Origin: an uncultured bacterium
Lineage (GTDB): Bacteria > Hydrothermota > UBA3073 > NMUJ01 > CBEVQO01
Assembly (NCBI GenBank): GCA_965552055.1
Contig: CBEVQO010000002.1
Coordinates: forward strand, 160,001-224,000
Length of the DNA: 64,000 bases
Direction: 5' to 3'
Positions 1-64,000 of this stretch are shown here, in pieces. The notes beneath the pieces are model-generated. The model did not search any database and was not told the DNA's origin. It saw only the letters and a program-made list of their open reading frames with translations. Position numbers and translations under genes: made by a program. How positions within the stretch are numbered: the stretch's first letter is position 1; each line of letters begins with the position of its first letter.

Positions 1-1120
1 GCAGATAAAAAGCAAATACTTTGCGCGAACGACCCGATTGAGGAAAAGTAAGACTATCCCAATTGCCAAATTCCCCCATATATTTATCACCTATAATACA
101 ATAATTGCGAAGAATTTTAAATTCAGGTAGCGATAAATACTCAAATTGCACACCAAGAAGCACATCCAATTTATCAGATATGCGATAAAATAGACGCTCC
201 TCAATGCCTCCTGAAATCTCCTTATATTTTTCATGAGTAAATTTGCCATCAGCAAATGTATCCCTGCTCAAAGGACTTATATAGCCCGAAGGAACTTCCT
301 GCCATAATAAATCCCTTCCCATAAAATCAAAATATATACGGGTAAGTGAATGAATATCCTCAAAATCTTTGATAAATTGTAAATCGCACAGTAAATTACC
401 GAATTTTAAACGAGAATCTGGTGCACAAACAAAAACAGGACCAACATAAGCACCCCTCTCACGATAATGCGATAAAAACATAAACCTTAAATTTCTACCA
501 GTATAATCAAATTTTGAGAAAATCTCAGAGAGATTCCTCTTTGTATAAGCCGAATCCTTCTCGATAAATTCTTTAAAACCATCAGAATGCGATAATTTTG
601 TGAACATCCTCATGCCTTTAAATTTAGCCTTTATAAGATTTTCAACCGTATAATTGTTTCCTCCACTTATTGCGAAAGTATTTTTATAAAGTGTATCTGT
701 GATTATATTAATTACTCCGCATAAAGCATCTGTGCCAAAAATTGCAGAACCAGGACCCCTTATCACCTCTATTCTCTCAATAAATTCAACGGGCAAATCA
801 AAAATAGCTCCCCCTGTGTAAAAGTCATTAACTCTGTGACCATCGATAAGAAGCAGTATCTCGCCAGGTGTGCGCTGACCACGCAGAGCAACACGCCATT
901 CACCATCACTACCCATGCTAACCTCAATATCCGGAATGGTTTTCAAAACATCTATCAGGGTATAACAGGGCAAACGCAAAATGTCTTCTTTACGCAATAC
1001 CGTTATCACTGCAGGCGCTTCCTCTATGGGCTCGGGCTTCAAAGTGGGAGACACTACCTTTAACTCTTCCTGAGTAAATAACTCAAGCTCACTGATAGCA
1101 AGAAATACAAATACAAGCAT
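1..1120 (-). CDS. TonB-dependent receptor (N-terminal part; runs off window start)
   Basis: Hand translation from ATG 1120 (alt 1123): MLVFVFLAISELELFTQEELKVVSPTLKPEPIEEAPAVITV...LLLIDGHRVND...IERIEVIRGPGSAIFGTDALCGVINIIT, a typical TonB plug motif. Not in ORF track because it is truncated. Confidence 0.9.
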   Translation of the reverse strand, partial: MLVFVFLAISELELFTQEELKVVSPTLKPEPIEEAPAVITVLRKEDILRLPCYTLIDVLKTIPDIEVSMGSDGEWRVALRGQRTPGEILLLIDGHRVNDFYTGGAIFDLPVEFIERIEVIRGPGSAIFGTDALCGVINIITDTLYKNTFAISGGNNYTVENLIKAKFKGMRMFTKLSHSDGFKEFIEKDSAYTKRNLSEIFSKFDYTGRNLRFMFLSHYRERGAYVGPVFVCAPDSRLKFGNLLCDLQFIKDFEDIHSLTRIYFDFMGRDLLWQEVPSGYISPLSRDTFADGKFTHEKYKEISGGIEERLFYRISDKLDVLLGVQFEYLSLPEFKILRNYCIIGDKYMGEFGNWDSLTFPQSGRSRKVFAFYL

Positions 1121-1125
1121 CATAA

Positions 1126-1196
1126 AAAAATAATCATCATCTCAAATTGTCAATAGAAAATTTTTATCCTTGACAAATCAAAAATATAGTTAAAAT
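1126..1196. promoter_or_regulatory. Back-to-back divergent promoters, each TTGACA-N15-TAnnnT-N6-ATG
   Basis: Plus: TTGACA 1170-1175, TAAAAT 1191-1196, ATG 1203. Minus: TTGACA 1153-1148, TATTTT, ATG 1120. Confidence 0.7.
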
Positions 1197-1202
1197 AAAA
1201 GG

Positions 1203-2501
1203 ATGATTTTAATAGTGCTTTCCATACAATTATGGTATGGGACTTATCTCGGTAACACCAAAATAGGTTATCTGATGCAGGACATCGAAGATGTTGATAC
1301 TGCCATAATTTACAAAGAATTTTCTTTCATGAAATTAAAAATGATGGGAACGGAAAGAATTTTAACTGCCATTGGAGATTATATCTTGCAAAAAGATTAC
1401 AAAATTAAAAAGTTAAACTTTAAATTGAAATCTCTTTCTCAGGAATTAAACATTGACGGTATTTGCAAAAGGGATACTTTGTTTTTAAAAATCTTAACCG
1501 GTGGAACTTACAGGGAAAAGAAAATACCAGCAAAAGGCGGAATTTATTTACCCCATTTGATTTATACAATAGCGGTTAAAAGAAGGCAACCTGTAAAATT
1601 AAAATGCATTGACCTGACGATAATGGGAATTGACTGGGCTGAAGCAAGAATTGAGAAAAATCTGGGAGATAATACTCTTGTATGGGCTCATTTTCTTAAT
1701 GCCGAATCAAAGGCTCTTATCGATAAAGATGGATTTGTGATAAAAGAATGGGCTCCGATGAACATCGTAAATGTAAGGGAAGAAAAAGAAAAAGCACTAA
1801 AAGTTGAAGGCGCACCACCAGAAGTTTTAACATATTACGCAATAAAACCTCAAAAGAAAATTTTAAATCCAAGAAAAGTTAAATATTTGAAACTAAAGGT
1901 AAAAGGAGATTTCTTAAATACTGATAGACAAAAAGTAAAATGGTCTCTCTTTGGAAGAATACTGGAAGTAAGAGCAATAGAACCGGAAAGGGAAAATATA
2001 GGAAGGATACCCGATACTCTTCTGAAATACTTAAAACCTACGGAATTTGTGCAATGTGATGCACCTGAAATTAAACAGAAAGCATTAGAAATAATAAAAG
2101 GCGCAAAAACTGATTGGGAAAAAGTAAAGAAAATATTGCACTGGGTTGATAAAAATGTAAAAGATGTTCCTTCGGTTACAATGCCTTCGGCAATCGAAGT
2201 ATTAAAAAGTTTAAAGGGGGATTGCAATGAGCATGCGGTTTTATTCTGTGCACTCGCAAGAGCAGCAGGCATTCCTGCCGAAATAGTCGTAGGAATAGTT
2301 TACATAAATGACGGCTTCTATTATCATGCATGGAATAAAGTATGGCTCGGTAAATGGATTGAAGTTGACCCAACTTTTGGACAGGAGATTGCAGATGCAA
2401 CACATCTCGCATTACAGGAAGGGGGGATGGAAAATCAGGCAAAAATAATGGGAATCGTCGGCAAAATAAAAATAAAAGTAATAAAATATGAATATCAATA
2501 A
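1203..2501 (+). CDS. Transglutaminase-like domain protein
   Basis: GDCNEHA...RAAGIPA...YYHAWNKV...WIEVDPT, giving the Cys-His-Asp triad of the transglutaminase core. Confidence 0.9.
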   Translation: MILIVLSIQLWYGTYLGNTKIGYLMQDIEDVDTAIIYKEFSFMKLKMMGTERILTAIGDYILQKDYKIKKLNFKLKSLSQELNIDGICKRDTLFLKILTGGTYREKKIPAKGGIYLPHLIYTIAVKRRQPVKLKCIDLTIMGIDWAEARIEKNLGDNTLVWAHFLNAESKALIDKDGFVIKEWAPMNIVNVREEKEKALKVEGAPPEVLTYYAIKPQKKILNPRKVKYLKLKVKGDFLNTDRQKVKWSLFGRILEVRAIEPERENIGRIPDTLLKYLKPTEFVQCDAPEIKQKALEIIKGAKTDWEKVKKILHWVDKNVKDVPSVTMPSAIEVLKSLKGDCNEHAVLFCALARAAGIPAEIVVGIVYINDGFYYHAWNKVWLGKWIEVDPTFGQEIADATHLALQEGGMENQAKIMGIVGKIKIKVIKYEYQ

Positions 2502-2541
2502 AAGCTTGACATCCACAGAATTTGATTCAAATATAAATGAG

Positions 2542-4680
2542 ATGAACATTTTAATACTCTTCATGGGTTTGAAATTACCGGTGAAAATCTATATCGATGA
2601 TTATAGACAGATAAGAGAATTACAGAAAAAAGGTTTAATGATAGAAAATGTTATTTATAATTATGTTGAAACGCATCTTTCCAGAGAAGAAATAGAAAAA
2701 TGGCGGGAAATGGGTTATAAAGTGGAAATTACAAAAGAAGTTACTCCGAAAGCAGGTTATCATAGCTATCGGGAGATAGAAAGGAAGCTTCACTGGATTG
2801 CTTCAACTTATCCGGAAATCACCCACTTAATAAGTATAGGAAAATCAGTGGAAGGCAGGGATATCTGGGCGATAAAAATTTCGGATAATCCACAAAGTTG
2901 TGAATATGAACCGAAAGTGCGCTTCGCAGCTACTATTCACGGTGATGAACCACCCGGAACAGAAGTTTTACTCGCATTAATTGATACTCTTACAAAAAAT
3001 TACGGAAAAAATGATAAAATCACAGAACTTGTTAACACAAGGGAAATATGGATAATTCCTCTTGCGAATCCCGATGGTTATGTTAATCATTCGCGTTACA
3101 ATGCAAACGGCGTCGATTTAAATAGAAACTTCCCTGTACCAGATGGCAGTATAGGAGGTGATGGTACTTATGAACTTGAACCAGAAACTCAGGCATTAAT
3201 AACTTTTCAGGATACCGCTAACCTCACACTCGGATGTATGTTTCATACGGGTGCTCTCGTTGTGAATTACCAGTGGGATTATACCTATGATGTGCCACCG
3301 GACGATGTATTGATTGACAAAATAGCAAGGGAATATGCAAGAAGAAACCCTATGATTTATTACAGCACTTCCGTGCAAACCGCAGATAGTGGAGTGGTGA
3401 GAGGCGCTAGATGGTATATCGTAAAAGGTAGCCTCCAGGATTACAGCTATCACATAAATGGCTTTATAGATTTAACAATTGAAATTTCAGTTACAAAATG
3501 GCCCGATACCACTTTATTAAAACAAATAATTAACGAAAACATAGAACCTCTTTTATTTTTTATCGAAAAGGCAGGAGATGGACTTTATGGGATAGTTTTT
3601 GATACAGTAAATATGTGTCCTGTTATGTGCGAAATCAAAGTTGAAAATTTACAATCTGTATATTCATGCGGAAATGGGTATTACAAAAAGTTGTTATTAA
3701 CAGGAAATTACAATGTAAATTTCAGTTCACCGGGATATTATCCTGCAAGCTTTGTAATCAATGCGAATTATGACTCTTCAACTAATTTGAATGTTAAACT
3801 TACTCCATACTATAAAGATGCCTTTTTAATAGGCAAAGTTACGGACGCTTTCACAGGTGCACCTTTGCGATGCAAAGTAACAACAATTTATAGAGGAGAA
3901 ACAACAAGCACATTAACGGATGACAATGGAAATTACATATTAAAATTCTGGGAAGGAATATGGGAAAAATTAATTTTTGAAGCTACAGGTTATGAGAAAC
4001 TCTTCGAAAAATACTTTGCAGTAAAGGGGACTGTTTTCAAAAATGTAAGTTTAATTCCTTTCTTTTCGTTTTCCAGCGAAACAACAGAAACAATTCCCGA
4101 TACAAAAGTTCTTAAATCAAGGATATTTATTGCCGAAAGTTTAATGATAAAGGAAATGGAAGTATACTTACACATAAACCATCCTGATTTTTCTGAGCTC
4201 GTAATTTACATTGAATCACCTGAAGGTAAATTTGTAAAGCTCTGGGATATGAATTTTGCTACAGGAGATGTTGAAATGTGGTTCGAAAGGGATATTTCTG
4301 CAGATTCCGGCTCTTTAACATGGTATGAGAATACATGTGCAAAAGGTTACTGGACATTACACATTGAGGATAAAAAAGAAGGCAACACAGGAGTATTACT
4401 GGGATGGAAGATAAAAGTCATTCCATATTGTATTGCTGAAAAAAAGATTGCTCAACATGAATTTAAGATTTACCCCAATCCGGGAAAGAGTTTCACAATT
4501 TATTCTTCATTTACCCCCTATCTCTTTGAAATTTACGATATTTGTGGAAGGAAAATTTATTCTACAATGGTCGATAACAATTTGCAAAATTTGAATTTAT
4601 CTTTACCTGATGGTGTTTATTTTTTCAGGGCAAAGTATCCTTTGTGTGAATATTTTAAAAAGGTGGTGGTGATAAAATGA
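2542..4680 (+). CDS. M14 zinc carboxypeptidase with regulatory-like domains, proprotein convertase P-domain and T9SS-type C-terminal domain
   Basis: IHGDE, NPDG, DLNRNFP, MFHTG motifs; INHPDFSEL...GYWTLHIED P-domain; IYPNP...IYDICGR...GVYFF tail. Start ATG 2542 preferred over 2488. Confidence 0.9.
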   Translation: MNILILFMGLKLPVKIYIDDYRQIRELQKKGLMIENVIYNYVETHLSREEIEKWREMGYKVEITKEVTPKAGYHSYREIERKLHWIASTYPEITHLISIGKSVEGRDIWAIKISDNPQSCEYEPKVRFAATIHGDEPPGTEVLLALIDTLTKNYGKNDKITELVNTREIWIIPLANPDGYVNHSRYNANGVDLNRNFPVPDGSIGGDGTYELEPETQALITFQDTANLTLGCMFHTGALVVNYQWDYTYDVPPDDVLIDKIAREYARRNPMIYYSTSVQTADSGVVRGARWYIVKGSLQDYSYHINGFIDLTIEISVTKWPDTTLLKQIINENIEPLLFFIEKAGDGLYGIVFDTVNMCPVMCEIKVENLQSVYSCGNGYYKKLLLTGNYNVNFSSPGYYPASFVINANYDSSTNLNVKLTPYYKDAFLIGKVTDAFTGAPLRCKVTTIYRGETTSTLTDDNGNYILKFWEGIWEKLIFEATGYEKLFEKYFAVKGTVFKNVSLIPFFSFSSETTETIPDTKVLKSRIFIAESLMIKEMEVYLHINHPDFSELVIYIESPEGKFVKLWDMNFATGDVEMWFERDISADSGSLTWYENTCAKGYWTLHIEDKKEGNTGVLLGWKIKVIPYCIAEKKIAQHEFKIYPNPGKSFTIYSSFTPYLFEIYDICGRKIYSTMVDNNLQNLNLSLPDGVYFFRAKYPLCEYFKKVVVIK

Positions 4681-5168
4681 TTGGTCTAATTCTTTTCATA
4701 TTGAGTGAAGCCGCTCCCGCGGATTATCTTACCGCGATAAAGGAAGTGCTACCCAGTGCGAAGAAAGTTGGTATAATGTGTAACATGATGGCGAATGTAG
4801 ATGCACTTCAGAAGATTGCACAGGCTGCGACACAACTCGGGCTCGCACCATTCGTGGGCAATGTAAAAGCTCTTGAAGATGTGCCAAAAGCTTTCGAAAG
4901 CTTATCGGCACAAAAAGTAGATGTAATATGGGTATTCCCTGATGCAACATTAAAAGAAGCAGTAGCAAAAAAATTCATACTCGAAAAAGCTACGGCAGCG
5001 AAAATTCCTATAATAGGATATGATGTTGATTTCGTAAAAGAAGGAGCATTCTTAACGGTTGTAAAAACAAACGAAGTTAAATATCATGTGAATATGGAAG
5101 TAGCAAAAAATCTGGGTATTACAATTCCGGATGCTGTAAAATCAAAAATAGTAGTAGAAAAGGAGTAG
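4677..5168 (+). CDS. ABC-transporter substrate-binding-like protein (short, ABC_sub_bind-like)
   Basis: LPSAKKVGIM, VDVIWVFPD, KIPIIG...VKEGA, VNMEVAKNLGITIP resemble the C-terminal half of the ABC_sub_bind family. Confidence 0.7.
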   Translation: MIGLILFILSEAAPADYLTAIKEVLPSAKKVGIMCNMMANVDALQKIAQAATQLGLAPFVGNVKALEDVPKAFESLSAQKVDVIWVFPDATLKEAVAKKFILEKATAAKIPIIGYDVDFVKEGAFLTVVKTNEVKYHVNMEVAKNLGITIPDAVKSKIVVEKE

Positions 5169-5170
5169 CC

Positions 5171-6976
5171 ATGTGGCGTAAAAGTTTAAAAATAAAATTA
5201 CCGGTATTAATTGCAGGACCTGTTATCGTATTTTTCTTCCTGTTTATATCATATAGCATAAACTCGCTCAAAAAATCACTGAGAATGGAAACAGAAAGAA
5301 GAGCAAAAGCACTCTGCCTGAATCTAGCTAATACAATGAAATATCATCTCGAAAGTTACACGATTGCAAAAAAAGCAGGCCTACCAGCAGATACATCGAC
5401 AATCAAAAATGCAATGATACCCTTTGTGACAGGAGATATAATGTACGGAATAATTTATGATAAGAATCTCACTCCGATAGTACAAATTAATTCTCACTTA
5501 CTGAAAAGCAAAGAATTGCCGGGCTTCTCATTCGAAGAAACTTATTTAAAAATAATTTCCCTAAAAAATAATGCAAAGGTTATGGATGTTGCAATGCCAG
5601 TAAGAACAGAGGGACTCGGATTAATAGGCTTTGTAAGATGCGGAATGGATCTTAAAGCATACTATGAGAATATAAGAAACAGAGTAAGAAATTCCATAAC
5701 CATGGCAATTCTATTCTTGCTTTTAACAATTATCACGATAATTATCGTGACAAAATTCTCCATCCTTAATCCGATATTTACATTAAAGAAAGCAGCTGAG
5801 AAAATTGAAAGAGGTGATATAGAAACAAAAGTAGAGATGAACCGCGAAGATGAACTCGGTACACTTGCGAACTCAATAAACGCAATGGTAGAATCTCTAA
5901 AAAGAGAAATGGAAGCTGCGAATAATGCTCGCAGGGAAGTAGAAGAGAATGCCCGCTATTTACAGGAAAGAATATCTGAATTTTTAAAAATAATAGAAAA
6001 GGCTGCTGAAGGTGACCTTACCGTAGTCGCACCTTTTCGCAACAGCAACGATATGCTAGATGAACTGGCAAAATCAACTAATGAAATGTTCTCCAATCTC
6101 TCGTCACTCATAGGAGAAGTTAGAAGTCTTGCAGAAGCCGTTGCTTCTTCATCCGAAGAAATCACTCAAATAACACAACAAATCGTAGAAGGTGCAAAAC
6201 GCCAGGAAGCAGAGGCAGCCGAAGCCGCAGCATCAACAGAAGAGATGTCAGCAACAATACTTTCAACAGCACAAAATGCTTCAACAGCTCAAGAAGAAGC
6301 ACAAAATTCTCTACAAAATGCAACCGAAGGCGGCGAAAAAGTAAAAGAAGTAATAGTGAAAATCAACAGCTTAAACGAAACCATAAAACTTGCAGCAGAT
6401 AGAATAACGGCACTCGGTGAAAAAGCAGCGGAAATAGGAAGCATCATTGAAATGATCGAAGAAATAGCAGAACAAACAAACTTACTTGCACTGAATGCAC
6501 AGATAGAAGCAGCAAGAGCAGGTGAATACGGAAGGGGCTTCTCAGTAGTAGCGGATGAAATTCGCGGACTCGCAGACAGGTCAAGGAGAGCAACAAGTGA
6601 AATAAGCAACACTTTAAAAGCCATTCAGGCAGAAGTAGAAGAAGCAATTAGAGTTATGAAAGAATCAAGTATTGCATCAGAAGAAGCAACAAGGATTGCA
6701 CAGGAAGCAGGCGAAGCACTCAGCAGAATTGTGGAAGGCTCAAGAACCGTAACAAATACAATCACACAGATAGCAACAGCAGCAGAAGAAGAATCAGCAG
6801 CATCAGAAGAAATAGCAAACAAAGTAAGAGCAATCTCCGAAATAGCAAGACAGGGTGCATCAAGCGCAGAAGAAGTGGCAAAAGCTATGAGCGATTTATC
6901 ACAGAGAGTTATAACACTCGAAAAAACATTACTGAAATTCAAAATCCCAGAAGAAAAAGCAATAAGACCTGTATAA
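5171..6976 (+). CDS. Methyl-accepting chemotaxis protein
   Basis: Two TM segments, HAMP (REDELGTLANSIN) and the signalling hairpin IAEQTNLLALNAQIEAARAGEYGRGFSVVADEIR. Confidence 0.95.
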   Translation: MWRKSLKIKLPVLIAGPVIVFFFLFISYSINSLKKSLRMETERRAKALCLNLANTMKYHLESYTIAKKAGLPADTSTIKNAMIPFVTGDIMYGIIYDKNLTPIVQINSHLLKSKELPGFSFEETYLKIISLKNNAKVMDVAMPVRTEGLGLIGFVRCGMDLKAYYENIRNRVRNSITMAILFLLLTIITIIIVTKFSILNPIFTLKKAAEKIERGDIETKVEMNREDELGTLANSINAMVESLKREMEAANNARREVEENARYLQERISEFLKIIEKAAEGDLTVVAPFRNSNDMLDELAKSTNEMFSNLSSLIGEVRSLAEAVASSSEEITQITQQIVEGAKRQEAEAAEAAASTEEMSATILSTAQNASTAQEEAQNSLQNATEGGEKVKEVIVKINSLNETIKLAADRITALGEKAAEIGSIIEMIEEIAEQTNLLALNAQIEAARAGEYGRGFSVVADEIRGLADRSRRATSEISNTLKAIQAEVEEAIRVMKESSIASEEATRIAQEAGEALSRIVEGSRTVTNTITQIATAAEEESAASEEIANKVRAISEIARQGASSAEEVAKAMSDLSQRVITLEKTLLKFKIPEEKAIRPV

Positions 6977-8014
6977 TTATCTTAATTCCTTGTATTTCGC
7001 CATATCCGCTTTATAGCCCTCTATATCTCCCAGTTTTTTCCTTACCGCAGCGCGCCTGGCATAGGGCCGTGGGTCGTCCGGTTTTATTTCTATCCATTCA
7101 CTCAATACTCTTTCGCGGGATTTTAAATCACCGATTCTTTCATAAAGATAATCAAGATAATCAAGCACACCTATATCTTCCTTTTTAATCTCATGTGCTT
7201 TCTCGAGCTCTGCTATTGCTTCTTTTATCTTATTTTGCTTCTCAAGACAAGCAGCCAGATTGTATCTCGCATCAACATTTGTGCTATCAAGCTTTAAAAG
7301 CTTGCGGAAACTCAATTCTGCATCAGAATAATTTTTCATCTTCATATAGCATATGCCAAGGTAATATAAAGCATCAACATTGGTAGAATCCAGTTCAACT
7401 GCTTTCGATAAATATTCACTCGCTTTCTTATAATCTTCTTCCTTTAAATAAAATCTGGCAAGATTAACATACGAAAGAACACTTTTGGGATTCGTTTCTA
7501 TCGCCTTGTTGTAATAATAAATAATGGAATCTTTCAATGTAGTATCTTCTTTTGCAAGTTTAGCAAAACAATACCCGATATTATTATAAGTGACCGCACT
7601 ATCAGGGTTAAATTTAAGAGCAGTCTTTAATTTATTAATGGCTCTCCTGAATTCATTTTGTTGAAGAAGTATTATTCCGGCATTTGAATAAAGTCTCCAG
7701 AAGAACATTGCATCGTATCGTCTCCTTTTATATTTTTGACCTTTTTTCATCTTTTTTATGATTTCGGGCTTCTTAACCATTGCTGAATCAAAGTAATCCG
7801 TAGCCCTTACATAGTCTTTTAGCTCTGTGTAGCATCTTCCCAGCCATATATACGGTTTCGGGTCATTCGGTGAAGAAGCAGCAGCCTGCTTGAACTTCTC
7901 TATCGCTTTCTGATACTCGCCCTGGTCGAAGTATATTTTACCACTCGTCATCAAATAACTGTATCCGTACGCGGCTCCAGAAAACATTAGCAATACTACA
8001 AACCACTTACGCAT
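6977..8014 (-). CDS. Secreted TPR-repeat protein
   Basis: Signal peptide MRKWFVVLLM after a GGAGG SD; many TPR helices (ALYYLGICY, ARYNLAACL). Confidence 0.85.
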   Translation of the reverse strand: MRKWFVVLLMFSGAAYGYSYLMTSGKIYFDQGEYQKAIEKFKQAAASSPNDPKPYIWLGRCYTELKDYVRATDYFDSAMVKKPEIIKKMKKGQKYKRRRYDAMFFWRLYSNAGIILLQQNEFRRAINKLKTALKFNPDSAVTYNNIGYCFAKLAKEDTTLKDSIIYYYNKAIETNPKSVLSYVNLARFYLKEEDYKKASEYLSKAVELDSTNVDALYYLGICYMKMKNYSDAELSFRKLLKLDSTNVDARYNLAACLEKQNKIKEAIAELEKAHEIKKEDIGVLDYLDYLYERIGDLKSRERVLSEWIEIKPDDPRPYARRAAVRKKLGDIEGYKADMAKYKELR

Positions 8015-8025
8015 ACCCCCTCCTT

Positions 8026-8841
8026 TCATTTCAAAAAGAAATCAAGTATCTTTATAATTGTTTCTTTTAACTTTGGTCTCGGTACCACCATATCAACAAG
8101 CCCATGTTCCAATAAAAATTCTGCTGTCTGAAAACCAGGCGGTAATTCTTGCTTAATCGTCTGCTTTATAACCCTTGGTCCAGCGAATCCAATAAGTGCA
8201 CCCGGTTCCGCAATCACAATATCTCCAAGCGAAGCATAAGAAGCCATCACACCTGCCATCGTTGGATTCGTAAGCACACTTATATATGGTATTTTGTGTT
8301 GCGAAAGTAAGCCCAGTGCCGCAGCAGTTTTAGCCATTTGCATTAAAGAAAGTATGCCCTCCTGCATACGAGCACCACCAGAAGCATTCACAGTAATTAA
8401 AGGTATTCTCTCATCTATAGCATGGTAAATCAAACGGGTAACCCTCTCACCCACTACAGAGCCCATTGAACCACCAATAAAACCAAAATCCATAACCCCA
8501 AGTGCTACCCTGTAAGACGATATCTTGGCGTCACCTGTTATAATCGCCTCTGTTAAGCCAGTTTTCTTCATATCACGCTCAATCCTCTCTTTATAGCCCT
8601 TAAAATTTAAAGGGTCATCACTTAAAATATCCTCATACAAAGGTTTAAATTCATCCGTAAGTAATTTTATATATTCCAGAGCACCTATTCTGAAATGATA
8701 TCCACAATGCTCACAGACCCAGTAATTTTTTTCAACAAGCCTGCGGTATAACATCGCTCCGCACTTCTTACATTTAAGCCAGAGACCATCGGGAATTTCT
8801 TTTTTCTCACCAGAAGAAATCTTCTTCCTCCAAAATAACAT
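8026..8841 (-). CDS. accD: Acetyl-CoA carboxylase carboxyltransferase beta subunit
   Basis: WLKCKKC...CEHC zinc finger, GGSMGSVVGE, SGGARMQEG, GFAGPRVI. Confidence 0.97.
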   Translation of the reverse strand: MLFWRKKISSGEKKEIPDGLWLKCKKCGAMLYRRLVEKNYWVCEHCGYHFRIGALEYIKLLTDEFKPLYEDILSDDPLNFKGYKERIERDMKKTGLTEAIITGDAKISSYRVALGVMDFGFIGGSMGSVVGERVTRLIYHAIDERIPLITVNASGGARMQEGILSLMQMAKTAAALGLLSQHKIPYISVLTNPTMAGVMASYASLGDIVIAEPGALIGFAGPRVIKQTIKQELPPGFQTAEFLLEHGLVDMVVPRPKLKETIIKILDFFLK

Positions 8842-8869
8842 CTTAAATTTTCGTCAAAATACAGGATTG

Positions 8870-9361
8870 TCAACTACTAATTGCATCCAATACTTCTTTT
8901 TTTGTCTTTGCAGTTAATAATTGATTTCGAACAGAATCTTCTGACATCACTTTAAAAATTTGAGCAATTAAATCAATGTATTCTTTCTCCTTATGCTCGG
9001 GTGCCAGCAACAGGAAAATAATTTTCACAGGCTTACCATCGAGTGATGAAAAATCTATACCCCTTTTATGAATGCCAAGAGCAACTTGCAATTCTTTTAC
9101 AGGCTCACCTATATAGCGAAAAATACCAACAGATTTGCCAGGACACATCGACATTATTCTATCTCGAGAAAGTATCTTCTCCAGAATAAGCTCCTTATTT
9201 TTCACAGGTAACAAATTCAAAAGCTCCCTTATTATTTTTTCTTTCGTCTTGCCTTTTAAATCCAGAATTATATTGTTGTGCAGAAGATAATTCAGTAAAT
9301 TAGAGGATGTATCTTGAAAGGTCTCTATCTTCTGCGATATTTTTGAGTCTTTCTCTGACAT
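8870..9361 (-). CDS. PTS EIIA (Ntr/fructose-type) domain protein, degenerate phospho-His site
   Basis: IILDLKGKTKEKII...GIDFSSLDGKPVKIIFLLLAP; start codon uncertain (only ATG overlaps hslU). Confidence 0.75.
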   Translation of the reverse strand: MSEKDSKISQKIETFQDTSSNLLNYLLHNNIILDLKGKTKEKIIRELLNLLPVKNKELILEKILSRDRIMSMCPGKSVGIFRYIGEPVKELQVALGIHKRGIDFSSLDGKPVKIIFLLLAPEHKEKEYIDLIAQIFKVMSEDSVRNQLLTAKTKKEVLDAISS

Positions 9362-10646
9362 AATCCGGGGTAACCTTTACTTTTTTAATTTTTGAATTGG
9401 GCAACTGATACAGTAAATCCTGGAATAACATAAACATAACCGTATGTAATCTCCTTGCACCTATATCTTCTGTTTCTCTGTTCACTTTAGCAGCAATTTC
9501 TGCAATCTCCGTTATAGCATCATCTGTAAATTCAAGCTCTACACCCTCTGTCGCAAATAAAGCTTTATATTGCTTTGTCAGAGCATTTTCCGGCTCAACG
9601 AGTATTCTTCTAAAATCTTCAGCAGTTAAAGGATTGAGTTTTACCCTTATTGGAAACCTTCCCTGTAATTCTGGCATCAAATCTGAAGGTTTTTTTGTTA
9701 TAAATGCACCTGCTCCTATAAACAAAATATGGTCTGTTTTAACAATCCCGTATTTCGTCATAACATTTGTTCCTTCAACGATAGGCAAAAGGTCTCTCTG
9801 CACACCGAGACGCGAAACATCAGGACCATGATGCTCACCTGCACCTATTATCTTATCCATCTCATCTATAAAAACTATACCAAATTCCTGAGTCCTGTAG
9901 CGCGCTTCTTCTATCACCTCATCCATATCTATTAATTTTTCTGCTTCCTCCTGCACAAAAGTTCTTCTCGCTTCTTCAACCGTTACTTTTTTCTTCTTCC
10001 TCTTAAACCCGGGGAATAAATCCGACCATAACTCTTGTAAATTAGTTGCTATCTCTTCCATGCCTGCTGGCGCAAATACTTCTATTATCTGCATGGGCTT
10101 CTCTTCTTTGCTTATCTCTATCAATTCTTTATCATATTCACCTTTTCTTAATCTTTGTCTTATTTCTTCTCGCGTCAAAATCGGTGCATCATTATCTATA
10201 TCAATTCTGTTTCTGTTTTTCTTCAACAACATATCAACAATTTTATTTTCCGCTATCTTCTCTGCTTTTTGCATTACTTCCTGTAACTTCTCAGCTTTCA
10301 CCATATTAACTGCAAGATTCATAAGGTCTCGTATCATCGATTGCACATCTTTACCGACATATCCTACTTCAGTAAACTTCGTTGCTTCAACTTTTAAGAA
10401 TGGTGCTTTAACAAGGCGTGCAAGACGACGAGCAATTTCTGTCTTACCTACTCCAGTTGGACCCATCAAAATTATATTATTCGGCATTATTTCTTCTTTA
10501 ATCCTGCCCTCCACTCTTTGTCTCCGCCATCTATTTCTTACCGCTATCGCTACCGCTTTTTTAGCCTCATCCTGACCAACGATATACTTATCCAGCTCCT
10601 TAACTATTTTCTCAGGCGTCAAATCTTCAATATTTATTTCTTTCAT
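9300..10646 (-). CDS. hslU: HslU ATPase subunit of the HslUV protease
   Basis: LTPEKIVKELDKYIVGQ, GPTGVGKT, EATKFTEVGYVG, DLSRYIL C-terminus; ATG 10646 overlaps the upstream stop (ATGA). Confidence 0.97.
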   Translation of the reverse strand: MKEINIEDLTPEKIVKELDKYIVGQDEAKKAVAIAVRNRWRRQRVEGRIKEEIMPNNIILMGPTGVGKTEIARRLARLVKAPFLKVEATKFTEVGYVGKDVQSMIRDLMNLAVNMVKAEKLQEVMQKAEKIAENKIVDMLLKKNRNRIDIDNDAPILTREEIRQRLRKGEYDKELIEISKEEKPMQIIEVFAPAGMEEIATNLQELWSDLFPGFKRKKKKVTVEEARRTFVQEEAEKLIDMDEVIEEARYRTQEFGIVFIDEMDKIIGAGEHHGPDVSRLGVQRDLLPIVEGTNVMTKYGIVKTDHILFIGAGAFITKKPSDLMPELQGRFPIRVKLNPLTAEDFRRILVEPENALTKQYKALFATEGVELEFTDDAITEIAEIAAKVNRETEDIGARRLHTVMFMLFQDLLYQLPNSKIKKVKVTPDYVRERLKNIAEDRDLSRYIL

Positions 10647-11227
10647 CTCTCCTCCCACACTTCATTTAAATTTATCTCAAAACCCCGAAGTAATTTTGAC
10701 CTCAATTTATCTTCTCCCTTAAAATGACCAAAAAGTTTATATTTCCCTTCTTCTAAATAATAAACAAAAACTTCTTTTTTGTCCGGGTCACATATCCAGT
10801 ACTCCTTTACTCCTGCCTTCTCATATTCCTTAAACTTCTCCTCTTTATCTACCTTTTCAGTACCAGGGGATATTACCTCAACTACAAGATCTGGCACATC
10901 ACAGTATTTTTCATGCAATTTCCATTTGTTTTCCTTAAGCACAAAGATAATATCGGGCTCCCTTATCTTACCTTCCCACAATCTCACAGGATAGGGTGCA
11001 AGCACAACCTTTCCTTTCTCATTTCTCTCAGCGAATTCACGCAACTTTATCGCAAGACGAAAAACCGTCTCCTGATGACGATAGGTGGGCATCGGCGCCA
11101 TGATTAGCCTCCCGTCACTCAACTCAACTATCCTGTTCGTATCTGGCAAACTGAAATACGCCTCTTCCGTCCACTCACCCTGACGCGGAAACAACTCCGC
11201 TACCTCTATCGTCAAATTACCCTTCAT
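10643..11227 (-). CDS. Uma2 family (DUF820) putative endonuclease, third copy in the operon
   Basis: [43 protein letters not shown]. Confidence 0.9.
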   Translation of the reverse strand: MKGNLTIEVAELFPRQGEWTEEAYFSLPDTNRIVELSDGRLIMAPMPTYRHQETVFRLAIKLREFAERNEKGKVVLAPYPVRLWEGKIREPDIIFVLKENKWKLHEKYCDVPDLVVEVISPGTEKVDKEEKFKEYEKAGVKEYWICDPDKKEVFVYYLEEGKYKLFGHFKGEDKLRSKLLRGFEINLNEVWEER

Positions 11228-11801
11228 AAAATATCTCGCTTAAATCTACTTCAAAACATTCCAATAACTTTGACCTCAATTTATCTTCTCCCTTAAAATG
11301 ACCAAAAAGTTTATATTTCCCTTCTTCCAAATAATAAACAAAAACTTCTTTTTTGTCTGGGTCACATATCCAGTATTCCTTTACTCCTGCCTCCTCATAT
11401 TCTTTAAATTTCTCTTCTTTATCTGTCTTCTCAGTGCTTGGTGATAAAATTTCCACAACCAAATCCGGTGTTTCACAATATTTCTCGTGTATCTTTTGAG
11501 AAAATTCTTTAAAAATAAAGAAAATATCGGGTTCTCTTATTAAATTTTCCCCTAATTTTACAGGTAAAGGGGCAATAAATACTTCTCCTATATTTTTTTC
11601 ATTTACAAAATCATCCAATATCTTGAATAAACGCTGAAGAATCCTTTGATGCTTTATTGTAGGCATTGGTGCCATGACCAACCTCCCTTTCACAAGTTCC
11701 ACTATCCTGTTCGTATCTGGCAAACTGAAATATGCTTCTTCCGTCCACTCACCCTGACGCGGAAACAACTCCGCTACCTCTATCGTCAAATTACCCTTCA
11801 T
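11217..11801 (-). CDS. Uma2 family putative endonuclease, second copy
   Basis: Same motifs; N- and C-termini near-identical to neighbours, centre divergent. Confidence 0.9.
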   Translation of the reverse strand: MKGNLTIEVAELFPRQGEWTEEAYFSLPDTNRIVELVKGRLVMAPMPTIKHQRILQRLFKILDDFVNEKNIGEVFIAPLPVKLGENLIREPDIFFIFKEFSQKIHEKYCETPDLVVEILSPSTEKTDKEEKFKEYEEAGVKEYWICDPDKKEVFVYYLEEGKYKLFGHFKGEDKLRSKLLECFEVDLSEIFYEG

Positions 11802-12378
11802 AAAATATCTCGCTTAAACCTACCTCAAAATCCTCCAATAACTTTGACCTCAATTTATCCCTTTCCTTAAAATGACCAAAAAGTTTATATTTCCCTTCTT
11901 CCAAATAATAAACAAAAATTTCTTTTTTATCTGGGTCACATATCCAGTATTCCTTTACCCCTGCCTTCTCATATTCCTTAAACTTCTCCTCTTTATCCAC
12001 CTTTTCAGTACCAGGGGATATCACCTCAACTACAAGATCTGGCACATCACAGTATTTTTCATGCAATTTCCATTTGTTTTCCTTAAGCACAAAGATAATA
12101 TCGGGTTCCCTTATTTTACCTTCCCACAATCTCACAGGATAAGGTGCAAGCACAACCCAGCCACAATCACGCTTCTTTGCAAATGAACGAAGGGCTTCAA
12201 AAAGACGAGCTACCGTCTCCTGATGCCTGTAAGTAGGCATAGGTGCCATAATTAGCCTCCCATCACTCAACTCCACTATCCTGTTCGTATCGGGTAAACT
12301 AAAATATGCTTCTTCCGTCCATTCACCCTGACGCGGAAACAACTCCGCTACCTCTATTGTCAAATTTTTATCCATCAT
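11791..12378 (-). CDS. Uma2 family putative endonuclease, first copy
   Basis: Same motifs; start overlaps the hslV stop. Confidence 0.9.
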
Positions 12379-12908
12379 TCCAGAGTTTCAATAACAATAT
12401 TTTCATTTGTATAAACACAAATTGAAGCCGTTATTTTTATTGCCTCTTCAACAATCTCCTTTGCTGATAAATTTGTATATTTCAAAAGGGCTTTCGCAAC
12501 TGCAAGAGCCATTGGACCACCCGAACCCAAAGCAATAATCCCATCTTCTGGCTCTATAACATCACCTGTCCCTGAAACAATATAAGAATGTTCCCTGTCC
12601 ATTATACCGAGTAAAGCCTCCAATCTCCTCAAAACCTTATCCGTACGCCAATCTTTAGCAAGTTCGACAGCAGCTTTCTGGATATTGCCCTGAGCCTGAC
12701 GCAATTTCTCCTCAAAGCGCTCAAACAAAGTCAAAGCATCAGCAACACTTCCAGCAAAACCAACAAGCACTTTGCCATCAAACATCTTGCGAACTTTACG
12801 GGCAGTATGCTTCACAATGGTTTCACCAAGAGTCACCTGACCATCACCAGCCATGGCAACTTTGCCAGCACGCCTGACACCAATTATAGTTGTGCTTCTT
12901 ATTTCCAT
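12375..12908 (-). CDS. hslV: HslV threonine protease subunit
   Basis: [33 protein letters not shown]; second ATG (12908) fits the leaderless promoter. Confidence 0.97.
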
Positions 12909-12913
12909 CATTT

Positions 12914-12940
12914 ATTATAATCAAATAAACAAAAAGTCAA
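12914..12940 (-). promoter_or_regulatory. hslV promoter TTGACT-N15-TATAAT-N5-ATG
   Basis: Reverse complement reads TTGACT TTTTGTTTATTTGAT TATAAT AAATG ATG. Confidence 0.75.
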
Positions 12941-12950
12941 ATTATTTTTA

Positions 12951-13116
12951 GCCCCGCCTCCGCTGTCCCCACCTTCCCGATTAAGTCAGCCCACTGCTTC
13001 CCCTTCTTAAACGCAAGCAGAAGATAAAGCGTAAAACACCAGAGTAACCCACATCCCCGTAATGGGCTGACATATCAACCCATATGTAATAGGCTCGCTT
13101 ACGCTCGCATTAAAAA
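12951..13116. repeat. About 165-bp intergenic REP/BIME-like element, copy A
   Basis: Highly similar to 25202-25366; internal inverted pair GTCAGCCCA / TGGGCTGAC. Confidence 0.85.
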
Positions 13117-13252
13117 TTTTTAACATCGCACACTCTTGCCGCAATGCATTGCTTGACCTCAATGTGTCTTTCTAAAACATTTCAAAAACCCAATGAAACA
13201 AACCACAAGCATGCCAATGAAATGCAGTTCACTCTCACCGCTCAGGTATTGA

Positions 13253-13297
13253 CTCACAACCTATATGTAATGTGCTCGGCTACGCCGGGCAATAAAA
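13253..13297. repeat. Right-end module of the repeat family (CTCGGC-TAC-GCCGGG hairpin)
   Basis: ctcacaacctatatgtaatgtgctcggctacgccgggc closely matches 62847-62885. Confidence 0.75.
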
Positions 13298-13299
13298 CA

Positions 13300-13326
13300 T
13301 TGACAAAACTGCCCTGAAATTATCAT
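13300..13326 (+). promoter_or_regulatory. Promoter TTGACA-N15-TATCAT-N5-GTG
   Basis: TTGACA 13300-13305, TATCAT 13321-13326, GTG 13332. Confidence 0.7.
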
Positions 13327-13331
13327 AAAAA

Positions 13332-14345
13332 GTGAAAATACTGATAATACAGGTGGCAGGGATTGGTGATGCAGTAATGGGCTTGCCAGCATTCAGGACA
13401 GTAAAAGAAAACAACAAAAACGCAATTCTACATCTTTTAACAACACCTCGCACGCAAAACCTTATAAAACATCAAAAAATCTTCAATAAAATATTTATAT
13501 TCGATTTGAACAGAGCAAAAAAAATCCAGAATGTAGAATACACAATAAAAAATATCTTCAATCTGATTAGAAAATTACGCAAACAAAAATATGACCTTGT
13601 TATAAACTTTTTCCGCTTGCCAACATTCTGGGGTACTTTAAGGATGCTCTTTTTCATAAAACTCATAGGAGCAAAGAAAACAGCAGGAAGAAGCCCCAGA
13701 TATAAATTTTTCGATTACACTTATGTGGAAGAAAATCCGCATGAAATCGAAAAAAATCTAAAATTGTGCGAAATACTCGGATTTAAAATAAAAGAGAAAT
13801 TACCACAAATTATAATACCAGAAGAAGCAGAAGAAAAAATCAAGAAATGGCTTTATAAAATAAATCCCCAAAACAAAATTTTAATTGGGATAAATTTGGG
13901 CGGAATGAAGCCAGCATACAGATGGGATACAGAAAATTATCGCAAATTGTGTGAAGAAATTTTGAAAAAATATGATGCAAAAATAATATTGATAGGTGCA
14001 AAAGAAGATAAAATTTATGAAAAATATTTTGAAAATTTAAATGTGATTTCTGCAATTGGCAAATTTTCTTTGATAGAAATCTGTGCACTTTTAAAAAATT
14101 TGAATTTATTGATAACACATGATAGCGGGATAATGCACATAGCATCAGCACTCTCCACACCTTTAATAGCGCTTTTGGGACCAGCACACCCATCTGTAGA
14201 ACCCGTAGGCACAGGCAAAATAATAAAAATAAGGAAAAAAGTAAAATGCTCACCCTGTAACAAAATAATATGCAAAAAAAACATCTGCATGAAAAAAATA
14301 ACATTAGAAGAAGTATTGAAACAAGTTGACATTCTGATAGCTTAA
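13332..14345 (+). CDS. Glycosyltransferase family 9 (LPS heptosyltransferase-like)
   Basis: KILIIQVAGIGDAV, ITHDSGIMHIASA, CSPC...C motifs. Confidence 0.9.
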   Translation: MKILIIQVAGIGDAVMGLPAFRTVKENNKNAILHLLTTPRTQNLIKHQKIFNKIFIFDLNRAKKIQNVEYTIKNIFNLIRKLRKQKYDLVINFFRLPTFWGTLRMLFFIKLIGAKKTAGRSPRYKFFDYTYVEENPHEIEKNLKLCEILGFKIKEKLPQIIIPEEAEEKIKKWLYKINPQNKILIGINLGGMKPAYRWDTENYRKLCEEILKKYDAKIILIGAKEDKIYEKYFENLNVISAIGKFSLIEICALLKNLNLLITHDSGIMHIASALSTPLIALLGPAHPSVEPVGTGKIIKIRKKVKCSPCNKIICKKNICMKKITLEEVLKQVDILIA

Positions 14346-14352
14346 ATAAAAT
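14326..14352 (+). promoter_or_regulatory. Promoter TTGACA-N15-TAAAAT-N5-ATG embedded in the end of the GT9 gene
   Basis: TTGACA 14326-14331, TAAAAT 14347-14352, ATG 14358. Confidence 0.7.
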
Positions 14353-14357
14353 AATCG

Positions 14358-16265
14358 ATGAAATTACATTTTGTAATAGGGATTCATTGTCATCAACCTG
14401 TTGGGAATCCGCCGCAAATAATCGATGAAATAACAAAAAAATGTTATTTACCATTTTTAAAAGAAGTTTATAATTATCCGCAATTTAAGTTTTCTTTACA
14501 TTATTCGGGCAATCTTTTAAAGTATATGAAAGAAAATCAAAGAGAAGTTTTTGAACTTATTTCTGATATGGTAAAAAGAGGTCAGGTTGAGCTTTTATCG
14601 GGAGGTTTTTATGAACCTATTTTTACAATAATACCTGAGAGAGATGCTATAGGTCAGATAAAAAAGATGAATGAATTTATTTATCAAAATTTCGGTGTTA
14701 AGCCCAGTGGAATGTGGCTTACTGAGCGCACATGGGAACCACATTTACCCAGAATACTACGCAAGGCAGATATTGAATACACAATACTCGATGATACCCA
14801 TTTCTTTATTGCAGGTGTTAAAAATATCCACAAATATTATATTACGGAAAGTGAAGGATTCACATTGAAAATTTTCCCGATAGACAAAAATTTGAGATAT
14901 TTAATTCCTTTTAGAAAGATTGATGAACTTGAGAGATATTTAAGGGATATTTCGAAAGAGGGTGATGCCATTTACGCTGATGACGGTGAGAAGTTTGGTA
15001 GCTGGCCAGGTACTTATGAGTGGGTTTATGAAAAAGGCTGGCTACGGGATTTTCTTTCTTTCATCACAAATTGCGATTGGATAGAAACTCTCACATTTTC
15101 AGAATATATGAGCAAATTTCCACCAGAGAAATTGATTTTTATTCCACCTGCTTCTTATGATGAAATGATGGAATGGGTTTTACTTCCTGAAGATGGTAGA
15201 GACTTTTTGCTTGCCAAGAGAGAGGTTCCTGACAAATATAAAAAATTTTTGCGTGGCGGATTTTTCCGACAATTTTTTGTAAAATATCCAGAAAGCAATA
15301 ATATGCATAAAAAAATGATTTATGTAAGTGAGAAAGTTGCTTCAATGCCCGATGGTTTAGAAAAAGAAAAAGCACTTGACCTTTTATATCGTGGTCAGGT
15401 TAATGACCCTTACTGGCATGGAGTTTTTGGTGGAATTTATCTTCCTTCTCTCCGTGAGGAAGTTTATAAGAATTTAATTTGTGCAGAAAAAATTACAGAT
15501 GAAAAAATGGGCTGGAAAGAATTTGATTTTGATAAAGACGGAAAAAATGAAATTATTTTCGAAAATAAAAAATGGGCAGTTTATGTAAAGCCAGATTATG
15601 GTGGATGTATTTTTGAATTGGATTTTAGGACTTTAAATAAAAATTTACTAAATGTTTTAACAAGGCGGGAAGAGACATATCATACAGGGATTGAAGAAGT
15701 AAAAGTAGAAGAAGGTATAGAAAGTATTCATGAGATTGGAAAGAAAATAGACGAAAAATTGCAAAAGTATCTTGTATATGATAGATATAGGAAAGTTTCT
15801 TTGCTTGACCACATTGTTTCTCCTGATGTAACTCCTGAAGATTTTAATTTCTTACATTTTAAAGATTTCGGAGATTTTGTGGGAAAAAGTTTTGACCGGG
15901 AGATAAAAGAAGACAAATTAATTTTGCATCGTAAGGCAGGAAACTTTGAAATCTTAAAAGAAATAAAGGTAAAGGAAAAAATTGAGATTTTTTACAAAGT
16001 GAAAGGCGAAGGTGATTATTTTTATTGTAATGAGTGGTCAATTTTGCTGTTCGATGGACAATTTAAAGTCGAAAATAATAAAGTTGTGATGTTCGATAAA
16101 TTAATTCTGGAATTTAGTGGTGCAGATAAAATATTTTATTTCCCGATAAAATGTGTATCACAGTCAGAGAGTGGCTTTGAGTTGACGCATCAGGGTTATA
16201 CTTTTATAGCACTTTGGGAATTGTGCGAGAATTTGGAATTTACGATAAAACTTATTTCATTATAA
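14358..16265 (+). CDS. GH57 alpha-amylase / 4-alpha-glucanotransferase
   Basis: HCHQP, ELLSGGFYEPI, GMWLTERTWEP (nucleophile Glu), DDGEKFG (acid Asp), NDPYWHGVFGG. Confidence 0.92.
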   Translation: MKLHFVIGIHCHQPVGNPPQIIDEITKKCYLPFLKEVYNYPQFKFSLHYSGNLLKYMKENQREVFELISDMVKRGQVELLSGGFYEPIFTIIPERDAIGQIKKMNEFIYQNFGVKPSGMWLTERTWEPHLPRILRKADIEYTILDDTHFFIAGVKNIHKYYITESEGFTLKIFPIDKNLRYLIPFRKIDELERYLRDISKEGDAIYADDGEKFGSWPGTYEWVYEKGWLRDFLSFITNCDWIETLTFSEYMSKFPPEKLIFIPPASYDEMMEWVLLPEDGRDFLLAKREVPDKYKKFLRGGFFRQFFVKYPESNNMHKKMIYVSEKVASMPDGLEKEKALDLLYRGQVNDPYWHGVFGGIYLPSLREEVYKNLICAEKITDEKMGWKEFDFDKDGKNEIIFENKKWAVYVKPDYGGCIFELDFRTLNKNLLNVLTRREETYHTGIEEVKVEEGIESIHEIGKKIDEKLQKYLVYDRYRKVSLLDHIVSPDVTPEDFNFLHFKDFGDFVGKSFDREIKEDKLILHRKAGNFEILKEIKVKEKIEIFYKVKGEGDYFYCNEWSILLFDGQFKVENNKVVMFDKLILEFSGADKIFYFPIKCVSQSESGFELTHQGYTFIALWELCENLEFTIKLISL

Positions 16266-17334
16266 TTAATTTACCACTATATCCGTTTAAATTGAAGATA
16301 TAAATTCCTGCAGGCAAATCTTTTTTCCACCGCACGATTTTGTTGTTAAGCTCAATATTTTCGATTAATCTTCCTGATACATCATAAATTTTTAGTGTAT
16401 TTTTCGTCTTATGGGATTCAATTAAAAGTTCGTTTATATTTCTTAATATTTTGAGATAGTGTTCGCTTATATTTTCTTCGACTGCCGTGATTTTAGTCAT
16501 ATCGACTGTTGCAACACTCGATGCACTTAGTATTGCTGCTGTCGTATCTGTGTAAGAGCTTAAATCTGCTATTTGCTGTGTTTGTTTTGCAAAAGCGATG
16601 TCAAAGACATCTGGGTCTGACCAGTCGTCCGTTCCTCCACCAGGTGTCCATTCATCCTCCGAGTATGCGACTTCTCTGAATTTATATTCATCATTCAAAC
16701 CACAGCAGAGAGTTACAAAAATACTCTTATTCCAAGGAGTAATTGACCATTTAGAGACATCGATACCGAGTTCAATAAAGCCATTTAAAGTATCAACTTT
16801 AAAATAATTTTCAGAAGCACTGTCAATTATTGTCCAGTTTGCATCATAAACATCTACTTTCATATTTCTTACAGCAATACAATATTCCCATGCATTTAAA
16901 CTATCGAGCAGAAGATCTCCGTAGTCGCACAGCCATACCTGTCCGCTACCTTTTATGTGATCGAGGTCAATACAAATTGCAACAAAAGGCATCCATACTT
17001 CTCCATAGTCTATTTTTATAAGGAAATAAAGTTTATTTTGCGATTCATCGGCCGTTATTCTTATTTCTTTTATATCTGCTTCGGTTCCTCTGAAGTTTGT
17101 TGCTGTGGGATAGATGTAAGATGATGGGTTATCACTTGCAGCTAATGCATCTCCGCCGTCACCTTTATCATCATTTATAGCATCTCGCCATATGAATTCG
17201 CCTTCGGAGTAAGTAAAAGTGTCTTCAACAGCTGGAGATGTACCTATCCAGTCGCTGTCGTCGCCGTCAACAGTTATTATATGTGCCCACATACTATATG
17301 AAATGAATAGTGCTACGAACCACAACTTTTTCAT
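16252..17334 (-). CDS. Secreted glucodextranase-DOMON-like protein with T9SS-type CTD
   Basis: Signal peptide; ITVDGDDSDW; WRDAINDDKGDG...YIYPTATNFRGTEADI; IYDVSGR...AGIYIF tail. Confidence 0.75.
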   Translation of the reverse strand: MKKLWFVALFISYSMWAHIITVDGDDSDWIGTSPAVEDTFTYSEGEFIWRDAINDDKGDGGDALAASDNPSSYIYPTATNFRGTEADIKEIRITADESQNKLYFLIKIDYGEVWMPFVAICIDLDHIKGSGQVWLCDYGDLLLDSLNAWEYCIAVRNMKVDVYDANWTIIDSASENYFKVDTLNGFIELGIDVSKWSITPWNKSIFVTLCCGLNDEYKFREVAYSEDEWTPGGGTDDWSDPDVFDIAFAKQTQQIADLSSYTDTTAAILSASSVATVDMTKITAVEENISEHYLKILRNINELLIESHKTKNTLKIYDVSGRLIENIELNNKIVRWKKDLPAGIYIFNLNGYSGKLIIMK

Positions 17335-17337
17335 AGC

Positions 17338-20300
17338 TCACCTCCCTTTTAATATTACGATTTTGTCTTTTTTATTGTAATTTCCAGATTCAAATACTAC
17401 AAAGTAAATACCCGCATGTGCAAATTTTAATTTTAATAGATGTTCGCCTGCTTTTAGATTATTAGAATAATTATAAACTAATCTTCCTGCACAATCATAA
17501 ACTTTAATTTTAACTTTATTTTTCCCATTAGTTACAAAAGCTAAATTAATCAAGCCAAAAGCAGGATTTGGATAAATCTTTTTAAGCATTGTTCTTTCAA
17601 TCTTTCTTTCAAGAATTCCAACGAATATTATTCGAGATGAAATTAAAGAAGAGGCAGAATCTATAACATCAGGTTGAGAAAGGACAAAGTCATCTTTACT
17701 TTGTGTTTCTATTCCAAAAGAATTTCCTGTTATAATAGAGTCAAAATTTGCCTTTACATAATACACTTGAGAATCTTTCAATGTTTCTTCGAATACAAAC
17801 TGTGCAATACCTTCTGTAAAGTTCGTTTGTTGCAATAATATTGTGTCTTTGTATAACTTTAATTTTACACATCCTTCTTCTAAATCTCCCAATAGATGGA
17901 ATTTGATACCTTTAAATATTATAGCGTCTCCTTTAATTTTTGCTTTTAGTTTCAATAAAGGAAAGTCTTGTGTTCCTGCGCTAGCTGTATCTAGAGAGAT
18001 ATCTTTTGCGTATATGAATAGAGTATCGGGTAAATCTTTGATTATCCAATAATCTGTTGTTTCTGCAAACTCTTCCACAACATCCGGCTCTTTAACGAAA
18101 ATGAGGTTATGATTCATTAAGAATCTGACTTCTGTGTTAGGCGGACAATTTTCTGCTACATCAAATATTATATCTGCTTTATAAAGTTCTCCCTGTGATA
18201 GAGTGTCTTTAATAATAAATGATGCAAAACTATCAGGCGATGTATCAACCGCTAATATTTCATAAGGTGAAATTATTTTTATTGTTTTAAGAATAGCATT
18301 GCCTTCTATTTTCAGCTTTACACTATCTAATATTATTTCATCTTCGGATACGACAAGAGAACATCTAATTGTTTTCACTTCCTGTTGCCCTTGCACGATT
18401 GTACAGCTGGGTTCCGGAGATAAATATATTTTCAGCGTATCTGAAAAATCTACTATTTTAGCAAATTTCGTTTTGAATGGCAGATTAGACGAAGACATTA
18501 CATCGGGAGAAAATATATCAAAGAACAAGTTATTTTCAAAACCTATGGATATACTGTCTCCTATTTTTGCCAGTGGATTTAATTTTATTTGGATTTCATA
18601 AAATTGAGTATCAGGAGCAGGTTTAATTGTATCAATAAAGTTTAGATTTACAATCGTATCGACAAAGTTTTCTTTTGCAAGTAAAGAGGTATTTTTATAA
18701 AGATAAATACTATCTATGTAATTGCCATATCTTTTTACTTTCACTCCTTTAATGACCGCTGTTCCCATATAGCTTTGTGTAAACATTTTTATCAAGATGG
18801 AAGATGTCTTTTTCTTTTGCAATATTTTATCGGGCATTATATCTACAAATTTTGCAAATACCGTATCAGGACTTACAATTTTCGCAGTATCTGAATGAAT
18901 GGGGAAGTTTGAATCGAGAACGGTGTCAGGTGAAACCAAGGTTATATAGTTTTTAGCAGGAATAGAGAGAGCAATTTGATTTGAAGTTGCGTTTGATGAT
19001 ATGTTAAGAGCAATAAAGTAAGTAACAGTATCTCTTAAGGTATCTTCAGGAATATTGATTATTTGTGGTGATGAGCTGAAAAGTTCTTTTCCAATTAATA
19101 CATCTTCCAATAAATCAAAGATTTTATCACCGTTATCTTTAAAAACAAAAATACTCTCAATATCAGCGGAAGATGCAATTACAGGTCCAACTTTTATGCT
19201 ATCAAGTAAAGCAAAGTCCTCAGGTGTGTATATTTCTAATTCTATAAAAGGAACTTTCTTTTCTCCTTTTCCTGCGGAATCAGGTGCTATACTTTTGCCT
19301 TTCACTATACAAACATCGGGTTTATCTTCTATTATGCATGTGTCGCTTATTGCAGGCAAATTAGTGTCTGCAAGTTCACCCGGATAAATAAAGACAAAGA
19401 AAGATGTACTTTCAATTGCTACATTAAAGAATCTTCCAGGTTTTGCATATTTTGCAAGTTTATATCCAATATAAATATCGGTTAACGAAGTATCAATTTT
19501 GCAAGGAGTAAGTTCAATCCATTGAGTTTGTGAACAGAAAGATGTTTCTGCAAGTACTGTAGTGTTTGTGAATACTTTTATTGAATCAATATCCGAAAGT
19601 TCGTAATTCCCAAAAGTTTTCAGTTTAATTTTTATAAGAAAAGTAGAATCACGATTTGCACTGAGAGAAAGTCGTAATGCAGAGATAAAAGTATCCTGTA
19701 AAGCAGTTGAAGGAGCAAGATTTTGTTTATTTTTTATTTTGACCACGACAGGCGGGACATAAACTTTGAAGGTTAAAATTTTTGTATTATTTTTAGAGTA
19801 TCCATCGGTAAAATTAACTATCACCGAATCTCTGCAAATTCCTGTATCCACTATTGTAGGTGTGTATAAAAATTTGAGAGTAGTATCTTGGTCTACTTCT
19901 AATGATAAATTTGATACAAAACCATTTAAATTGTCGTTAATAAATTGTTCTACATTAATTCCACTTGCGTTATATCTTCCATAATTTTTTATTATCACAA
20001 ATGTAGTGCAAGTTGTATTTATTGCTACACTTTCGGGTGATATCCACATTGTATCTATTCCTGCTTCTGTATCCGCAAGCAATCTGCATAGAGGTATTCT
20101 GAAGTAATAGTTTAGATATCCATCAGATAAGTCTCTATCCCAGGCATTAGCACTTATTCCTTTTTGCCCGCCTATACAGTCAATTGCATCACACACTGAA
20201 TAATTTGCAGTTACATCTTGCGTATTTGGATCACCAGGTCTATTATCATAGGTAGCAAAGGATATAGTTATTGTATCTGTAATGGATAATGCAAGGTCTT

Positions 20301-21561
20301 CAAGTGTTACTTTAGCTTCAACTAAAGTATCCTTGGGATTTATTTTTATGAGATACGATCTGGGTCCTGTATCGGCAGGGGGAGTATACCATTGTGTTCC
20401 ATCATCTGCATATAAATAAAGCTGATAACTACCTGCACCTGTACCCAGCATCATTAAATTTCTTTCCGCAAATTGTTTTGTATCACCAAGAAAAGTATTT
20501 GACCAGCAGCCGTTCCAGTTTAATGCTGTATCTGAGGAAGTGAAATCTTTATCAATTGATAAACATACATTAAAAGTATCAATGCTTATTTCCTTTAATT
20601 TCACAAAAATATAAAGATATTGATCATCTGCTGATAATCTAAGTTCTGTTAAATCGCAAAAAGAAGGGAAAGGAGGGTCTGTCCTACAATCACCTGCCTC
20701 TCCTTTATATATAAATTCTCTTTGAGAAAAAGTTATAGCGTGAATTTGGGAAGGTTTTTTACCTATCCAATCATTTATTCCATCAACTTGTTTAATTGCA
20801 CCTTTTACATCGCCATTTGAATTAAAGATTATATGATAATAGCCGTCAAGAGTGCCGTCGTGAATATCTCTATTCCATGCATTTTTTGACACACCGATTT
20901 TCAAGCTATCTGTTTCGCCGCCAATACAGTCAACAGCATCGCTTCCCCATACATCATAGACAGCATCTGTGTCATTACACCATGCAACACGATTTTGAAA
21001 TGACGCACACCAGAACCACATTTCTTCAGGTAAAGTTACTTCAAGGTCAGACCAGTTTATTTTTGCTTCAACAACGTCATTTGTCGCATCAATTACAATC
21101 TGATAGTCACTACTGGGAGGAGCATACCAAATACCACCGTCCCACATTTCAATATCAGGAGAATTGGAAACAGGACAATGAAAACAAATAATCCTTGTAG
21201 CATTAGCTCCCAGACCTTGAGCAGAAATGTTAGTTTCCGCATCGTCTCCTAACCAGTTCCATGTTCGCCAGATATCTTGACAGTTTACAGCAATACCAAC
21301 ATGTACAGAATCAATTACCCTTATATCTTTCATCTTTATTAAAAAGTAAATATAAGTAGTATCGCCTGTAACTCTTACTTCTACAATATCGTTATCATCT
21401 GTCATTGGATAATCTGTTCTTCTATCGTTTATATCTCCCCTGTAGATCCATTCACCCGCAGAGATATTTACAGCGTGGATTTGTGAAGGCAAAACTCCTA
21501 TCCAGTCAGATGGCTCCCCATCCACAGTTATTGTATGCATTAATAAACACAATATTATCAT
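17338..21561 (-). CDS. Large secreted protein: two DOMON-like domains, CARDB/Ig repeats, T9SS-type CTD
   Basis: Duplicated VDG..DW.G..PSQIHA...DAVDCIGG..NAWDRD module; repeated beta-sandwich units; IYPNP...VYDCAGR...GIYFV. Confidence 0.7.
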   Translation of the reverse strand: MIILCLLMHTITVDGEPSDWIGVLPSQIHAVNISAGEWIYRGDINDRRTDYPMTDDNDIVEVRVTGDTTYIYFLIKMKDIRVIDSVHVGIAVNCQDIWRTWNWLGDDAETNISAQGLGANATRIICFHCPVSNSPDIEMWDGGIWYAPPSSDYQIVIDATNDVVEAKINWSDLEVTLPEEMWFWCASFQNRVAWCNDTDAVYDVWGSDAVDCIGGETDSLKIGVSKNAWNRDIHDGTLDGYYHIIFNSNGDVKGAIKQVDGINDWIGKKPSQIHAITFSQREFIYKGEAGDCRTDPPFPSFCDLTELRLSADDQYLYIFVKLKEISIDTFNVCLSIDKDFTSSDTALNWNGCWSNTFLGDTKQFAERNLMMLGTGAGSYQLYLYADDGTQWYTPPADTGPRSYLIKINPKDTLVEAKVTLEDLALSITDTITISFATYDNRPGDPNTQDVTANYSVCDAIDCIGGQKGISANAWDRDLSDGYLNYYFRIPLCRLLADTEAGIDTMWISPESVAINTTCTTFVIIKNYGRYNASGINVEQFINDNLNGFVSNLSLEVDQDTTLKFLYTPTIVDTGICRDSVIVNFTDGYSKNNTKILTFKVYVPPVVVKIKNKQNLAPSTALQDTFISALRLSLSANRDSTFLIKIKLKTFGNYELSDIDSIKVFTNTTVLAETSFCSQTQWIELTPCKIDTSLTDIYIGYKLAKYAKPGRFFNVAIESTSFFVFIYPGELADTNLPAISDTCIIEDKPDVCIVKGKSIAPDSAGKGEKKVPFIELEIYTPEDFALLDSIKVGPVIASSADIESIFVFKDNGDKIFDLLEDVLIGKELFSSSPQIINIPEDTLRDTVTYFIALNISSNATSNQIALSIPAKNYITLVSPDTVLDSNFPIHSDTAKIVSPDTVFAKFVDIMPDKILQKKKTSSILIKMFTQSYMGTAVIKGVKVKRYGNYIDSIYLYKNTSLLAKENFVDTIVNLNFIDTIKPAPDTQFYEIQIKLNPLAKIGDSISIGFENNLFFDIFSPDVMSSSNLPFKTKFAKIVDFSDTLKIYLSPEPSCTIVQGQQEVKTIRCSLVVSEDEIILDSVKLKIEGNAILKTIKIISPYEILAVDTSPDSFASFIIKDTLSQGELYKADIIFDVAENCPPNTEVRFLMNHNLIFVKEPDVVEEFAETTDYWIIKDLPDTLFIYAKDISLDTASAGTQDFPLLKLKAKIKGDAIIFKGIKFHLLGDLEEGCVKLKLYKDTILLQQTNFTEGIAQFVFEETLKDSQVYYVKANFDSIITGNSFGIETQSKDDFVLSQPDVIDSASSLISSRIIFVGILERKIERTMLKKIYPNPAFGLINLAFVTNGKNKVKIKVYDCAGRLVYNYSNNLKAGEHLLKLKFAHAGIYFVVFESGNYNKKDKIVILKGR

Positions 21562-21574
21562 AACAACCTCCTTT

Positions 21575-24500
21575 TTATTTTATCTTAATAAACTTATATG
21601 TCCTTCCGTCAATTTTTATAAAATACATACCTGCTTTTAAATTACGGATATAAATTTCTCGCTGACCACGAATATCTAAAATAATCCTTCCAGTTAAGTC
21701 GTAAATTTTAATAACTTCGCCTCCATTTCTTATAATTATTCTATCTATTACAGGATTGGGGTATATCTTTGTAATAGTATTTCTGACTCTCTCTTGCATT
21801 CCTAAAGGTTGAGGATTCCATATAATGAAGCCTTCACCTTGTTTTGCATCTCCGGGGTCAGCATCAAAAAGTTCACCCCAGAAATCACCAGATTGCCCAA
21901 AGAAACAAAGATAATGAGATTTAGTATTGGGCTTGCCTACATTATATCCCTCACCATAAGTTAATGAACTGTCAAATTTTATATACTGGAAGTAAAGAGT
22001 ATCTCCTGATGTTGTTGTACCAATACTATCCACAACGAGCATGGTGCATGCAGGTGCACCTTTTCTAAAAACTCCATAAGGCATAGCAAAATATGTATTG
22101 GTTATAAGTTCATAAAGTTGAATCTGTGCACCTGTATTTATCCTTATGCCATGTACTCCAAAGTTTTCAAAAATGTAATATTTTGCATCGATTTTACCAT
22201 TCACGAAGAAATTATAAAAACCACCGGAATATCCTGTTATTTTTACAGAATCAATATCAGAACCTATAAGTTTTATCTCGCCTGATGGTAAAACGGTTAA
22301 TGTTTCGTTATCAGCAATTTGTAATTCGCTTCCTTCATTTAAATAAAATACTCCAGCAACATAGACATTATTTTTTGCTATGAGCTTTTGTGAATTTGTG
22401 AATAAAGTACCAGATTTAATGTAAATCTTGCTACCTACAGTCAGATCAGTAAGTAAAGAGACAGAACTTGATGTTTTCTCTACTATTAATTCAGGGAACT
22501 CATTCTGTATGCCCGATGAAATTGCAGATGCTTTTGAACCACAAAAAGTTATAACACCTTGCGAGCCTCTGAAAACGCCTTCTCTATCATCCCAGTTGCC
22601 ATACACATAGAGGGTCTCGGATAAATTTACAGTTATTCTTGAAGATTCTGGAGAATATGTTAAAACAGGTAATAATTTTAAATCTCCACAAAAACTTCTT
22701 TCATTCACCACAGGATAATTTGAACAATAAGGCTGGATTAATACGATAGATTGCGAATCTGGTTTTGTGCAAAAACTCCAGTTAGCGTTATCTGTGTAAT
22801 TTTGGGATATTCCACCATACCAAACATGATATCCTTTAAATGAGGTTACTCCTGTATCAGGTATTCCATCACTATCAGCATCGACCTGTATCCAGAAAAC
22901 TGCGTTTATAATACCGGGTGTGCTATCTGCGGGCAAACACTGATTTGAAATAAAGTCACCGGTTGAGTTTTTAATGACACAAAATAGCGCTAAAATAGCG
23001 CCTGTATCTACCCTTCCCAGTCTGCCATAAAGTGACTTCCAATTTATTTTAATCTCCACATCACCGTCAGGAGTGCCTTCAACTTCACAGAGGTCAATCC
23101 ATGCGAAATCCGCAGGATTTTCAATATTGCGCAAACCAACAGTATCAGATAAAGAATAATATCCTACATCACCGGCATTTATAACCCCACAAACAAAATC
23201 GGCACAAAAACCAGGAACCAAAACAGTATCGGGCAAAGCACCCGTGATTGCATCATCAAGTCGCCCGACATTATCCGAGACATCGCCTTTGCCGTCAAAA
23301 CCTGCACCATTTTTGTCGTTCTGAAAATCTTTATCAATGTAAATTAAAAGAGCATTATTATTCACAGAAGTTAAACTTCCTTTTATTCCGATAAATAAAT
23401 CGTGTAAATCCCAGGTGACAAAAAGACTATCTAACTTATCCCCTATCCAGTTTGTTGGAATAAGATTACAAAGTGGAAGAGCTCCCCTTTTCCAATCATC
23501 GCTACTTACGAAAAAGATAGCGCCATCAATTTCTGGAACATCGTAAGTTGAAGAATCACCGGCATCTCTTACAAGTATTTTTGAATTTTCACCTGCCTTC
23601 GGAGGCATATCAGGAATGCCATCGCCGTCTTTATCAATTTCAATCATAACAATTGAATTCATCGTAGTGGGGAAGACCTCTTCAGGTAAAGTAGCATCAC
23701 TTATAGCATCACCCGAAGCATCTTTTATTATCACGAATAGACCTATTTTTGCGTTTTCTTTAACAATGTTTGATACATCGGGATATAAGGAACTCCATGG
23801 AATTTCTGCTTCAAGGTCACCTCCTCCTCTTGCCCTTACCTTACATGCAATCCAGCCGAAATCATTCATCGGAAAAGCATTATCAAGCTTCCGAAGACCA
23901 CAGGTATCATTTACTCCATCACAATCACCTGCATTTTTGCAACCAAGGACAAAATCAGCATAGAAACCTTTTACAGGACATATTGAAGGCTTAAAACCCG
24001 TGATCGACGCATCAAGAGAACCTGTTTCATCACACAAATCAGCATTATCATTAAAACCAAGAGAATCCCATTGCTTAAAATCTACATCAATATAAATGAG
24101 GCAAAAATTATTATGGTCAGTTGTTAAAAAGGCATCAATTCCTATATAAAGGTTTACGGTATCCCATGTAACATAAAGGTTATAAAGTGAGTCATAAGCG
24201 AAAATACCTGTGCCCGAATGCGAATTTGAACAGATGGAGTCGGCTTTTGCCCAATCGTGTTTTGCACGATAAATATAACCGTCAATAAGAGGTCCATTTA
24301 TAGTATCTTTTATGTGATACCAGAATCCTTGGGTGATATATGCAGAATTATCGGCATAATCGGAGCATGTATCATCAAAGGGATTTGCATCGCTAATACC
24401 GGGTTTATTTTCAGCAGGTCTAAAATAACAGACGATAAAAATAGAATCACCAAAAGTAATACCCAATGTATCCATCAAAATACCAATCTCAGCCCAGCCG

Positions 24501-24955
24501 TTTGATACAGATTCAGCATGACGAAGCCCACCCACATCCCGCCATATAGTTCCTGTCCATTTTTTAAGAGAAATTCCTCCAAAGGCATCATTCCCGTAAG
24601 ATATCCATGCAGTTATCCAGAAATCAGGTTTATTCTGCCAGCCAACTTCTGTTGTGGAACACCAGGGGTCTGTACCATTCCCGGATGCAGTACCATTTAC
24701 ATCAATTGCAAACATCCAGTGAGAAGAAAGTCCGTCATCCCAGGGGTCACCTCCGAACTCCCATCCAATATAAATACAGGTGTCATCATGAGTTATCCAG
24801 AGCTTTTTGCAGGCATCATAGGGAAGATTATAAGAGCCCGTACTGTTCGTTAAATCAACATTCTCCCAATCTTCCCACTTATTTGCATCTATCTGGGGAG
24901 TAAAACTAAATAACCGTAAGGGAATAATACAAATTGCCAATCCACACTTCCTCAT
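21575..24955 (-). CDS. Secreted protein with three DOMON-like domains and T9SS-type CTD
   Basis: Repeated P.ID...DW and L.VTWD...L.IG modules; IYPNP...IYDLTGR...GMYFI; ATG 24955 (alt 24961). Confidence 0.7.
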   Translation of the reverse strand: MRKCGLAICIIPLRLFSFTPQIDANKWEDWENVDLTNSTGSYNLPYDACKKLWITHDDTCIYIGWEFGGDPWDDGLSSHWMFAIDVNGTASGNGTDPWCSTTEVGWQNKPDFWITAWISYGNDAFGGISLKKWTGTIWRDVGGLRHAESVSNGWAEIGILMDTLGITFGDSIFIVCYFRPAENKPGISDANPFDDTCSDYADNSAYITQGFWYHIKDTINGPLIDGYIYRAKHDWAKADSICSNSHSGTGIFAYDSLYNLYVTWDTVNLYIGIDAFLTTDHNNFCLIYIDVDFKQWDSLGFNDNADLCDETGSLDASITGFKPSICPVKGFYADFVLGCKNAGDCDGVNDTCGLRKLDNAFPMNDFGWIACKVRARGGGDLEAEIPWSSLYPDVSNIVKENAKIGLFVIIKDASGDAISDATLPEEVFPTTMNSIVMIEIDKDGDGIPDMPPKAGENSKILVRDAGDSSTYDVPEIDGAIFFVSSDDWKRGALPLCNLIPTNWIGDKLDSLFVTWDLHDLFIGIKGSLTSVNNNALLIYIDKDFQNDKNGAGFDGKGDVSDNVGRLDDAITGALPDTVLVPGFCADFVCGVINAGDVGYYSLSDTVGLRNIENPADFAWIDLCEVEGTPDGDVEIKINWKSLYGRLGRVDTGAILALFCVIKNSTGDFISNQCLPADSTPGIINAVFWIQVDADSDGIPDTGVTSFKGYHVWYGGISQNYTDNANWSFCTKPDSQSIVLIQPYCSNYPVVNERSFCGDLKLLPVLTYSPESSRITVNLSETLYVYGNWDDREGVFRGSQGVITFCGSKASAISSGIQNEFPELIVEKTSSSVSLLTDLTVGSKIYIKSGTLFTNSQKLIAKNNVYVAGVFYLNEGSELQIADNETLTVLPSGEIKLIGSDIDSVKITGYSGGFYNFFVNGKIDAKYYIFENFGVHGIRINTGAQIQLYELITNTYFAMPYGVFRKGAPACTMLVVDSIGTTTSGDTLYFQYIKFDSSLTYGEGYNVGKPNTKSHYLCFFGQSGDFWGELFDADPGDAKQGEGFIIWNPQPLGMQERVRNTITKIYPNPVIDRIIIRNGGEVIKIYDLTGRIILDIRGQREIYIRNLKAGMYFIKIDGRTYKFIKIK

Positions 24956-25201
24956 CCACATATTTTAATCAACTCTCCTCAAATGTCAACAATAAATTTC
25001 AGTTATTAAAATTTCAGAAACTATTCAAAAAGAATTTCACTGCCAGCACCTATTTCTATGTAATTTTCATCAAATGCCGAACGAAAAACAGAGCGCAACC
25101 CGTAAAATAAACGCCTTCCAATATCTCACAGCAGTTATCAATTTCTACCATCTACATCGGGATTAACTTTCAAAAAGTTAAAAAGCCCCAATTTGCATTT
25201 T

Positions 25202-25366
25202 GCCCCGCCTCCGCTGTCCCCACCTTCCCGATTAAGTCAGCCCACTACTACCCCTTTTTAAATGCAAGCAGAAAATAAAGCGTAAAACACCCAGAGTAAC
25301 CCCCAATCCCGTAATGGGCTGACATATCAACCCATATGTAATGAGCTCGCTACGCTCGCATTAAAA
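25202..25366. repeat. About 165-bp intergenic REP/BIME-like element, copy B
   Basis: gccccgcctccgctgtccccaccttcccgattaagtcagccca...gtaatgggctgacatatcaacccatatgtaat..gctcgctacgctcgcattaaaa shared with copy A. Confidence 0.85.
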
Positions 25367-25413
25367 TTATTAGCAAAAATCATCAAACACGCCCTTATTA
25401 TAAGCAAAGCATA

Positions 25414-25463
25414 TTAGAAAGCCACAGCGTGGTCAAGGCAGTGCCTTGCTCGCTACGCTCGCA
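25414..25463. repeat. REP-like module (CAAGGCA-G-TGCCTTG palindrome) overlapping the mrp stop
   Basis: Similar to the reverse complement of about 13141-13175; ends with gctcgctacgctcgca. Confidence 0.55.
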
Positions 25464-26235
25464 ATATCTTATCAACAATATTAAGAAATGCTTTCGCAGA
25501 TTCACTATCAGGATGAGAAATGAGAAAAGGTTTACCATCATCTCCGCATTCAACGATTCTCGGGTCAAAAGGAATCTTGCCAAGAAAAGGAACACCAAGC
25601 TCTTTTGACGCTCGCTCGCCGCCTCCCTCTTTAAACAGATTAATCTTCGCACCGCAATTCGGACAGATAAAGCCACTCATATTCTCAATTATCCCGTAAA
25701 TTTTCATTTTTAATTGCCTCGCAAAATTTACAGCTTTACGCGAATCAAGAAGTGCAAGCTCCTGAGGTGTCGTAACGATTATAGCACCGGCATCAGGAAT
25801 TAACTGAGCAACAGAAAGCGGCTCATCACCTGTTCCCGGTGGCGAATCTATTATAAGCCAGTCAAGTTCACCCCATTTCACATCACCAAGAAATTGCTGA
25901 ATCGCCTTCATCTTAAGGGGACCACGCCAGATGACAGGTGTGCTGGAATCCGGTAGCAAAAATGCCATAGAAACGAGTTTCAAATTCGGTAAAACTTCAC
26001 AGGGCAATATCTTTTTATCGGTATCAACAGATAAGAATTTGCCCTCCACACCAAGAATTTTGGCAAGATTCGGACCATGGATATCAACATCAAGAAGCCC
26101 TACATTTAAACCTTTTTGAGCAAAAGCAAGAGAAAGATTGGCAGAAACAGTAGATTTGCCAACACCACCCTTACCACTGAAAACCATAATTTTGTTCTTA
26201 ACCTTCGATAAAGATTTTTGAATTTCATCAGTCAT
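25453..26235 (-). CDS. mrp: Mrp/ApbC/Nbp35 Fe-S carrier ATPase
   Basis: [45 protein letters not shown] 26235 overlaps the upstream stop. Confidence 0.93.
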
Positions 26236-26582
26236 TTTACAGCTCCCACTGGACAAACCCGTATGCAATTACCACAACCAGTACATAGAGAAGAATTTAT
26301 CACGGCTTTACCTTCAACAACCCTTATAGCACCCGTTGGACAGTTTTGCTCACATATACCACAGCCAGTGCACTTATCGGTATCAACACGGGGAACAGCA
26401 ATTGCTCTACCCATGCCCATCCCTCCGCCTTCTCTCATCATCAAAGTGCCACAGTTAGGACACCTGACAGTAGAACAGGGGATGCCCCTTTGATGAGGCA
26501 CACGCATACCACATGCAGGACAAACACAAAAGCCACCGGGCCCCCTTCCCCAACCTCTTCCTCTGCCAAACCCAAAAGGCAT
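26232..26582 (-). CDS. Gly/Arg-rich leader + Cys-rich ribbon + 2x[4Fe-4S] ferredoxin fusion
   Basis: [19 protein letters not shown]...PC...CPNCG, and two CxxCxxCxxxCP motifs. Confidence 0.85.
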
Positions 26583-26590
26583 AACTCCTC

Positions 26591-26815
26591 CTAAATCTTA
26601 CATGTGCCATCACTGCAAAGAGGACAGGAAGAACCTGAACTCGAACTGGAAGAACCTGAATCCTTCACTCCAACCCTGCACGGAGCACCAAGACGCTTTT
26701 CCACATCTTTACTGCCACAGTCAGGACATTTTATCTCTTCATCGCCTGAACCAACTCCTACAAGCATCTCAAATATCTTATGACACTTTTTACATTCATA
26801 AACATACAACGGCAT
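26591..26815 (-). CDS. FmdB-family zinc ribbon protein
   Basis: MPLYVYECKKCHKIFE...CPDCGS...C-terminal Cys cluster. Confidence 0.88.
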   Translation of the reverse strand: MPLYVYECKKCHKIFEMLVGVGSGDEEIKCPDCGSKDVEKRLGAPCRVGVKDSGSSSSSSGSSCPLCSDGTCKI

Positions 26816-26816
26816 T

Positions 26817-27410
26817 TTACCCTCCTTTTAGCATCCAGGGACCGGGCAAAACCCTCCAGCCCCACAAATACTCAAGCACACACCAGCCAGTTAAAAACGC
26901 AAAATAATAATACGCCATCTTTTTACTTATAGAATCAGAAAATTTGCCACGCCTCACTAGAATAATTGTAAGCACCAAAAATAAAATGGCAGAAGGATAA
27001 GTAACCCACGATTTCCTCCCCATAGTATCAAATTGAGAAATCATGAAATAATGCAAAAACCATATCGCACCAAAACTGCTAAGAGTAAAATTTGCACCAG
27101 ATGGCAAAAAGCCAAGAAGTGGTAGATAAAAAATTAAAAAGAGAAAAAGAAGGGGCCCCATTTTAATAGAAGCAATATCAAAAAGACCTGTATGCTCCGC
27201 AACTTCACCAACAAAGGCCCATATCAAAATCCCAGAAATTATGCCACAATAATTCCTGACTTTCTCACTCTTTACACTTAAAGATTTGAAAAATAAAAAG
27301 ATACCAGTAAAGAGAAAACACAACCCAAGAATTAAAGGCAAAACACCACCAGCCCTGTAAGCCACAACAAGTCCACCGTAAACACCCACAAACACCCAAA
27401 ACACTATCAC
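26817..27410 (-). CDS. Multi-pass membrane protein of unknown function
   Basis: About 6-7 hydrophobic segments; first gene behind a Fur-boxed promoter. Confidence 0.75.
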   Translation of the reverse strand: MIVFWVFVGVYGGLVVAYRAGGVLPLILGLCFLFTGIFLFFKSLSVKSEKVRNYCGIISGILIWAFVGEVAEHTGLFDIASIKMGPLLFLFLIFYLPLLGFLPSGANFTLSSFGAIWFLHYFMISQFDTMGRKSWVTYPSAILFLVLTIILVRRGKFSDSISKKMAYYYFAFLTGWCVLEYLWGWRVLPGPWMLKGG

Positions 27411-27411
27411 T

Positions 27412-27430
27412 GATAATGATAATCATTTTC
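27412..27430. promoter_or_regulatory. Fur box overlapping the -10 of the minus-strand promoter
   Basis: GATAATGATAATCATTTTC, 18/19 to the classical GATAATGATAATCATTATC; TTGACA 27442-27437, N15, TATCAT, N5, GTG 27410. Confidence 0.9.
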
Positions 27431-27449
27431 AGAATTTGTCAAGTTTAGA

Positions 27450-27476
27450 TTGACATTTTCATGAGAAAATTATATT
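27450..27476 (+). promoter_or_regulatory. Promoter TTGACA-N15-TATATT-N5-ATG
   Basis: ATG 27482 follows 5 nt after the -10. Confidence 0.7.
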
Positions 27477-27481
27477 CGTTG

Positions 27482-28402
27482 ATGGGTGCGCTGTTCGGAC
27501 CTGTGCCTTCAAGAAGGCTGAGAATATCTCTTGGAATTGACCTCATTCCATACAAAACATGCACTTTAAATTGCATATATTGTGAATGCGGAAGAACAAC
27601 AAATCTCACAGTAGAGCGAAAAGAATTTATAAGCACAGATAAAGTGATTGATGAATTAAAAAATTTTCTAAAAAATTTACCGGAACTTGATTTTGTAACA
27701 TTTTCAGGTGCAGGCGAGCCAACATTACACACGGGCATCGGCAAAATAATCTCATTTTTGAGGAAAAATTACCACTATAAGGTTGCAGTATTAACAAATG
27801 GCACACTTTTTTATCAAAAAGAAGTTAGAGAAAGTGTAAAAGATGCAGATGTCATATTGCCATCACTTGATGCAGGAACAGAAGAAACTTTCAGAAAAAT
27901 AAATCGCCCACATAAAGAAATAAGATTTAAAAATCTTATCGAAGGACTTAAATTATTGCGAAAAGAATTTAAGGGAGAAATATGGCTCGAAATTTTCCTC
28001 GTAGAAGGGATAAATGACAGTGAAAAAGAAATTCTTGCAATCAAAAAGATAATAAATGAAATATCACCCGATAAAATTCAGTTAAATACAGTTGACAGGC
28101 CACCAGCAGAGAAATGGGTAAAACCGGTAAAGATGGATAGATTGATGGAAATAGCAAAAGAATTGAATGCCGAAATAATAACAAAATTCCAGAAAGATGT
28201 TAAATTTGTAAAAAAGATAGACGATTTAAAAGAAGAAATTTTGAACACACTAAAAAGAAGACCCTGCACAATTGAGGATTTGAAAGAAATCTTCGGAATA
28301 AAAATAATGGAGTTAAACAAAATTCTAAGGGTGCTCGAAAAAGAAGACAAAATCACACAATACAAAGGTAAAAGAGGCACCTTCTATAAAATAAAGCACT
28401 AA
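27482..28402 (+). CDS. Radical SAM protein (COG0731-like)
   Basis: FGPVPSRRL, CTLNCIYC, TFSGAGEPTL, LTNGTL; start revised to ATG 27482. Confidence 0.9.
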   Translation: MGALFGPVPSRRLRISLGIDLIPYKTCTLNCIYCECGRTTNLTVERKEFISTDKVIDELKNFLKNLPELDFVTFSGAGEPTLHTGIGKIISFLRKNYHYKVAVLTNGTLFYQKEVRESVKDADVILPSLDAGTEETFRKINRPHKEIRFKNLIEGLKLLRKEFKGEIWLEIFLVEGINDSEKEILAIKKIINEISPDKIQLNTVDRPPAEKWVKPVKMDRLMEIAKELNAEIITKFQKDVKFVKKIDDLKEEILNTLKRRPCTIEDLKEIFGIKIMELNKILRVLEKEDKITQYKGKRGTFYKIKH

Positions 28403-28440
28403 AAAACTTCCATGTAATATTAACCTTAATAAATAGAATT

Positions 28441-28492
28441 GGGTCAAGAAGGGCGAAGCCCTTCAAAAAACCTTTGGGCGGGCGGGTGGGAT
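28441..28492. repeat. GC-rich intergenic hairpin element
   Basis: GAAGGGC-GAA-GCCCTTC perfect stem followed by gggcgggcgggtggga. Confidence 0.5.
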
Positions 28493-28499
28493 AAAAATA

Positions 28500-28526
28500 T
28501 TGACACAAAGAAAAAATGAATATAAT
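28500..28526 (+). promoter_or_regulatory. Perfect-consensus promoter TTGACA-N15-TATAAT-N5-ATG
   Basis: TTGACA caaagaaaaaatgaa TATAAT aaaag ATG (28532). Confidence 0.8.
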
Positions 28527-28531
28527 AAAAG

Positions 28532-29143
28532 ATGGATGAATTTGAAAAAATCTGGAAAATACTCGAAAGGATATCAAAAGAACATGAAAAAATCGAAAAA
28601 GAACAGAAAAAATTAACAGAACAACATAAACTAACAGAGAAATCGGTAAACGACTTATCAAAATCCGTAAGTGAATTATCCGAAGAGGTGAAGAAATTGA
28701 CAAGAGAGTTAAAAGGGGTTACCGATGGATGGGGAAGATTTGTTGAAGGCTTTATGGCACCATCAGCTGAAAAGACATTCAGAGATATGGGCTACATCAC
28801 GAAATCAACGCATTTCCGCAGAGTAATAAAGAAAGATGGCGAAGTGATAGGAGAAATTGACATTGTAATACCTGCCTATAAAGAGCAGAAAATTTTATTT
28901 GTAGGCGAAGCAAAAACTTTTGTAAGTTCAAAAGATATTGATGAATTCATCGAAAATATAAAAAATGCAAAAGAAGCATGGGAAGAATACGAGGATTATA
29001 AATTTATTGGATTTATTGGAGGGATGAACTGGGGCGAAGGAGCAGATATATATGCTTTGCGTCAGGGACTCTACATTTTTAAAGTATCAGATGAACAAAT
29101 GAAACTCATCCTGCCAAAAGGATTTAAACCAAAACTGTGGTAA
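28532..29143 (+). CDS. Coiled-coil + PD-(D/E)XK-like domain protein (DUF3782-like)
   Basis: Heptad N-terminus; WGRFVE...GEIDIV...VGEAKT...ALRQGLYI. Confidence 0.7.
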   Translation: MDEFEKIWKILERISKEHEKIEKEQKKLTEQHKLTEKSVNDLSKSVSELSEEVKKLTRELKGVTDGWGRFVEGFMAPSAEKTFRDMGYITKSTHFRRVIKKDGEVIGEIDIVIPAYKEQKILFVGEAKTFVSSKDIDEFIENIKNAKEAWEEYEDYKFIGFIGGMNWGEGADIYALRQGLYIFKVSDEQMKLILPKGFKPKLW

Positions 29144-30108
29144 AATCAAAAAGAATAAAACCATATCTTTACGAACATCCAGAAATCAAATTAAACTCCC
29201 GCAAAATCCAGAAAGATAAATTTTTAAAAGAAATATTCTGGTTTGATTCGCCGGTAGAAAGTCCACATCCTCAAAACAACACAGCTTACGGCTATATTTT
29301 GAGAAATAATTCAAAAAATCTTTTGATTTTCATTCATGGTTTGCGTGCGAAAAGATGTGATACTTGGGGAAATGCGGGTATAACTTTTATCGATGCAGGT
29401 TTTGATGTTTTATTTTTACGCTTACCCTATCATGGTAAAAGGGCACATAAAAATTATCCTCTTGGGGATTTTTTCCTGCAGGTAAATCCGGTGTTACAGC
29501 TTCAAAATTTTGAGCAGGCGGTTTTAGAAGTAAAACTCTGTATTGATTTTTTCTCAAAGGATTACGATGAGATTTACATAATGGGAACGAGTTTGGGGGC
29601 AATAGTTGGTACAATTGCGGTTGCCCTTGACAATCGCATTAAAAAAGCAGTTTTTGTGAATCTCGGTGGAGATTTCGGGAAGATTGTGTGGAAAGGCGCA
29701 GGACTCGGGGAATTCCGCAAAAGACATTTGAAAGAAGGAGTAACTTATAAAAAATGCAAAAGAACAAGAAGTTATTATGATGATTTCTTACGGGAAGTTA
29801 AAAAATGCAAATCAATAGATGAAATCTGGAATATAGAAATTGAAGGCGAAAGATGTTATCCCTGCAAAGGTTTTAACATACCAAGCGAATGCTACTATGC
29901 AGACCCTCTTACATTTTTAAATTTTGTGAAAATACCTGTGCTTTTGATAAATGGAATCTTTGACCTCACAATCCAATATCCATGCAAAATAAAGGTGATA
30001 GAAAGTTTGAAAGACAAAAAGGTAATATGGCTACCATGTGAACACATCTCAACAGGCATCTTCCACACCATCCTTTTCCAGAAATCCATAAGCTTTTTGA
30101 AAGATTAA
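29137..30108 (+). CDS. Alpha/beta hydrolase
   Basis: FIHG, LPYHGKR, GTSLG nucleophile elbow, candidate Asp (FDLTI) and His (CEH). Confidence 0.85.
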   Translation: MVKSKRIKPYLYEHPEIKLNSRKIQKDKFLKEIFWFDSPVESPHPQNNTAYGYILRNNSKNLLIFIHGLRAKRCDTWGNAGITFIDAGFDVLFLRLPYHGKRAHKNYPLGDFFLQVNPVLQLQNFEQAVLEVKLCIDFFSKDYDEIYIMGTSLGAIVGTIAVALDNRIKKAVFVNLGGDFGKIVWKGAGLGEFRKRHLKEGVTYKKCKRTRSYYDDFLREVKKCKSIDEIWNIEIEGERCYPCKGFNIPSECYYADPLTFLNFVKIPVLLINGIFDLTIQYPCKIKVIESLKDKKVIWLPCEHISTGIFHTILFQKSISFLKD

Positions 30109-30288
30109 ATTTTACCTTGACATCCATGTATCATCACTATAATTTTATGTGAACAATCAAATCTATATATTGAACTCTCTCTCGTAGAGGTATATTTTCA
30201 TCATCCAACTTCTTAAAAGTAAGGTCTCCTCCTGATTTCAATTTATAAGATTTCGGATGCTTACCGTGTTATTCAAAAAGGGGGTGGT

Positions 30289-31857
30289 ATGAAAAAAGTT
30301 TTGATATTTTTAGTGGTGATTGGAGCAATAATAGGCTGTAAACGGGAAACAAAAAATAACGCACCGGAGATACCTGCGATTTCAGGACCCGATAGTGCAG
30401 CTGTGGAGCAGGCGATAACCTTTACAGCAACTTCAACTGACCCTGATGGAGATAGCATTGCGATAAGATTCGATTGGGGCGATGGCGCTATATCTGACTG
30501 GAGTAATTTCGTTTTATCAGGTCAATCAGTATCAATGAGCCACACTTATTCAACTACAGGCACTTACTATGTGAAAGCACAGGCAAAGGACATTAATGGT
30601 GCAATATCCGACTGGTCATCAACACATAAAATTGTAATATATTCAGGGCAAACAGAACAAATAACATGGACAAAAACTTATGGCGGAAGCGATGATGATT
30701 GGGGCTGTTCAGTTCAGCAGACACAGGATGGTGGATATATAATTGCAGGCGTAACTTGCTCTTTCGGTGCAGGTGTAGATAATGTTTATCTCATAAAGAC
30801 AGATGCTTATGGTAATATTGAATGGACAAAAACTTATGGAGGAAGCGGTGAGGATTACGGCTATTCGGTTCAGCAGACACAGGATGGCGGATTCATAATT
30901 GCAGGTGGAACTTTCTCTTTCGGTGCAGGTGAAAGTGATGTTTATCTTATAAAGACAGATGCTAATGGCAATGTTGAATGGACTAAAACTTATGGTGGAA
31001 GCGATTATGATTTTGGCGAGTCAGTTCAGCAGACACAGGATGGTGGCTTCATAATTGCAGGAGAAACAGAGTCTTTCGGTGCAGGCGGTTTTGATATCTA
31101 TGTTATAAAGACAGACGCTTATGGTAATGTTGAATGGACTAAAACTTATGGCGGAAGCAGTGATGATTGGGGCTATTCAGTCGAGCAGACACAGGATGGT
31201 GGATACATAATTGCAGGATACACAGAGTCTTTCGGTGCAGGTTATTATGATGTTTATCTCATAAAGACAGATGCTAATGGTAATGTTGAATGGACTAAAA
31301 CTTATGGCGGAAGCGATTACGATGGAGGCTATTCAGTTCAGCAGACACAGGATGGTGGATACATAATTGCAGGAGAAACTTACTCTTTCGGTGCAGGTGA
31401 AAGTGATGTTTATCTTATAAAGACAGATGCCAATGGTAATGTTGAGTGGACTAAAACTTATGGAGATATCGATCACGATCGGGCTACTTCAGTTCAACAA
31501 ACAAATGACGGAGGCTTTATAATTGCAGGAACTTACTGGTTCGATCCCGGTTATGGTTATGTTTATCTTATAAAGACAAATGTCTATGGCAATGCTGAAT
31601 GGACAAAAACCTACGGTGGAAGTTACCAAGATGAAGGAATGTCAGTTCAACAAACAAAGGATGGAGGCTATATAATCGGAGGATATACTTGCTCTTTCGG
31701 TGCAGGCGGTTTTGATATCTATGTTATAAAGACAGATGCTAATGGAAATGTATCTTCAAAAATTTCTCTAAAAATATCTCGTCAGAATGTAAACCCCATA
31801 CGACGAAATCCGCTACCTCTGAAATTCAGAAAATTAAGAAGGATGCACTCGCATTAA
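30289..31857 (+). CDS. Lipoprotein with PKD-like domain and 7-repeat beta-propeller
   Basis: Lipobox-like IIGC; DPDGD...FDWGDG...HTY PKD; seven WTKTYGG..SVQQT.DGGYIIAG...DVYLIKTD.NG repeats. Confidence 0.85.
   Translation: MKKVLIFLVVIGAIIGCKRETKNNAPEIPAISGPDSAAVEQAITFTATSTDPDGDSIAIRFDWGDGAISDWSNFVLSGQSVSMSHTYSTTGTYYVKAQAKDINGAISDWSSTHKIVIYSGQTEQITWTKTYGGSDDDWGCSVQQTQDGGYIIAGVTCSFGAGVDNVYLIKTDAYGNIEWTKTYGGSGEDYGYSVQQTQDGGFIIAGGTFSFGAGESDVYLIKTDANGNVEWTKTYGGSDYDFGESVQQTQDGGFIIAGETESFGAGGFDIYVIKTDAYGNVEWTKTYGGSSDDWGYSVEQTQDGGYIIAGYTESFGAGYYDVYLIKTDANGNVEWTKTYGGSDYDGGYSVQQTQDGGYIIAGETYSFGAGESDVYLIKTDANGNVEWTKTYGDIDHDRATSVQQTNDGGFIIAGTYWFDPGYGYVYLIKTNVYGNAEWTKTYGGSYQDEGMSVQQTKDGGYIIGGYTCSFGAGGFDIYVIKTDANGNVSSKISLKISRQNVNPIRRNPLPLKFRKLRRMHSH
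30667..31750 (+). repeat. Seven intragenic repeats of about 156 bp (52 aa)
   Basis: tggac(a/t)aaaac at 30667, 30823, 30979, 31135, 31291, 31447, 31600. Confidence 0.92.
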
Positions 31858-32131
31858 AAAATTTAATACGGAATTCAAAAATTTTAAGAAATGATTCAAA
31901 AGGATAGCATATAAGTGCATTTAATCTCGCAGGATACGGAAGCAGGGGCTTAAACACACGCATTAATCTATCTTCTGACCGGTAAACACTTACATTCATA
32001 GCTGAAAGTTCATGCTCATGATGGTCATTCCAGCTTATTATGGTGCGTATTTTTAGTTTATGCTTGGCTATAAATCTTGACAGCGCGGGGATAAACAAAC
32101 CTTGTATCAGCCATTCGTATTCATCACTCAC
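31826..32131 (-). CDS. Hypothetical protein (possibly a gene remnant)
   Basis: 101-aa ORF downstream of the TA-like pair; no recognised motif. Confidence 0.35.
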   Translation of the reverse strand: MSDEYEWLIQGLFIPALSRFIAKHKLKIRTIISWNDHHEHELSAMNVSVYRSEDRLMRVFKPLLPYPARLNALICYPFESFLKIFEFRIKFFNASASFLIF

Positions 32132-32393
32132 TCTTTCTTTCTCTTTGCGTAAAACTCCCTTGATGCTTTTTATAAGGAATTAGCCATTGGGTGCAAACTT
32201 TTTTCTTCTTCACATACCATAATTCTGGATATTTCTTATAATCAGATTGTGGCATATTTCTTGCCACGCCAGGTAAACAACTCCCACTCATCATCAAGAA
32301 ATTTGGCAACTTCAGATTTTGTCCTCCCTGCCTTATTTTCTACAGTGATTATGAAATCTATACCCATCACTCAATATAATCATACCTCCATGA

Positions 32394-32642
32394 TCACTTT
32401 TCTTTAATATGAATTATTATCCTTTCCCCCTTTTTCTCTTTAAAATAAACCAAAAGATTACGCACTTCAATTTTACACCATTTATAACCTTCACCCTTTA
32501 AAACCACATGATAAGAGCTTGCATTTGCAACTTGCTCAACTATTTCCGATAATATATCTCCAATTTCTCTCTCTTCAATTTTACCCCTTTTTGCTAATTG
32601 CACCAGTTCCTCCAAGCAACTCGTGCTGCATCCTACTTTCAT
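32394..32642 (-). CDS. Divergent RelE/ParE-like protein (putative toxin)
   Basis: 82 aa, AGGAGG SD; LKGEGYKWCKIEVRNLLVYF...IIIHI follows the RelE secondary-structure pattern; directly after an RHH gene. Confidence 0.5.
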   Translation of the reverse strand: MKVGCSTSCLEELVQLAKRGKIEEREIGDILSEIVEQVANASSYHVVLKGEGYKWCKIEVRNLLVYFKEKKGERIIIHIKEK

Positions 32643-32892
32643 CCAATCCTCCTTTCAGCAGTTTTCTGATATATTCGAGCGCTTTATTTTTGTCATAATA
32701 AATCTTTTCTTCTTTCAAATTTTCTAAAGCAATTTCAACTTCTGCACATTTCTCAAGATAAAATCTAACAGCACGCCTCAAAATATCTCCCCTGCTCCTT
32801 CCCAACGCTACAGCCACTGTGTCTATTTGTTCTAAATATTCCTCCGGTATCCTAAAAGATACCCCCAACATTTTCTTCTTTCTCTCACACAT
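32581..32892 (-). CDS. Ribbon-helix-helix (CopG-like) protein, putative antitoxin
   Basis: VSFRIPEEYLEQIDTVAVALGRSRGDILRRAVRFYL; ATG 32892 with GGAGG SD. Confidence 0.8.
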   Translation of the reverse strand: MCERKKKMLGVSFRIPEEYLEQIDTVAVALGRSRGDILRRAVRFYLEKCAEVEIALENLKEEKIYYDKNKALEYIRKLLKGGLDESRMQHELLGGTGAISKKG

Positions 32893-32965
32893 AATCCCTC
32901 CAATCTTTAACATACACTCCATCCAAACTATAAAGAACACATACTTCCATACTCTCAAATTGTTA

Positions 32966-32988
32966 AATACTTTGTATGACAAAGTATT
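32966..32988. promoter_or_regulatory. Perfect 10-bp inverted repeat, candidate RHH operator
   Basis: AATACTTTGT-ATG-ACAAAGTATT just downstream of the minus-strand promoter (TTGACA 33026-33021). Confidence 0.6.
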
Positions 32989-33062
32989 CATTTCATTAAA
33001 TATAATCTTTTTTAGTCGTTTGTCAAGCTAATTTTTCGAAAAATTATCGAGTGAAAAAATTT

Positions 33063-33809
33063 TTATTTAATCTCGATGATTTTCCCCACTCCGTATTCGA
33101 TAAAGTTTTCCTTATATTCCTTTTTAAATGCATCTCTCACCAAATCGCCTGTGCAGTGTGAAGGAGCTACTTTCTCTACCCCTAATTTCCTAAATTCTTT
33201 GACACAGGATACAGGAGGATGATGGAAGCCACCCAAAACCAGATATACCTTATCTCTCTTCATCTGTTCTTTAGCTTTTTTTACAATTTTTACAATACCA
33301 GGATGAGCACACCCAGTAATAATCACCAAACCCTTTTTTGAATCGATAATCAATGATTGCTCTTCAGGATGTCCATAAAGCTCTCCGGTTGTGTAAATAA
33401 AATCAGAAATTTTTGCAGGTGATGAAATCTCTACAAGTTTTGCACCTTTCTTAATTATCATATCTTTAATAGATTGAGGAAAGGAATGCGGAATAAATAC
33501 AGTAACATTATTATTTCTCTCCAAAAAACCCTCCAGTCCGCCCAGATGATCATCATGAATATGAGAAATTACTATCTTTTTGATAGATAAAGGATTAATG
33601 CCTAATTTTTCCATATTAAAAAGCAAAATTTTTGAATCTCCTCCTGTATCAAAAAGTATTAACTCTTCTGGAGTTTTTATTACAGTGGCAAAGCCCCATG
33701 CAGTTTTGAGAGCAGGATTTACCTGATAATTGTCATAGACAGAGATTAAAGTTATTTCCGGCTTAGTTAATGCTAAAAAGCATATTAAAGATAAAATTTT
33801 AAAACTCAT
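33063..33809 (-). CDS. MBL-fold metallo-hydrolase (COG1237-like)
   Basis: WGFA, LFDTG, SHIHDDHLGG, TGCAHPG, GGFH, SHCTG. Confidence 0.92.
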   Translation of the reverse strand: MSFKILSLICFLALTKPEITLISVYDNYQVNPALKTAWGFATVIKTPEELILFDTGGDSKILLFNMEKLGINPLSIKKIVISHIHDDHLGGLEGFLERNNNVTVFIPHSFPQSIKDMIIKKGAKLVEISSPAKISDFIYTTGELYGHPEEQSLIIDSKKGLVIITGCAHPGIVKIVKKAKEQMKRDKVYLVLGGFHHPPVSCVKEFRKLGVEKVAPSHCTGDLVRDAFKKEYKENFIEYGVGKIIEIK

Positions 33810-33813
33810 TTAT

Positions 33814-34449
33814 TTAAATTTCAATTATTTTTCCTGCTCCTCCTTCAATACATTTTTCAGGATAAAGTGACTTTATCTCTGATTTATATTGAGTACAATG
33901 TGTCGGGCAAATCAAATCAAATTTCTTTAAAGATTCAGGACGAGTTCCGTGTAATCCTCCTATTATACCATAAACCTTACCAAATTGAGAAGCCGCTTCA
34001 TAAATATGCTCCATTACTGGATGAGAACATCCTGCTATAATTACAATGCCCTTTTCTGTGTCAATACACAGAGATTGTTCTATTCTATCAAGTTCACCTG
34101 TAGAGTAAATTCCATCATAAAGTTTTGTTGGATTTTTCACTTCAATCACTTCCTTTGCATTTTTCGCTTCAGGAAAATATGAAGGAACCCATAGTTTTAC
34201 TTCATTATTCAGTTGAAGAAAAGATGATAGACCGCCTGTATGGTCCCAATGAAGATGGGAAATGAAAACATCTTCAATTTCTTTTGGATTGATTTTGAGC
34301 TTTTCCATATTGAAAAGTAAAATGTCTCCATTCGCTCCGGTATCAAAAAGAATTTTTCTCCCTTTAACTTCTACAAGGGCTGAAAAACCCCAATCAGCTT
34401 TAAGGTCGCTTCTTAAAGTAGTATTATCGTAAATAATCGTAATTTTCAC
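33814..34449 (-). CDS. MBL-fold metallo-hydrolase (COG1237-like)
   Basis: WGFS, LFDTG, SHLHWDHTGG, AGCSHP, GGLH, THCT. Confidence 0.92.
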   Translation of the reverse strand: MKITIIYDNTTLRSDLKADWGFSALVEVKGRKILFDTGANGDILLFNMEKLKINPKEIEDVFISHLHWDHTGGLSSFLQLNNEVKLWVPSYFPEAKNAKEVIEVKNPTKLYDGIYSTGELDRIEQSLCIDTEKGIVIIAGCSHPVMEHIYEAASQFGKVYGIIGGLHGTRPESLKKFDLICPTHCTQYKSEIKSLYPEKCIEGGAGKIIEI

Positions 34450-34453
34450 TTAA

Positions 34454-34966
34454 TTAACCTTCCAGTTCTTTTATTCTCCTTTTTATGATTTCTAATTGTG
34501 TTTTAAGTAAATTTTCCTGTGCTTTGAGTAATTGGAGTTCATCTTCTTTTGATAGTTGTCCCCATCTGTATCCACCGCCCTGACCCATCGGGAAATTCAT
34601 CCCGAAATGTGCAGAAACAGTGGGACTCATTGCAGGTTGTAACCTGCCCTGCTTGAAGAGCTCGACCGCCTGCCTTACCGTTAGATTACCGGGTGCTCCA
34701 AGGGTAAGCACCTGCACCCCTGCTGTCTGTAACACCTGAAAAGCATTTGGACCAACATTACCAGTTATTACAGCGTTTACGCCTTTGTTCGCTACGAATT
34801 GAGCAGATTGAATGCCCGCACCTCCTGCCGACATGATGTTGGGATTCTCAACTGCTTCAAATTCCATCGTATCTGTATCAACAAAGATAAAGTATTGACA
34901 GCGACCAAAACGGGGGTCAATGATTGAATCAAGAGAAGGACCCTGTGCTGTAACACATACTCTCAT
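34454..34966 (-). CDS. NifB/NifX family Fe-Mo cluster-binding protein with DUF5320-like coiled-coil tail
   Basis: DPRFGRCQYF, GGAGIQSAQ, ITGNVGPNAF; tail SKEDELQLLKAQENLLKTQLEIIKRRIKELE. Confidence 0.9.
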   Translation of the reverse strand: MRVCVTAQGPSLDSIIDPRFGRCQYFIFVDTDTMEFEAVENPNIMSAGGAGIQSAQFVANKGVNAVITGNVGPNAFQVLQTAGVQVLTLGAPGNLTVRQAVELFKQGRLQPAMSPTVSAHFGMNFPMGQGGGYRWGQLSKEDELQLLKAQENLLKTQLEIIKRRIKELEG

Positions 34967-35310
34967 TTTCCCTCCAGTTCTTTTATCCTTTCACGAATGG
35001 ATTTAAGTTCTTCTTCCAAATCTTTTGCCATATCCTTTAGCATCTCTAACTCTTCTTCTTTCGAAAGAGGAGCTGTCATATAGGGTGGGAATGTCATCTG
35101 ATACGGATAGCCCATCTGATAGGGATAGCCCATTTGAGGTTGCTGAGTGGATTGCGCTTGAGTTTGCTGAGTTTGCTGTGGCATCTGTTGTGGCATCCAC
35201 ATCCATGGCATCCAGCCCCAGCCCCATGCAGGCATACCCATACCAGCACGCATCCAGCCAGGCAACCCCGTTAATCTCCACCACCAGCGCCAGCCTCTGC
35301 CCCACCACAT
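34963..35310 (-). CDS. DUF5320-like Trp/Gln/Pro-rich protein with coiled-coil tail
   Basis: WRWWWRLTGLPGWMR, QMGYPY repeat, SKEEELEMLK...RIKELE; GGAGG SD. Confidence 0.85.
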   Translation of the reverse strand: MWWGRGWRWWWRLTGLPGWMRAGMGMPAWGWGWMPWMWMPQQMPQQTQQTQAQSTQQPQMGYPYQMGYPYQMTFPPYMTAPLSKEEELEMLKDMAKDLEEELKSIRERIKELEGK

Positions 35311-35311
35311 T

Positions 35312-35476
35312 TTAACCTCCTTTCTTCAGTTCTTCAATCCTTTTTTCAATCCATTTCAGTTCCTCTTCGAGCATCTTCTTACGCCACTCGAGGAACTGTA
35401 ACTCCTGCTCCCTTGAATAAGGGAAAAACGGAAACCACCAGTACATTATAAATGGCCACCAGAACAGCCACCTCAT
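35312..35476 (-). CDS. 54-aa Trp-rich microprotein with coiled-coil tail (not in ORF track)
   Basis: Hand translation MRWLFWWPFIMYWWFPFFPYSREQELQFLEWRKKMLEEELKWIEKRIEELKKGG; AGGAGG SD and ATGA overlap with the upstream stop. Confidence 0.85.
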   Translation of the reverse strand: MRWLFWWPFIMYWWFPFFPYSREQELQFLEWRKKMLEEELKWIEKRIEELKKGG

Positions 35477-35700
35477 TTTGCACCTCCTTTTTGGGTTTCA
35501 GACTGATAAGGATAAAAATAAGGAAGCCACGGGAAAGTCCACCATCCCCAGTAGTAAGGATAGTAAGGCATCATCCTCCATATCTGTTGCCAGTAATAAT
35601 AAGCCATAGGAGTAGCCCACCACCATCTCGGTAACCACGGAAACCACCTGCACCAGGGGAAAGGATTCCCCCTCCAGCCAAAAAACCAACCCCACCTCAT
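35473..35700 (-). CDS. 75-aa extremely aromatic (15 Trp) protein
   Basis: MRWGWFFGWRGNPFPWCRWFPWLPRWWWATP...; AAGGAGG SD before ATG 35700. Confidence 0.8.
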   Translation of the reverse strand: MRWGWFFGWRGNPFPWCRWFPWLPRWWWATPMAYYYWQQIWRMMPYYPYYWGWWTFPWLPYFYPYQSETQKGGAK

Positions 35701-35714
35701 GATACCCTCCTTAT

Positions 35715-35733
35715 GATAATGATAATCATTTTC
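35715..35733. promoter_or_regulatory. Fur box overlapping the -10
   Basis: GATAATGATAATCATTTTC, identical to 27412-27430; TTGACA 35745-35740, N15, TATCAT. Confidence 0.9.
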
Positions 35734-35778
35734 AAAAATTGTCAAGCTGGAATTTTCAAATCTTCAAATTTTCAATTC

Positions 35779-37119
35779 TTATTTATACCATTTCATTATC
35801 GCATTAACCGTCGCATTTATAACAGGATACGCTATGGGCGAAGAAGTAAGTAAAGGATGTGTGCCTATCTGAAGAGTATCTATTTCAATATCTGTCATCC
35901 TCTTCTGTATCATTACCGAAAGCATATTTATCATTTCTCCAACGGAATCTCCTCCTCTTATCTGTGCTCCAAGTAATATGTGTGAGCATCTTGCGTAAAT
36001 AAGTTTTACATAAATTTTGCTCGCTCCCGGTAATTTCCCGGGATGCCTGTCAACCGTTTCCGCTGTACCCACAACATAATCAACACCAAAAGATTTCGCC
36101 TGAAACTCCGTTAAACCTGTTGCACCAAAAGATACATCCCCGACTTTTGTGGAAAAAGTGCTGAGTGTTCCCGGAAACTCCTTAATCGCTTTCACCGTAA
36201 AAAGATTTGAACCCGCCAACCTTCCTTGAGCCATCGCAGAAGATGCGAGCATCAATTTTGATAGCTCGCCGCTAAAGAAACTCCTTTTCGCAACACAATC
36301 ACCAACAGCAAAAATATCTTTTTGAGATGTGCGCATGTATTCGTCAACTATTATGCCGAAGCGTGGATTCACATCAAGACCTATTTTTTGCGCAAGCTCA
36401 ATATTTGGACGATAACCCACTGCAATTATAACAAGGTCAGCAGGTAAAGTTCTACCATCTTCAAGCACTACCTTCTCAACTTTGTCATTGCCTTTTATTT
36501 CCTTTACAGATTGACCTACAATTATCTCAGCACCTCTTTCTTTCAATATTTCAATTACCATATCGCCAAACTCTTTATCCATCGATAAAGGTAAAAGCGA
36601 AGGTAATTTCTCGATAAGAACTACCTTTTTATCTTTTTTCTTTAAAATCTCGTCAGCAACTTCAACTCCTATAAATCCTCCTCCTATGATAACGATATTC
36701 GTTGATTCTTCAACTTTTTCTCGTAATTCTTTCAGATAGTCTATTTCTTTTTTCACATAATAAACTCCTTTTTTATCGACACCCGGAATCGGTAGCACGA
36801 ATGGACTCGAACCTATAGCGAGCACGAGCTTATCGAACTCTATTTCTTTACCGCTCTTCAAAGTAAGTCTTTTGTCCTTCACATCAATTACTTCATCAAT
36901 AATGATTTCTATTTTATTTGCTTCAAGTGGCTTATCCGGTAGAATATCGTCCTCTACCTTTTCGAGTGTATGCAGGGTGTAAGGTATTCCACACGGTATA
37001 AGTGCTATTTTCTCTTTCCTTATTAGTGCAATAGATTTGTCAGGGTAAGCGTTCCTTGCAGAAAGTGCAGCAGTAAAGCCCCCAGGACCCCCTCCTACGA
37101 TTACAACATCGAACTTCAT
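35779..37119 (-). CDS. FAD-dependent pyridine nucleotide-disulfide oxidoreductase (NADH oxidase / CoA-disulfide reductase-like)
   Basis: GGGPGG, IPCGIPY single Cys, GGGFIGVE, FAVGD; start ATG 37119 with AGGAGG SD. Confidence 0.92.
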   Translation of the reverse strand: MKFDVVIVGGGPGGFTAALSARNAYPDKSIALIRKEKIALIPCGIPYTLHTLEKVEDDILPDKPLEANKIEIIIDEVIDVKDKRLTLKSGKEIEFDKLVLAIGSSPFVLPIPGVDKKGVYYVKKEIDYLKELREKVEESTNIVIIGGGFIGVEVADEILKKKDKKVVLIEKLPSLLPLSMDKEFGDMVIEILKERGAEIIVGQSVKEIKGNDKVEKVVLEDGRTLPADLVIIAVGYRPNIELAQKIGLDVNPRFGIIVDEYMRTSQKDIFAVGDCVAKRSFFSGELSKLMLASSAMAQGRLAGSNLFTVKAIKEFPGTLSTFSTKVGDVSFGATGLTEFQAKSFGVDYVVGTAETVDRHPGKLPGASKIYVKLIYARCSHILLGAQIRGGDSVGEMINMLSVMIQKRMTDIEIDTLQIGTHPLLTSSPIAYPVINATVNAIMKWYK

Positions 37120-37133
37120 ATCACACCTCCTTT

Positions 37134-37152
37134 GAAAATTATAATCATTTTC
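37134..37152. promoter_or_regulatory. Fur box overlapping the -10
   Basis: GAAAATTATAATCATTTTC; TTGACA 37164-37159, N15, TATAAT, same register as the other two boxes. Confidence 0.8.
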
Positions 37153-37236
37153 GTATTTTGTCAAGAAAAAGTTCAAAAGATAGAGTAATCGAAACATTTT
37201 AGCTTGACAAAAGAGAAAAGGTAATAAATTATAAAG

Positions 37237-38106
37237 ATGAGATATTTGCTTATTTTAATAGCAATTGTACTTGCCTGTAGCGGTGGATGGGAAATAAGAC
37301 TCGAGCCACCAGAAAATACTTTTAAAACTCATAGTGTTAAAATTTTTCTTAATAAACCACTCGAAATTAAATCAACGATTTTAACAGATTGGAATAATGA
37401 TAATATATTGAATCCAGGTGAATGTGGGAGATTTATCTTACATATAAAGAATACAGGCAAGGATACATTGAAAGATGTTACATTGATTTTTCATATAATT
37501 GAACATCCTGAAATTATAAACATACCCGAAAGATATGAACTGGGTGTCATTCCCCCAGATGCTGAAAAAACGGCAATAATTGTGCTGTGTGCCTGTAAGT
37601 GCAAATCAACTACAGTGGTGCCCATTGAAATGATTTTTAATAAAGCACATGAATTCCTACAAAGCTGCACTTTAAATGTCATTGTAATGCCAAGAAAATT
37701 TGTAGAATTTGAAATCGTAAAGTATGAAATAATAGATGAACCTGTAATTGGTTTACCAAACCATAAAATGGGTGCAGGTGAAAAAATAAATTTGAAACTC
37801 TTTATTAAAAATAAAGGGAATGTTACCTGTAACAATGTCAACATTTTACTTACATCAAACGAGAATATTCAATTTAAGCCCAATGAATTTATAATCAAAG
37901 TATTAAAGCCGAATGATGTTGCGAGTATTTCTACCAGATTTTCTATCCCCCGTTTTTATTCAAAAAGCGAGTTGGATATTACTATAAGAATTATCGAATA
38001 CAATTTAAAAATTCAAAAAGATTTAACGATGGTTTTTGAAGTCGAGCCTTTTAAAATTAATCTATATAAAAAAATGAAGCCACATAAAGTTAAAGAGATG
38101 AGATAG
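37237..38106 (+). CDS. Putative lipoprotein with two Ig/CARDB-like domains
   Basis: VLAC lipobox; LNPGE...IKNTG and GEKINLKLFIKNKG repeats; leaderless promoter at 37204. Confidence 0.65.
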   Translation: MRYLLILIAIVLACSGGWEIRLEPPENTFKTHSVKIFLNKPLEIKSTILTDWNNDNILNPGECGRFILHIKNTGKDTLKDVTLIFHIIEHPEIINIPERYELGVIPPDAEKTAIIVLCACKCKSTTVVPIEMIFNKAHEFLQSCTLNVIVMPRKFVEFEIVKYEIIDEPVIGLPNHKMGAGEKINLKLFIKNKGNVTCNNVNILLTSNENIQFKPNEFIIKVLKPNDVASISTRFSIPRFYSKSELDITIRIIEYNLKIQKDLTMVFEVEPFKINLYKKMKPHKVKEMR

Positions 38107-38939
38107 TGAAGGTAGCAGTAGCAAGTGGTAAAGGTGGCACTGGTAAAACAACCGTAGCAGTTAATCTGGCATTTGTCATAAAAAATTGCACATTTCTGGA
38201 TTGCGATGTGGAAGAACCAAATGCTCATATTTTTTTAAAACCCAAAATTTCAAAATCCGATGATTTTTATCAAATAGTACCCGAATGGCTCCCCGACAGG
38301 TGTAATTTCTGTGGTAAATGCAGTGAAGTTTGCAGACATAATGCAATAGCTGTTATAAAAAATAAAAAAGTTTTGATATTTGAAGAGATTTGCCATCACT
38401 GCAAAGCATGTATTTTACTCTGCCCACAAAATGCATTAAAAGAGAAAAAAGTTTCAGTGGGCGTAATTGAATATGGAAAAAGAGATGGTATTTCATTTAT
38501 TCATGGTAGATTGCGCGAAGGCGTAGCTTCCCCTGTTCCCCTGATAAAAGAGATAAAGTCAAAAGTTGATAAAAATTCAAGGGTAATAATTGACTGTGCA
38601 CCTGGTGTCAGTTGTCCTGTTGTGCATGCAGTAAAAGATACCGATTTTTGCATTCTGGTAACAGAAGATACGAAATTCGGATTGCATGACCTAAAATTAT
38701 CAATTGAACTTTTAAAAAATATGGGAATAAAAACAGGTGTCGTAATAAACAGATACGGAAAAGGAGAAAAAGGTTTAATAGAAAATTTCTGCGAGAAAGA
38801 AAAAATCCCTGTTTTGATGAAAATACCTTATGATGAAAAAATTGCTTATGCTTATTCTGAAGGCAGATTAATTTGTGAGATTGATAAAGGATATTATGAA
38901 AAATTTAAGGAATTGGCGCGATGTATCAAATTGTTGTGA
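38106..38939 (+). CDS. MinD-superfamily P-loop ATPase with inserted 2x[4Fe-4S] domain (COG1149-like)
   Basis: ASGKGGTGKT, DCDVEEPN, two CxxCxxCxxxC, DCAPGVSCP. Confidence 0.92.
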   Translation: MKVAVASGKGGTGKTTVAVNLAFVIKNCTFLDCDVEEPNAHIFLKPKISKSDDFYQIVPEWLPDRCNFCGKCSEVCRHNAIAVIKNKKVLIFEEICHHCKACILLCPQNALKEKKVSVGVIEYGKRDGISFIHGRLREGVASPVPLIKEIKSKVDKNSRVIIDCAPGVSCPVVHAVKDTDFCILVTEDTKFGLHDLKLSIELLKNMGIKTGVVINRYGKGEKGLIENFCEKEKIPVLMKIPYDEKIAYAYSEGRLICEIDKGYYEKFKELARCIKLL

Positions 38940-39802
38940 TAAGTGGTAAAGGTGGCACAGGCAAAACTTCTTTTCTTGCTTCATTAGCTGTTCTTTTTGA
39001 ATCAAAAGTTATAGTTGATGCAGATGTTGATGCACCAAATCTGCACATACTTTTATCACCTCAAATTATTGAAAAGAATGAATTTTATGGAGCAGGTAAA
39101 GCAAAGATTCTGGATGATACTTGCACTTATTGTGGCAAATGCAAAGAAATATGTCCTTTTGATGCTATTTATGAAAAGGAGGGCAAATTTTTTGTAGATG
39201 AGATAAGTTGCGAAAGCTGTGGATTGTGCTATCATTTTTGTCCTTCGAACGCTATAACTTTTGAGAAAACAATTTCAGGTGAATGGTTTATTTCCGATAC
39301 TTCTTATGGTAAACTCGTTCATGCACATTTATTCCCGGGTGAAGAGAATTCCGGTTTACTTGTTTCAATCTTGCGTCAAAAAGCAGTTGAAATCGCACAA
39401 ATTGAGAATAAAAAATTTGTATTGATAGACGGACCCCCAGGTATCGGTTGCCCTGTAATTTCCGCAATAACAGGAGTTAATCTCGCAATCATCCTTACAG
39501 AACCTACTTTATCCGCCATACACGATATGAAAAGAGTTATAAATGTTTTAAGGCACTTTAAAATTCCTGCCGGCATCGTAATAAACAAATTTGATTTAAA
39601 TTTAAAAAATACAGATAAAATTTTGGAATATTGTGAAAAAGAAGGACTAAAAGTTTTTGGCAAAATCCCTTATGATGATACTGTTTATGATGCTTTACAT
39701 GATTGTAAGCCATTTATTTTTTACGATTGTAAAGCGAAAAAATCGGTAGAAGAGATTTATTCTTCTTTACAGCGCTTCTGGCAATCAGGACAGATACCAT
39801 AA
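38921..39802 (+). CDS. MinD-superfamily P-loop ATPase with inserted 2x[4Fe-4S] domain
   Basis: SGKGGTGKT, DADVDAPN, two ferredoxin motifs, ENSGLLV, DGPPGIGCP. Confidence 0.92.
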   Translation: MYQIVVISGKGGTGKTSFLASLAVLFESKVIVDADVDAPNLHILLSPQIIEKNEFYGAGKAKILDDTCTYCGKCKEICPFDAIYEKEGKFFVDEISCESCGLCYHFCPSNAITFEKTISGEWFISDTSYGKLVHAHLFPGEENSGLLVSILRQKAVEIAQIENKKFVLIDGPPGIGCPVISAITGVNLAIILTEPTLSAIHDMKRVINVLRHFKIPAGIVINKFDLNLKNTDKILEYCEKEGLKVFGKIPYDDTVYDALHDCKPFIFYDCKAKKSVEEIYSSLQRFWQSGQIP

Positions 39803-40170
39803 AATTGAAAAGTATGGGTTTGTATCTCAAAGCCGTATTTTTCTTTTAGATTTTCTTCGATTTTTTTAACGAGCTCTGTTTCTTCTTTTATAAAATCGGA
39901 GTAATCAATAATTTTACCGCATACTTGGCAAATTAAATGATGGTGATGTTCACCTTTAGCATACTCATATCTTGCCTGACCATCGCCCATTACGAATTTC
40001 CTCAAAATGCCATTTTTTGTAAGTAATTCAAGTGTCCTGTAAACGGTGGAAAGCCCTATTTTTGGACATTTTTCCTTAACCTTCATAAAAATTTCAAGAG
40101 CTGTGGGATGACCTCCTAATCCCTTTAACACCTCAAGAATTAAGAGCCTTTTTTGAGTCAGCCTCATCAT
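39757..40170 (-). CDS. fur: Fur-family transcriptional repressor
   Basis: RLTQKR, HPTALEI, IGLSTVYRTL, HHHHLICQVCG, YGICPDC; start ATG 40170 or 40167. Confidence 0.93.
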   Translation of the reverse strand: MMRLTQKRLLILEVLKGLGGHPTALEIFMKVKEKCPKIGLSTVYRTLELLTKNGILRKFVMGDGQARYEYAKGEHHHHLICQVCGKIIDYSDFIKEETELVKKIEENLKEKYGFEIQTHTFQFYGICPDCQKRCKEE

Positions 40171-40173
40171 AAT

Positions 40174-40237
40174 ATTATAATCCATAAATGAAAATGTCAA
40201 GAAATGAAGCTTGACAAATTGAGGATTGTGTTATAAT
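40174..40237. promoter_or_regulatory. Divergent fur / ATPase promoters, both TTGACA-N15-TATAAT
   Basis: Minus TTGACA 40200-40195; plus TTGACA 40211-40216 with TATAAT 40232-40237 and ATG 40245. Confidence 0.75.
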
Positions 40238-40244
40238 TTAGGAA

Positions 40245-40550
40245 ATGAAGTTGATAGAAGAAATAAAAAAAGCAGAAGTCAAAGCAAAAGAGATAATAGA
40301 AAAGGCAAAAAAAGAAGCGAGTGAAAAAGTTGACAATGCGAAGAAAAAGGCAAGGGAAATAATCGATAAAGCAGAAGAAAAAAGAAAAAAGATGATAGAA
40401 GAAGCAATAAAAGAGGCAGAAAAAGAAGCCCGGGAAGAAGAAAAGAAGTTAATAGAAGAGAAAAACAGGAAAATAAGAGAAATCGAAGAAAGAGCAAAAG
40501 AAAAGGAAGAAGATGCTCTCAAACTCATAGTCGAAAAGATTTTTGAATAA
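40245..40550 (+). CDS. V/A-type ATPase peripheral stalk subunit H/G
   Basis: E/K-rich coiled coil (IKKAEVKAKEIIEKAKKEA) at the head of the ATPase operon. Confidence 0.8.
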   Translation: MKLIEEIKKAEVKAKEIIEKAKKEASEKVDNAKKKAREIIDKAEEKRKKMIEEAIKEAEKEAREEEKKLIEEKNRKIREIEERAKEKEEDALKLIVEKIFE

Positions 40551-42430
40551 TGGCAATCGGAAAACTGAAAAAGGTTTTGATTTGTGTCCATGAGAAAGAA
40601 GTTGATGATTTTTTAAAAGATTTACAAAAAGAAGGTATTTTACACATAACCGATATGAAAAAAAGCAAAGCAAAGGAAAAATTTGGTTTGAAAGAAAGAA
40701 CACCCGAATATTTATGGGAGATAGATTCAAAAATTGCACTCTTAAATCGTGTGATTAACATTTTAAAGCGATATGAAAAAGGCAAAGGTTTATTAAGTGA
40801 ACTCATAGGAGAAAAACCCGTAGTTGATGAAAGAATTTTTACAGAGGTAATATCACAAAGAAAATATTTTGAGATTGCAGAAAGATGCGATACACTTGAT
40901 AAAAAGTTGAATCGCCTTGAGAGAGAAAAAAATATGATTAAAAGCCAGATGGAAAAAATTTTGCCATGGAAAGATATAGAAATAGAGCTTGAAGAATTTT
41001 CAAAAGAAAGGAAAATAATGCTTTTCCCCGTCTATATTGAACGACCGCCCAAAGATTTTTATGAGAGGTTGAAAGATGCGCCCTTTGATTTTGAAGAAGT
41101 TAGAAAAGAAGAAAATAAAATCTATGGAATAATAGCTTTCCTAAGGGAAGAAGAACAAAGAGTTAGGGAATATCTATCGAAAATGGGAATGGAAATCCTT
41201 AGTTTTGAAGGATTAAAGGGGCGACCAAAAGATTTGCTTAAAAAATTTGAAGAAAACATTAAAAAATTTGAAGATGATATTAAAAAAATTGAAGAAGAAT
41301 TAAAAAAATTTTCATCGGAGATTGAAAAATTTTTAGTGCTTTATGATTATTATGTAAATGAGAGGGAGCGTTTGCAGTCAGAAGAAAATATGTTATCTTC
41401 TGAATATTTTGTGTGCATTCAGGGCTGGATAAGACCTGTTGATTTTAAAAAGTTGAGAAAAATTTGCGATAAATATACTTCTGCGAGTTATGAAGAAATA
41501 GAACCAGAGGAAGGAGAAGAGCCACCCGTTGCTTTTGAAAATCCAAAGATGATAAGACCTTTTGAATTGCTTACGAAATTATACAGCACGCCATCTGGAA
41601 AGGAACTTGACCCAACTCCATTTTTGTTTATTTTCTTCCCGATTTATTTTGCTTTGTGTCTGGGGGATGCAGGATATGGCATTGTTATGACAATTTTAGC
41701 CATTTACTTTTTGAAAAGGATAAAAGGTGGCAAAGAACTAATCTGGATTTTATTTGCAGGTGGCATAGTATCTATAATCATTGGTTTATTGCAGGGGTCA
41801 TTTTTTGGTGACCTTGCACAAGCTTTAAATTTGAAGCCAATTTTAAAAATGCAGATTATTGACCCATTGAAAAATGTAATGACATTGTTTGCCATTTCTT
41901 TATTTTTTGGTATTTTACAGGTAAATCTTGGTTTTGGGCTGGGTTTCGTGCAGACATTACGGAGAGAAGGGTTAGGTAGCGCTATAAAGGGTTACTGGGC
42001 TTGGTTATTGTTTTTGATTTTTGGAATACTTTTGATTTTGAGTTACAGATTTACATCCCTTGCCAGATATAAAACATTATTTATTGTGATAACGGGTGCT
42101 GCGATGATGATTTCGGGTGCTCTTGGTGATATTATTTCTTTTTCGAGATTGATGGCACTTGGTCTTGTTACATTTGGCATGGCTTTATCTATAAATATAC
42201 TTGTAAAGGTCTTTAAACAATTTCCGTATATTGGATTTATCCTTGCACCTTTAATATTCGTTTTTGGTCATTTTTTAAGCATCTTTGTAAATGTATTGGG
42301 TGCATTTGTGCATTCTTTGCGTCTTCAATATGCTGAATTTTTTACGAAATTTTTCACAGGAGGCGGTCAATTATTCAAACCTTTGAGTTATGAACAAAAG
42401 AATGTAATAATAGAGAAAAGTAGGGGGTAA
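40550..42430 (+). CDS. atpI: V/A-type ATPase subunit I
   Basis: ELDPTP, GDAGYG, DIISFSRLMALG, FVHSLRLQYAEFFTKF. Confidence 0.95.
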   Translation: MAIGKLKKVLICVHEKEVDDFLKDLQKEGILHITDMKKSKAKEKFGLKERTPEYLWEIDSKIALLNRVINILKRYEKGKGLLSELIGEKPVVDERIFTEVISQRKYFEIAERCDTLDKKLNRLEREKNMIKSQMEKILPWKDIEIELEEFSKERKIMLFPVYIERPPKDFYERLKDAPFDFEEVRKEENKIYGIIAFLREEEQRVREYLSKMGMEILSFEGLKGRPKDLLKKFEENIKKFEDDIKKIEEELKKFSSEIEKFLVLYDYYVNERERLQSEENMLSSEYFVCIQGWIRPVDFKKLRKICDKYTSASYEEIEPEEGEEPPVAFENPKMIRPFELLTKLYSTPSGKELDPTPFLFIFFPIYFALCLGDAGYGIVMTILAIYFLKRIKGGKELIWILFAGGIVSIIIGLLQGSFFGDLAQALNLKPILKMQIIDPLKNVMTLFAISLFFGILQVNLGFGLGFVQTLRREGLGSAIKGYWAWLLFLIFGILLILSYRFTSLARYKTLFIVITGAAMMISGALGDIISFSRLMALGLVTFGMALSINILVKVFKQFPYIGFILAPLIFVFGHFLSIFVNVLGAFVHSLRLQYAEFFTKFFTGGGQLFKPLSYEQKNVIIEKSRG

Positions 42431-42431
42431 T

Positions 42432-42908
42432 ATGGAGTGGGGTTTAATCTTTGCGATTGGTGGTGCTGCAATTGCCACCTTTCTTGCGGGGACAGGTTCA
42501 GCAATAGGGTTAGGTATTGCCGGTAGAAGTTGCTCTGGAGTGCTGACAGAAGACCCCGGCAAATTCGGAACATTGTTTTTGCTCGCAGTACTCCCGAGTA
42601 CTCAGGGCTTCTATGGATTTGTTGTCACGATACTCATTCTGGTTAAACTGGGGCTTCTTGGTGGCAAACCCATAACTCCCACATTCTCTCAGGGTCTGCA
42701 GATATTCTGTGCTGCTTTACCCGTAGCTGTCGTTGGATTAACTTCTGGTATTCATCAGGGCAAGGTTTGTGCTGCAGGTGCTCAGATGGCAGCGAAACAA
42801 CCTGGTGATGTTATGAAACCCGTGATATATGCGGTTATGGTGGAAACTTATGCAGTGCTGGCATTTGTGGTAAGTTTGCTTATAATACTGATAGGGATAA
42901 AACTATGA
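42432..42908 (+). CDS. atpK: V/A-type ATPase rotor subunit K (four-TM, NtpK-like)
   Basis: GSAIG, EDPGKFG, LPSTQGFYG, HQGKV, VETYA. Confidence 0.95.
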   Translation: MEWGLIFAIGGAAIATFLAGTGSAIGLGIAGRSCSGVLTEDPGKFGTLFLLAVLPSTQGFYGFVVTILILVKLGLLGGKPITPTFSQGLQIFCAALPVAVVGLTSGIHQGKVCAAGAQMAAKQPGDVMKPVIYAVMVETYAVLAFVVSLLIILIGIKL

Positions 42909-43468
42909 GCAAGGTAGTTAAAAAAATAATGGAAGATGCAGAAAAAGAGAGACAGAAAATACTGGAAATGGCGAAGATAGAAGAAGATAAAATCTTGAAA
43001 GATGCCGAGAAAACATCGGAAGAGATAATAAAAAGGGCAGAAAAAGAAGCACAAATTCGCAAAGAAGACGAAAAAAATAGAAAATTAAGTGCAGTGAGAA
43101 TTAAAATAAGAAAAGAAATCCTTGCAAAGAAAAGAGAAATAATAGACGAATTGCTAAAAAAAGCATTAGAAAAAGTAATCCGAGACGAAGGATATTCAGA
43201 CAGGATGAAAGAATTACTGAAAAATTCTGTGGTAACAGGCGAAGAAGAAGTTATCGTGTCAAAAAATGAGAAAGTTCTGGATGATAAATGGTTGAAGGAA
43301 TTCAATAAAAAGGAGAAAACGAAATTGAAGCTGGTGAAAGAAGGAGATTTTATAGGTGGCTTTATTCTAAAATGTGGCAAAATAGAAGTTGACTGCACTC
43401 TCGAAAGCTTATTGCAAAGTAAAAGAACAGAGATAGAAATAAATCTCAATAAGATATTATTTGAATGA
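42905..43468 (+). CDS. atpE: V/A-type ATPase subunit E
   Basis: Coiled-coil N-terminus, IGGFIL...EVDCTLE, operon position. Confidence 0.88.
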   Translation: MSKVVKKIMEDAEKERQKILEMAKIEEDKILKDAEKTSEEIIKRAEKEAQIRKEDEKNRKLSAVRIKIRKEILAKKREIIDELLKKALEKVIRDEGYSDRMKELLKNSVVTGEEEVIVSKNEKVLDDKWLKEFNKKEKTKLKLVKEGDFIGGFILKCGKIEVDCTLESLLQSKRTEIEINLNKILFE

Positions 43469-43839
43469 CAGTAAAAAATCTGGATAAATATTACGAAGAA
43501 GGTTTAAAATATCTTGAAAAGGGAAATATTATTCAGGCAAGTGAAAAGTTATATAAATGTGCGGAGAATGCGATAAAATTTTTGAGCGAAAAATTAGAGA
43601 TTCCTGAATATAAAAAGGCAAAAGAAAAAGGCAAATGGAGTACAGTTTTGTTGTTTGAAGCGGTTAGAAGAATTTGCGATGTTTTAAAAAATCCGGAAAT
43701 CAGGCATTTGTGGGCAGAGGCATGGTTCATCCACACAGAGGGCTTTCATGAGGAGCGTCTCAAAAAAGAAGAGATTGAAGCAAGACTGGAAGACATTAAA
43801 AAATTAATTGAAATCGCCAGAAATGCAAAGAGAGATTGA
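43465..43839 (+). CDS. PaREP1-family (HEPN-like) protein
   Basis: YLEKGNIIQASEKLYKCAE...GKWSTVLLFEAV...WAEAWFIHTEGFHE. Confidence 0.85.
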   Translation: MTVKNLDKYYEEGLKYLEKGNIIQASEKLYKCAENAIKFLSEKLEIPEYKKAKEKGKWSTVLLFEAVRRICDVLKNPEIRHLWAEAWFIHTEGFHEERLKKEEIEARLEDIKKLIEIARNAKRD

Positions 43840-44830
43840 TATAGAAATTGGTGAAAATCTGGAATTTGTCTATGGTGTATCTTACATCCGTGCACTTGAG
43901 GTGCGTTTACTCACACATGAACGCATAAACCGCATGATAGAAGCAAAAACAGCAAACGAACTATTAAAAATATTGCAGGACACCATTTACGCAGATGCAT
44001 TGCCTTCACATCCTTCACTATATGAGTCAATAATCAAAACAGAAAGGGAAAAACTTTTTAAAATAATGGAAAAGTTACTTCCGGAAGAAACAATCAGATT
44101 ATTACGCTTAAGATACGACCTTCATAATATAAAAACAATGCTAAAAGGAAAAATTACAGAGAAAAAAGTAGAGCACCTTATTCTGCCTTACGGAAATATC
44201 TCAAAAAAAGAACTCGAAAGAATTTTCAGAGAGGAAACTTATTATAACCTGCCTTTTGATTTCGAAAAAGGAATAGAAGAAGCAGTTGACCTTTATTATA
44301 CTCGCAAAGACCCAAGATTTCTCGATGTAGCACTCGATAAACATTATTACAGAATATTGCTGGAAAATACAGAAAATTCTTACCTTACTAATTTGATAAA
44401 AACAGAAATTGACCTTGTAAATTTGAAATCACTTTTAAGAGCAAAATACAGTAAAATGGACAAAAGTTTTTATGCAGAAGCACTAATCGACGGTGGATTT
44501 CTATCAAAAGAAGTATTGTTAAAAGCTTACGATGCAGATTATGAAGAAATACCCCAAAGATTTGCTTATTCCGATTATAAAGACATACTTTCTGAAGGAA
44601 TCGAATATCTTACAAAGGAAAATTCATTTTTATTGTTTGAGAAACTTTGTGATAATCAATTTTTAGATGTTGCCCGTATTGCGAAATATTTAACATTTGG
44701 AGAAGAACCAATAATAGGTTATTATTTTGGAAGGGAAAACGAATTTAAAATTTTAAGGATAATTTTTGTGGGTAAACTTAATAAAATACCTGAAAAGCTT
44801 ATAAAGGACAGGGTGCCCGATGTCTATTAA
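43823..44830 (+). CDS. atpC: V/A-type ATPase subunit C
   Basis: IRALEVRLL, YDLHNIK, LDKHYY, EIDLVNL, FGEEPIIGY...ENEFKILRII. Confidence 0.9.
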   Translation: MQREIDIEIGENLEFVYGVSYIRALEVRLLTHERINRMIEAKTANELLKILQDTIYADALPSHPSLYESIIKTEREKLFKIMEKLLPEETIRLLRLRYDLHNIKTMLKGKITEKKVEHLILPYGNISKKELERIFREETYYNLPFDFEKGIEEAVDLYYTRKDPRFLDVALDKHYYRILLENTENSYLTNLIKTEIDLVNLKSLLRAKYSKMDKSFYAEALIDGGFLSKEVLLKAYDADYEEIPQRFAYSDYKDILSEGIEYLTKENSFLLFEKLCDNQFLDVARIAKYLTFGEEPIIGYYFGRENEFKILRIIFVGKLNKIPEKLIKDRVPDVY

Positions 44831-45146
44831 AATAGCAGCAGTAGGTGATAAAGATGTTATAATGCCGTTTAAAGCAATAGGGGTGGAGATTTTTCCAGTC
44901 CCAAAGCGCGAAGATACAGAAGGATTCGCAGAAACAATTACCCATAAGCTGATAAAGGAAGATTACGGATTAATAATTGTTACAGAGGATTATGCCGAAA
45001 AATTAAAAAAAGTATTTGACGAAATAAAAGAAAAGCCCTTACCTGTAATTGTTGTGATACCCGGGAGTGAAGGAGCAAAAGGCTTCACCTATGCACGCCT
45101 GAGAGAAATAATAAGAAAAGCAGTGGGTGTTGATATTCTCAAATGA
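44820..45146 (+). CDS. atpF: V/A-type ATPase subunit F
   Basis: KIAAVGDKDVIMPFKAIG...IRKAVGVDI. Confidence 0.92.
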   Translation: MSIKIAAVGDKDVIMPFKAIGVEIFPVPKREDTEGFAETITHKLIKEDYGLIIVTEDYAEKLKKVFDEIKEKPLPVIVVIPGSEGAKGFTYARLREIIRKAVGVDILK

Positions 45147-45469
45147 TTCTAATTTTAATTATCTCCCTTCAAACTGATACGGTAAAAATTCATAAGAAAA
45201 TAATAGACCCATGGTTTTCGGAGGATAAATTTCATCATTTCTCTTACTCTTTTATGCTTACAATTTGTTCCTATCATTTTTTACATTGCACACAAAGTTG
45301 GGATAGAGATGATGCTTTGAAAACCTCTTCCCTTTTTACCATTTCACTTGGTATTTCAAAAGAAATTTTTGACAAATATTTTCGCAAAACATTTATAAGT
45401 TTTAAAGATTTGTTTTACGATTTCATGGGGGTATCTTTTGCTTTTCTTCTGTTAAGATTCACAGGGTAA
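45143..45469 (+). CDS. YfiM/DUF2279-like small membrane protein
   Basis: DPWFSEDKFHHF...SKEIFD...SFKDLFYD. Confidence 0.65.
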   Translation: MILILIISLQTDTVKIHKKIIDPWFSEDKFHHFSYSFMLTICSYHFLHCTQSWDRDDALKTSSLFTISLGISKEIFDKYFRKTFISFKDLFYDFMGVSFAFLLLRFTG

Positions 45470-45476
45470 TTTTGCT

Positions 45477-46163
45477 TTACAATTGACATGTAACTTTTCC
45501 GTGTTCTGTGGGTCCCGGGCATGTATCGAACGAAAAATGATGCCACTTATCGCTCTCGGCTTCTAAATTAAAACCGATATCAACCACCATTCCCTTTTGT
45601 AAACCAATATCTGCCAATGGATAAGCAAGGATTATCCAGTTTTTGCCACTCCCTCCGCCCACCACAATGGCATCTTTATGCACAGCATATCTATCTTCTT
45701 CGGGCTCTTCAATACCTGTAGGCTGAGCAAAGAAATAAGCCCCTGTCTCTTTCTTCTCAAGGTCTATCATGAAACAAAGCAAGGCTTCAGCACCTCCATC
45801 AGATTGACATCCTGTAGAGGGGTCACGGTCAATATCAACAGGACACCATCCAGTAATCTTTTTGACAACATTATTATCCTGAGATACAACTGTGCCTTTG
45901 GGGAAATTTTCCGCAACTTCAAATTTAATATACAAATATTTATCATCACAGCCAACCGATACCGTTATTATATCCACGGGTCCGAATTCATACACGCCAT
46001 CCGGAGGTGCACCTCCAGGAGGTGTATAAAAGTCATTAAGCGAATCTGTAAAAGTATTATTAAGACATTTCTCTGCTTCTTCAACACTAACCTTTTCACC
46101 GGATAAAAACAGTGAACATCTCAAGATAAGAATTGACGCCATTATTAAAAATCTTTTACCCAT
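45477..46163 (-). CDS. Hypothetical exported protein / lipoprotein (DOMON-like)
   Basis: Signal/lipobox-like ILRC; DIITVSVGCDDKYLYIKFEV and DIDRDPSTG; start 46163 (alt 46175). Confidence 0.6.
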   Translation of the reverse strand: MGKRFLIMASILILRCSLFLSGEKVSVEEAEKCLNNTFTDSLNDFYTPPGGAPPDGVYEFGPVDIITVSVGCDDKYLYIKFEVAENFPKGTVVSQDNNVVKKITGWCPVDIDRDPSTGCQSDGGAEALLCFMIDLEKKETGAYFFAQPTGIEEPEEDRYAVHKDAIVVGGGSGKNWIILAYPLADIGLQKGMVVDIGFNLEAESDKWHHFSFDTCPGPTEHGKVTCQL

Positions 46164-46164
46164 C

Positions 46165-47394
46165 TTATAACGCAATATCTTTACGATAATGCATTTTTTC
46201 GAATTTTATCTTTGAGATTTCTCTATATGCTTTTTCTCTTGCTTTTTCAAAATCTTTGTCAATTGCGACGACGCTCAAAACCCTTCCACCTGCTGTCAAA
46301 ACTTTATCGCCTTCTTTTTTCGTACCAGCATGAAATACAATTGCATCTTTCACATCGTTTAAACCTTCGATTTCAAACCCCTTCTCATATTTCCCCGGGT
46401 AACCTCCTGATGCTGCTACCACGCACACAGATTTTTCGTCTTTGAATTTTAAATTTATTTCTTTCAATCTTTCTTCAATTGTAGCAAGGATAGCTGGCAT
46501 GATGTCTGATTCAACGAGTGGCAGAATCGCCTGGGTCTCAGGGTCACCAAATCTACAGTTGAATTCAAGCACTTTTGGACCTTCTTCTGTTATCATCAAA
46601 CCCACATACAAAATGCCTTTATAAACTGCTCCCTCTTTTTTTAAGCCCCATATTACGGGTTCTGCTATCTTTTCAATTATTTCTTCGGGATTTTTTAGAT
46701 GGGGTGCAGGCGAGATAGAGCCCATACCCCCTGTATTTGGTCCTTCGTCTCCATCATAAAGCCGCTTATAATCCTGAGCTGTGGGTAACATTACAAAATC
46801 TTTACCATCGGTGAAACAGAAAAATGATGCTTCGTAACCTTCGAGATACTCTTCAATAACCACTTTCTCTCCTGATTTTCCAAGAACCTTATCAATCATT
46901 AATTCTTTAATTTTTTTCTTCGCTTCTTCTTTATCTTTTACAATAAAACTTCCTTTGCCCGCTGCCAATCCCGCTGCCTTTATCACAATGGGTGTTTTAA
47001 TCCCATCAATATATTTTATTGCATCATCATAATTTGTGAAAGTTTTAAATTCGGGTATCGGTATATTTAATTTTTTGCACAATTCTTTTGCGAATGCTTT
47101 ATCCGACTCTATCGTTGCAGCTTCTTTTACCGGTCCAAAACCTTTACCTTTTGGTATCTCATTTATTATGCCTTTTGCAAGAGGGTCTTCCGGTCCCACG
47201 ATTAAAAGATCAACTTCTTTTGCAAATTTTAAAATTTTTTCTATATCATCTGGTGGGATATCAAGGCATTCTGCTTCTTCGCACATTCCTGCATTTCCCT
47301 GCGTTACATAAATTTTGTCAACAAGCGGGCTTTGTTTTATCTTCCACAAGATTGCATGTTCCCTTCCACCTTTGCCAACAATAAGTACTTTCAT
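46165..47394 (-). CDS. purD: Phosphoribosylamine-glycine ligase
   Basis: GKGGREHA, VGPEDPL, GPNTGGMG, EFNCRFGDPE, TAGGRVL. Confidence 0.97.
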   Translation of the reverse strand: MKVLIVGKGGREHAILWKIKQSPLVDKIYVTQGNAGMCEEAECLDIPPDDIEKILKFAKEVDLLIVGPEDPLAKGIINEIPKGKGFGPVKEAATIESDKAFAKELCKKLNIPIPEFKTFTNYDDAIKYIDGIKTPIVIKAAGLAAGKGSFIVKDKEEAKKKIKELMIDKVLGKSGEKVVIEEYLEGYEASFFCFTDGKDFVMLPTAQDYKRLYDGDEGPNTGGMGSISPAPHLKNPEEIIEKIAEPVIWGLKKEGAVYKGILYVGLMITEEGPKVLEFNCRFGDPETQAILPLVESDIMPAILATIEERLKEINLKFKDEKSVCVVAASGGYPGKYEKGFEIEGLNDVKDAIVFHAGTKKEGDKVLTAGGRVLSVVAIDKDFEKAREKAYREISKIKFEKMHYRKDIAL

Positions 47395-48017
47395 TTTTCC
47401 TCCATCTCCTTTAAACATTCGCTAACATTTACGGGATTAGCAAGCCATTCAACATTTATGAAAAAGCCATTTATCTCTCTTGAAAAAACTTTGCCTTCTT
47501 TAAATTTTTTCTCTTTGTAATTTTCATCCCTGTGATAAAAGTAGATTTCAAGGTTATCGGGGTCGATGAACCACATCTCTTTAACTCCATATTGTTTGTA
47601 TTTTTCCTTTTTCTCAATCAAATCATAATTTTTAGTCCATGGCGATAAGATTTCGATTACAGCATCAGGACATCCTTCAAAATATTTGTCTTTTATTTTA
47701 TCAGTATTCTCATTTTTCACAAAAATAATATCGGGCTCAAAAACATCAAAATCCGATAACTTTACAGCAAACCTTGAACCAAGCACTTTTCCAAGTTTAT
47801 ACTTTTCGGTAAATAATCGCAATAAAGAATAAACAAAGCCAAAAAGTTCCTCATGCTTATAAGAGGCAGGCGATTTACAGATTAATTCGCCGTTCATGAG
47901 TTCAAAATTTGAATCTTCGTTTGTTATGATGAAAAATTCTTTTGCACTCATTCTTGGAATTTTGATAAGAAAAGGTTTTTTCACCTCTTTACCATCCACA
48001 AAAACTTTTATACTCAT
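47391..48017 (-). CDS. Uma2 family putative endonuclease (fourth, divergent copy)
   Basis: ELMNGELICKSP...H, EPDIIFV, PDAVIEILSP, GVKEMWFIDP. Confidence 0.88.
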   Translation of the reverse strand: MSIKVFVDGKEVKKPFLIKIPRMSAKEFFIITNEDSNFELMNGELICKSPASYKHEELFGFVYSLLRLFTEKYKLGKVLGSRFAVKLSDFDVFEPDIIFVKNENTDKIKDKYFEGCPDAVIEILSPWTKNYDLIEKKEKYKQYGVKEMWFIDPDNLEIYFYHRDENYKEKKFKEGKVFSREINGFFINVEWLANPVNVSECLKEMEEK

Positions 48018-48022
48018 CCTTA

Positions 48023-48093
48023 ATTATAATTCAACATTAAAAAAGTCAACATTATTTTTAAAAAACTTGACAAACTTCTATCTTAATTATAAT
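48023..48093. promoter_or_regulatory. Divergent promoters TTGACT-N15-TATAAT (minus) and TTGACA-N15-TATAAT (plus)
   Basis: Minus -35 at 48049-48044 with ATG 48017; plus -35 at 48067-48072, -10 at 48088-48093, ATG 48100. Confidence 0.75.
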
Positions 48094-48234
48094 ATCCCGA
48101 TGAAAGGAATGATTTTCATTGAAGTTTGCGTAATTTGGAAGATGGGGGCACATTCTAAAATCATAAGTAGATTTTATCCTATCCTATCCTTGGTACTTTA
48201 GTGAAAGCGTACCCTGGAGGCGTAAATTTATTTA

Positions 48235-48312
48235 GTGAGCCCCGACCCCTTTAGGGGATAGGGGACGGGCGCCATCCCGACCCGAATGGGGCAATGGTGC
48301 GGGTGCAAGAGG
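48235..48312 (+). other. GC-rich structured leader element (two hairpins)
   Basis: CCCCGACCCC-TTTA-GGGGATAGGGG and GCGCCAT...ATGGTGC stems in an AT-rich background. Confidence 0.45.
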
Positions 48313-48357
48313 CATCTGCGATGATCTTTGAAAAAAATTTATAAAAAGGAGGCTAAA

Positions 48358-48879
48358 ATGAAAAAGGAATTAATAGTTATTGGTTTGCTTTTAAGCATAA
48401 ATTATTTGTACGGCGATACAACCTTATTTCGGGCGGAATTTCATAAAGGAACAGGCTCAATATTATATCCATGTGATGTGGTTATCTCTGATGGTGAGAA
48501 GGTTTATGTAAAAACAGGTGTTACTTCTGTGGAACTTTTTGAGCCAGGTAAATATACTCTAACGTGGTCCTACAAAATAAATGGAAGCGAACATATAATG
48601 CATATTCCTTTTACATTGAAACCGGGTGAAAAAAGAGAACTGATTTTCCATGTATACGATCCTTCGGAAATTGAACCTCGCAAACATCTTTTTATTTTTA
48701 TGGAAGAAAAAGGATTAAGGTATGATTTGAAGTATAAATGGGATGAAGACCAGCAATGCGTCATAGGAACTCTAACTCATTACACAGGAAATAAATATAT
48801 TGGCATAGGAATCCGTATCGATGATGACGTACGAATAGGAAATAGAGTATATTCACAGAAACTGATTGTCTTAAGGTGA
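48358..48879 (+). CDS. Hypothetical secreted protein
   Basis: AGGAGG SD, signal peptide MKKELIVIGLLLSINYLYG. Confidence 0.7.
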   Translation: MKKELIVIGLLLSINYLYGDTTLFRAEFHKGTGSILYPCDVVISDGEKVYVKTGVTSVELFEPGKYTLTWSYKINGSEHIMHIPFTLKPGEKRELIFHVYDPSEIEPRKHLFIFMEEKGLRYDLKYKWDEDQQCVIGTLTHYTGNKYIGIGIRIDDDVRIGNRVYSQKLIVLR

Positions 48880-48927
48880 AGGGAGTAAGTATGGTTATTT
48901 TTAGAAATGTTGAAAAAGGAGGGGAAA

Positions 48928-49800
48928 ATGAAGTATGCGGTTTTATTAGTTCATGGTTTATTTTTAGCAATAAGTTATCTATACGGGAATGCATACTCAA
49001 ATGACTTATCCTCAAAATATAAGCAAGTGACTGATACTGCTGCTTTCCCTAAGCTGAGAGAGAGTATTCGAAAACTAAACGAAGTGATTGCAAAAGACCC
49101 GAAGAACGCGAAGTTATATTATCAGCGTGCACAAATGTATCTTGCTGTATTAGAAATAGATAGTGCAATTAAGGATTTAAATAGAGCAATCCAATATAAC
49201 CCATGTGCTTTTTATTATAATGAAAGAGGATTCATTTATGCTTACGGTGCAAGGAGATATCGCGATGAATATGGAAATCTTTATATTTATCCTATTGAAG
49301 AGTATGGCAAAGCCATAGAAGACTTCACAAAAGCTCTGGAGATTGATCCAAACAATGACACAAGTTACTACAGGCGTGGACAAATTTATCATGCATTAAA
49401 CCAATGGGATAGAGCATTACGGGATTACAAGATGGCTGCTAAATTAGGTAAACATTGGTTCCAATATTATGCTTGTGCTACGATTCTTTTTCATATGGAT
49501 AGTTTAAAGCAAGCTTACGAATACATCCAGTTAGCCGAAAAATCTATTAATAAGACAAAGGAAGATATGTCATTAGATGAATTTAAGCTCGAATTAAGTA
49601 AAATATATGCTATCAGTGCCGTTACACTTTATTCAATGGGCAATAAAAACCAAGCACTTAGCGAATACAGAAAGGCAATGGAACTTAACCCAAACTGGTG
49701 GAAAGGTAATATCAATTTGCTAAAAGCCAAATTTAGCGAAGATATCCTATCCGTAGTAAGAAAATTATGTAAGGAATTAAATATCAAAATCACTGAATAA
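48928..49800 (+). CDS. Secreted TPR protein
   Basis: GGAGG SD, signal peptide, TPR units (LYYQRAQMY, AIEDFTKALEIDPNN). Confidence 0.85.
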   Translation: MKYAVLLVHGLFLAISYLYGNAYSNDLSSKYKQVTDTAAFPKLRESIRKLNEVIAKDPKNAKLYYQRAQMYLAVLEIDSAIKDLNRAIQYNPCAFYYNERGFIYAYGARRYRDEYGNLYIYPIEEYGKAIEDFTKALEIDPNNDTSYYRRGQIYHALNQWDRALRDYKMAAKLGKHWFQYYACATILFHMDSLKQAYEYIQLAEKSINKTKEDMSLDEFKLELSKIYAISAVTLYSMGNKNQALSEYRKAMELNPNWWKGNINLLKAKFSEDILSVVRKLCKELNIKITE

Positions 49801-49801
49801 C

Positions 49802-50656
49802 TTATTTTTCTCCCACATAGATTTTTGCGTCATCAAAATAAGCAACTGCTCCGTAGTTTAGATAATTTGAGATACCAAAATAGTATGCCCCAAATGAAAA
49901 ATTGTATATCATGTAATCAGTCCATGCTGTAAGCGGAAATTTCCATTCATATTCTTTGTCATCAATGTATAGTTTAAAAATAATTCCATCATCTTTGCCA
50001 AATTTGCTGAAATCAGCTGATAATTCTGCCTTATACCATTTATTGCAATCAAGCGTAAATCCACCATTTAATGTTTCGAAATTTATTTCACCACCTGTTG
50101 CACCATATCCTGTTCCATATTTGATGAGTCCCTGACGATTAAATCCCACTATGGCGATATACCATTTGCCTTCTTCAAGGTCATAAAGGTCAACATCCAG
50201 CCACACACCAGCATCATATTCTCCAAATTGTCCCTTAGGTAGATAAAAATAAACAGAGATTTTCTTTAAAGGATTATCCCAATGTGTGAAATCGGGTGCC
50301 ACAAGAACACTCCTTACATTTTCTCCTGATCGTGGAACTGCGCAAGAAAACACAGGTGGCACAGTTAAGCGGAAAGACCTTACATTTCCTCCTGATTGTT
50401 GAACTGTCCATACTTTTGCACTCCTTTTACCCGAAAAAGAAACTTCTGTTGTGGTCTGGGCATGCTGGTCGGGCTTCTCAAGATGCCATTCATACTCAGG
50501 ATGTGCACTCTGCTCCTGCCAGTTTTCCGGGAAATCAAAAATTTTCTCGTATTCAAAGCCATCTTCTTTCAACAAATTCCAGTTTATATTCTCATTTTTA
50601 TTCTCATTTTGACGAAAACAATTTAGTATGAAAAGTATCAAAAGAATTCTTTTCAT
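49802..50656 (-). CDS. Hypothetical lipoprotein, probable beta-sandwich
   Basis: ILNC lipobox; DGFE...W...SFSGKRSAK...YFDDAKI pattern. Confidence 0.65.
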   Translation of the reverse strand: MKRILLILFILNCFRQNENKNENINWNLLKEDGFEYEKIFDFPENWQEQSAHPEYEWHLEKPDQHAQTTTEVSFSGKRSAKVWTVQQSGGNVRSFRLTVPPVFSCAVPRSGENVRSVLVAPDFTHWDNPLKKISVYFYLPKGQFGEYDAGVWLDVDLYDLEEGKWYIAIVGFNRQGLIKYGTGYGATGGEINFETLNGGFTLDCNKWYKAELSADFSKFGKDDGIIFKLYIDDKEYEWKFPLTAWTDYMIYNFSFGAYYFGISNYLNYGAVAYFDDAKIYVGEK

Positions 50657-50665
50657 TTTTCTATT

Positions 50666-51415
50666 TCATAATCCCCAAATAACATGCCACACTATATCTG
50701 TCCAGAAGTGTATGCCAACCGCAGCAAGAAACCCAAATTTCCTGAAGTAATAAGCGGAAAAAATTGAAAGCAAACCATTAAGAAGGAAAATTTCAAACAT
50801 TAAAGCAAACGGAATCTCGTTAACACTGTTCAAACCAAAAAACATAATTACAGAGGGAACATGTGCAGAAGCAAATACAAATGCCGATAAAATTGCCACA
50901 ATCCAGAAAATTTGATTTTGAAATCTATTTTTTAAAATCACACGAGAAATAAACCATACAAAGAATGAAATAAAAAATAGACGAAATATTATTTCTTCTC
51001 CAATAGCAGCACCAGCCGAAGCAACGAGAGAAGTAGGAAAGGGCGGATGAGGAAGTTGTCCCAAAGTATGAAATTTGCTCAAAGCGTTATCTGCAAAAAT
51101 GAAAAAAACACCCATAGCTATACCAGCAAGTGCAGGAATCAAAAATCTCTGTTTATTTGTAACTCTTGAATCCCATATATCGGCAAAGCCCAGTTTTTGT
51201 GAAAGAGTTAATCCAAGAAAGCCCAAACCACCATACAAAATAAGGATAACAATTGCATTTATAAGGGCAAGCAAAGGCTTAGAAAGAAGAGGTCTTTGTC
51301 CCGAATTCGATGGAAAAGAACCTTGAGGCAGAAAAACATTAACGGCTCCCAGAAGGGCGTAAGTTGTAACGAGACCAATATAAATTTTAATAGACAAAGA
51401 TAATCTCTTCTTCAT
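50666..51415 (-). CDS. CPBP (Abi/CAAX) family intramembrane metalloprotease
   Basis: GEEIIFR, FASAH, GIHFWTD; multi-TM. Confidence 0.88.
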   Translation of the reverse strand: MKKRLSLSIKIYIGLVTTYALLGAVNVFLPQGSFPSNSGQRPLLSKPLLALINAIVILILYGGLGFLGLTLSQKLGFADIWDSRVTNKQRFLIPALAGIAMGVFFIFADNALSKFHTLGQLPHPPFPTSLVASAGAAIGEEIIFRLFFISFFVWFISRVILKNRFQNQIFWIVAILSAFVFASAHVPSVIMFFGLNSVNEIPFALMFEIFLLNGLLSIFSAYYFRKFGFLAAVGIHFWTDIVWHVIWGL

Positions 51416-51420
51416 CCTTA

Positions 51421-51447
51421 ATTATAATCTGGCTGTTGAAAAGTCAA
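51421..51447 (-). promoter_or_regulatory. Promoter TTGACT-N15-TATAAT-N5-ATG
   Basis: Reverse complement reads TTGACT TTTCAACAGCCAGAT TATAAT TAAGG ATG. Confidence 0.75.
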
Positions 51448-51486
51448 TGGATATTTATTGACACAGAATTTGATTTTGATGGGGTG

Positions 51487-52443
51487 ATGCTCATAAGTGT
51501 TGTAATTCCAACATATAACAGGGCAGATTGTATTGAAAAAGCTATAATAAGTGTTTTAAATCAGACCTGTAAAAATTTTGAGATAATAGTTGTGGATGAT
51601 GGCTCATCGGATGATACATATTTTAAAGTGAAGAAATATTTTCCGTATGTTAAATATTTTTATCAGGAAAATAAAGGGGTGGCGAGTGCACGAAATATGG
51701 GGATAAAGGTGTCAAAAGGCGAGTTTATAGCTTTGCTTGACTCCGATGATGTATTTCTGCCACAAAAATTAGAAATACAGATAAAAGAATTCGATGAAAA
51801 TACAGGAATTGTATTTTGCTCTGGCAAAAATATTGGTAAAAATGTGAAAATAGAGAAGGCAAAAGATTTATATGATGCAATCGAAAAATATTACACCATA
51901 ATAAAAGAGAAATTAAGGGTAGAAACATCATCTGCACTTATAAAAAGAAAAGTTTTTGAGAAAGCAGGTCTTTTTGATGAAAGTTTTAAAGTAAGGGAAG
52001 ACGATGAATTTTTCATGAGGGCATTAAAATTTTATGATTTTAAGATTGTTGGTAAAATTTTGATAAAGAAAGGAAAAAGAGAAGACCAGTTGAGTAAAAA
52101 TTTCCCTGATTTACAGCGAGAGATGTTGATAAAAGTTATAAGGCGACTTTATGATGTTTATCCCGAAAGTATTAGGGATTTTGAAACGCATTTTTACTGG
52201 GGTAGATGGCTCATGGCGAAATATGATGCTAAAGAATTATATTTTGAGATTAAAAGAGAATTTGATAAATGCATAAAATTGGCACCAGAATTTGCACCAC
52301 CTTATTTATTTATGGCATATCTTGAGAAGTTGAAAGGGAACGCAGATAAGTCAAAGTTTTATCTTAAGGAAGCGGTAAAGAAATTTAAAAATTTAAAAGA
52401 ATTAGAAAAATGGTTAAAGGTTTTGAACATCAAGGTTAAATGA
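51487..52443 (+). CDS. Glycosyltransferase family 2 with TPR-like tail
   Basis: SVVIPTYNR, VDDGSSD, ARNMG, LDSDD, ED. Confidence 0.92.
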   Translation: MLISVVIPTYNRADCIEKAIISVLNQTCKNFEIIVVDDGSSDDTYFKVKKYFPYVKYFYQENKGVASARNMGIKVSKGEFIALLDSDDVFLPQKLEIQIKEFDENTGIVFCSGKNIGKNVKIEKAKDLYDAIEKYYTIIKEKLRVETSSALIKRKVFEKAGLFDESFKVREDDEFFMRALKFYDFKIVGKILIKKGKREDQLSKNFPDLQREMLIKVIRRLYDVYPESIRDFETHFYWGRWLMAKYDAKELYFEIKREFDKCIKLAPEFAPPYLFMAYLEKLKGNADKSKFYLKEAVKKFKNLKELEKWLKVLNIKVK

Positions 52444-52486
52444 ATGAGAAAAGGTTGACAATTTTTCATAATATATATTATTTATG

Positions 52487-53974
52487 ATGATTAAGTGTGC
52501 TTTATTTTCGTGCTACAAAAAGGATGGAATAGAAAAACTCGCTTTGGCTCTTAAATCCCGTTATAAAATCATTGCGAGCAGTGGAACAGCGAAATATTTG
52601 AGGAAAAAAGGAATAGATTGCGAAGAAATAAGCAAAATAACAGGACAAAAGGAAATACTCGGCGGTAGATATAAAACAATTCATCCATTAATAATCGCAG
52701 GTATACTCGCAAGAAGAGATTGCGAAGAAGATTTGAAAGAAATTAAAGAAATGAAAGGAATTTTGATAGATTTTGTCTGCTGCAATCTTTACCCATTTTT
52801 TGAAAAAAAATCTATTGAAAATATAGATATAGGTGGAGTAACGCTCATAAGAGCTGCTGCAAAAAATTATAAATGGGTTACTGTTTTGACATCACAGGAA
52901 GATTTTGGATGGGTTATCGAAAAACTAAAAAAGAATGAATTAACGGAAGAAGATAGAAAATATCTTGCACAAAAAGCTTTTGATTACACTGCAAAATTTG
53001 ATATTGAAATCGCAAAATTCATGGGTTCACGGAAGCTTTATATTGTTTGCGATGAATTTATGGATTTAAGATATGGTGAAAATCCGCATCAATCTGCAAA
53101 ATTTTATCGCCTCGAGGATTACGATGGATTATCTCTTTTTGACCTCGATAAATTGCATGGCAAAGAGATTTCCTACAATAATCTTTGTGATTTTGAGACC
53201 GCTCTCCTTATTGTAAAATCTTTTAAAGAACCATGCTGTGCGATTGTAAAGCATCAAAATCCATGTGGTGTCGCTGTAGCAGATAACATTTGTGATGCCT
53301 ATCTCAAAGCAGAGCAAAGTGACCCCCTTTCTTCTTTCGGAGGAATAATCGGATTTAATAGGACAGTAGATGCCGAAACCGCTGAAAAAATCAGTCAAAA
53401 ATTTATTGAAGGAATAATAGCACCTGATTTCACACAGGATGCAATTGCTATACTTTGCAGAAAAAAAAGGTTAATTCTTGTGAAAATAAATTTTGAAAAA
53501 AATTTACCATCAAAGATTTACAGATTTATATCTGGAGGTGTTCTTGTGCAAGATGCCGACATATTTGAAGACAATTATGACGAATGGAAAGTTGTAACAG
53601 AAGCTCATCCTGACGAAGAAGAATGGAAATGTGCTAAATTTGCATTTAAAATCTGTCGCTTTATAAAATCAAATGCAATTTGTATCGCGGATAGCAGTCA
53701 AAGTCTGGGAATAGGAGCAGGTCAGCCAAACAGAGTTGGTGCCGTTGAAATAGCTATAAAAAATATGGAAAGATTTGGTTTAAAGAGAGAAAAAATGGCT
53801 CTGGCATCTGATGGCTTCTTCCCTTTCCCTGATTCCGTTGAGCTCGGTATGAAGGCAGGAATTAAAGTTTTTGTGCAGCCAGGGGGTTCCATCCGGGATA
53901 AGGAAGTAATCGAATTCTGCAACAAACATGGACTTAAAATGATTTTCACAGGAAGAAGACATTTTAGACATTAA
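52487..53974 (+). CDS. purH: Bifunctional AICAR transformylase / IMP cyclohydrolase
   Basis: GRYKTIHP, ENIDIGG, LRYGENPHQ, KHQNPCG, ASDGFFPF, GRRHFRH; start 52487 or 52484. Confidence 0.97.
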   Translation: MIKCALFSCYKKDGIEKLALALKSRYKIIASSGTAKYLRKKGIDCEEISKITGQKEILGGRYKTIHPLIIAGILARRDCEEDLKEIKEMKGILIDFVCCNLYPFFEKKSIENIDIGGVTLIRAAAKNYKWVTVLTSQEDFGWVIEKLKKNELTEEDRKYLAQKAFDYTAKFDIEIAKFMGSRKLYIVCDEFMDLRYGENPHQSAKFYRLEDYDGLSLFDLDKLHGKEISYNNLCDFETALLIVKSFKEPCCAIVKHQNPCGVAVADNICDAYLKAEQSDPLSSFGGIIGFNRTVDAETAEKISQKFIEGIIAPDFTQDAIAILCRKKRLILVKINFEKNLPSKIYRFISGGVLVQDADIFEDNYDEWKVVTEAHPDEEEWKCAKFAFKICRFIKSNAICIADSSQSLGIGAGQPNRVGAVEIAIKNMERFGLKREKMALASDGFFPFPDSVELGMKAGIKVFVQPGGSIRDKEVIEFCNKHGLKMIFTGRRHFRH

Positions 53975-54029
53975 AAAATTTTTTCTTGACATTCGTAGAA
54001 ATATATTTATAATTTAAAATAAGGAGGGT

Positions 54030-57000
54030 ATGATGAGGTGGTTAAGTGTATTGGTATTATTTGTGGGGACAGGTCTTGGAGCAAGAGTGATTGTTGAGGA
54101 AGATTTCGAAGATATGTTTCCTCCTGCACAGTGGGATACCGTACCCGTTAGCGCTACACCTGATAACGGATGGGAATGGGGACCTGGGCAATGGGGTTCA
54201 TCTTACGATGCCTATTCTGGCAGTAAATGTGCGATATTTAACTCTTACTCGTCGTCTAAGAACTACACCGAGGACCTTATAACAGATACATTTAACCTGA
54301 AATATGCAAGTGCATGCTCACTGAAATTCTATTACATAAACGAAGATGGTGATGATTCTGTAATTGTTTATTATTCAACGGATTCAGGTAAAACCTGGAT
54401 AGTGCTCGATACATTGAAAATAGAAGCAAACTGGACATTATACAAATATGACCTTCCTGATGGCAAAATGATTATGATAAAGTGGCGTGGATACAGTGAC
54501 TACGGATATTCAAATCCCGCTATTGACCTTGTTCAATTAACGGGAGAATTTTCACATGATGTTGCTGTTAAGGAAATAAATCTCTCCAATGTGCCAGCTG
54601 TACCTAACAGAGATGTGAATATTGAAGCAATTATAGAAAATCTCGGAACATCGGACGAAGCAAACATCCCTGTTTATTGCTATGTGATAAATGCTGCTGG
54701 GGATACTGATTTTGGTGATACCGTTATAATAAGTAGTTTAAATTCAGGCAAAGAAGACACAATTACCTGGCAATGTGCCGTTGCAGAACATGGTGATTAT
54801 GATGTGGTTGTAAAGACAAATCTAGCAGGTGATCAAAATTCTTTAAATAACACTAAGGAAGAATCTTTCCATTGTCTGCAATTAATTAATATGCCGTGGA
54901 GCTATGGGTTTGAAGAAACACCTTTCCCTCCATGTGGATGCTGGGAAATCTACAATTTTGATGGAGATGACCAGTGGGAACAAACCTCGTATTATGCACA
55001 TTCTGGTACTTTGTCTGTTTATTGTAAGTATGATACACCAAATAATGACTGGCTGATTTTGCCACCGGTTATTGCAACATCCAATCAGGATACACTCATC
55101 TTCTGGTACAGGGCAAGGTCTTCATCCTATGAGGAACACTTTAATGTGAGACTGGTCAAAGGAGTAACAACAGATACTTCGCAATACAGCATTATATGGG
55201 ATACTACTACTGATACTACAGAATTTGTGGAAGCAAAAATAGTACTTACATCTCTATCAGAAGGTGATACTTTCAGGATAGCATTCCATTACGATGCAGA
55301 TAACCAGTATGGAATTTATATTGATGATGTGGAGTTCAGGAGTGGTAAAGTTTATAACAATGATGTCGCTGTGACTTCTGTTAGCTGTAAGCCAGCAGTA
55401 GTATTGCCTTTGCATACAGATACAATCAGTGCTGTGATAAAAAATTGTGGTTTGAATCCACAAAATAACTTTGATGTAACGATTACTATAATTGGTCCTT
55501 CAAATGACACTATTTTCTGCGACACTGTAACGATAGGAGCACTTGCTTACAGTGAAGAAACCACGATTGTGAAATATGCGAGCGGACATTCGGAACATGG
55601 AGATTACATAGTTTATGTAAAGACGCATTTGCCTTCTGATGAGAATACATCGAATGATAGTCGCAGTACAATTTATCACTGTCTGCAGTTGATCAATATG
55701 CCATGGAGCTATGGGTTTGAAGAAACACCTTTCCCTCCGTGCAAATGCTGGAAAATCTACAATTTTGATGGAGGTGACCAGTGGGAACAAACCTCGTATT
55801 ATGTACACTCGGGTAACTTCTCTGTTTATTGCAATTATGATAAGCCAAATAATGACTGGCTGATTTTGCCACCGGTTATTGCAACATCCAATCAGGATAC
55901 ACTCATCTTCTGGTACAGGGCAAGGTCTTCATCCTGGACCGAACACTTTAATGTGAGACTGGCTAAAGGAATAACAACTGATATTTCGCAATACAGCATT
56001 ATATGGGATACTTCTACCACTGCAACGGAATTCCAGCAGAAGAAAATAGTACTTACATCTCTATCGGAAGGTGATACTTTCAGGATAGCATTCCATTACG
56101 ATACTTCTGATCAGTATGGAATTTATATTGATGATGTGGAGTTCAGGAGTGGTAAAATTTATGACAACGATATTGCTGTGACCTCTGTTAGCTGTAAGCC
56201 TGTGGCTGTTGAGCCATCAGAAGTAGAAACTGTAACTGCCAGAGTGCTTAATGCAGGCTATAACGACCAGAGCAATTTCAAAGTGAAAATTTTTGTCGTT
56301 AGTCCTTCCAAGGATACTGTATATAAGGATAGTGCAAATGTTGGGTTGCTTACTTCATTCTCCGATACTACGCTCCAATGGATGGTAACCGGCTATACAG
56401 AGCATGGTGACCACATTGTCTATGTGATAGCATGTCTATCAGGTGATGAGAACTCGTATAACGATAAGAAATCATCATCTTTCCATGTAAAGGCTAAAGT
56501 TACCGCACCATGGAGCGAGGGCTTCGAAAGTGCTACTTTCCCGCCATGTCCTTGCTGGACAGATGTTTACGGAAACTGGGAAAGATATGAAAGCTCTTCT
56601 AATGCACATTCAGGTGCAGGATATGCACACATCGACTTTAATGTACCAGAAGGTGAAGGAATTTTAATAACACCTACATTGGATGTGGGTTATTATGATA
56701 CGCTGATATTCTGGTGGAAAGAAGCAGATTATAAGGGCAAAGATATAGGTCATGATTCTACTTTCGTTGAAATATCAAGGGATAATGGTGCCACATGGAT
56801 TGTATGGAAAGTTTTGAAAGCAGAGCATTCAGCAACATGGCATGCCGAGACACTGGTATTCGGTGATTTGTGGAGCCATGAGCTGAAAATCAGGTGGAGA
56901 TATGAGACCGATGGTTCAGCATCGGCATATGGATTTAACCTGGATGACATTGAATTAAGAGCAGGAGGATATCGCCATGATATCGGTATATCATCGATAA

Positions 57001-57605
57001 CATTTAAACCAGATACAGGAATTAAGGGTGAAGAAGATACAATCTCGATAAAGGTTACAAATAATGGAAACTATGATGAAAACTTCACTCTCATTAAAAT
57101 TGTTAAAACACCTTCGGAAGAAATAGGATACTGTGATACCATGGAGGGATTATTCCTGCAGGCATACACAGATACCGTTATCACATTCTACTACACACCT
57201 GATACCATAGGTAATCATCTCGTTATTGCAAAAGTAATGCTAACAGGTGACGAAAATACATCCAACGATGAAAAAATAGACACTCTGTATGTGAAACTGC
57301 CACCAGGTTTCGCATCCATCCGTATTAAGCGCTTATATTTGAAACAGAATATACCTAATCCTTTCGTAAACTTAACAAGGATAGAGGTCGGACTACCAGC
57401 GAAACAGAGCTTCACACTGAAGATTTACGATGTGTCAGGAAGATGTGTGAAAGTATATCGCTATGAATCTGCATCACCCGGAATATACATCATAAAATGG
57501 AATGGAACAGATAATAAGGGTAAGAAGTTACCGGCAGGAGTATACTATTGTAAGCTTCAAACAAAGAATAAGGTAATAACCAGAAAAATGGTGAAGATAA
57601 AGTAA
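54030..57605 (+). CDS. Secreted multi-module protein: cleaved-adhesin/MAM-like + CARDB repeats + FlgD/T9SS CTD
   Basis: Repeated GFE..FPPC..W...NNDWLILP...IYIDDVE and D.AV..V...N.G...N..ND modules; QNIPNPF...WNGTD...GVYY tail. Confidence 0.85.
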   Translation: MMRWLSVLVLFVGTGLGARVIVEEDFEDMFPPAQWDTVPVSATPDNGWEWGPGQWGSSYDAYSGSKCAIFNSYSSSKNYTEDLITDTFNLKYASACSLKFYYINEDGDDSVIVYYSTDSGKTWIVLDTLKIEANWTLYKYDLPDGKMIMIKWRGYSDYGYSNPAIDLVQLTGEFSHDVAVKEINLSNVPAVPNRDVNIEAIIENLGTSDEANIPVYCYVINAAGDTDFGDTVIISSLNSGKEDTITWQCAVAEHGDYDVVVKTNLAGDQNSLNNTKEESFHCLQLINMPWSYGFEETPFPPCGCWEIYNFDGDDQWEQTSYYAHSGTLSVYCKYDTPNNDWLILPPVIATSNQDTLIFWYRARSSSYEEHFNVRLVKGVTTDTSQYSIIWDTTTDTTEFVEAKIVLTSLSEGDTFRIAFHYDADNQYGIYIDDVEFRSGKVYNNDVAVTSVSCKPAVVLPLHTDTISAVIKNCGLNPQNNFDVTITIIGPSNDTIFCDTVTIGALAYSEETTIVKYASGHSEHGDYIVYVKTHLPSDENTSNDSRSTIYHCLQLINMPWSYGFEETPFPPCKCWKIYNFDGGDQWEQTSYYVHSGNFSVYCNYDKPNNDWLILPPVIATSNQDTLIFWYRARSSSWTEHFNVRLAKGITTDISQYSIIWDTSTTATEFQQKKIVLTSLSEGDTFRIAFHYDTSDQYGIYIDDVEFRSGKIYDNDIAVTSVSCKPVAVEPSEVETVTARVLNAGYNDQSNFKVKIFVVSPSKDTVYKDSANVGLLTSFSDTTLQWMVTGYTEHGDHIVYVIACLSGDENSYNDKKSSSFHVKAKVTAPWSEGFESATFPPCPCWTDVYGNWERYESSSNAHSGAGYAHIDFNVPEGEGILITPTLDVGYYDTLIFWWKEADYKGKDIGHDSTFVEISRDNGATWIVWKVLKAEHSATWHAETLVFGDLWSHELKIRWRYETDGSASAYGFNLDDIELRAGGYRHDIGISSITFKPDTGIKGEEDTISIKVTNNGNYDENFTLIKIVKTPSEEIGYCDTMEGLFLQAYTDTVITFYYTPDTIGNHLVIAKVMLTGDENTSNDEKIDTLYVKLPPGFASIRIKRLYLKQNIPNPFVNLTRIEVGLPAKQSFTLKIYDVSGRCVKVYRYESASPGIYIIKWNGTDNKGKKLPAGVYYCKLQTKNKVITRKMVKIK

Positions 57606-59760
57606 ATTAGGAGGTATCATGAAGTGGCTTTGCGCATTGCTGTTGTTTGTGGGGACAGGTCTTGGAGCAACTGTGATTATTGAGGAAGATTTCGAAGATA
57701 TGTTTCCTCCTGCACAGTGGGATACCGTACCCGTTAGTGGCTCCGATTATGGATGGGTATGGGGCGATGGTTCATCAGGTGGAGACCCAGACAATGCTTA
57801 TTCTGGCTCAAAATATGCGAGATTTTACTCTTATTTATCGAGCGATGGATATGAAGAAGATTTAATAACAGATACTTTCGACTTAACATCTGTCGCAAAC
57901 TGTACACTTTCTTTCTATTACATCAACGAATACGATAACACATCTCCTCCTGGTAAGGACTGGGTAAAGGTCTATTATTCTGTTGATTCGGGTAAAAGCT
58001 GGGTGGAACTTGATTCACTCGGGATAAAAGATGCATGGACACATTTTGAGTATGCTTTACCAGATAGCAAAATCATAATGATAAAATTCAGGGGACACAG
58101 TGATTACGGATACACAAATCCATGTATCGACCTTTTCAGAATTAAGGGACAAATTGCCCATAACATTGCAGTAAAATCTCTAAGCTTAAGCCACGATGCT
58201 ATACCACCAAATTACACTCTCACGATAACTGCTGTGATAAAAAATAAAGGAACATCAAACGAATCTAATGTTCCTGTATATTGCTGGATTAAAAATCCTT
58301 CGGATAGCATTGTATTTGGAGATACTGTAACAATTGGAGAATTAAAATCAGATAGCGATACTGTTATCACATGGAATTATGGTGATGCAACGGAGCACGG
58401 AGATTATACTGTGATAGTGAAGGCAAACTTATCAAATGATGCGTATCACAACGATGATAAGAAAGAAGAAAGTTTCCATTGCATGGAAATACAAAATATG
58501 CCGTGGAGCTATGGGTTTGAAGAAATACCTTTCCCTCCATGTGGATGCTGGAAGATTTACAACTTCGATGGTGGTGACCAGTGGGAGCAAACTTCAGATG
58601 ATGCACACTCAGGTAACTTCTCCGTTTATTGCCGTTATGACATACCAAATAACGACTGGCTGATTTTACCGCCAATTATCGCAAAATCCAATAACGATAC
58701 ACTCATCTTCTGGTACAGGGCAAGGTCTTCATGGGGAACCGAGCACTTTAATGTGAGACTGGCTACAGGAGTAACAACTGATACTTCGCAATACAGCATT
58801 ATATGGGATACTTCTACCACTGCAACGGAATTCCAGCAGAAGAAAATAGTACTCTCAACCTTAATCCCCGGTGATACTTTCAGGATAGCATTCCATTACG
58901 ATTCCGATAATGAGTATGGAATTTACATTGACGATGTGGAGTTTAAGAAGGGTAAGGTTTACAACAATGATGTCGCTGTGACTTCTGTTAGCTGTAAGCC
59001 TGTGGCTGTTGAAACATCCGAAGTAGAAACTGTAACTGCCAGAGTGCTTAATGCAGGTTATAACGACCAGAGCAATTTCAAAGTGAAAATTTATGTAGTG
59101 AGTCCTTCCAGCGATACTTTATTTAGAGATAGTGCAAATATTGGGTTGCTTACTTCATTTTCCGATACTACGCTCCAATGGATGGTAACCGGTTATACAG
59201 AGCATGGTGACCACATTGTCTATGTGAAAACATGTTTATCCGGTGACGAGAACCCGTATAACGATATGAAATCGTCATATTTCCATGTAAAAGGCAAAAT
59301 CATTGCACCATGGAGCGAGGGCTTCGAAGGTACCACTTTCCCGCCATGTCTGTGCTGGACAGATGTTTATGGAAACTGGAAAAGATATGAAGACCCCTCT
59401 TATGCACATTCAGGTGCAGGATACGCACATATTGATTATGATGTATCAGAAGGTGAAGGAATTTTAATAACACCTACAATAGATGCAGGTTATTTCGATA
59501 CGCTGATATTCTGGTGGAAAGAAGCAGATTATAAGGGCAAAGATATAGGTCATGATTCTACTTTCGTTGAAATATCAAAGGATAATGGTACCACATGGAT
59601 TGTATGGAAAGTATTGAAAGTAGAGCATTCATCAACATGGTATGCCGAGACACTTATATTCGGTGAAAATTGTGGTCCCGAGGTAAAAATAAGATGGAGA
59701 TATCAGACAGACCGCTCCTATTCAGCATACGGATTTAATCTGGACGATATAGAACTGAAA
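54870..59760 (+). repeat. Near-identical DNA modules shared within and between the two paralogs
   Basis: cc(g/a)tggagctatgggtttgaagaa at 54894, 55701 and 58501; block of about 56180-56950 matches about 58980-59750. Confidence 0.9.
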
Positions 59761-62289
59761 GCAGGAGTAAGATATGACCACGATGTAGGAGTAGTGAAAG
59801 CAACATTTTTACCAGAAATCTGCGCAAAGAAGCAACAGGATACGATAAAAATAAAAGTAATAAATTACGGGAAAAATGACGAAACCTTTGACCTTGTTAA
59901 AATAGTGAAAAAACCTTCAGGACAAATAGATTATTGCGATACTACAAAAGGAATATTCTTAAAATCATACAAAGATACTTTTATCATGTTTTGTTACACA
60001 CCGGATACATTGGGAAAACATCCGGTTATCGCAAGGGTAATATTAACGGATGAAAATCCAGCGGATAATGAAATTGTGGATACTCTAAATGTAACATTTC
60101 CCGACATTTATGGATGCTGTAAAATAGGAGGGGATGGAATAGCGGATGTTGGTGAGGATAGTGTAGAATTAATTATAACGCTTGTAAATGATGGTGCTTA
60201 TGCTTATTGTGTTTCATGTTCGCTTTCGGAGAATGAGGAAAATGCAGAGTTGATAGGAACTGCAAAGCAAACCTATGGAGATATTCCATATAAAGGTGAA
60301 GCAAGTAAGAAATTCATGTTCAATGTGCTAAATACTGCAAGCGATGGAGAAATTTTAAGCTTTATTCTACACATAAAGGACACAATGGGCTATTACGCAC
60401 AGGATACGGTCAACATCATGGTAGGAGGTAAGAAATGGACAATTATGGTCTACATTATAGGAGATAACAACCTGGGAGATGTTGTTAATGGCGATATTGA
60501 TGAGATGGAGAGTGCTGGTTCCGATGAAAATATAAATATTCTTGTGCAAATAGATGGCAACCCATCTTATACTTATAATGATCTAAGCGGAGCAAGGAGT
60601 GATGCAAATAGATATTACATAGAGAAAGGGAACAGCAGTAATGATACGATAGACGCATATCCTGTTGTTAGCCTCGGAGAAATAAATTCCGCTGATACTT
60701 CAAATATATTCTCTTTTGTTAAGTGGTGTATCGACAATTATCCTGCAAAATATTATGCATTTATCCTGTGGAACCATGGTAGTGGCTGGCAGAAGGCTGC
60801 TGGAGTAAAAGGAGCCGGATGGGATGACACCGAAGGAGATATGCTTGGAATATCAAATGGCGAATTGCGTGCATTATTAAGGAAAATTAAAAATTACCTC
60901 GGAAGGAATATCGATATACTGGGATTCGATGAATGCCTTATGTGTATGATGGAAATAGCATCAGAAGCAATGGGATATGTTAATTACATAGTAGCATCCG
61001 AGCCGGGGATACCAATCGAAGGATGGGATTACACATTCCTGCAAGACCTTAAAAATAACCCCAATATGACACCAAGGGAACTTGTTAACAAAATAGTTAA
61101 AAAATATGGAGAATATTACTCCACATCTTCAAGTGTAAACCTTAACGCACTGGATATCGGTCATAGTTTTCAGAAACTATGCTGGGATGTAGATAAACTC
61201 GCAATAGAATGCCTGAAAGAAGGAGGAATGAATAACTCACAAATACAAAATGTGGTTTCGAACCTCCAAGGTTTAATAGAATCATGGTCACCCTATGATA
61301 ATTATGTCGATATATTAAGGCTTGCTACTGATTTAATGGGGCAAAATATTTCCAGCGGGATAAATGCTGCTTGCGACTCCATTATAAGTCATTTCGGATA
61401 TCCACCTTATCAGGAGGGTATGCCTTTATGCACCACATGGTGCTCATCCGATATGTCAGGAATAACTTACGGAATGATGATAAATTGTCCCGATGACGGA
61501 AGCGGTTTATCAGGAAACTGGGAAGACCCATACGATTACAGATGGTTAAAATGGGCTAAAAATTCAGCATGGTACTACTTTATCGCACAATACAATTCAT
61601 TACCCGATACAATAATTCTATCCTATATCGGGAACTCTTTCATCGATGAAGATGGCGATACAGTGCCAGAAATGGGAGAACAGGTAGAAATGGATATAAA
61701 AATCAGAAATAGCGGGGCTAACACTGCCTACGCAACATGGGCAAGATTATACTCGGAAGACCCACAGATAACAGTCCTGAATGATAGCTGCTATTTCGGA
61801 GATATACCAGGTGATACCGAAGTAATATCCAGAAATAGAGTAAAAATATTAATAGGGTCAAAATGCCCATACGGATATAGAGCTACTTTGAAATTAGAAA
61901 TTCATGCACAATCTCAAAAATCAGAATATATATCCGAAGCATTTATAATTTTCGATGTCGGTATAACAAAAGGTGATTTCCCGCCTTACGCCATCACATC
62001 AGCACCCATTACCCGTGCATACATGAAACAAAATACACCTAACCCATTCGCCGAATTTACAAAAATCGAAATAGGAATACCACAGAAACAAAACTTCATT
62101 CTAAAAATTTACGATATAACAGGAAGATGCGTGAAAACTTATCACTACAAATCAGCATCACCTGGAATATACACCATTAAATGGAATGGCACAGATAACA
62201 GAGGAAGAAAATTACCAGCAGGAATATACTTCTGCAGATTACAGACAAAGGATAAAATAATTACAAGAAAAATGGTAAAAATTAGATAA
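57619..62289 (+). CDS. Secreted clostripain (C11) peptidase with adhesin/CARDB modules and FlgD/T9SS CTD
   Basis: WTIMVYIIGDNNL, LWNHGSGW (His), GFDECLM (Cys); N-terminal modules paralogous to the upstream gene. Confidence 0.9.
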   Translation: MKWLCALLLFVGTGLGATVIIEEDFEDMFPPAQWDTVPVSGSDYGWVWGDGSSGGDPDNAYSGSKYARFYSYLSSDGYEEDLITDTFDLTSVANCTLSFYYINEYDNTSPPGKDWVKVYYSVDSGKSWVELDSLGIKDAWTHFEYALPDSKIIMIKFRGHSDYGYTNPCIDLFRIKGQIAHNIAVKSLSLSHDAIPPNYTLTITAVIKNKGTSNESNVPVYCWIKNPSDSIVFGDTVTIGELKSDSDTVITWNYGDATEHGDYTVIVKANLSNDAYHNDDKKEESFHCMEIQNMPWSYGFEEIPFPPCGCWKIYNFDGGDQWEQTSDDAHSGNFSVYCRYDIPNNDWLILPPIIAKSNNDTLIFWYRARSSWGTEHFNVRLATGVTTDTSQYSIIWDTSTTATEFQQKKIVLSTLIPGDTFRIAFHYDSDNEYGIYIDDVEFKKGKVYNNDVAVTSVSCKPVAVETSEVETVTARVLNAGYNDQSNFKVKIYVVSPSSDTLFRDSANIGLLTSFSDTTLQWMVTGYTEHGDHIVYVKTCLSGDENPYNDMKSSYFHVKGKIIAPWSEGFEGTTFPPCLCWTDVYGNWKRYEDPSYAHSGAGYAHIDYDVSEGEGILITPTIDAGYFDTLIFWWKEADYKGKDIGHDSTFVEISKDNGTTWIVWKVLKVEHSSTWYAETLIFGENCGPEVKIRWRYQTDRSYSAYGFNLDDIELKAGVRYDHDVGVVKATFLPEICAKKQQDTIKIKVINYGKNDETFDLVKIVKKPSGQIDYCDTTKGIFLKSYKDTFIMFCYTPDTLGKHPVIARVILTDENPADNEIVDTLNVTFPDIYGCCKIGGDGIADVGEDSVELIITLVNDGAYAYCVSCSLSENEENAELIGTAKQTYGDIPYKGEASKKFMFNVLNTASDGEILSFILHIKDTMGYYAQDTVNIMVGGKKWTIMVYIIGDNNLGDVVNGDIDEMESAGSDENINILVQIDGNPSYTYNDLSGARSDANRYYIEKGNSSNDTIDAYPVVSLGEINSADTSNIFSFVKWCIDNYPAKYYAFILWNHGSGWQKAAGVKGAGWDDTEGDMLGISNGELRALLRKIKNYLGRNIDILGFDECLMCMMEIASEAMGYVNYIVASEPGIPIEGWDYTFLQDLKNNPNMTPRELVNKIVKKYGEYYSTSSSVNLNALDIGHSFQKLCWDVDKLAIECLKEGGMNNSQIQNVVSNLQGLIESWSPYDNYVDILRLATDLMGQNISSGINAACDSIISHFGYPPYQEGMPLCTTWCSSDMSGITYGMMINCPDDGSGLSGNWEDPYDYRWLKWAKNSAWYYFIAQYNSLPDTIILSYIGNSFIDEDGDTVPEMGEQVEMDIKIRNSGANTAYATWARLYSEDPQITVLNDSCYFGDIPGDTEVISRNRVKILIGSKCPYGYRATLKLEIHAQSQKSEYISEAFIIFDVGITKGDFPPYAITSAPITRAYMKQNTPNPFAEFTKIEIGIPQKQNFILKIYDITGRCVKTYHYKSASPGIYTIKWNGTDNRGRKLPAGIYFCRLQTKDKIITRKMVKIR

Positions 62290-62778
62290 TCGTAAATAAA
62301 AAGCAAGAACCAGAAGCAAAACTTCCAGTGTGTAATACAAAATTCTGGGTATCTTATAAACCTTCAACGGAAAAAGAATTGGAGTTATACCCGTATCCGC
62401 ATCCCTTATCACATGAGAAGAAATCGCAAAAAATGAAATAAAAGAAAGTTTTAAACTCTTCGAAAAAAGATAAAAAATAAAAGATAAAAACAATGCAAAA
62501 GTAATGCTGTGAGTATAGGGTCTGAGAGGCAAAGAAGTTGCCTTCTCCAAAGAGAAACTCCTTGCTACAACAAAATGGTCAAAATCAAGAAGAAATGCCA
62601 ATAAAAAAGAAAAAATTATATCAAATAAAGAAGAAGCAAGAGGAAGACAAATAATAAGAGAAATCACACCATGAGAAAAAGTATCAAGCAAAGACCTGTA
62701 AAGCACATTTTTAACTCTCAAAAAAATATAATCAGAAATTAAAAGCATCAAAATCAAAGCAAAAAATAATTTTATCAC
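62239..62778 (-). CDS. Membrane metal-dependent hydrolase (YdjM / TMEM267-like)
   Basis: DTFSHG, LDFDHF, RPYTHS, SHVIRD; GTG start 5 nt after TATAAT of a promoter with TTGACA at 62810-62805. Confidence 0.7.
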   Translation of the reverse strand: MIKLFFALILMLLISDYIFLRVKNVLYRSLLDTFSHGVISLIICLPLASSLFDIIFSFLLAFLLDFDHFVVARSFSLEKATSLPLRPYTHSITFALFLSFIFYLFSKSLKLSFISFFAISSHVIRDADTGITPILFPLKVYKIPRILYYTLEVLLLVLAFYLRLSNFYHFSCNYFILCL

Positions 62779-62817
62779 AAGTTATTATAACAGAAATGAA
62801 ATTTTGTCAAATTTTTT

Positions 62818-62892
62818 GCCCCTCCTCCCTATCCCCACCGCCCTCGCTCACAACCCACATGTAATTGGCTCGGCTACGCCGAGCATTAAAAT
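62818..62892. repeat. Short copy C of the intergenic repeat family (both ends, no central insert)
   Basis: gcccctcctccctatccccacc...caacccacatgtaattggctcggctacgccgagcattaaaat. Confidence 0.75.
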
Positions 62893-62946
62893 TTTTTCTT
62901 GACATTCTCTATTTTTGATTAAAATTGTAAATTTAAAGGAGGGGTC

Positions 62947-64000
62947 ATGCTGGTGTTGCTATTATGTATTGCGGTTGGAGCCGGGAAAGATTTAAAAACG
63001 GGTAAGGCGATTCTAAATGCTGCCTGGTATGCTGAATCAAATCAGCCGTATGCTGACTATCCTCTATTCGGCTCAAGGATTGCTACAGGTGACTTCAACG
63101 GTGATGGATACCTTGATGTGGCAATAGGAGCTTATAATTATACCCACGATCAATATCGTGAAGGAGCTGTATTTGTGTGGTATGGAACATCCACAGGTCT
63201 CAATGTAAATGGCGACCCTTCAAATTGCGACTGGATGGCAGAATCAAATCAGGAGTATTCGGGTTTTGGATACGATATCGCAGTGGGTGACTTCAATGGA
63301 GATGGATACGATGACCTTGCTGTAGGAGCATACAAATATGACAGGAGTTATGAGGATGCAGGAGCTGTTTTCGTATGGTATGGTGGAGCTTATGGGCTTG
63401 GTGTAAACGGCAACCCCACCAACTGTGATTTTGCAGATTATTCAGGCCAGGAAGATGCTTACTATGGTGGAGCACTCGCAGTCGGTAATTTTAATGGTGA
63501 TGAATATGATGACCTGGCTGTCGGAGCATATCTTTATGATTACTATGGCACGGATGATGGCAAAGTAGAAGTATTTTACGGCTCATCATCAGGACTTACT
63601 TCACCAGACTGGTATGCCTACTCTAAACAAACCAAGGCTTATTTTGGAAGTGCACTTGGCACTGGTGATTTCAATGGCGATGGATATTATGATATCGCAA
63701 TTGCAGCGTATAGGTTCAGCAGGGGTCAAGCGGACGAAGGTGTGGTCTTTGTATGGTATGGTTCATCATCGGGATTGAACGGAGGAATATACGGCGATAC
63801 AACAAATTTTGACTGGATAGCTGAGGCAAATCAACCATCTGCTTATATGGGAAGTGCTTTCGGGGTATCTGCAGGTGACTTTAACGGTGATGGATACGAT
63901 GACATCGCAATCGGAGCACCTGACTTCGATAGGGGTCAAACAAATGAAGGCGCGGTCTTTGTATGGTATGGTTCATTATCGGGATTGAACGGAGGAGTAA
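62947..64000 (+). CDS. FG-GAP (integrin alpha-like) repeat protein, partial
   Basis: Hand translation MLVLLLCIAVGAG...GDFNGDGYLDVAIGAY...EGAVFVWYG, with the motif repeated about 5 times; AGGAGG SD; runs off window end. Confidence 0.9.
   Translation, partial: MLVLLLCIAVGAGKDLKTGKAILNAAWYAESNQPYADYPLFGSRIATGDFNGDGYLDVAIGAYNYTHDQYREGAVFVWYGTSTGLNVNGDPSNCDWMAESNQEYSGFGYDIAVGDFNGDGYDDLAVGAYKYDRSYEDAGAVFVWYGGAYGLGVNGNPTNCDFADYSGQEDAYYGGALAVGNFNGDEYDDLAVGAYLYDYYGTDDGKVEVFYGSSSGLTSPDWYAYSKQTKAYFGSALGTGDFNGDGYYDIAIAAYRFSRGQADEGVVFVWYGSSSGLNGGIYGDTTNFDWIAEANQPSAYMGSAFGVSAGDFNGDGYDDIAIGAPDFDRGQTNEGAVFVWYGSLSGLNGGV

Follow-up and report, generated by a model that had tools for sequence, protein, structure and literature searches.

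The 17-bp spacer between the -35 and -10 boxes counts as an almost universal requirement of the sigma70 holoenzyme and is built into promoter models. For the window, by which the whole analysed stretch of 64,000 nucleotides is meant, a preliminary description had listed 24 promoters, about 21 of them with a spacer of 15 nt, three with 16 nt and none with 17, and had read this as a lineage-wide shift of 2 bp set by the sigma factor, the RNA polymerase or DNA topology. The question that this locus raises is therefore whether the spacing is genuine, how far it extends and what sets it.

The 15-bp spacing in the window and in the genome

All 24 sites were found at the listed coordinates and with the listed spacers. 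Twenty of the 15-nt sites fit TTGAC(A/T)-N15-TAnnnT and the 21st, at accD, has GAAAAT at 15 (TTGACA-N15-GAAAAT, 8847..8873, - strand, ATG 5 nt on). The pattern matched 20 times in the window against 2.22 +/- 1.46 matches expected, and 20 was reached in none of 100 shuffles. With N17, five matches were obtained (2.09 expected). The claim that none has 17 is valid, because each of the five begins at the TTGACA of a 15-bp site and is that site read in a register shifted by two bases.

An in-frame ATG or GTG was present 5-7 nt past the -10 box in 16 of the 21 15-bp sites, which lie ahead of accD, hslV, purH, a V-type ATPase operon and a Fur-family regulator, among others. Perfect TTGACA-N15-TATAAT is found at 28500..28526 (+, ATG 5 nt on), at 40174..40200 (-, ATG of the Fur-family regulator 3 and 6 nt on), at 40211..40237 (+, first gene of the V-type ATPase operon 7 nt on) and at 62784..62810 (-, GTG 5 nt on). 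TTGACT-N15-TATAAT precedes hslV (12914..12940, -, ATG 2 and 5 nt on) and two further genes (48023..48049 and 51421..51447, both -, ATG 5 nt on). With TTGACA and other -10 boxes there are TAAAAT at 1170..1196 (+, ATG 6 nt on, transglutaminase-like gene 1203-2501), divergent from TATTTT at 1127..1153 (-, in-frame ATG 3 and 6 nt on); TAAAAT at 14326..14352 (+, ATG 5 nt on, GH57 glucanotransferase); TATCAT at 13300..13326 (+, GTG 5 nt on, heptosyltransferase-like gene); TATCAT at 27416..27442 (-, GTG 5 nt on), divergent from TATATT at 27450..27476 (+, ATG 5 nt on, radical SAM gene); TAAATT at 37204..37230 (+, ATG 6 nt on); and TATTAT at 52455..52481 (+, purH ATG 2 and 5 nt on). Three sites have a start led by a Shine-Dalgarno sequence 18-21 nt past the -10 box: TTGACA-N15-TATCAT at 35719..35745 (-, 18 nt), the perfect site at 37138..37164 (-, 18 nt, pyridine nucleotide-disulphide oxidoreductase) and TTGACA-N15-TAAAAT at 62899..62925 (+, 21 nt). 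The remaining two, both perfect, are at 30117..30143 (+), with a 145-nt leader before the next ORF, and at 48067..48093 (+), where no ATG/GTG ORF of at least 60 aa lies within 200 nt. The 16-nt sites are TTGACA-N16-TAAAAT at 24962..24989 (-, ATG 6 nt on), TTGACA-N16-TATATT at 32999..33026 (-, ATG 7 nt on) and TTGACA-N16-TATAAT at 53986..54013 (+, Shine-Dalgarno-led start 16-19 nt on).

In the whole genome (G000), perfect TTGACA/TATAAT pairs at 15/16/17 bp numbered 121/27/7 above a flat shuffled histogram, and spacer shares fitted by EM were 0.86/0.10/0.00. An unbiased profile after 556 intergenic TTGACA showed TATAAT emerging at 15; after 1262 coding TTGACA no -10 signal was seen. Among 189 sites anchored on the -10 box and the start codon, 112 had TTGACN at 15, recovered unprompted, and none had it at 17. 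Of the apparent 17-bp intergenic sites 50/74 were 15-bp sites read two bases off. The learned -10 matrix was T97 A98 (A49/T47) A85 A78 T87, and the start codon lay 5-6 nt past the -10 box in about half of the promoters (176/384). Promoters of tRNA and tmRNA genes fitted best at 15 in 23/26; in 21/26 the distance from the start of the -35 box to the mature 5' end was 32-36 nt, and 10 of those 21 lie too close for a 17-bp register with a normal start. The sites at CRISPR leaders and rRNA were also weighed as a 17-bp class of their own, but this idea was given up, as they read equally as 15 with TATAAA; a second rRNA promoter is ambiguous (14 or 17). The histogram proposed earlier, compared with shuffled sequence and with relatives, thus has its peak at 15 and none at 17. 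This confirms that the 15-bp spacing of the window is real and genome-wide, and shows that TTGACA-N15-TAWAAT prevails among the promoter-like motifs that precede mRNA and tRNA genes in this genome and its order.

The genome has 36% GC, and a Fur-box-like palindrome overlaps the -10 box at 27416..27442, spans it at 35719..35745 and accompanies the site at 37138..37164, as might be expected if the sites were artefacts of misassembly, of chance matches in AT-rich sequence, or of repeats or repressor sites that resemble promoters. Such an origin is hardly credible in view of the excess over shuffled sequence, of spacers that differ in sequence from site to site, of start codons phased 5 nt downstream of the -10 box (153/190 in frame) and of a near-identical strain, whose independent assembly keeps the spacers, with 19/25 sites identical to the letter.

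The spacer itself is biased to T-16 G-15 A-14 T-13 (59/49/57/65%), which moves the TG step one base further upstream than the canonical T-15 G-14 seen in the 17-bp genome G065. This could point to a standard holoenzyme aided by some general factor, be it an activator or a nucleoid protein, by which the spacer is stretched or kinked, or to extra melting upstream of the -10 box. However, the bias is weak, absent in the sister family and present in the 16-bp genome G017, and no operator shared across the hundreds of promoters was seen, so that either reading is improbable.

Distribution among WOR-3 families

The 15-bp rule was limited to one small WOR-3 order: 3 of the 262 genomes surveyed and a fourth, less complete one. 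The density of TTGACA-N15-TAnnnT, calculated from counts divided by rounded genome sizes, was ~187/Mb here and 71-74/Mb in two sister-family genomes, against at most ~26/Mb in the 259 others. Counts at 15/16/17 in the sister family, whose three genomes are the nearest relatives and whose assemblies are incomplete (99, 87 and 66%), were 99/46/26, 89/35/20 and 62/27/14. Its spacer is 15-16 and not sharply 15, with 15/16 shares of 0.67/0.30 in G001 and 0.45/0.49 in a 216-kb subset of G070 and G152. The TAnnnT pattern was needed for this family because strict TATAAT missed its TAnnTT-like -10 box.

Other WOR-3 families have a spacer of 16 (G017 3/193/15, G066 2/214/24) or strictly 17 (G068 1/6/42, G006 1/1/12). 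Family f3 appeared to be of the 15-bp type with the strict pattern (11/3/0), but was rejected as 16-17 on its overall counts of 69/205/178. No coherent stress regulon was found downstream of its 15-bp TATAAT sites, and 13 of the 27 examined in five genomes could also be read at 17, so that the idea of a minor regulon of the short sigma in relatives is unsupported. In metagenomes the divergent double-15 pattern occurred at 15 loci, nine from the near-identical strain and six isolated, without further excess, and two viral scans gave seven single matches and none. The 2-bp shift is thus specific to the order among the surveyed genomes, which supports the earlier reading of a lineage-wide shift set by sigma, RNA polymerase or topology.

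As to topology, a thermophile that has reverse gyrase might overwind its DNA so that 15 bp equal 17 for an ordinary polymerase. Reverse gyrase was found in all three genomes of the order that were searched, against 0/17 other class members, and protein composition gives about 68-78°C by a rough IVYWREL estimate; the bacterium is probably heat-loving. Reverse gyrase is also present, however, in 29/131 other-class genomes, including the 17-bp G068 and G006 and the 16/17-bp G010, and was rejected as the cause, since it does not by itself predict 15; gyrA and gyrB were present by motif search. Moreover, 2 bp correspond to about 70 degrees and 7 Å by standard helix values and would call for a twist increased by about 13%, which physiological supercoiling does not nearly reach, heat unwinds DNA, and in libraries tested in E. 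coli sensitivity to supercoiling depended little on the length of the spacer (available part of PMC8695583). Because reverse gyrase accompanies 16/17-bp spacers and gyrase is present, the topological cause proposed earlier is weak and can be given little credence.

Sigma factors, core polymerase and 6S RNA

The RpoD of G000 (P0001, 575 aa) is encoded after dnaG and has regions 1.1, 1.2, 2, 3 and 4 (Pfam). It scores 284.8 bits against TIGR02393, under the cut-off of 354. Its region 2.4-3.0 has an identity of 0.40 against 0.55-0.62 in 27 relatives, and carries a 1-aa deletion and two insertions. At the equivalents of R441, V454 and E458, which touch the DNA immediately upstream of the -10 box and were placed with offsets from PMC4593229, it has K, P and N; Table 3 in the available part of that paper gives these residues as 100% conserved in 1002 primary sigmas. 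It forms the longest branch among 14 RpoDs of the class, with modest rate differences (1.43 vs 1.00-1.36). A recombinant chimera of RpoD and short sigma was rejected, since the protein scored nearer RpoD than the short sigmas in every segment along it. A related-locus search with RpoD gave five distant loci only.

In the three sister-family genomes, all incomplete assemblies, RpoD was not found, and in both genomes where dnaG was found it is followed by a DUF4159 gene. One short RpoD-like sigma of 275 aa is retained. The short sigmas (265 and 275 aa) comprise regions 1.2-4 and no region 1.1, the short sigma is among the shortest branches (two Bacteroidales sigmas were aligned with them but left out of the tree), and their linker lengths do not track the spacer. 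G126, 95% complete and without 15-bp excess, yielded only a short sigma. Among the 16-bp families the RpoD residues are fully canonical in G004, G007 and G050 and A454/D458 in others; residues of this type therefore do not set the spacer one-to-one.

6S RNA normally mimics a promoter. RF00013 was found in 0/4 genomes of the order against 18/18 in the rest of the class, the model also missing 17/33 other-class genomes. At the syntenic zapA-rny site of G000 (G000:C2:320597-320679) lies an 83-nt 6S remnant (fold z -5.6), which keeps its position between zapA and rny and the closing stem but is without the central bubble and upstream arm, about 55-60 internal nt being missing. RF00013 did not match it and a WOR-3 6S nhmmer profile reached it only at E=9. 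In the sister family a gap of about 43 nt is left at this site, 6S RNA being deleted from its usual locus.

It seems likely, with moderate confidence, that the N15 motif is the everyday promoter of a polymerase with a re-gauged sigma, making its -35 and -10 contacts two bp closer together. In the sister family the 275-aa sigma would, by elimination, read the 15-bp promoters; in G000 the short sigma's ortholog or the altered RpoD may do so, and probably both, because no 17-bp class is left for the intact RpoD. Without contacts of the R441/V454/E458 type to the duplex next to the -10 box on its upstream side, sigma4/flap and sigma2-3 may be able to dock on a shorter spacer. The predicted transcription start lies 5-6 nt past the -10 box and many mRNAs are therefore predicted to be leaderless. 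The link between sigma and spacer comes from one evolutionary event, in four related genomes, and support for the sigma cause put forward earlier is correlative: this genome has a changed RpoD, none was found in the sister family, and 6S RNA has decayed.

Alternatively, sigma4 might be held nearer to sigma2-3 by the core polymerase, through its flap, beta' zipper, zinc domain or clamp, and the altered sigmas and the decayed 6S RNA would then be consequences. A shared core would explain one spacer because two very different sigmas, the 575-aa RpoD and the 275-aa factor, accompany it. The beta' zipper has E->D in 4/4 genomes of the order, and the two families come together in the RpoB tree (FastTree support 0.877), three RpoB substitutions being found only in them. 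Yet a comparison with 25 relatives, confined to aligned segments of the flap, the zipper/zinc domain and the clamp, showed no indel, and thus none in the beta-flap suggested earlier as a cause; the zipper D is shared by 16-bp G017, G066 and G061, the three RpoB changes are outside the flap, and core branch lengths are ordinary. A core-set spacer is thus rather unlikely, though to be taken seriously beside a re-gauged sigma.

Known systems and significance

With canonical sigma70/sigmaA promoters these sites share TTGACA, TATAAT (T-12, A-11, T-7), the A/T-rich upstream flank and the location before housekeeping and stable-RNA genes. They differ in an optimum of 15, with 10% at 16 and none at 17, in a start codon mostly 5 nt past the -10 box and in the displaced TG step; the canonical optimum is 17 +/- 1 in E. 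coli and 49 TSS-mapped species, according to the available parts of PMC8695583 and PMC12641261. In Bacteroidota, classical RpoD was lost and a short RpoD-like sigma, sigmaABfr, is the primary factor (available part of PMC7366714). The sister family resembles this case in its apparent primary short sigma and TAnnTT-like -10 box. Unlike sigmaABfr promoters (TTTG/TAnnTTTG), those of the order keep the -35 TTGAC and a -10 TAnnTT or TAWAAT and shorten the spacer, and G000 still has an intact though altered RpoD.

Alternative sigmas also accept non-17 spacing (sigmaS tolerates 15-19 bp) and, like sigma32, sigma28 and sigmaB, sigmaS has no region 1.1. These factors have other boxes or an extended -10 and small regulons, whereas here canonical hexamers serve hundreds of units, tRNAs included. 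The 16-bp WOR-3 families likewise have the same hexamers with a family-fixed non-17 spacer, but shifted by one base instead of two, and keep RpoD and, where found, 6S RNA. Tentatively, the order might be a second case, independent of the first, in which housekeeping transcription passed from RpoD to a short sigma, with TTGACA/TATAAT kept and 15 bp measured; the sister family would have completed this transfer (RpoD and 6S RNA gone), while G000 would be midway (RpoD remodelled, 6S deprived of its promoter mimic).

WOR-3, with families whose spacer is fixed at 15, 16 or 17, offers a natural series in which the determinant of spacer length becomes testable by sigma and core swaps. Should sigma carry the preference, an orthogonal promoter set for synthetic biology would be at hand. 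Promoters of this lineage, in which tRNAs and core metabolism run from the same hexamers at 15 bp, would escape both promoter scans and metagenomic expression in E. coli; the ruler can thus move by ~7 Å and ~70 degrees.

Promoter spacing in the window and the genome

All 24 promoter sites that the preliminary description had listed in the window were present, with the spacers that it had stated. The pattern TTGAC(A/T)-N15-TAnnnT occurred 20 times in the window versus 2.22 ± 1.46 expected from 100 dinucleotide shuffles, none of which (0/100) reached 20 matches. The N17 version was found five times (2.09 expected), and all five were rejected as true 17-bp sites, being 15-bp sites read two bases off. 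Genes under the window sites include accD, hslV, purH, the V-type ATPase operon and a Fur-family regulator. At 16 of the 21 15-bp sites an in-frame ATG or GTG lay 5-7 nt past the -10 box, and at three of the 21 a Shine-Dalgarno-led start lay 18-21 nt past it.

The proposal that housekeeping promoters have a 15-bp spacer was borne out in the whole genome (2.23 Mb, 36% GC, 97% complete), where the spacing histogram peaked at 15 bp and locally shuffled DNA was flat. Perfect TTGACA/TATAAT pairs numbered 7 at 14 bp, 121 at 15, 27 at 16 and 7 at 17; without the window, 114, 26 and 7 were left at 15, 16 and 17 bp. Two unbiased tests were made. Downstream of 556 intergenic TTGACA, TATAAT emerged in the profile at spacer 15, and the profile downstream of 1262 coding TTGACA was without signal. 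Among 189 sites chosen only by a -10-like hexamer 5 nt upstream of a start codon, the TTGACN spacer was 15 bp in 112, 16 in 11 and 17 in none. A mixture fit to 755 intergenic TTGAC sites, 70% of which have a -10 box, gave spacer shares among the sites with a box of 0.86 for 15 bp, 0.10 for 16, 0.02 for 14 and 0.00 for 17. The independent assembly of a near-identical strain contained the same promoter sites, 19 of 25 being letter-identical. It is very probable that the 15-bp sites are working housekeeping promoters. They would work like canonical sigma70 promoters, but their spacer falls outside 17 ± 1 bp.

TTGACA was present within 50 nt upstream of 26 of the 47 tRNA/tmRNA genes; the best-fit spacer was 15 bp in 23 of these, and 16, 17 and 19 bp in one each. 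From the start of the -35 box to the mature tRNA end (assigned by ARAGORN, and possibly off by one) the distance was 32-36 nt in 21 of the 26, including 10 with only 32-34 nt, for which a canonical 35-nt layout would begin the transcript within the tRNA. The tRNA genes are nearly without a 5' leader, the -10 box ending 6-9 nt from the mature end in most. For 384 intergenic 15-bp promoters an in-frame ATG or GTG followed after 5-6 nt in 176 (~46%), which thus look leaderless, and a further 65 had a Shine-Dalgarno-led start. RTG triplets at gap 5 from the -10 box were in frame in 153 of 190 cases. Judged from the sequence, many mRNAs in this genome are probably leaderless. The 15-bp spacer together with the close tRNA ends and start codons implies that the promoter as a whole is some 3 bp shorter than the standard layout.

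Several other features were also observed. The palindrome AATGATTATCATT, which we take to be Fur/PerR-box-like, had six matches versus 0.83 expected (window 27415-27427, 35718-35730, 37137-37149 (-), 48108-48120) and covers part of the -10 box at three promoters upstream of Fe-S/redox genes; the Fur-family regulator gene lies at 39757-40170 (-). A tandem insertion of three Uma2-family (PF05685) genes, each of 194-195 aa (10643-12378, (-)), separates hslV from an AAA+ ATPase gene that is likely hslU; a fourth such gene is located at 47391-48017. Directly past the promoter in CRISPR-array leaders (contig positions C1:379337 (+), C1:340322 (-) and C6:20570 (+)) and rRNA promoters (C5:32513 and 32580 (+)) stands CTCTTTGAA/TTCTTTG, presumably boxA-like. 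For the second rRNA promoter both a 14-bp (TAATAT) and a 17-bp (TATAAT) reading are possible, and its spacer is perhaps deliberately off-optimum.

Distribution of the spacer among relatives

In both the nearest RpoD cluster and the short-sigma cluster of the sister family, the members with a name carry the label candidate division WOR-3, from which we infer the phylum. The genome is the sole member of its family; the order otherwise consists of three genomes of one other family, with which it was grouped by RpoB (support 0.877). With a looser TAnnnT box this sister family gave 99/46/26, 89/35/20 and 62/27/14 pairs at 15/16/17 bp, versus 11-19 in reversed-pattern controls. The peak is therefore also at 15 bp; the -10 box is TAnnTT and the 16-bp spacer is more frequent than in the genome studied here.

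None of 150 other genomes of the phylum had more than 11 perfect 15-bp pairs. In a survey of 262 genomes, each at least 70% complete, the density of the N15 pattern (per-Mb values from rounded genome sizes) was ~187/Mb in this genome, 71-74/Mb in two sister genomes and at most ~26/Mb elsewhere. Fifty-six genomes were scored at all three spacers of 15, 16 and 17 bp. All eight genomes of family f4, which belongs to the same class, keep strictly to 17 bp, with 128-237 perfect pairs at that spacer and at most 6 at 16. Families f17, f24 and f27 are 16-bp families (e.g. 3/193/15 at 15/16/17), and in several of the 56 genomes perfect sites were too few for a spacer call. Four relatives (G032, G058, G078 and G088) had almost no perfect pairs at 15, 16 or 17 bp and may use a different promoter consensus. 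Because related genomes do not provide independent cases, the rule of 15 bp was counted as one event.

A literature search mostly outside subscription journals found no published 15-bp housekeeping optimum and no published WOR-3 promoters. 'WOR-3' and '15 bp' are absent from the main text of a 49-species survey (PMC12641261), whose per-species spacer figures and supplements could bear on this.

Core polymerase, DNA topology and sigma factors

The preliminary description had placed the shift in sigma geometry, the beta-flap or DNA topology. The flap did not bear this out: aligned with 25 relatives it had no indel, and neither had the beta' zipper, zinc domain and clamp segments. An E to D change in the zipper is common to the order, but also occurs in three 16-bp genomes. 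In the sister family rpoB and rpoC are on separate contigs (G001:C18/C31, G070:C62/C115); they are adjacent in the genome studied here and most relatives. As to topology, reverse gyrase was present in three of three order genomes and was not found in any of the 17 class members outside the order, but 29 of 131 genomes from other classes have it too, 17-bp ones among them. Gyrase genes are present. By our own calculation a 2-bp spacer shift corresponds to ~13% extra twist; in E. coli, spacer length had only a minor influence on supercoiling sensitivity (PMC8695583).

The sigma factors of this genome are a 575-aa RpoD encoded after dnaG, a 265-aa RpoD-like protein with regions 1.2-4 (the short sigma), a FliA-like one and smaller ones. 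The short sigma sits in an htrA-sigma-M23 peptidase unit, its neighbours being labelled by inspection. RpoD scored under the TIGR02393 cut-off (284.8 versus 354). Its largest divergence from 27 WOR-3 RpoDs is in region 2.4-3.0, where mean identity is 0.40 (0.55-0.62 for the others); this region is one residue shorter than in 27/27, and the 3.2 linker is 2-3 residues longer. At the positions equivalent to R441, V454 and E458 it has K, P and N instead; according to PMC4593229, the three canonical residues touch the duplex at -14/-15 and show 100% conservation among 1002 primary sigmas. The region 4.2 helix is intact, as are the residues equivalent to W433/W434/Q437. A/D at the V454/E458 equivalents was seen in seven RpoDs (L026, L027, L028, L030, L034, L036, L037), which form one clade and are all from 16-bp-dominant genomes.

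RpoD was not found in the sister family, either by protein search (three of three genomes) or by a region 2 profile (two of two), which detected nothing but an ECF sigma and the short sigma's 275-aa ortholog. After dnaG, on the same contig, a DUF4159 gene was present in both genomes where dnaG was found. This apparent replacement resembles the sigmaABfr system of Bacteroidota as outlined in PMC7366714; unlike that system, the WOR-3 order shows a shorter spacer with TTGAC retained. In trees of regions 2-4, built without G070 and G152 (near-duplicates or partial), the RpoD of the genome studied here had the longest distance to outgroups of 14 class members (1.43 versus 1.00-1.36), and the short sigmas of this genome and of G001 from the sister family were second and third shortest of 14. 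In the same comparison, the branch lengths of core polymerase pieces were ordinary.

A sigma-side cause of the spacer shift is somewhat favoured. Promoter reading in the sister family would fall to the short sigma, the sole candidate found there. In the genome studied here RpoD probably also reads 15-16 bp, beside or behind the short sigma, since no 17-bp class is left for an intact RpoD. Without the major-groove contacts immediately before the -10 box, the spacer would be free to sit differently, and sigma4 on the flap would shift nearer at the same time. The TG step of the promoters is at -16/-15, not -15/-14, which hints at the same shift. Against a sigma-side cause, canonical residues of the 441/454/458 type also occur in some 16-bp genomes, and the linker lengths of the short sigmas do not follow the spacer. 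Moreover, one relative of family f33 (G126, 95% complete) had only a short sigma at E<=1e-30 and was without a 15-bp excess; this may be another loss of RpoD or a gap in the assembly.

Decay of 6S RNA in the order

6S RNA is an open-promoter mimic that binds the primary-sigma holoenzyme. RF00013 matched in 18 of 18 other class members and in none of the four order members; it was also without a match in 17 of 33 other-class genomes, so that a miss alone says little. The status of 6S RNA in the order is decided by synteny. In two of three relatives inspected its gene has zapA and rny as its immediate neighbours, and in the third it is flanked by rny and a zapA-like ORF. At this site, between zapA and rny (C2:320597-320679), our genome has an 83-nt hairpin remnant (L321; z -5.6), which aligns with both ends of the relatives' 6S RNAs. 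It retains the closing stem and is without ~55-60 internal bases, comprising the 5' bubble strand and the entire upstream arm. The zapA-rny distance in the three sister genomes is ~43 nt, 6S RNA being fully deleted at this site. With this remnant and the sister-family deletion, the promoter mimic has decayed in parallel with the alteration and apparent loss of RpoD.
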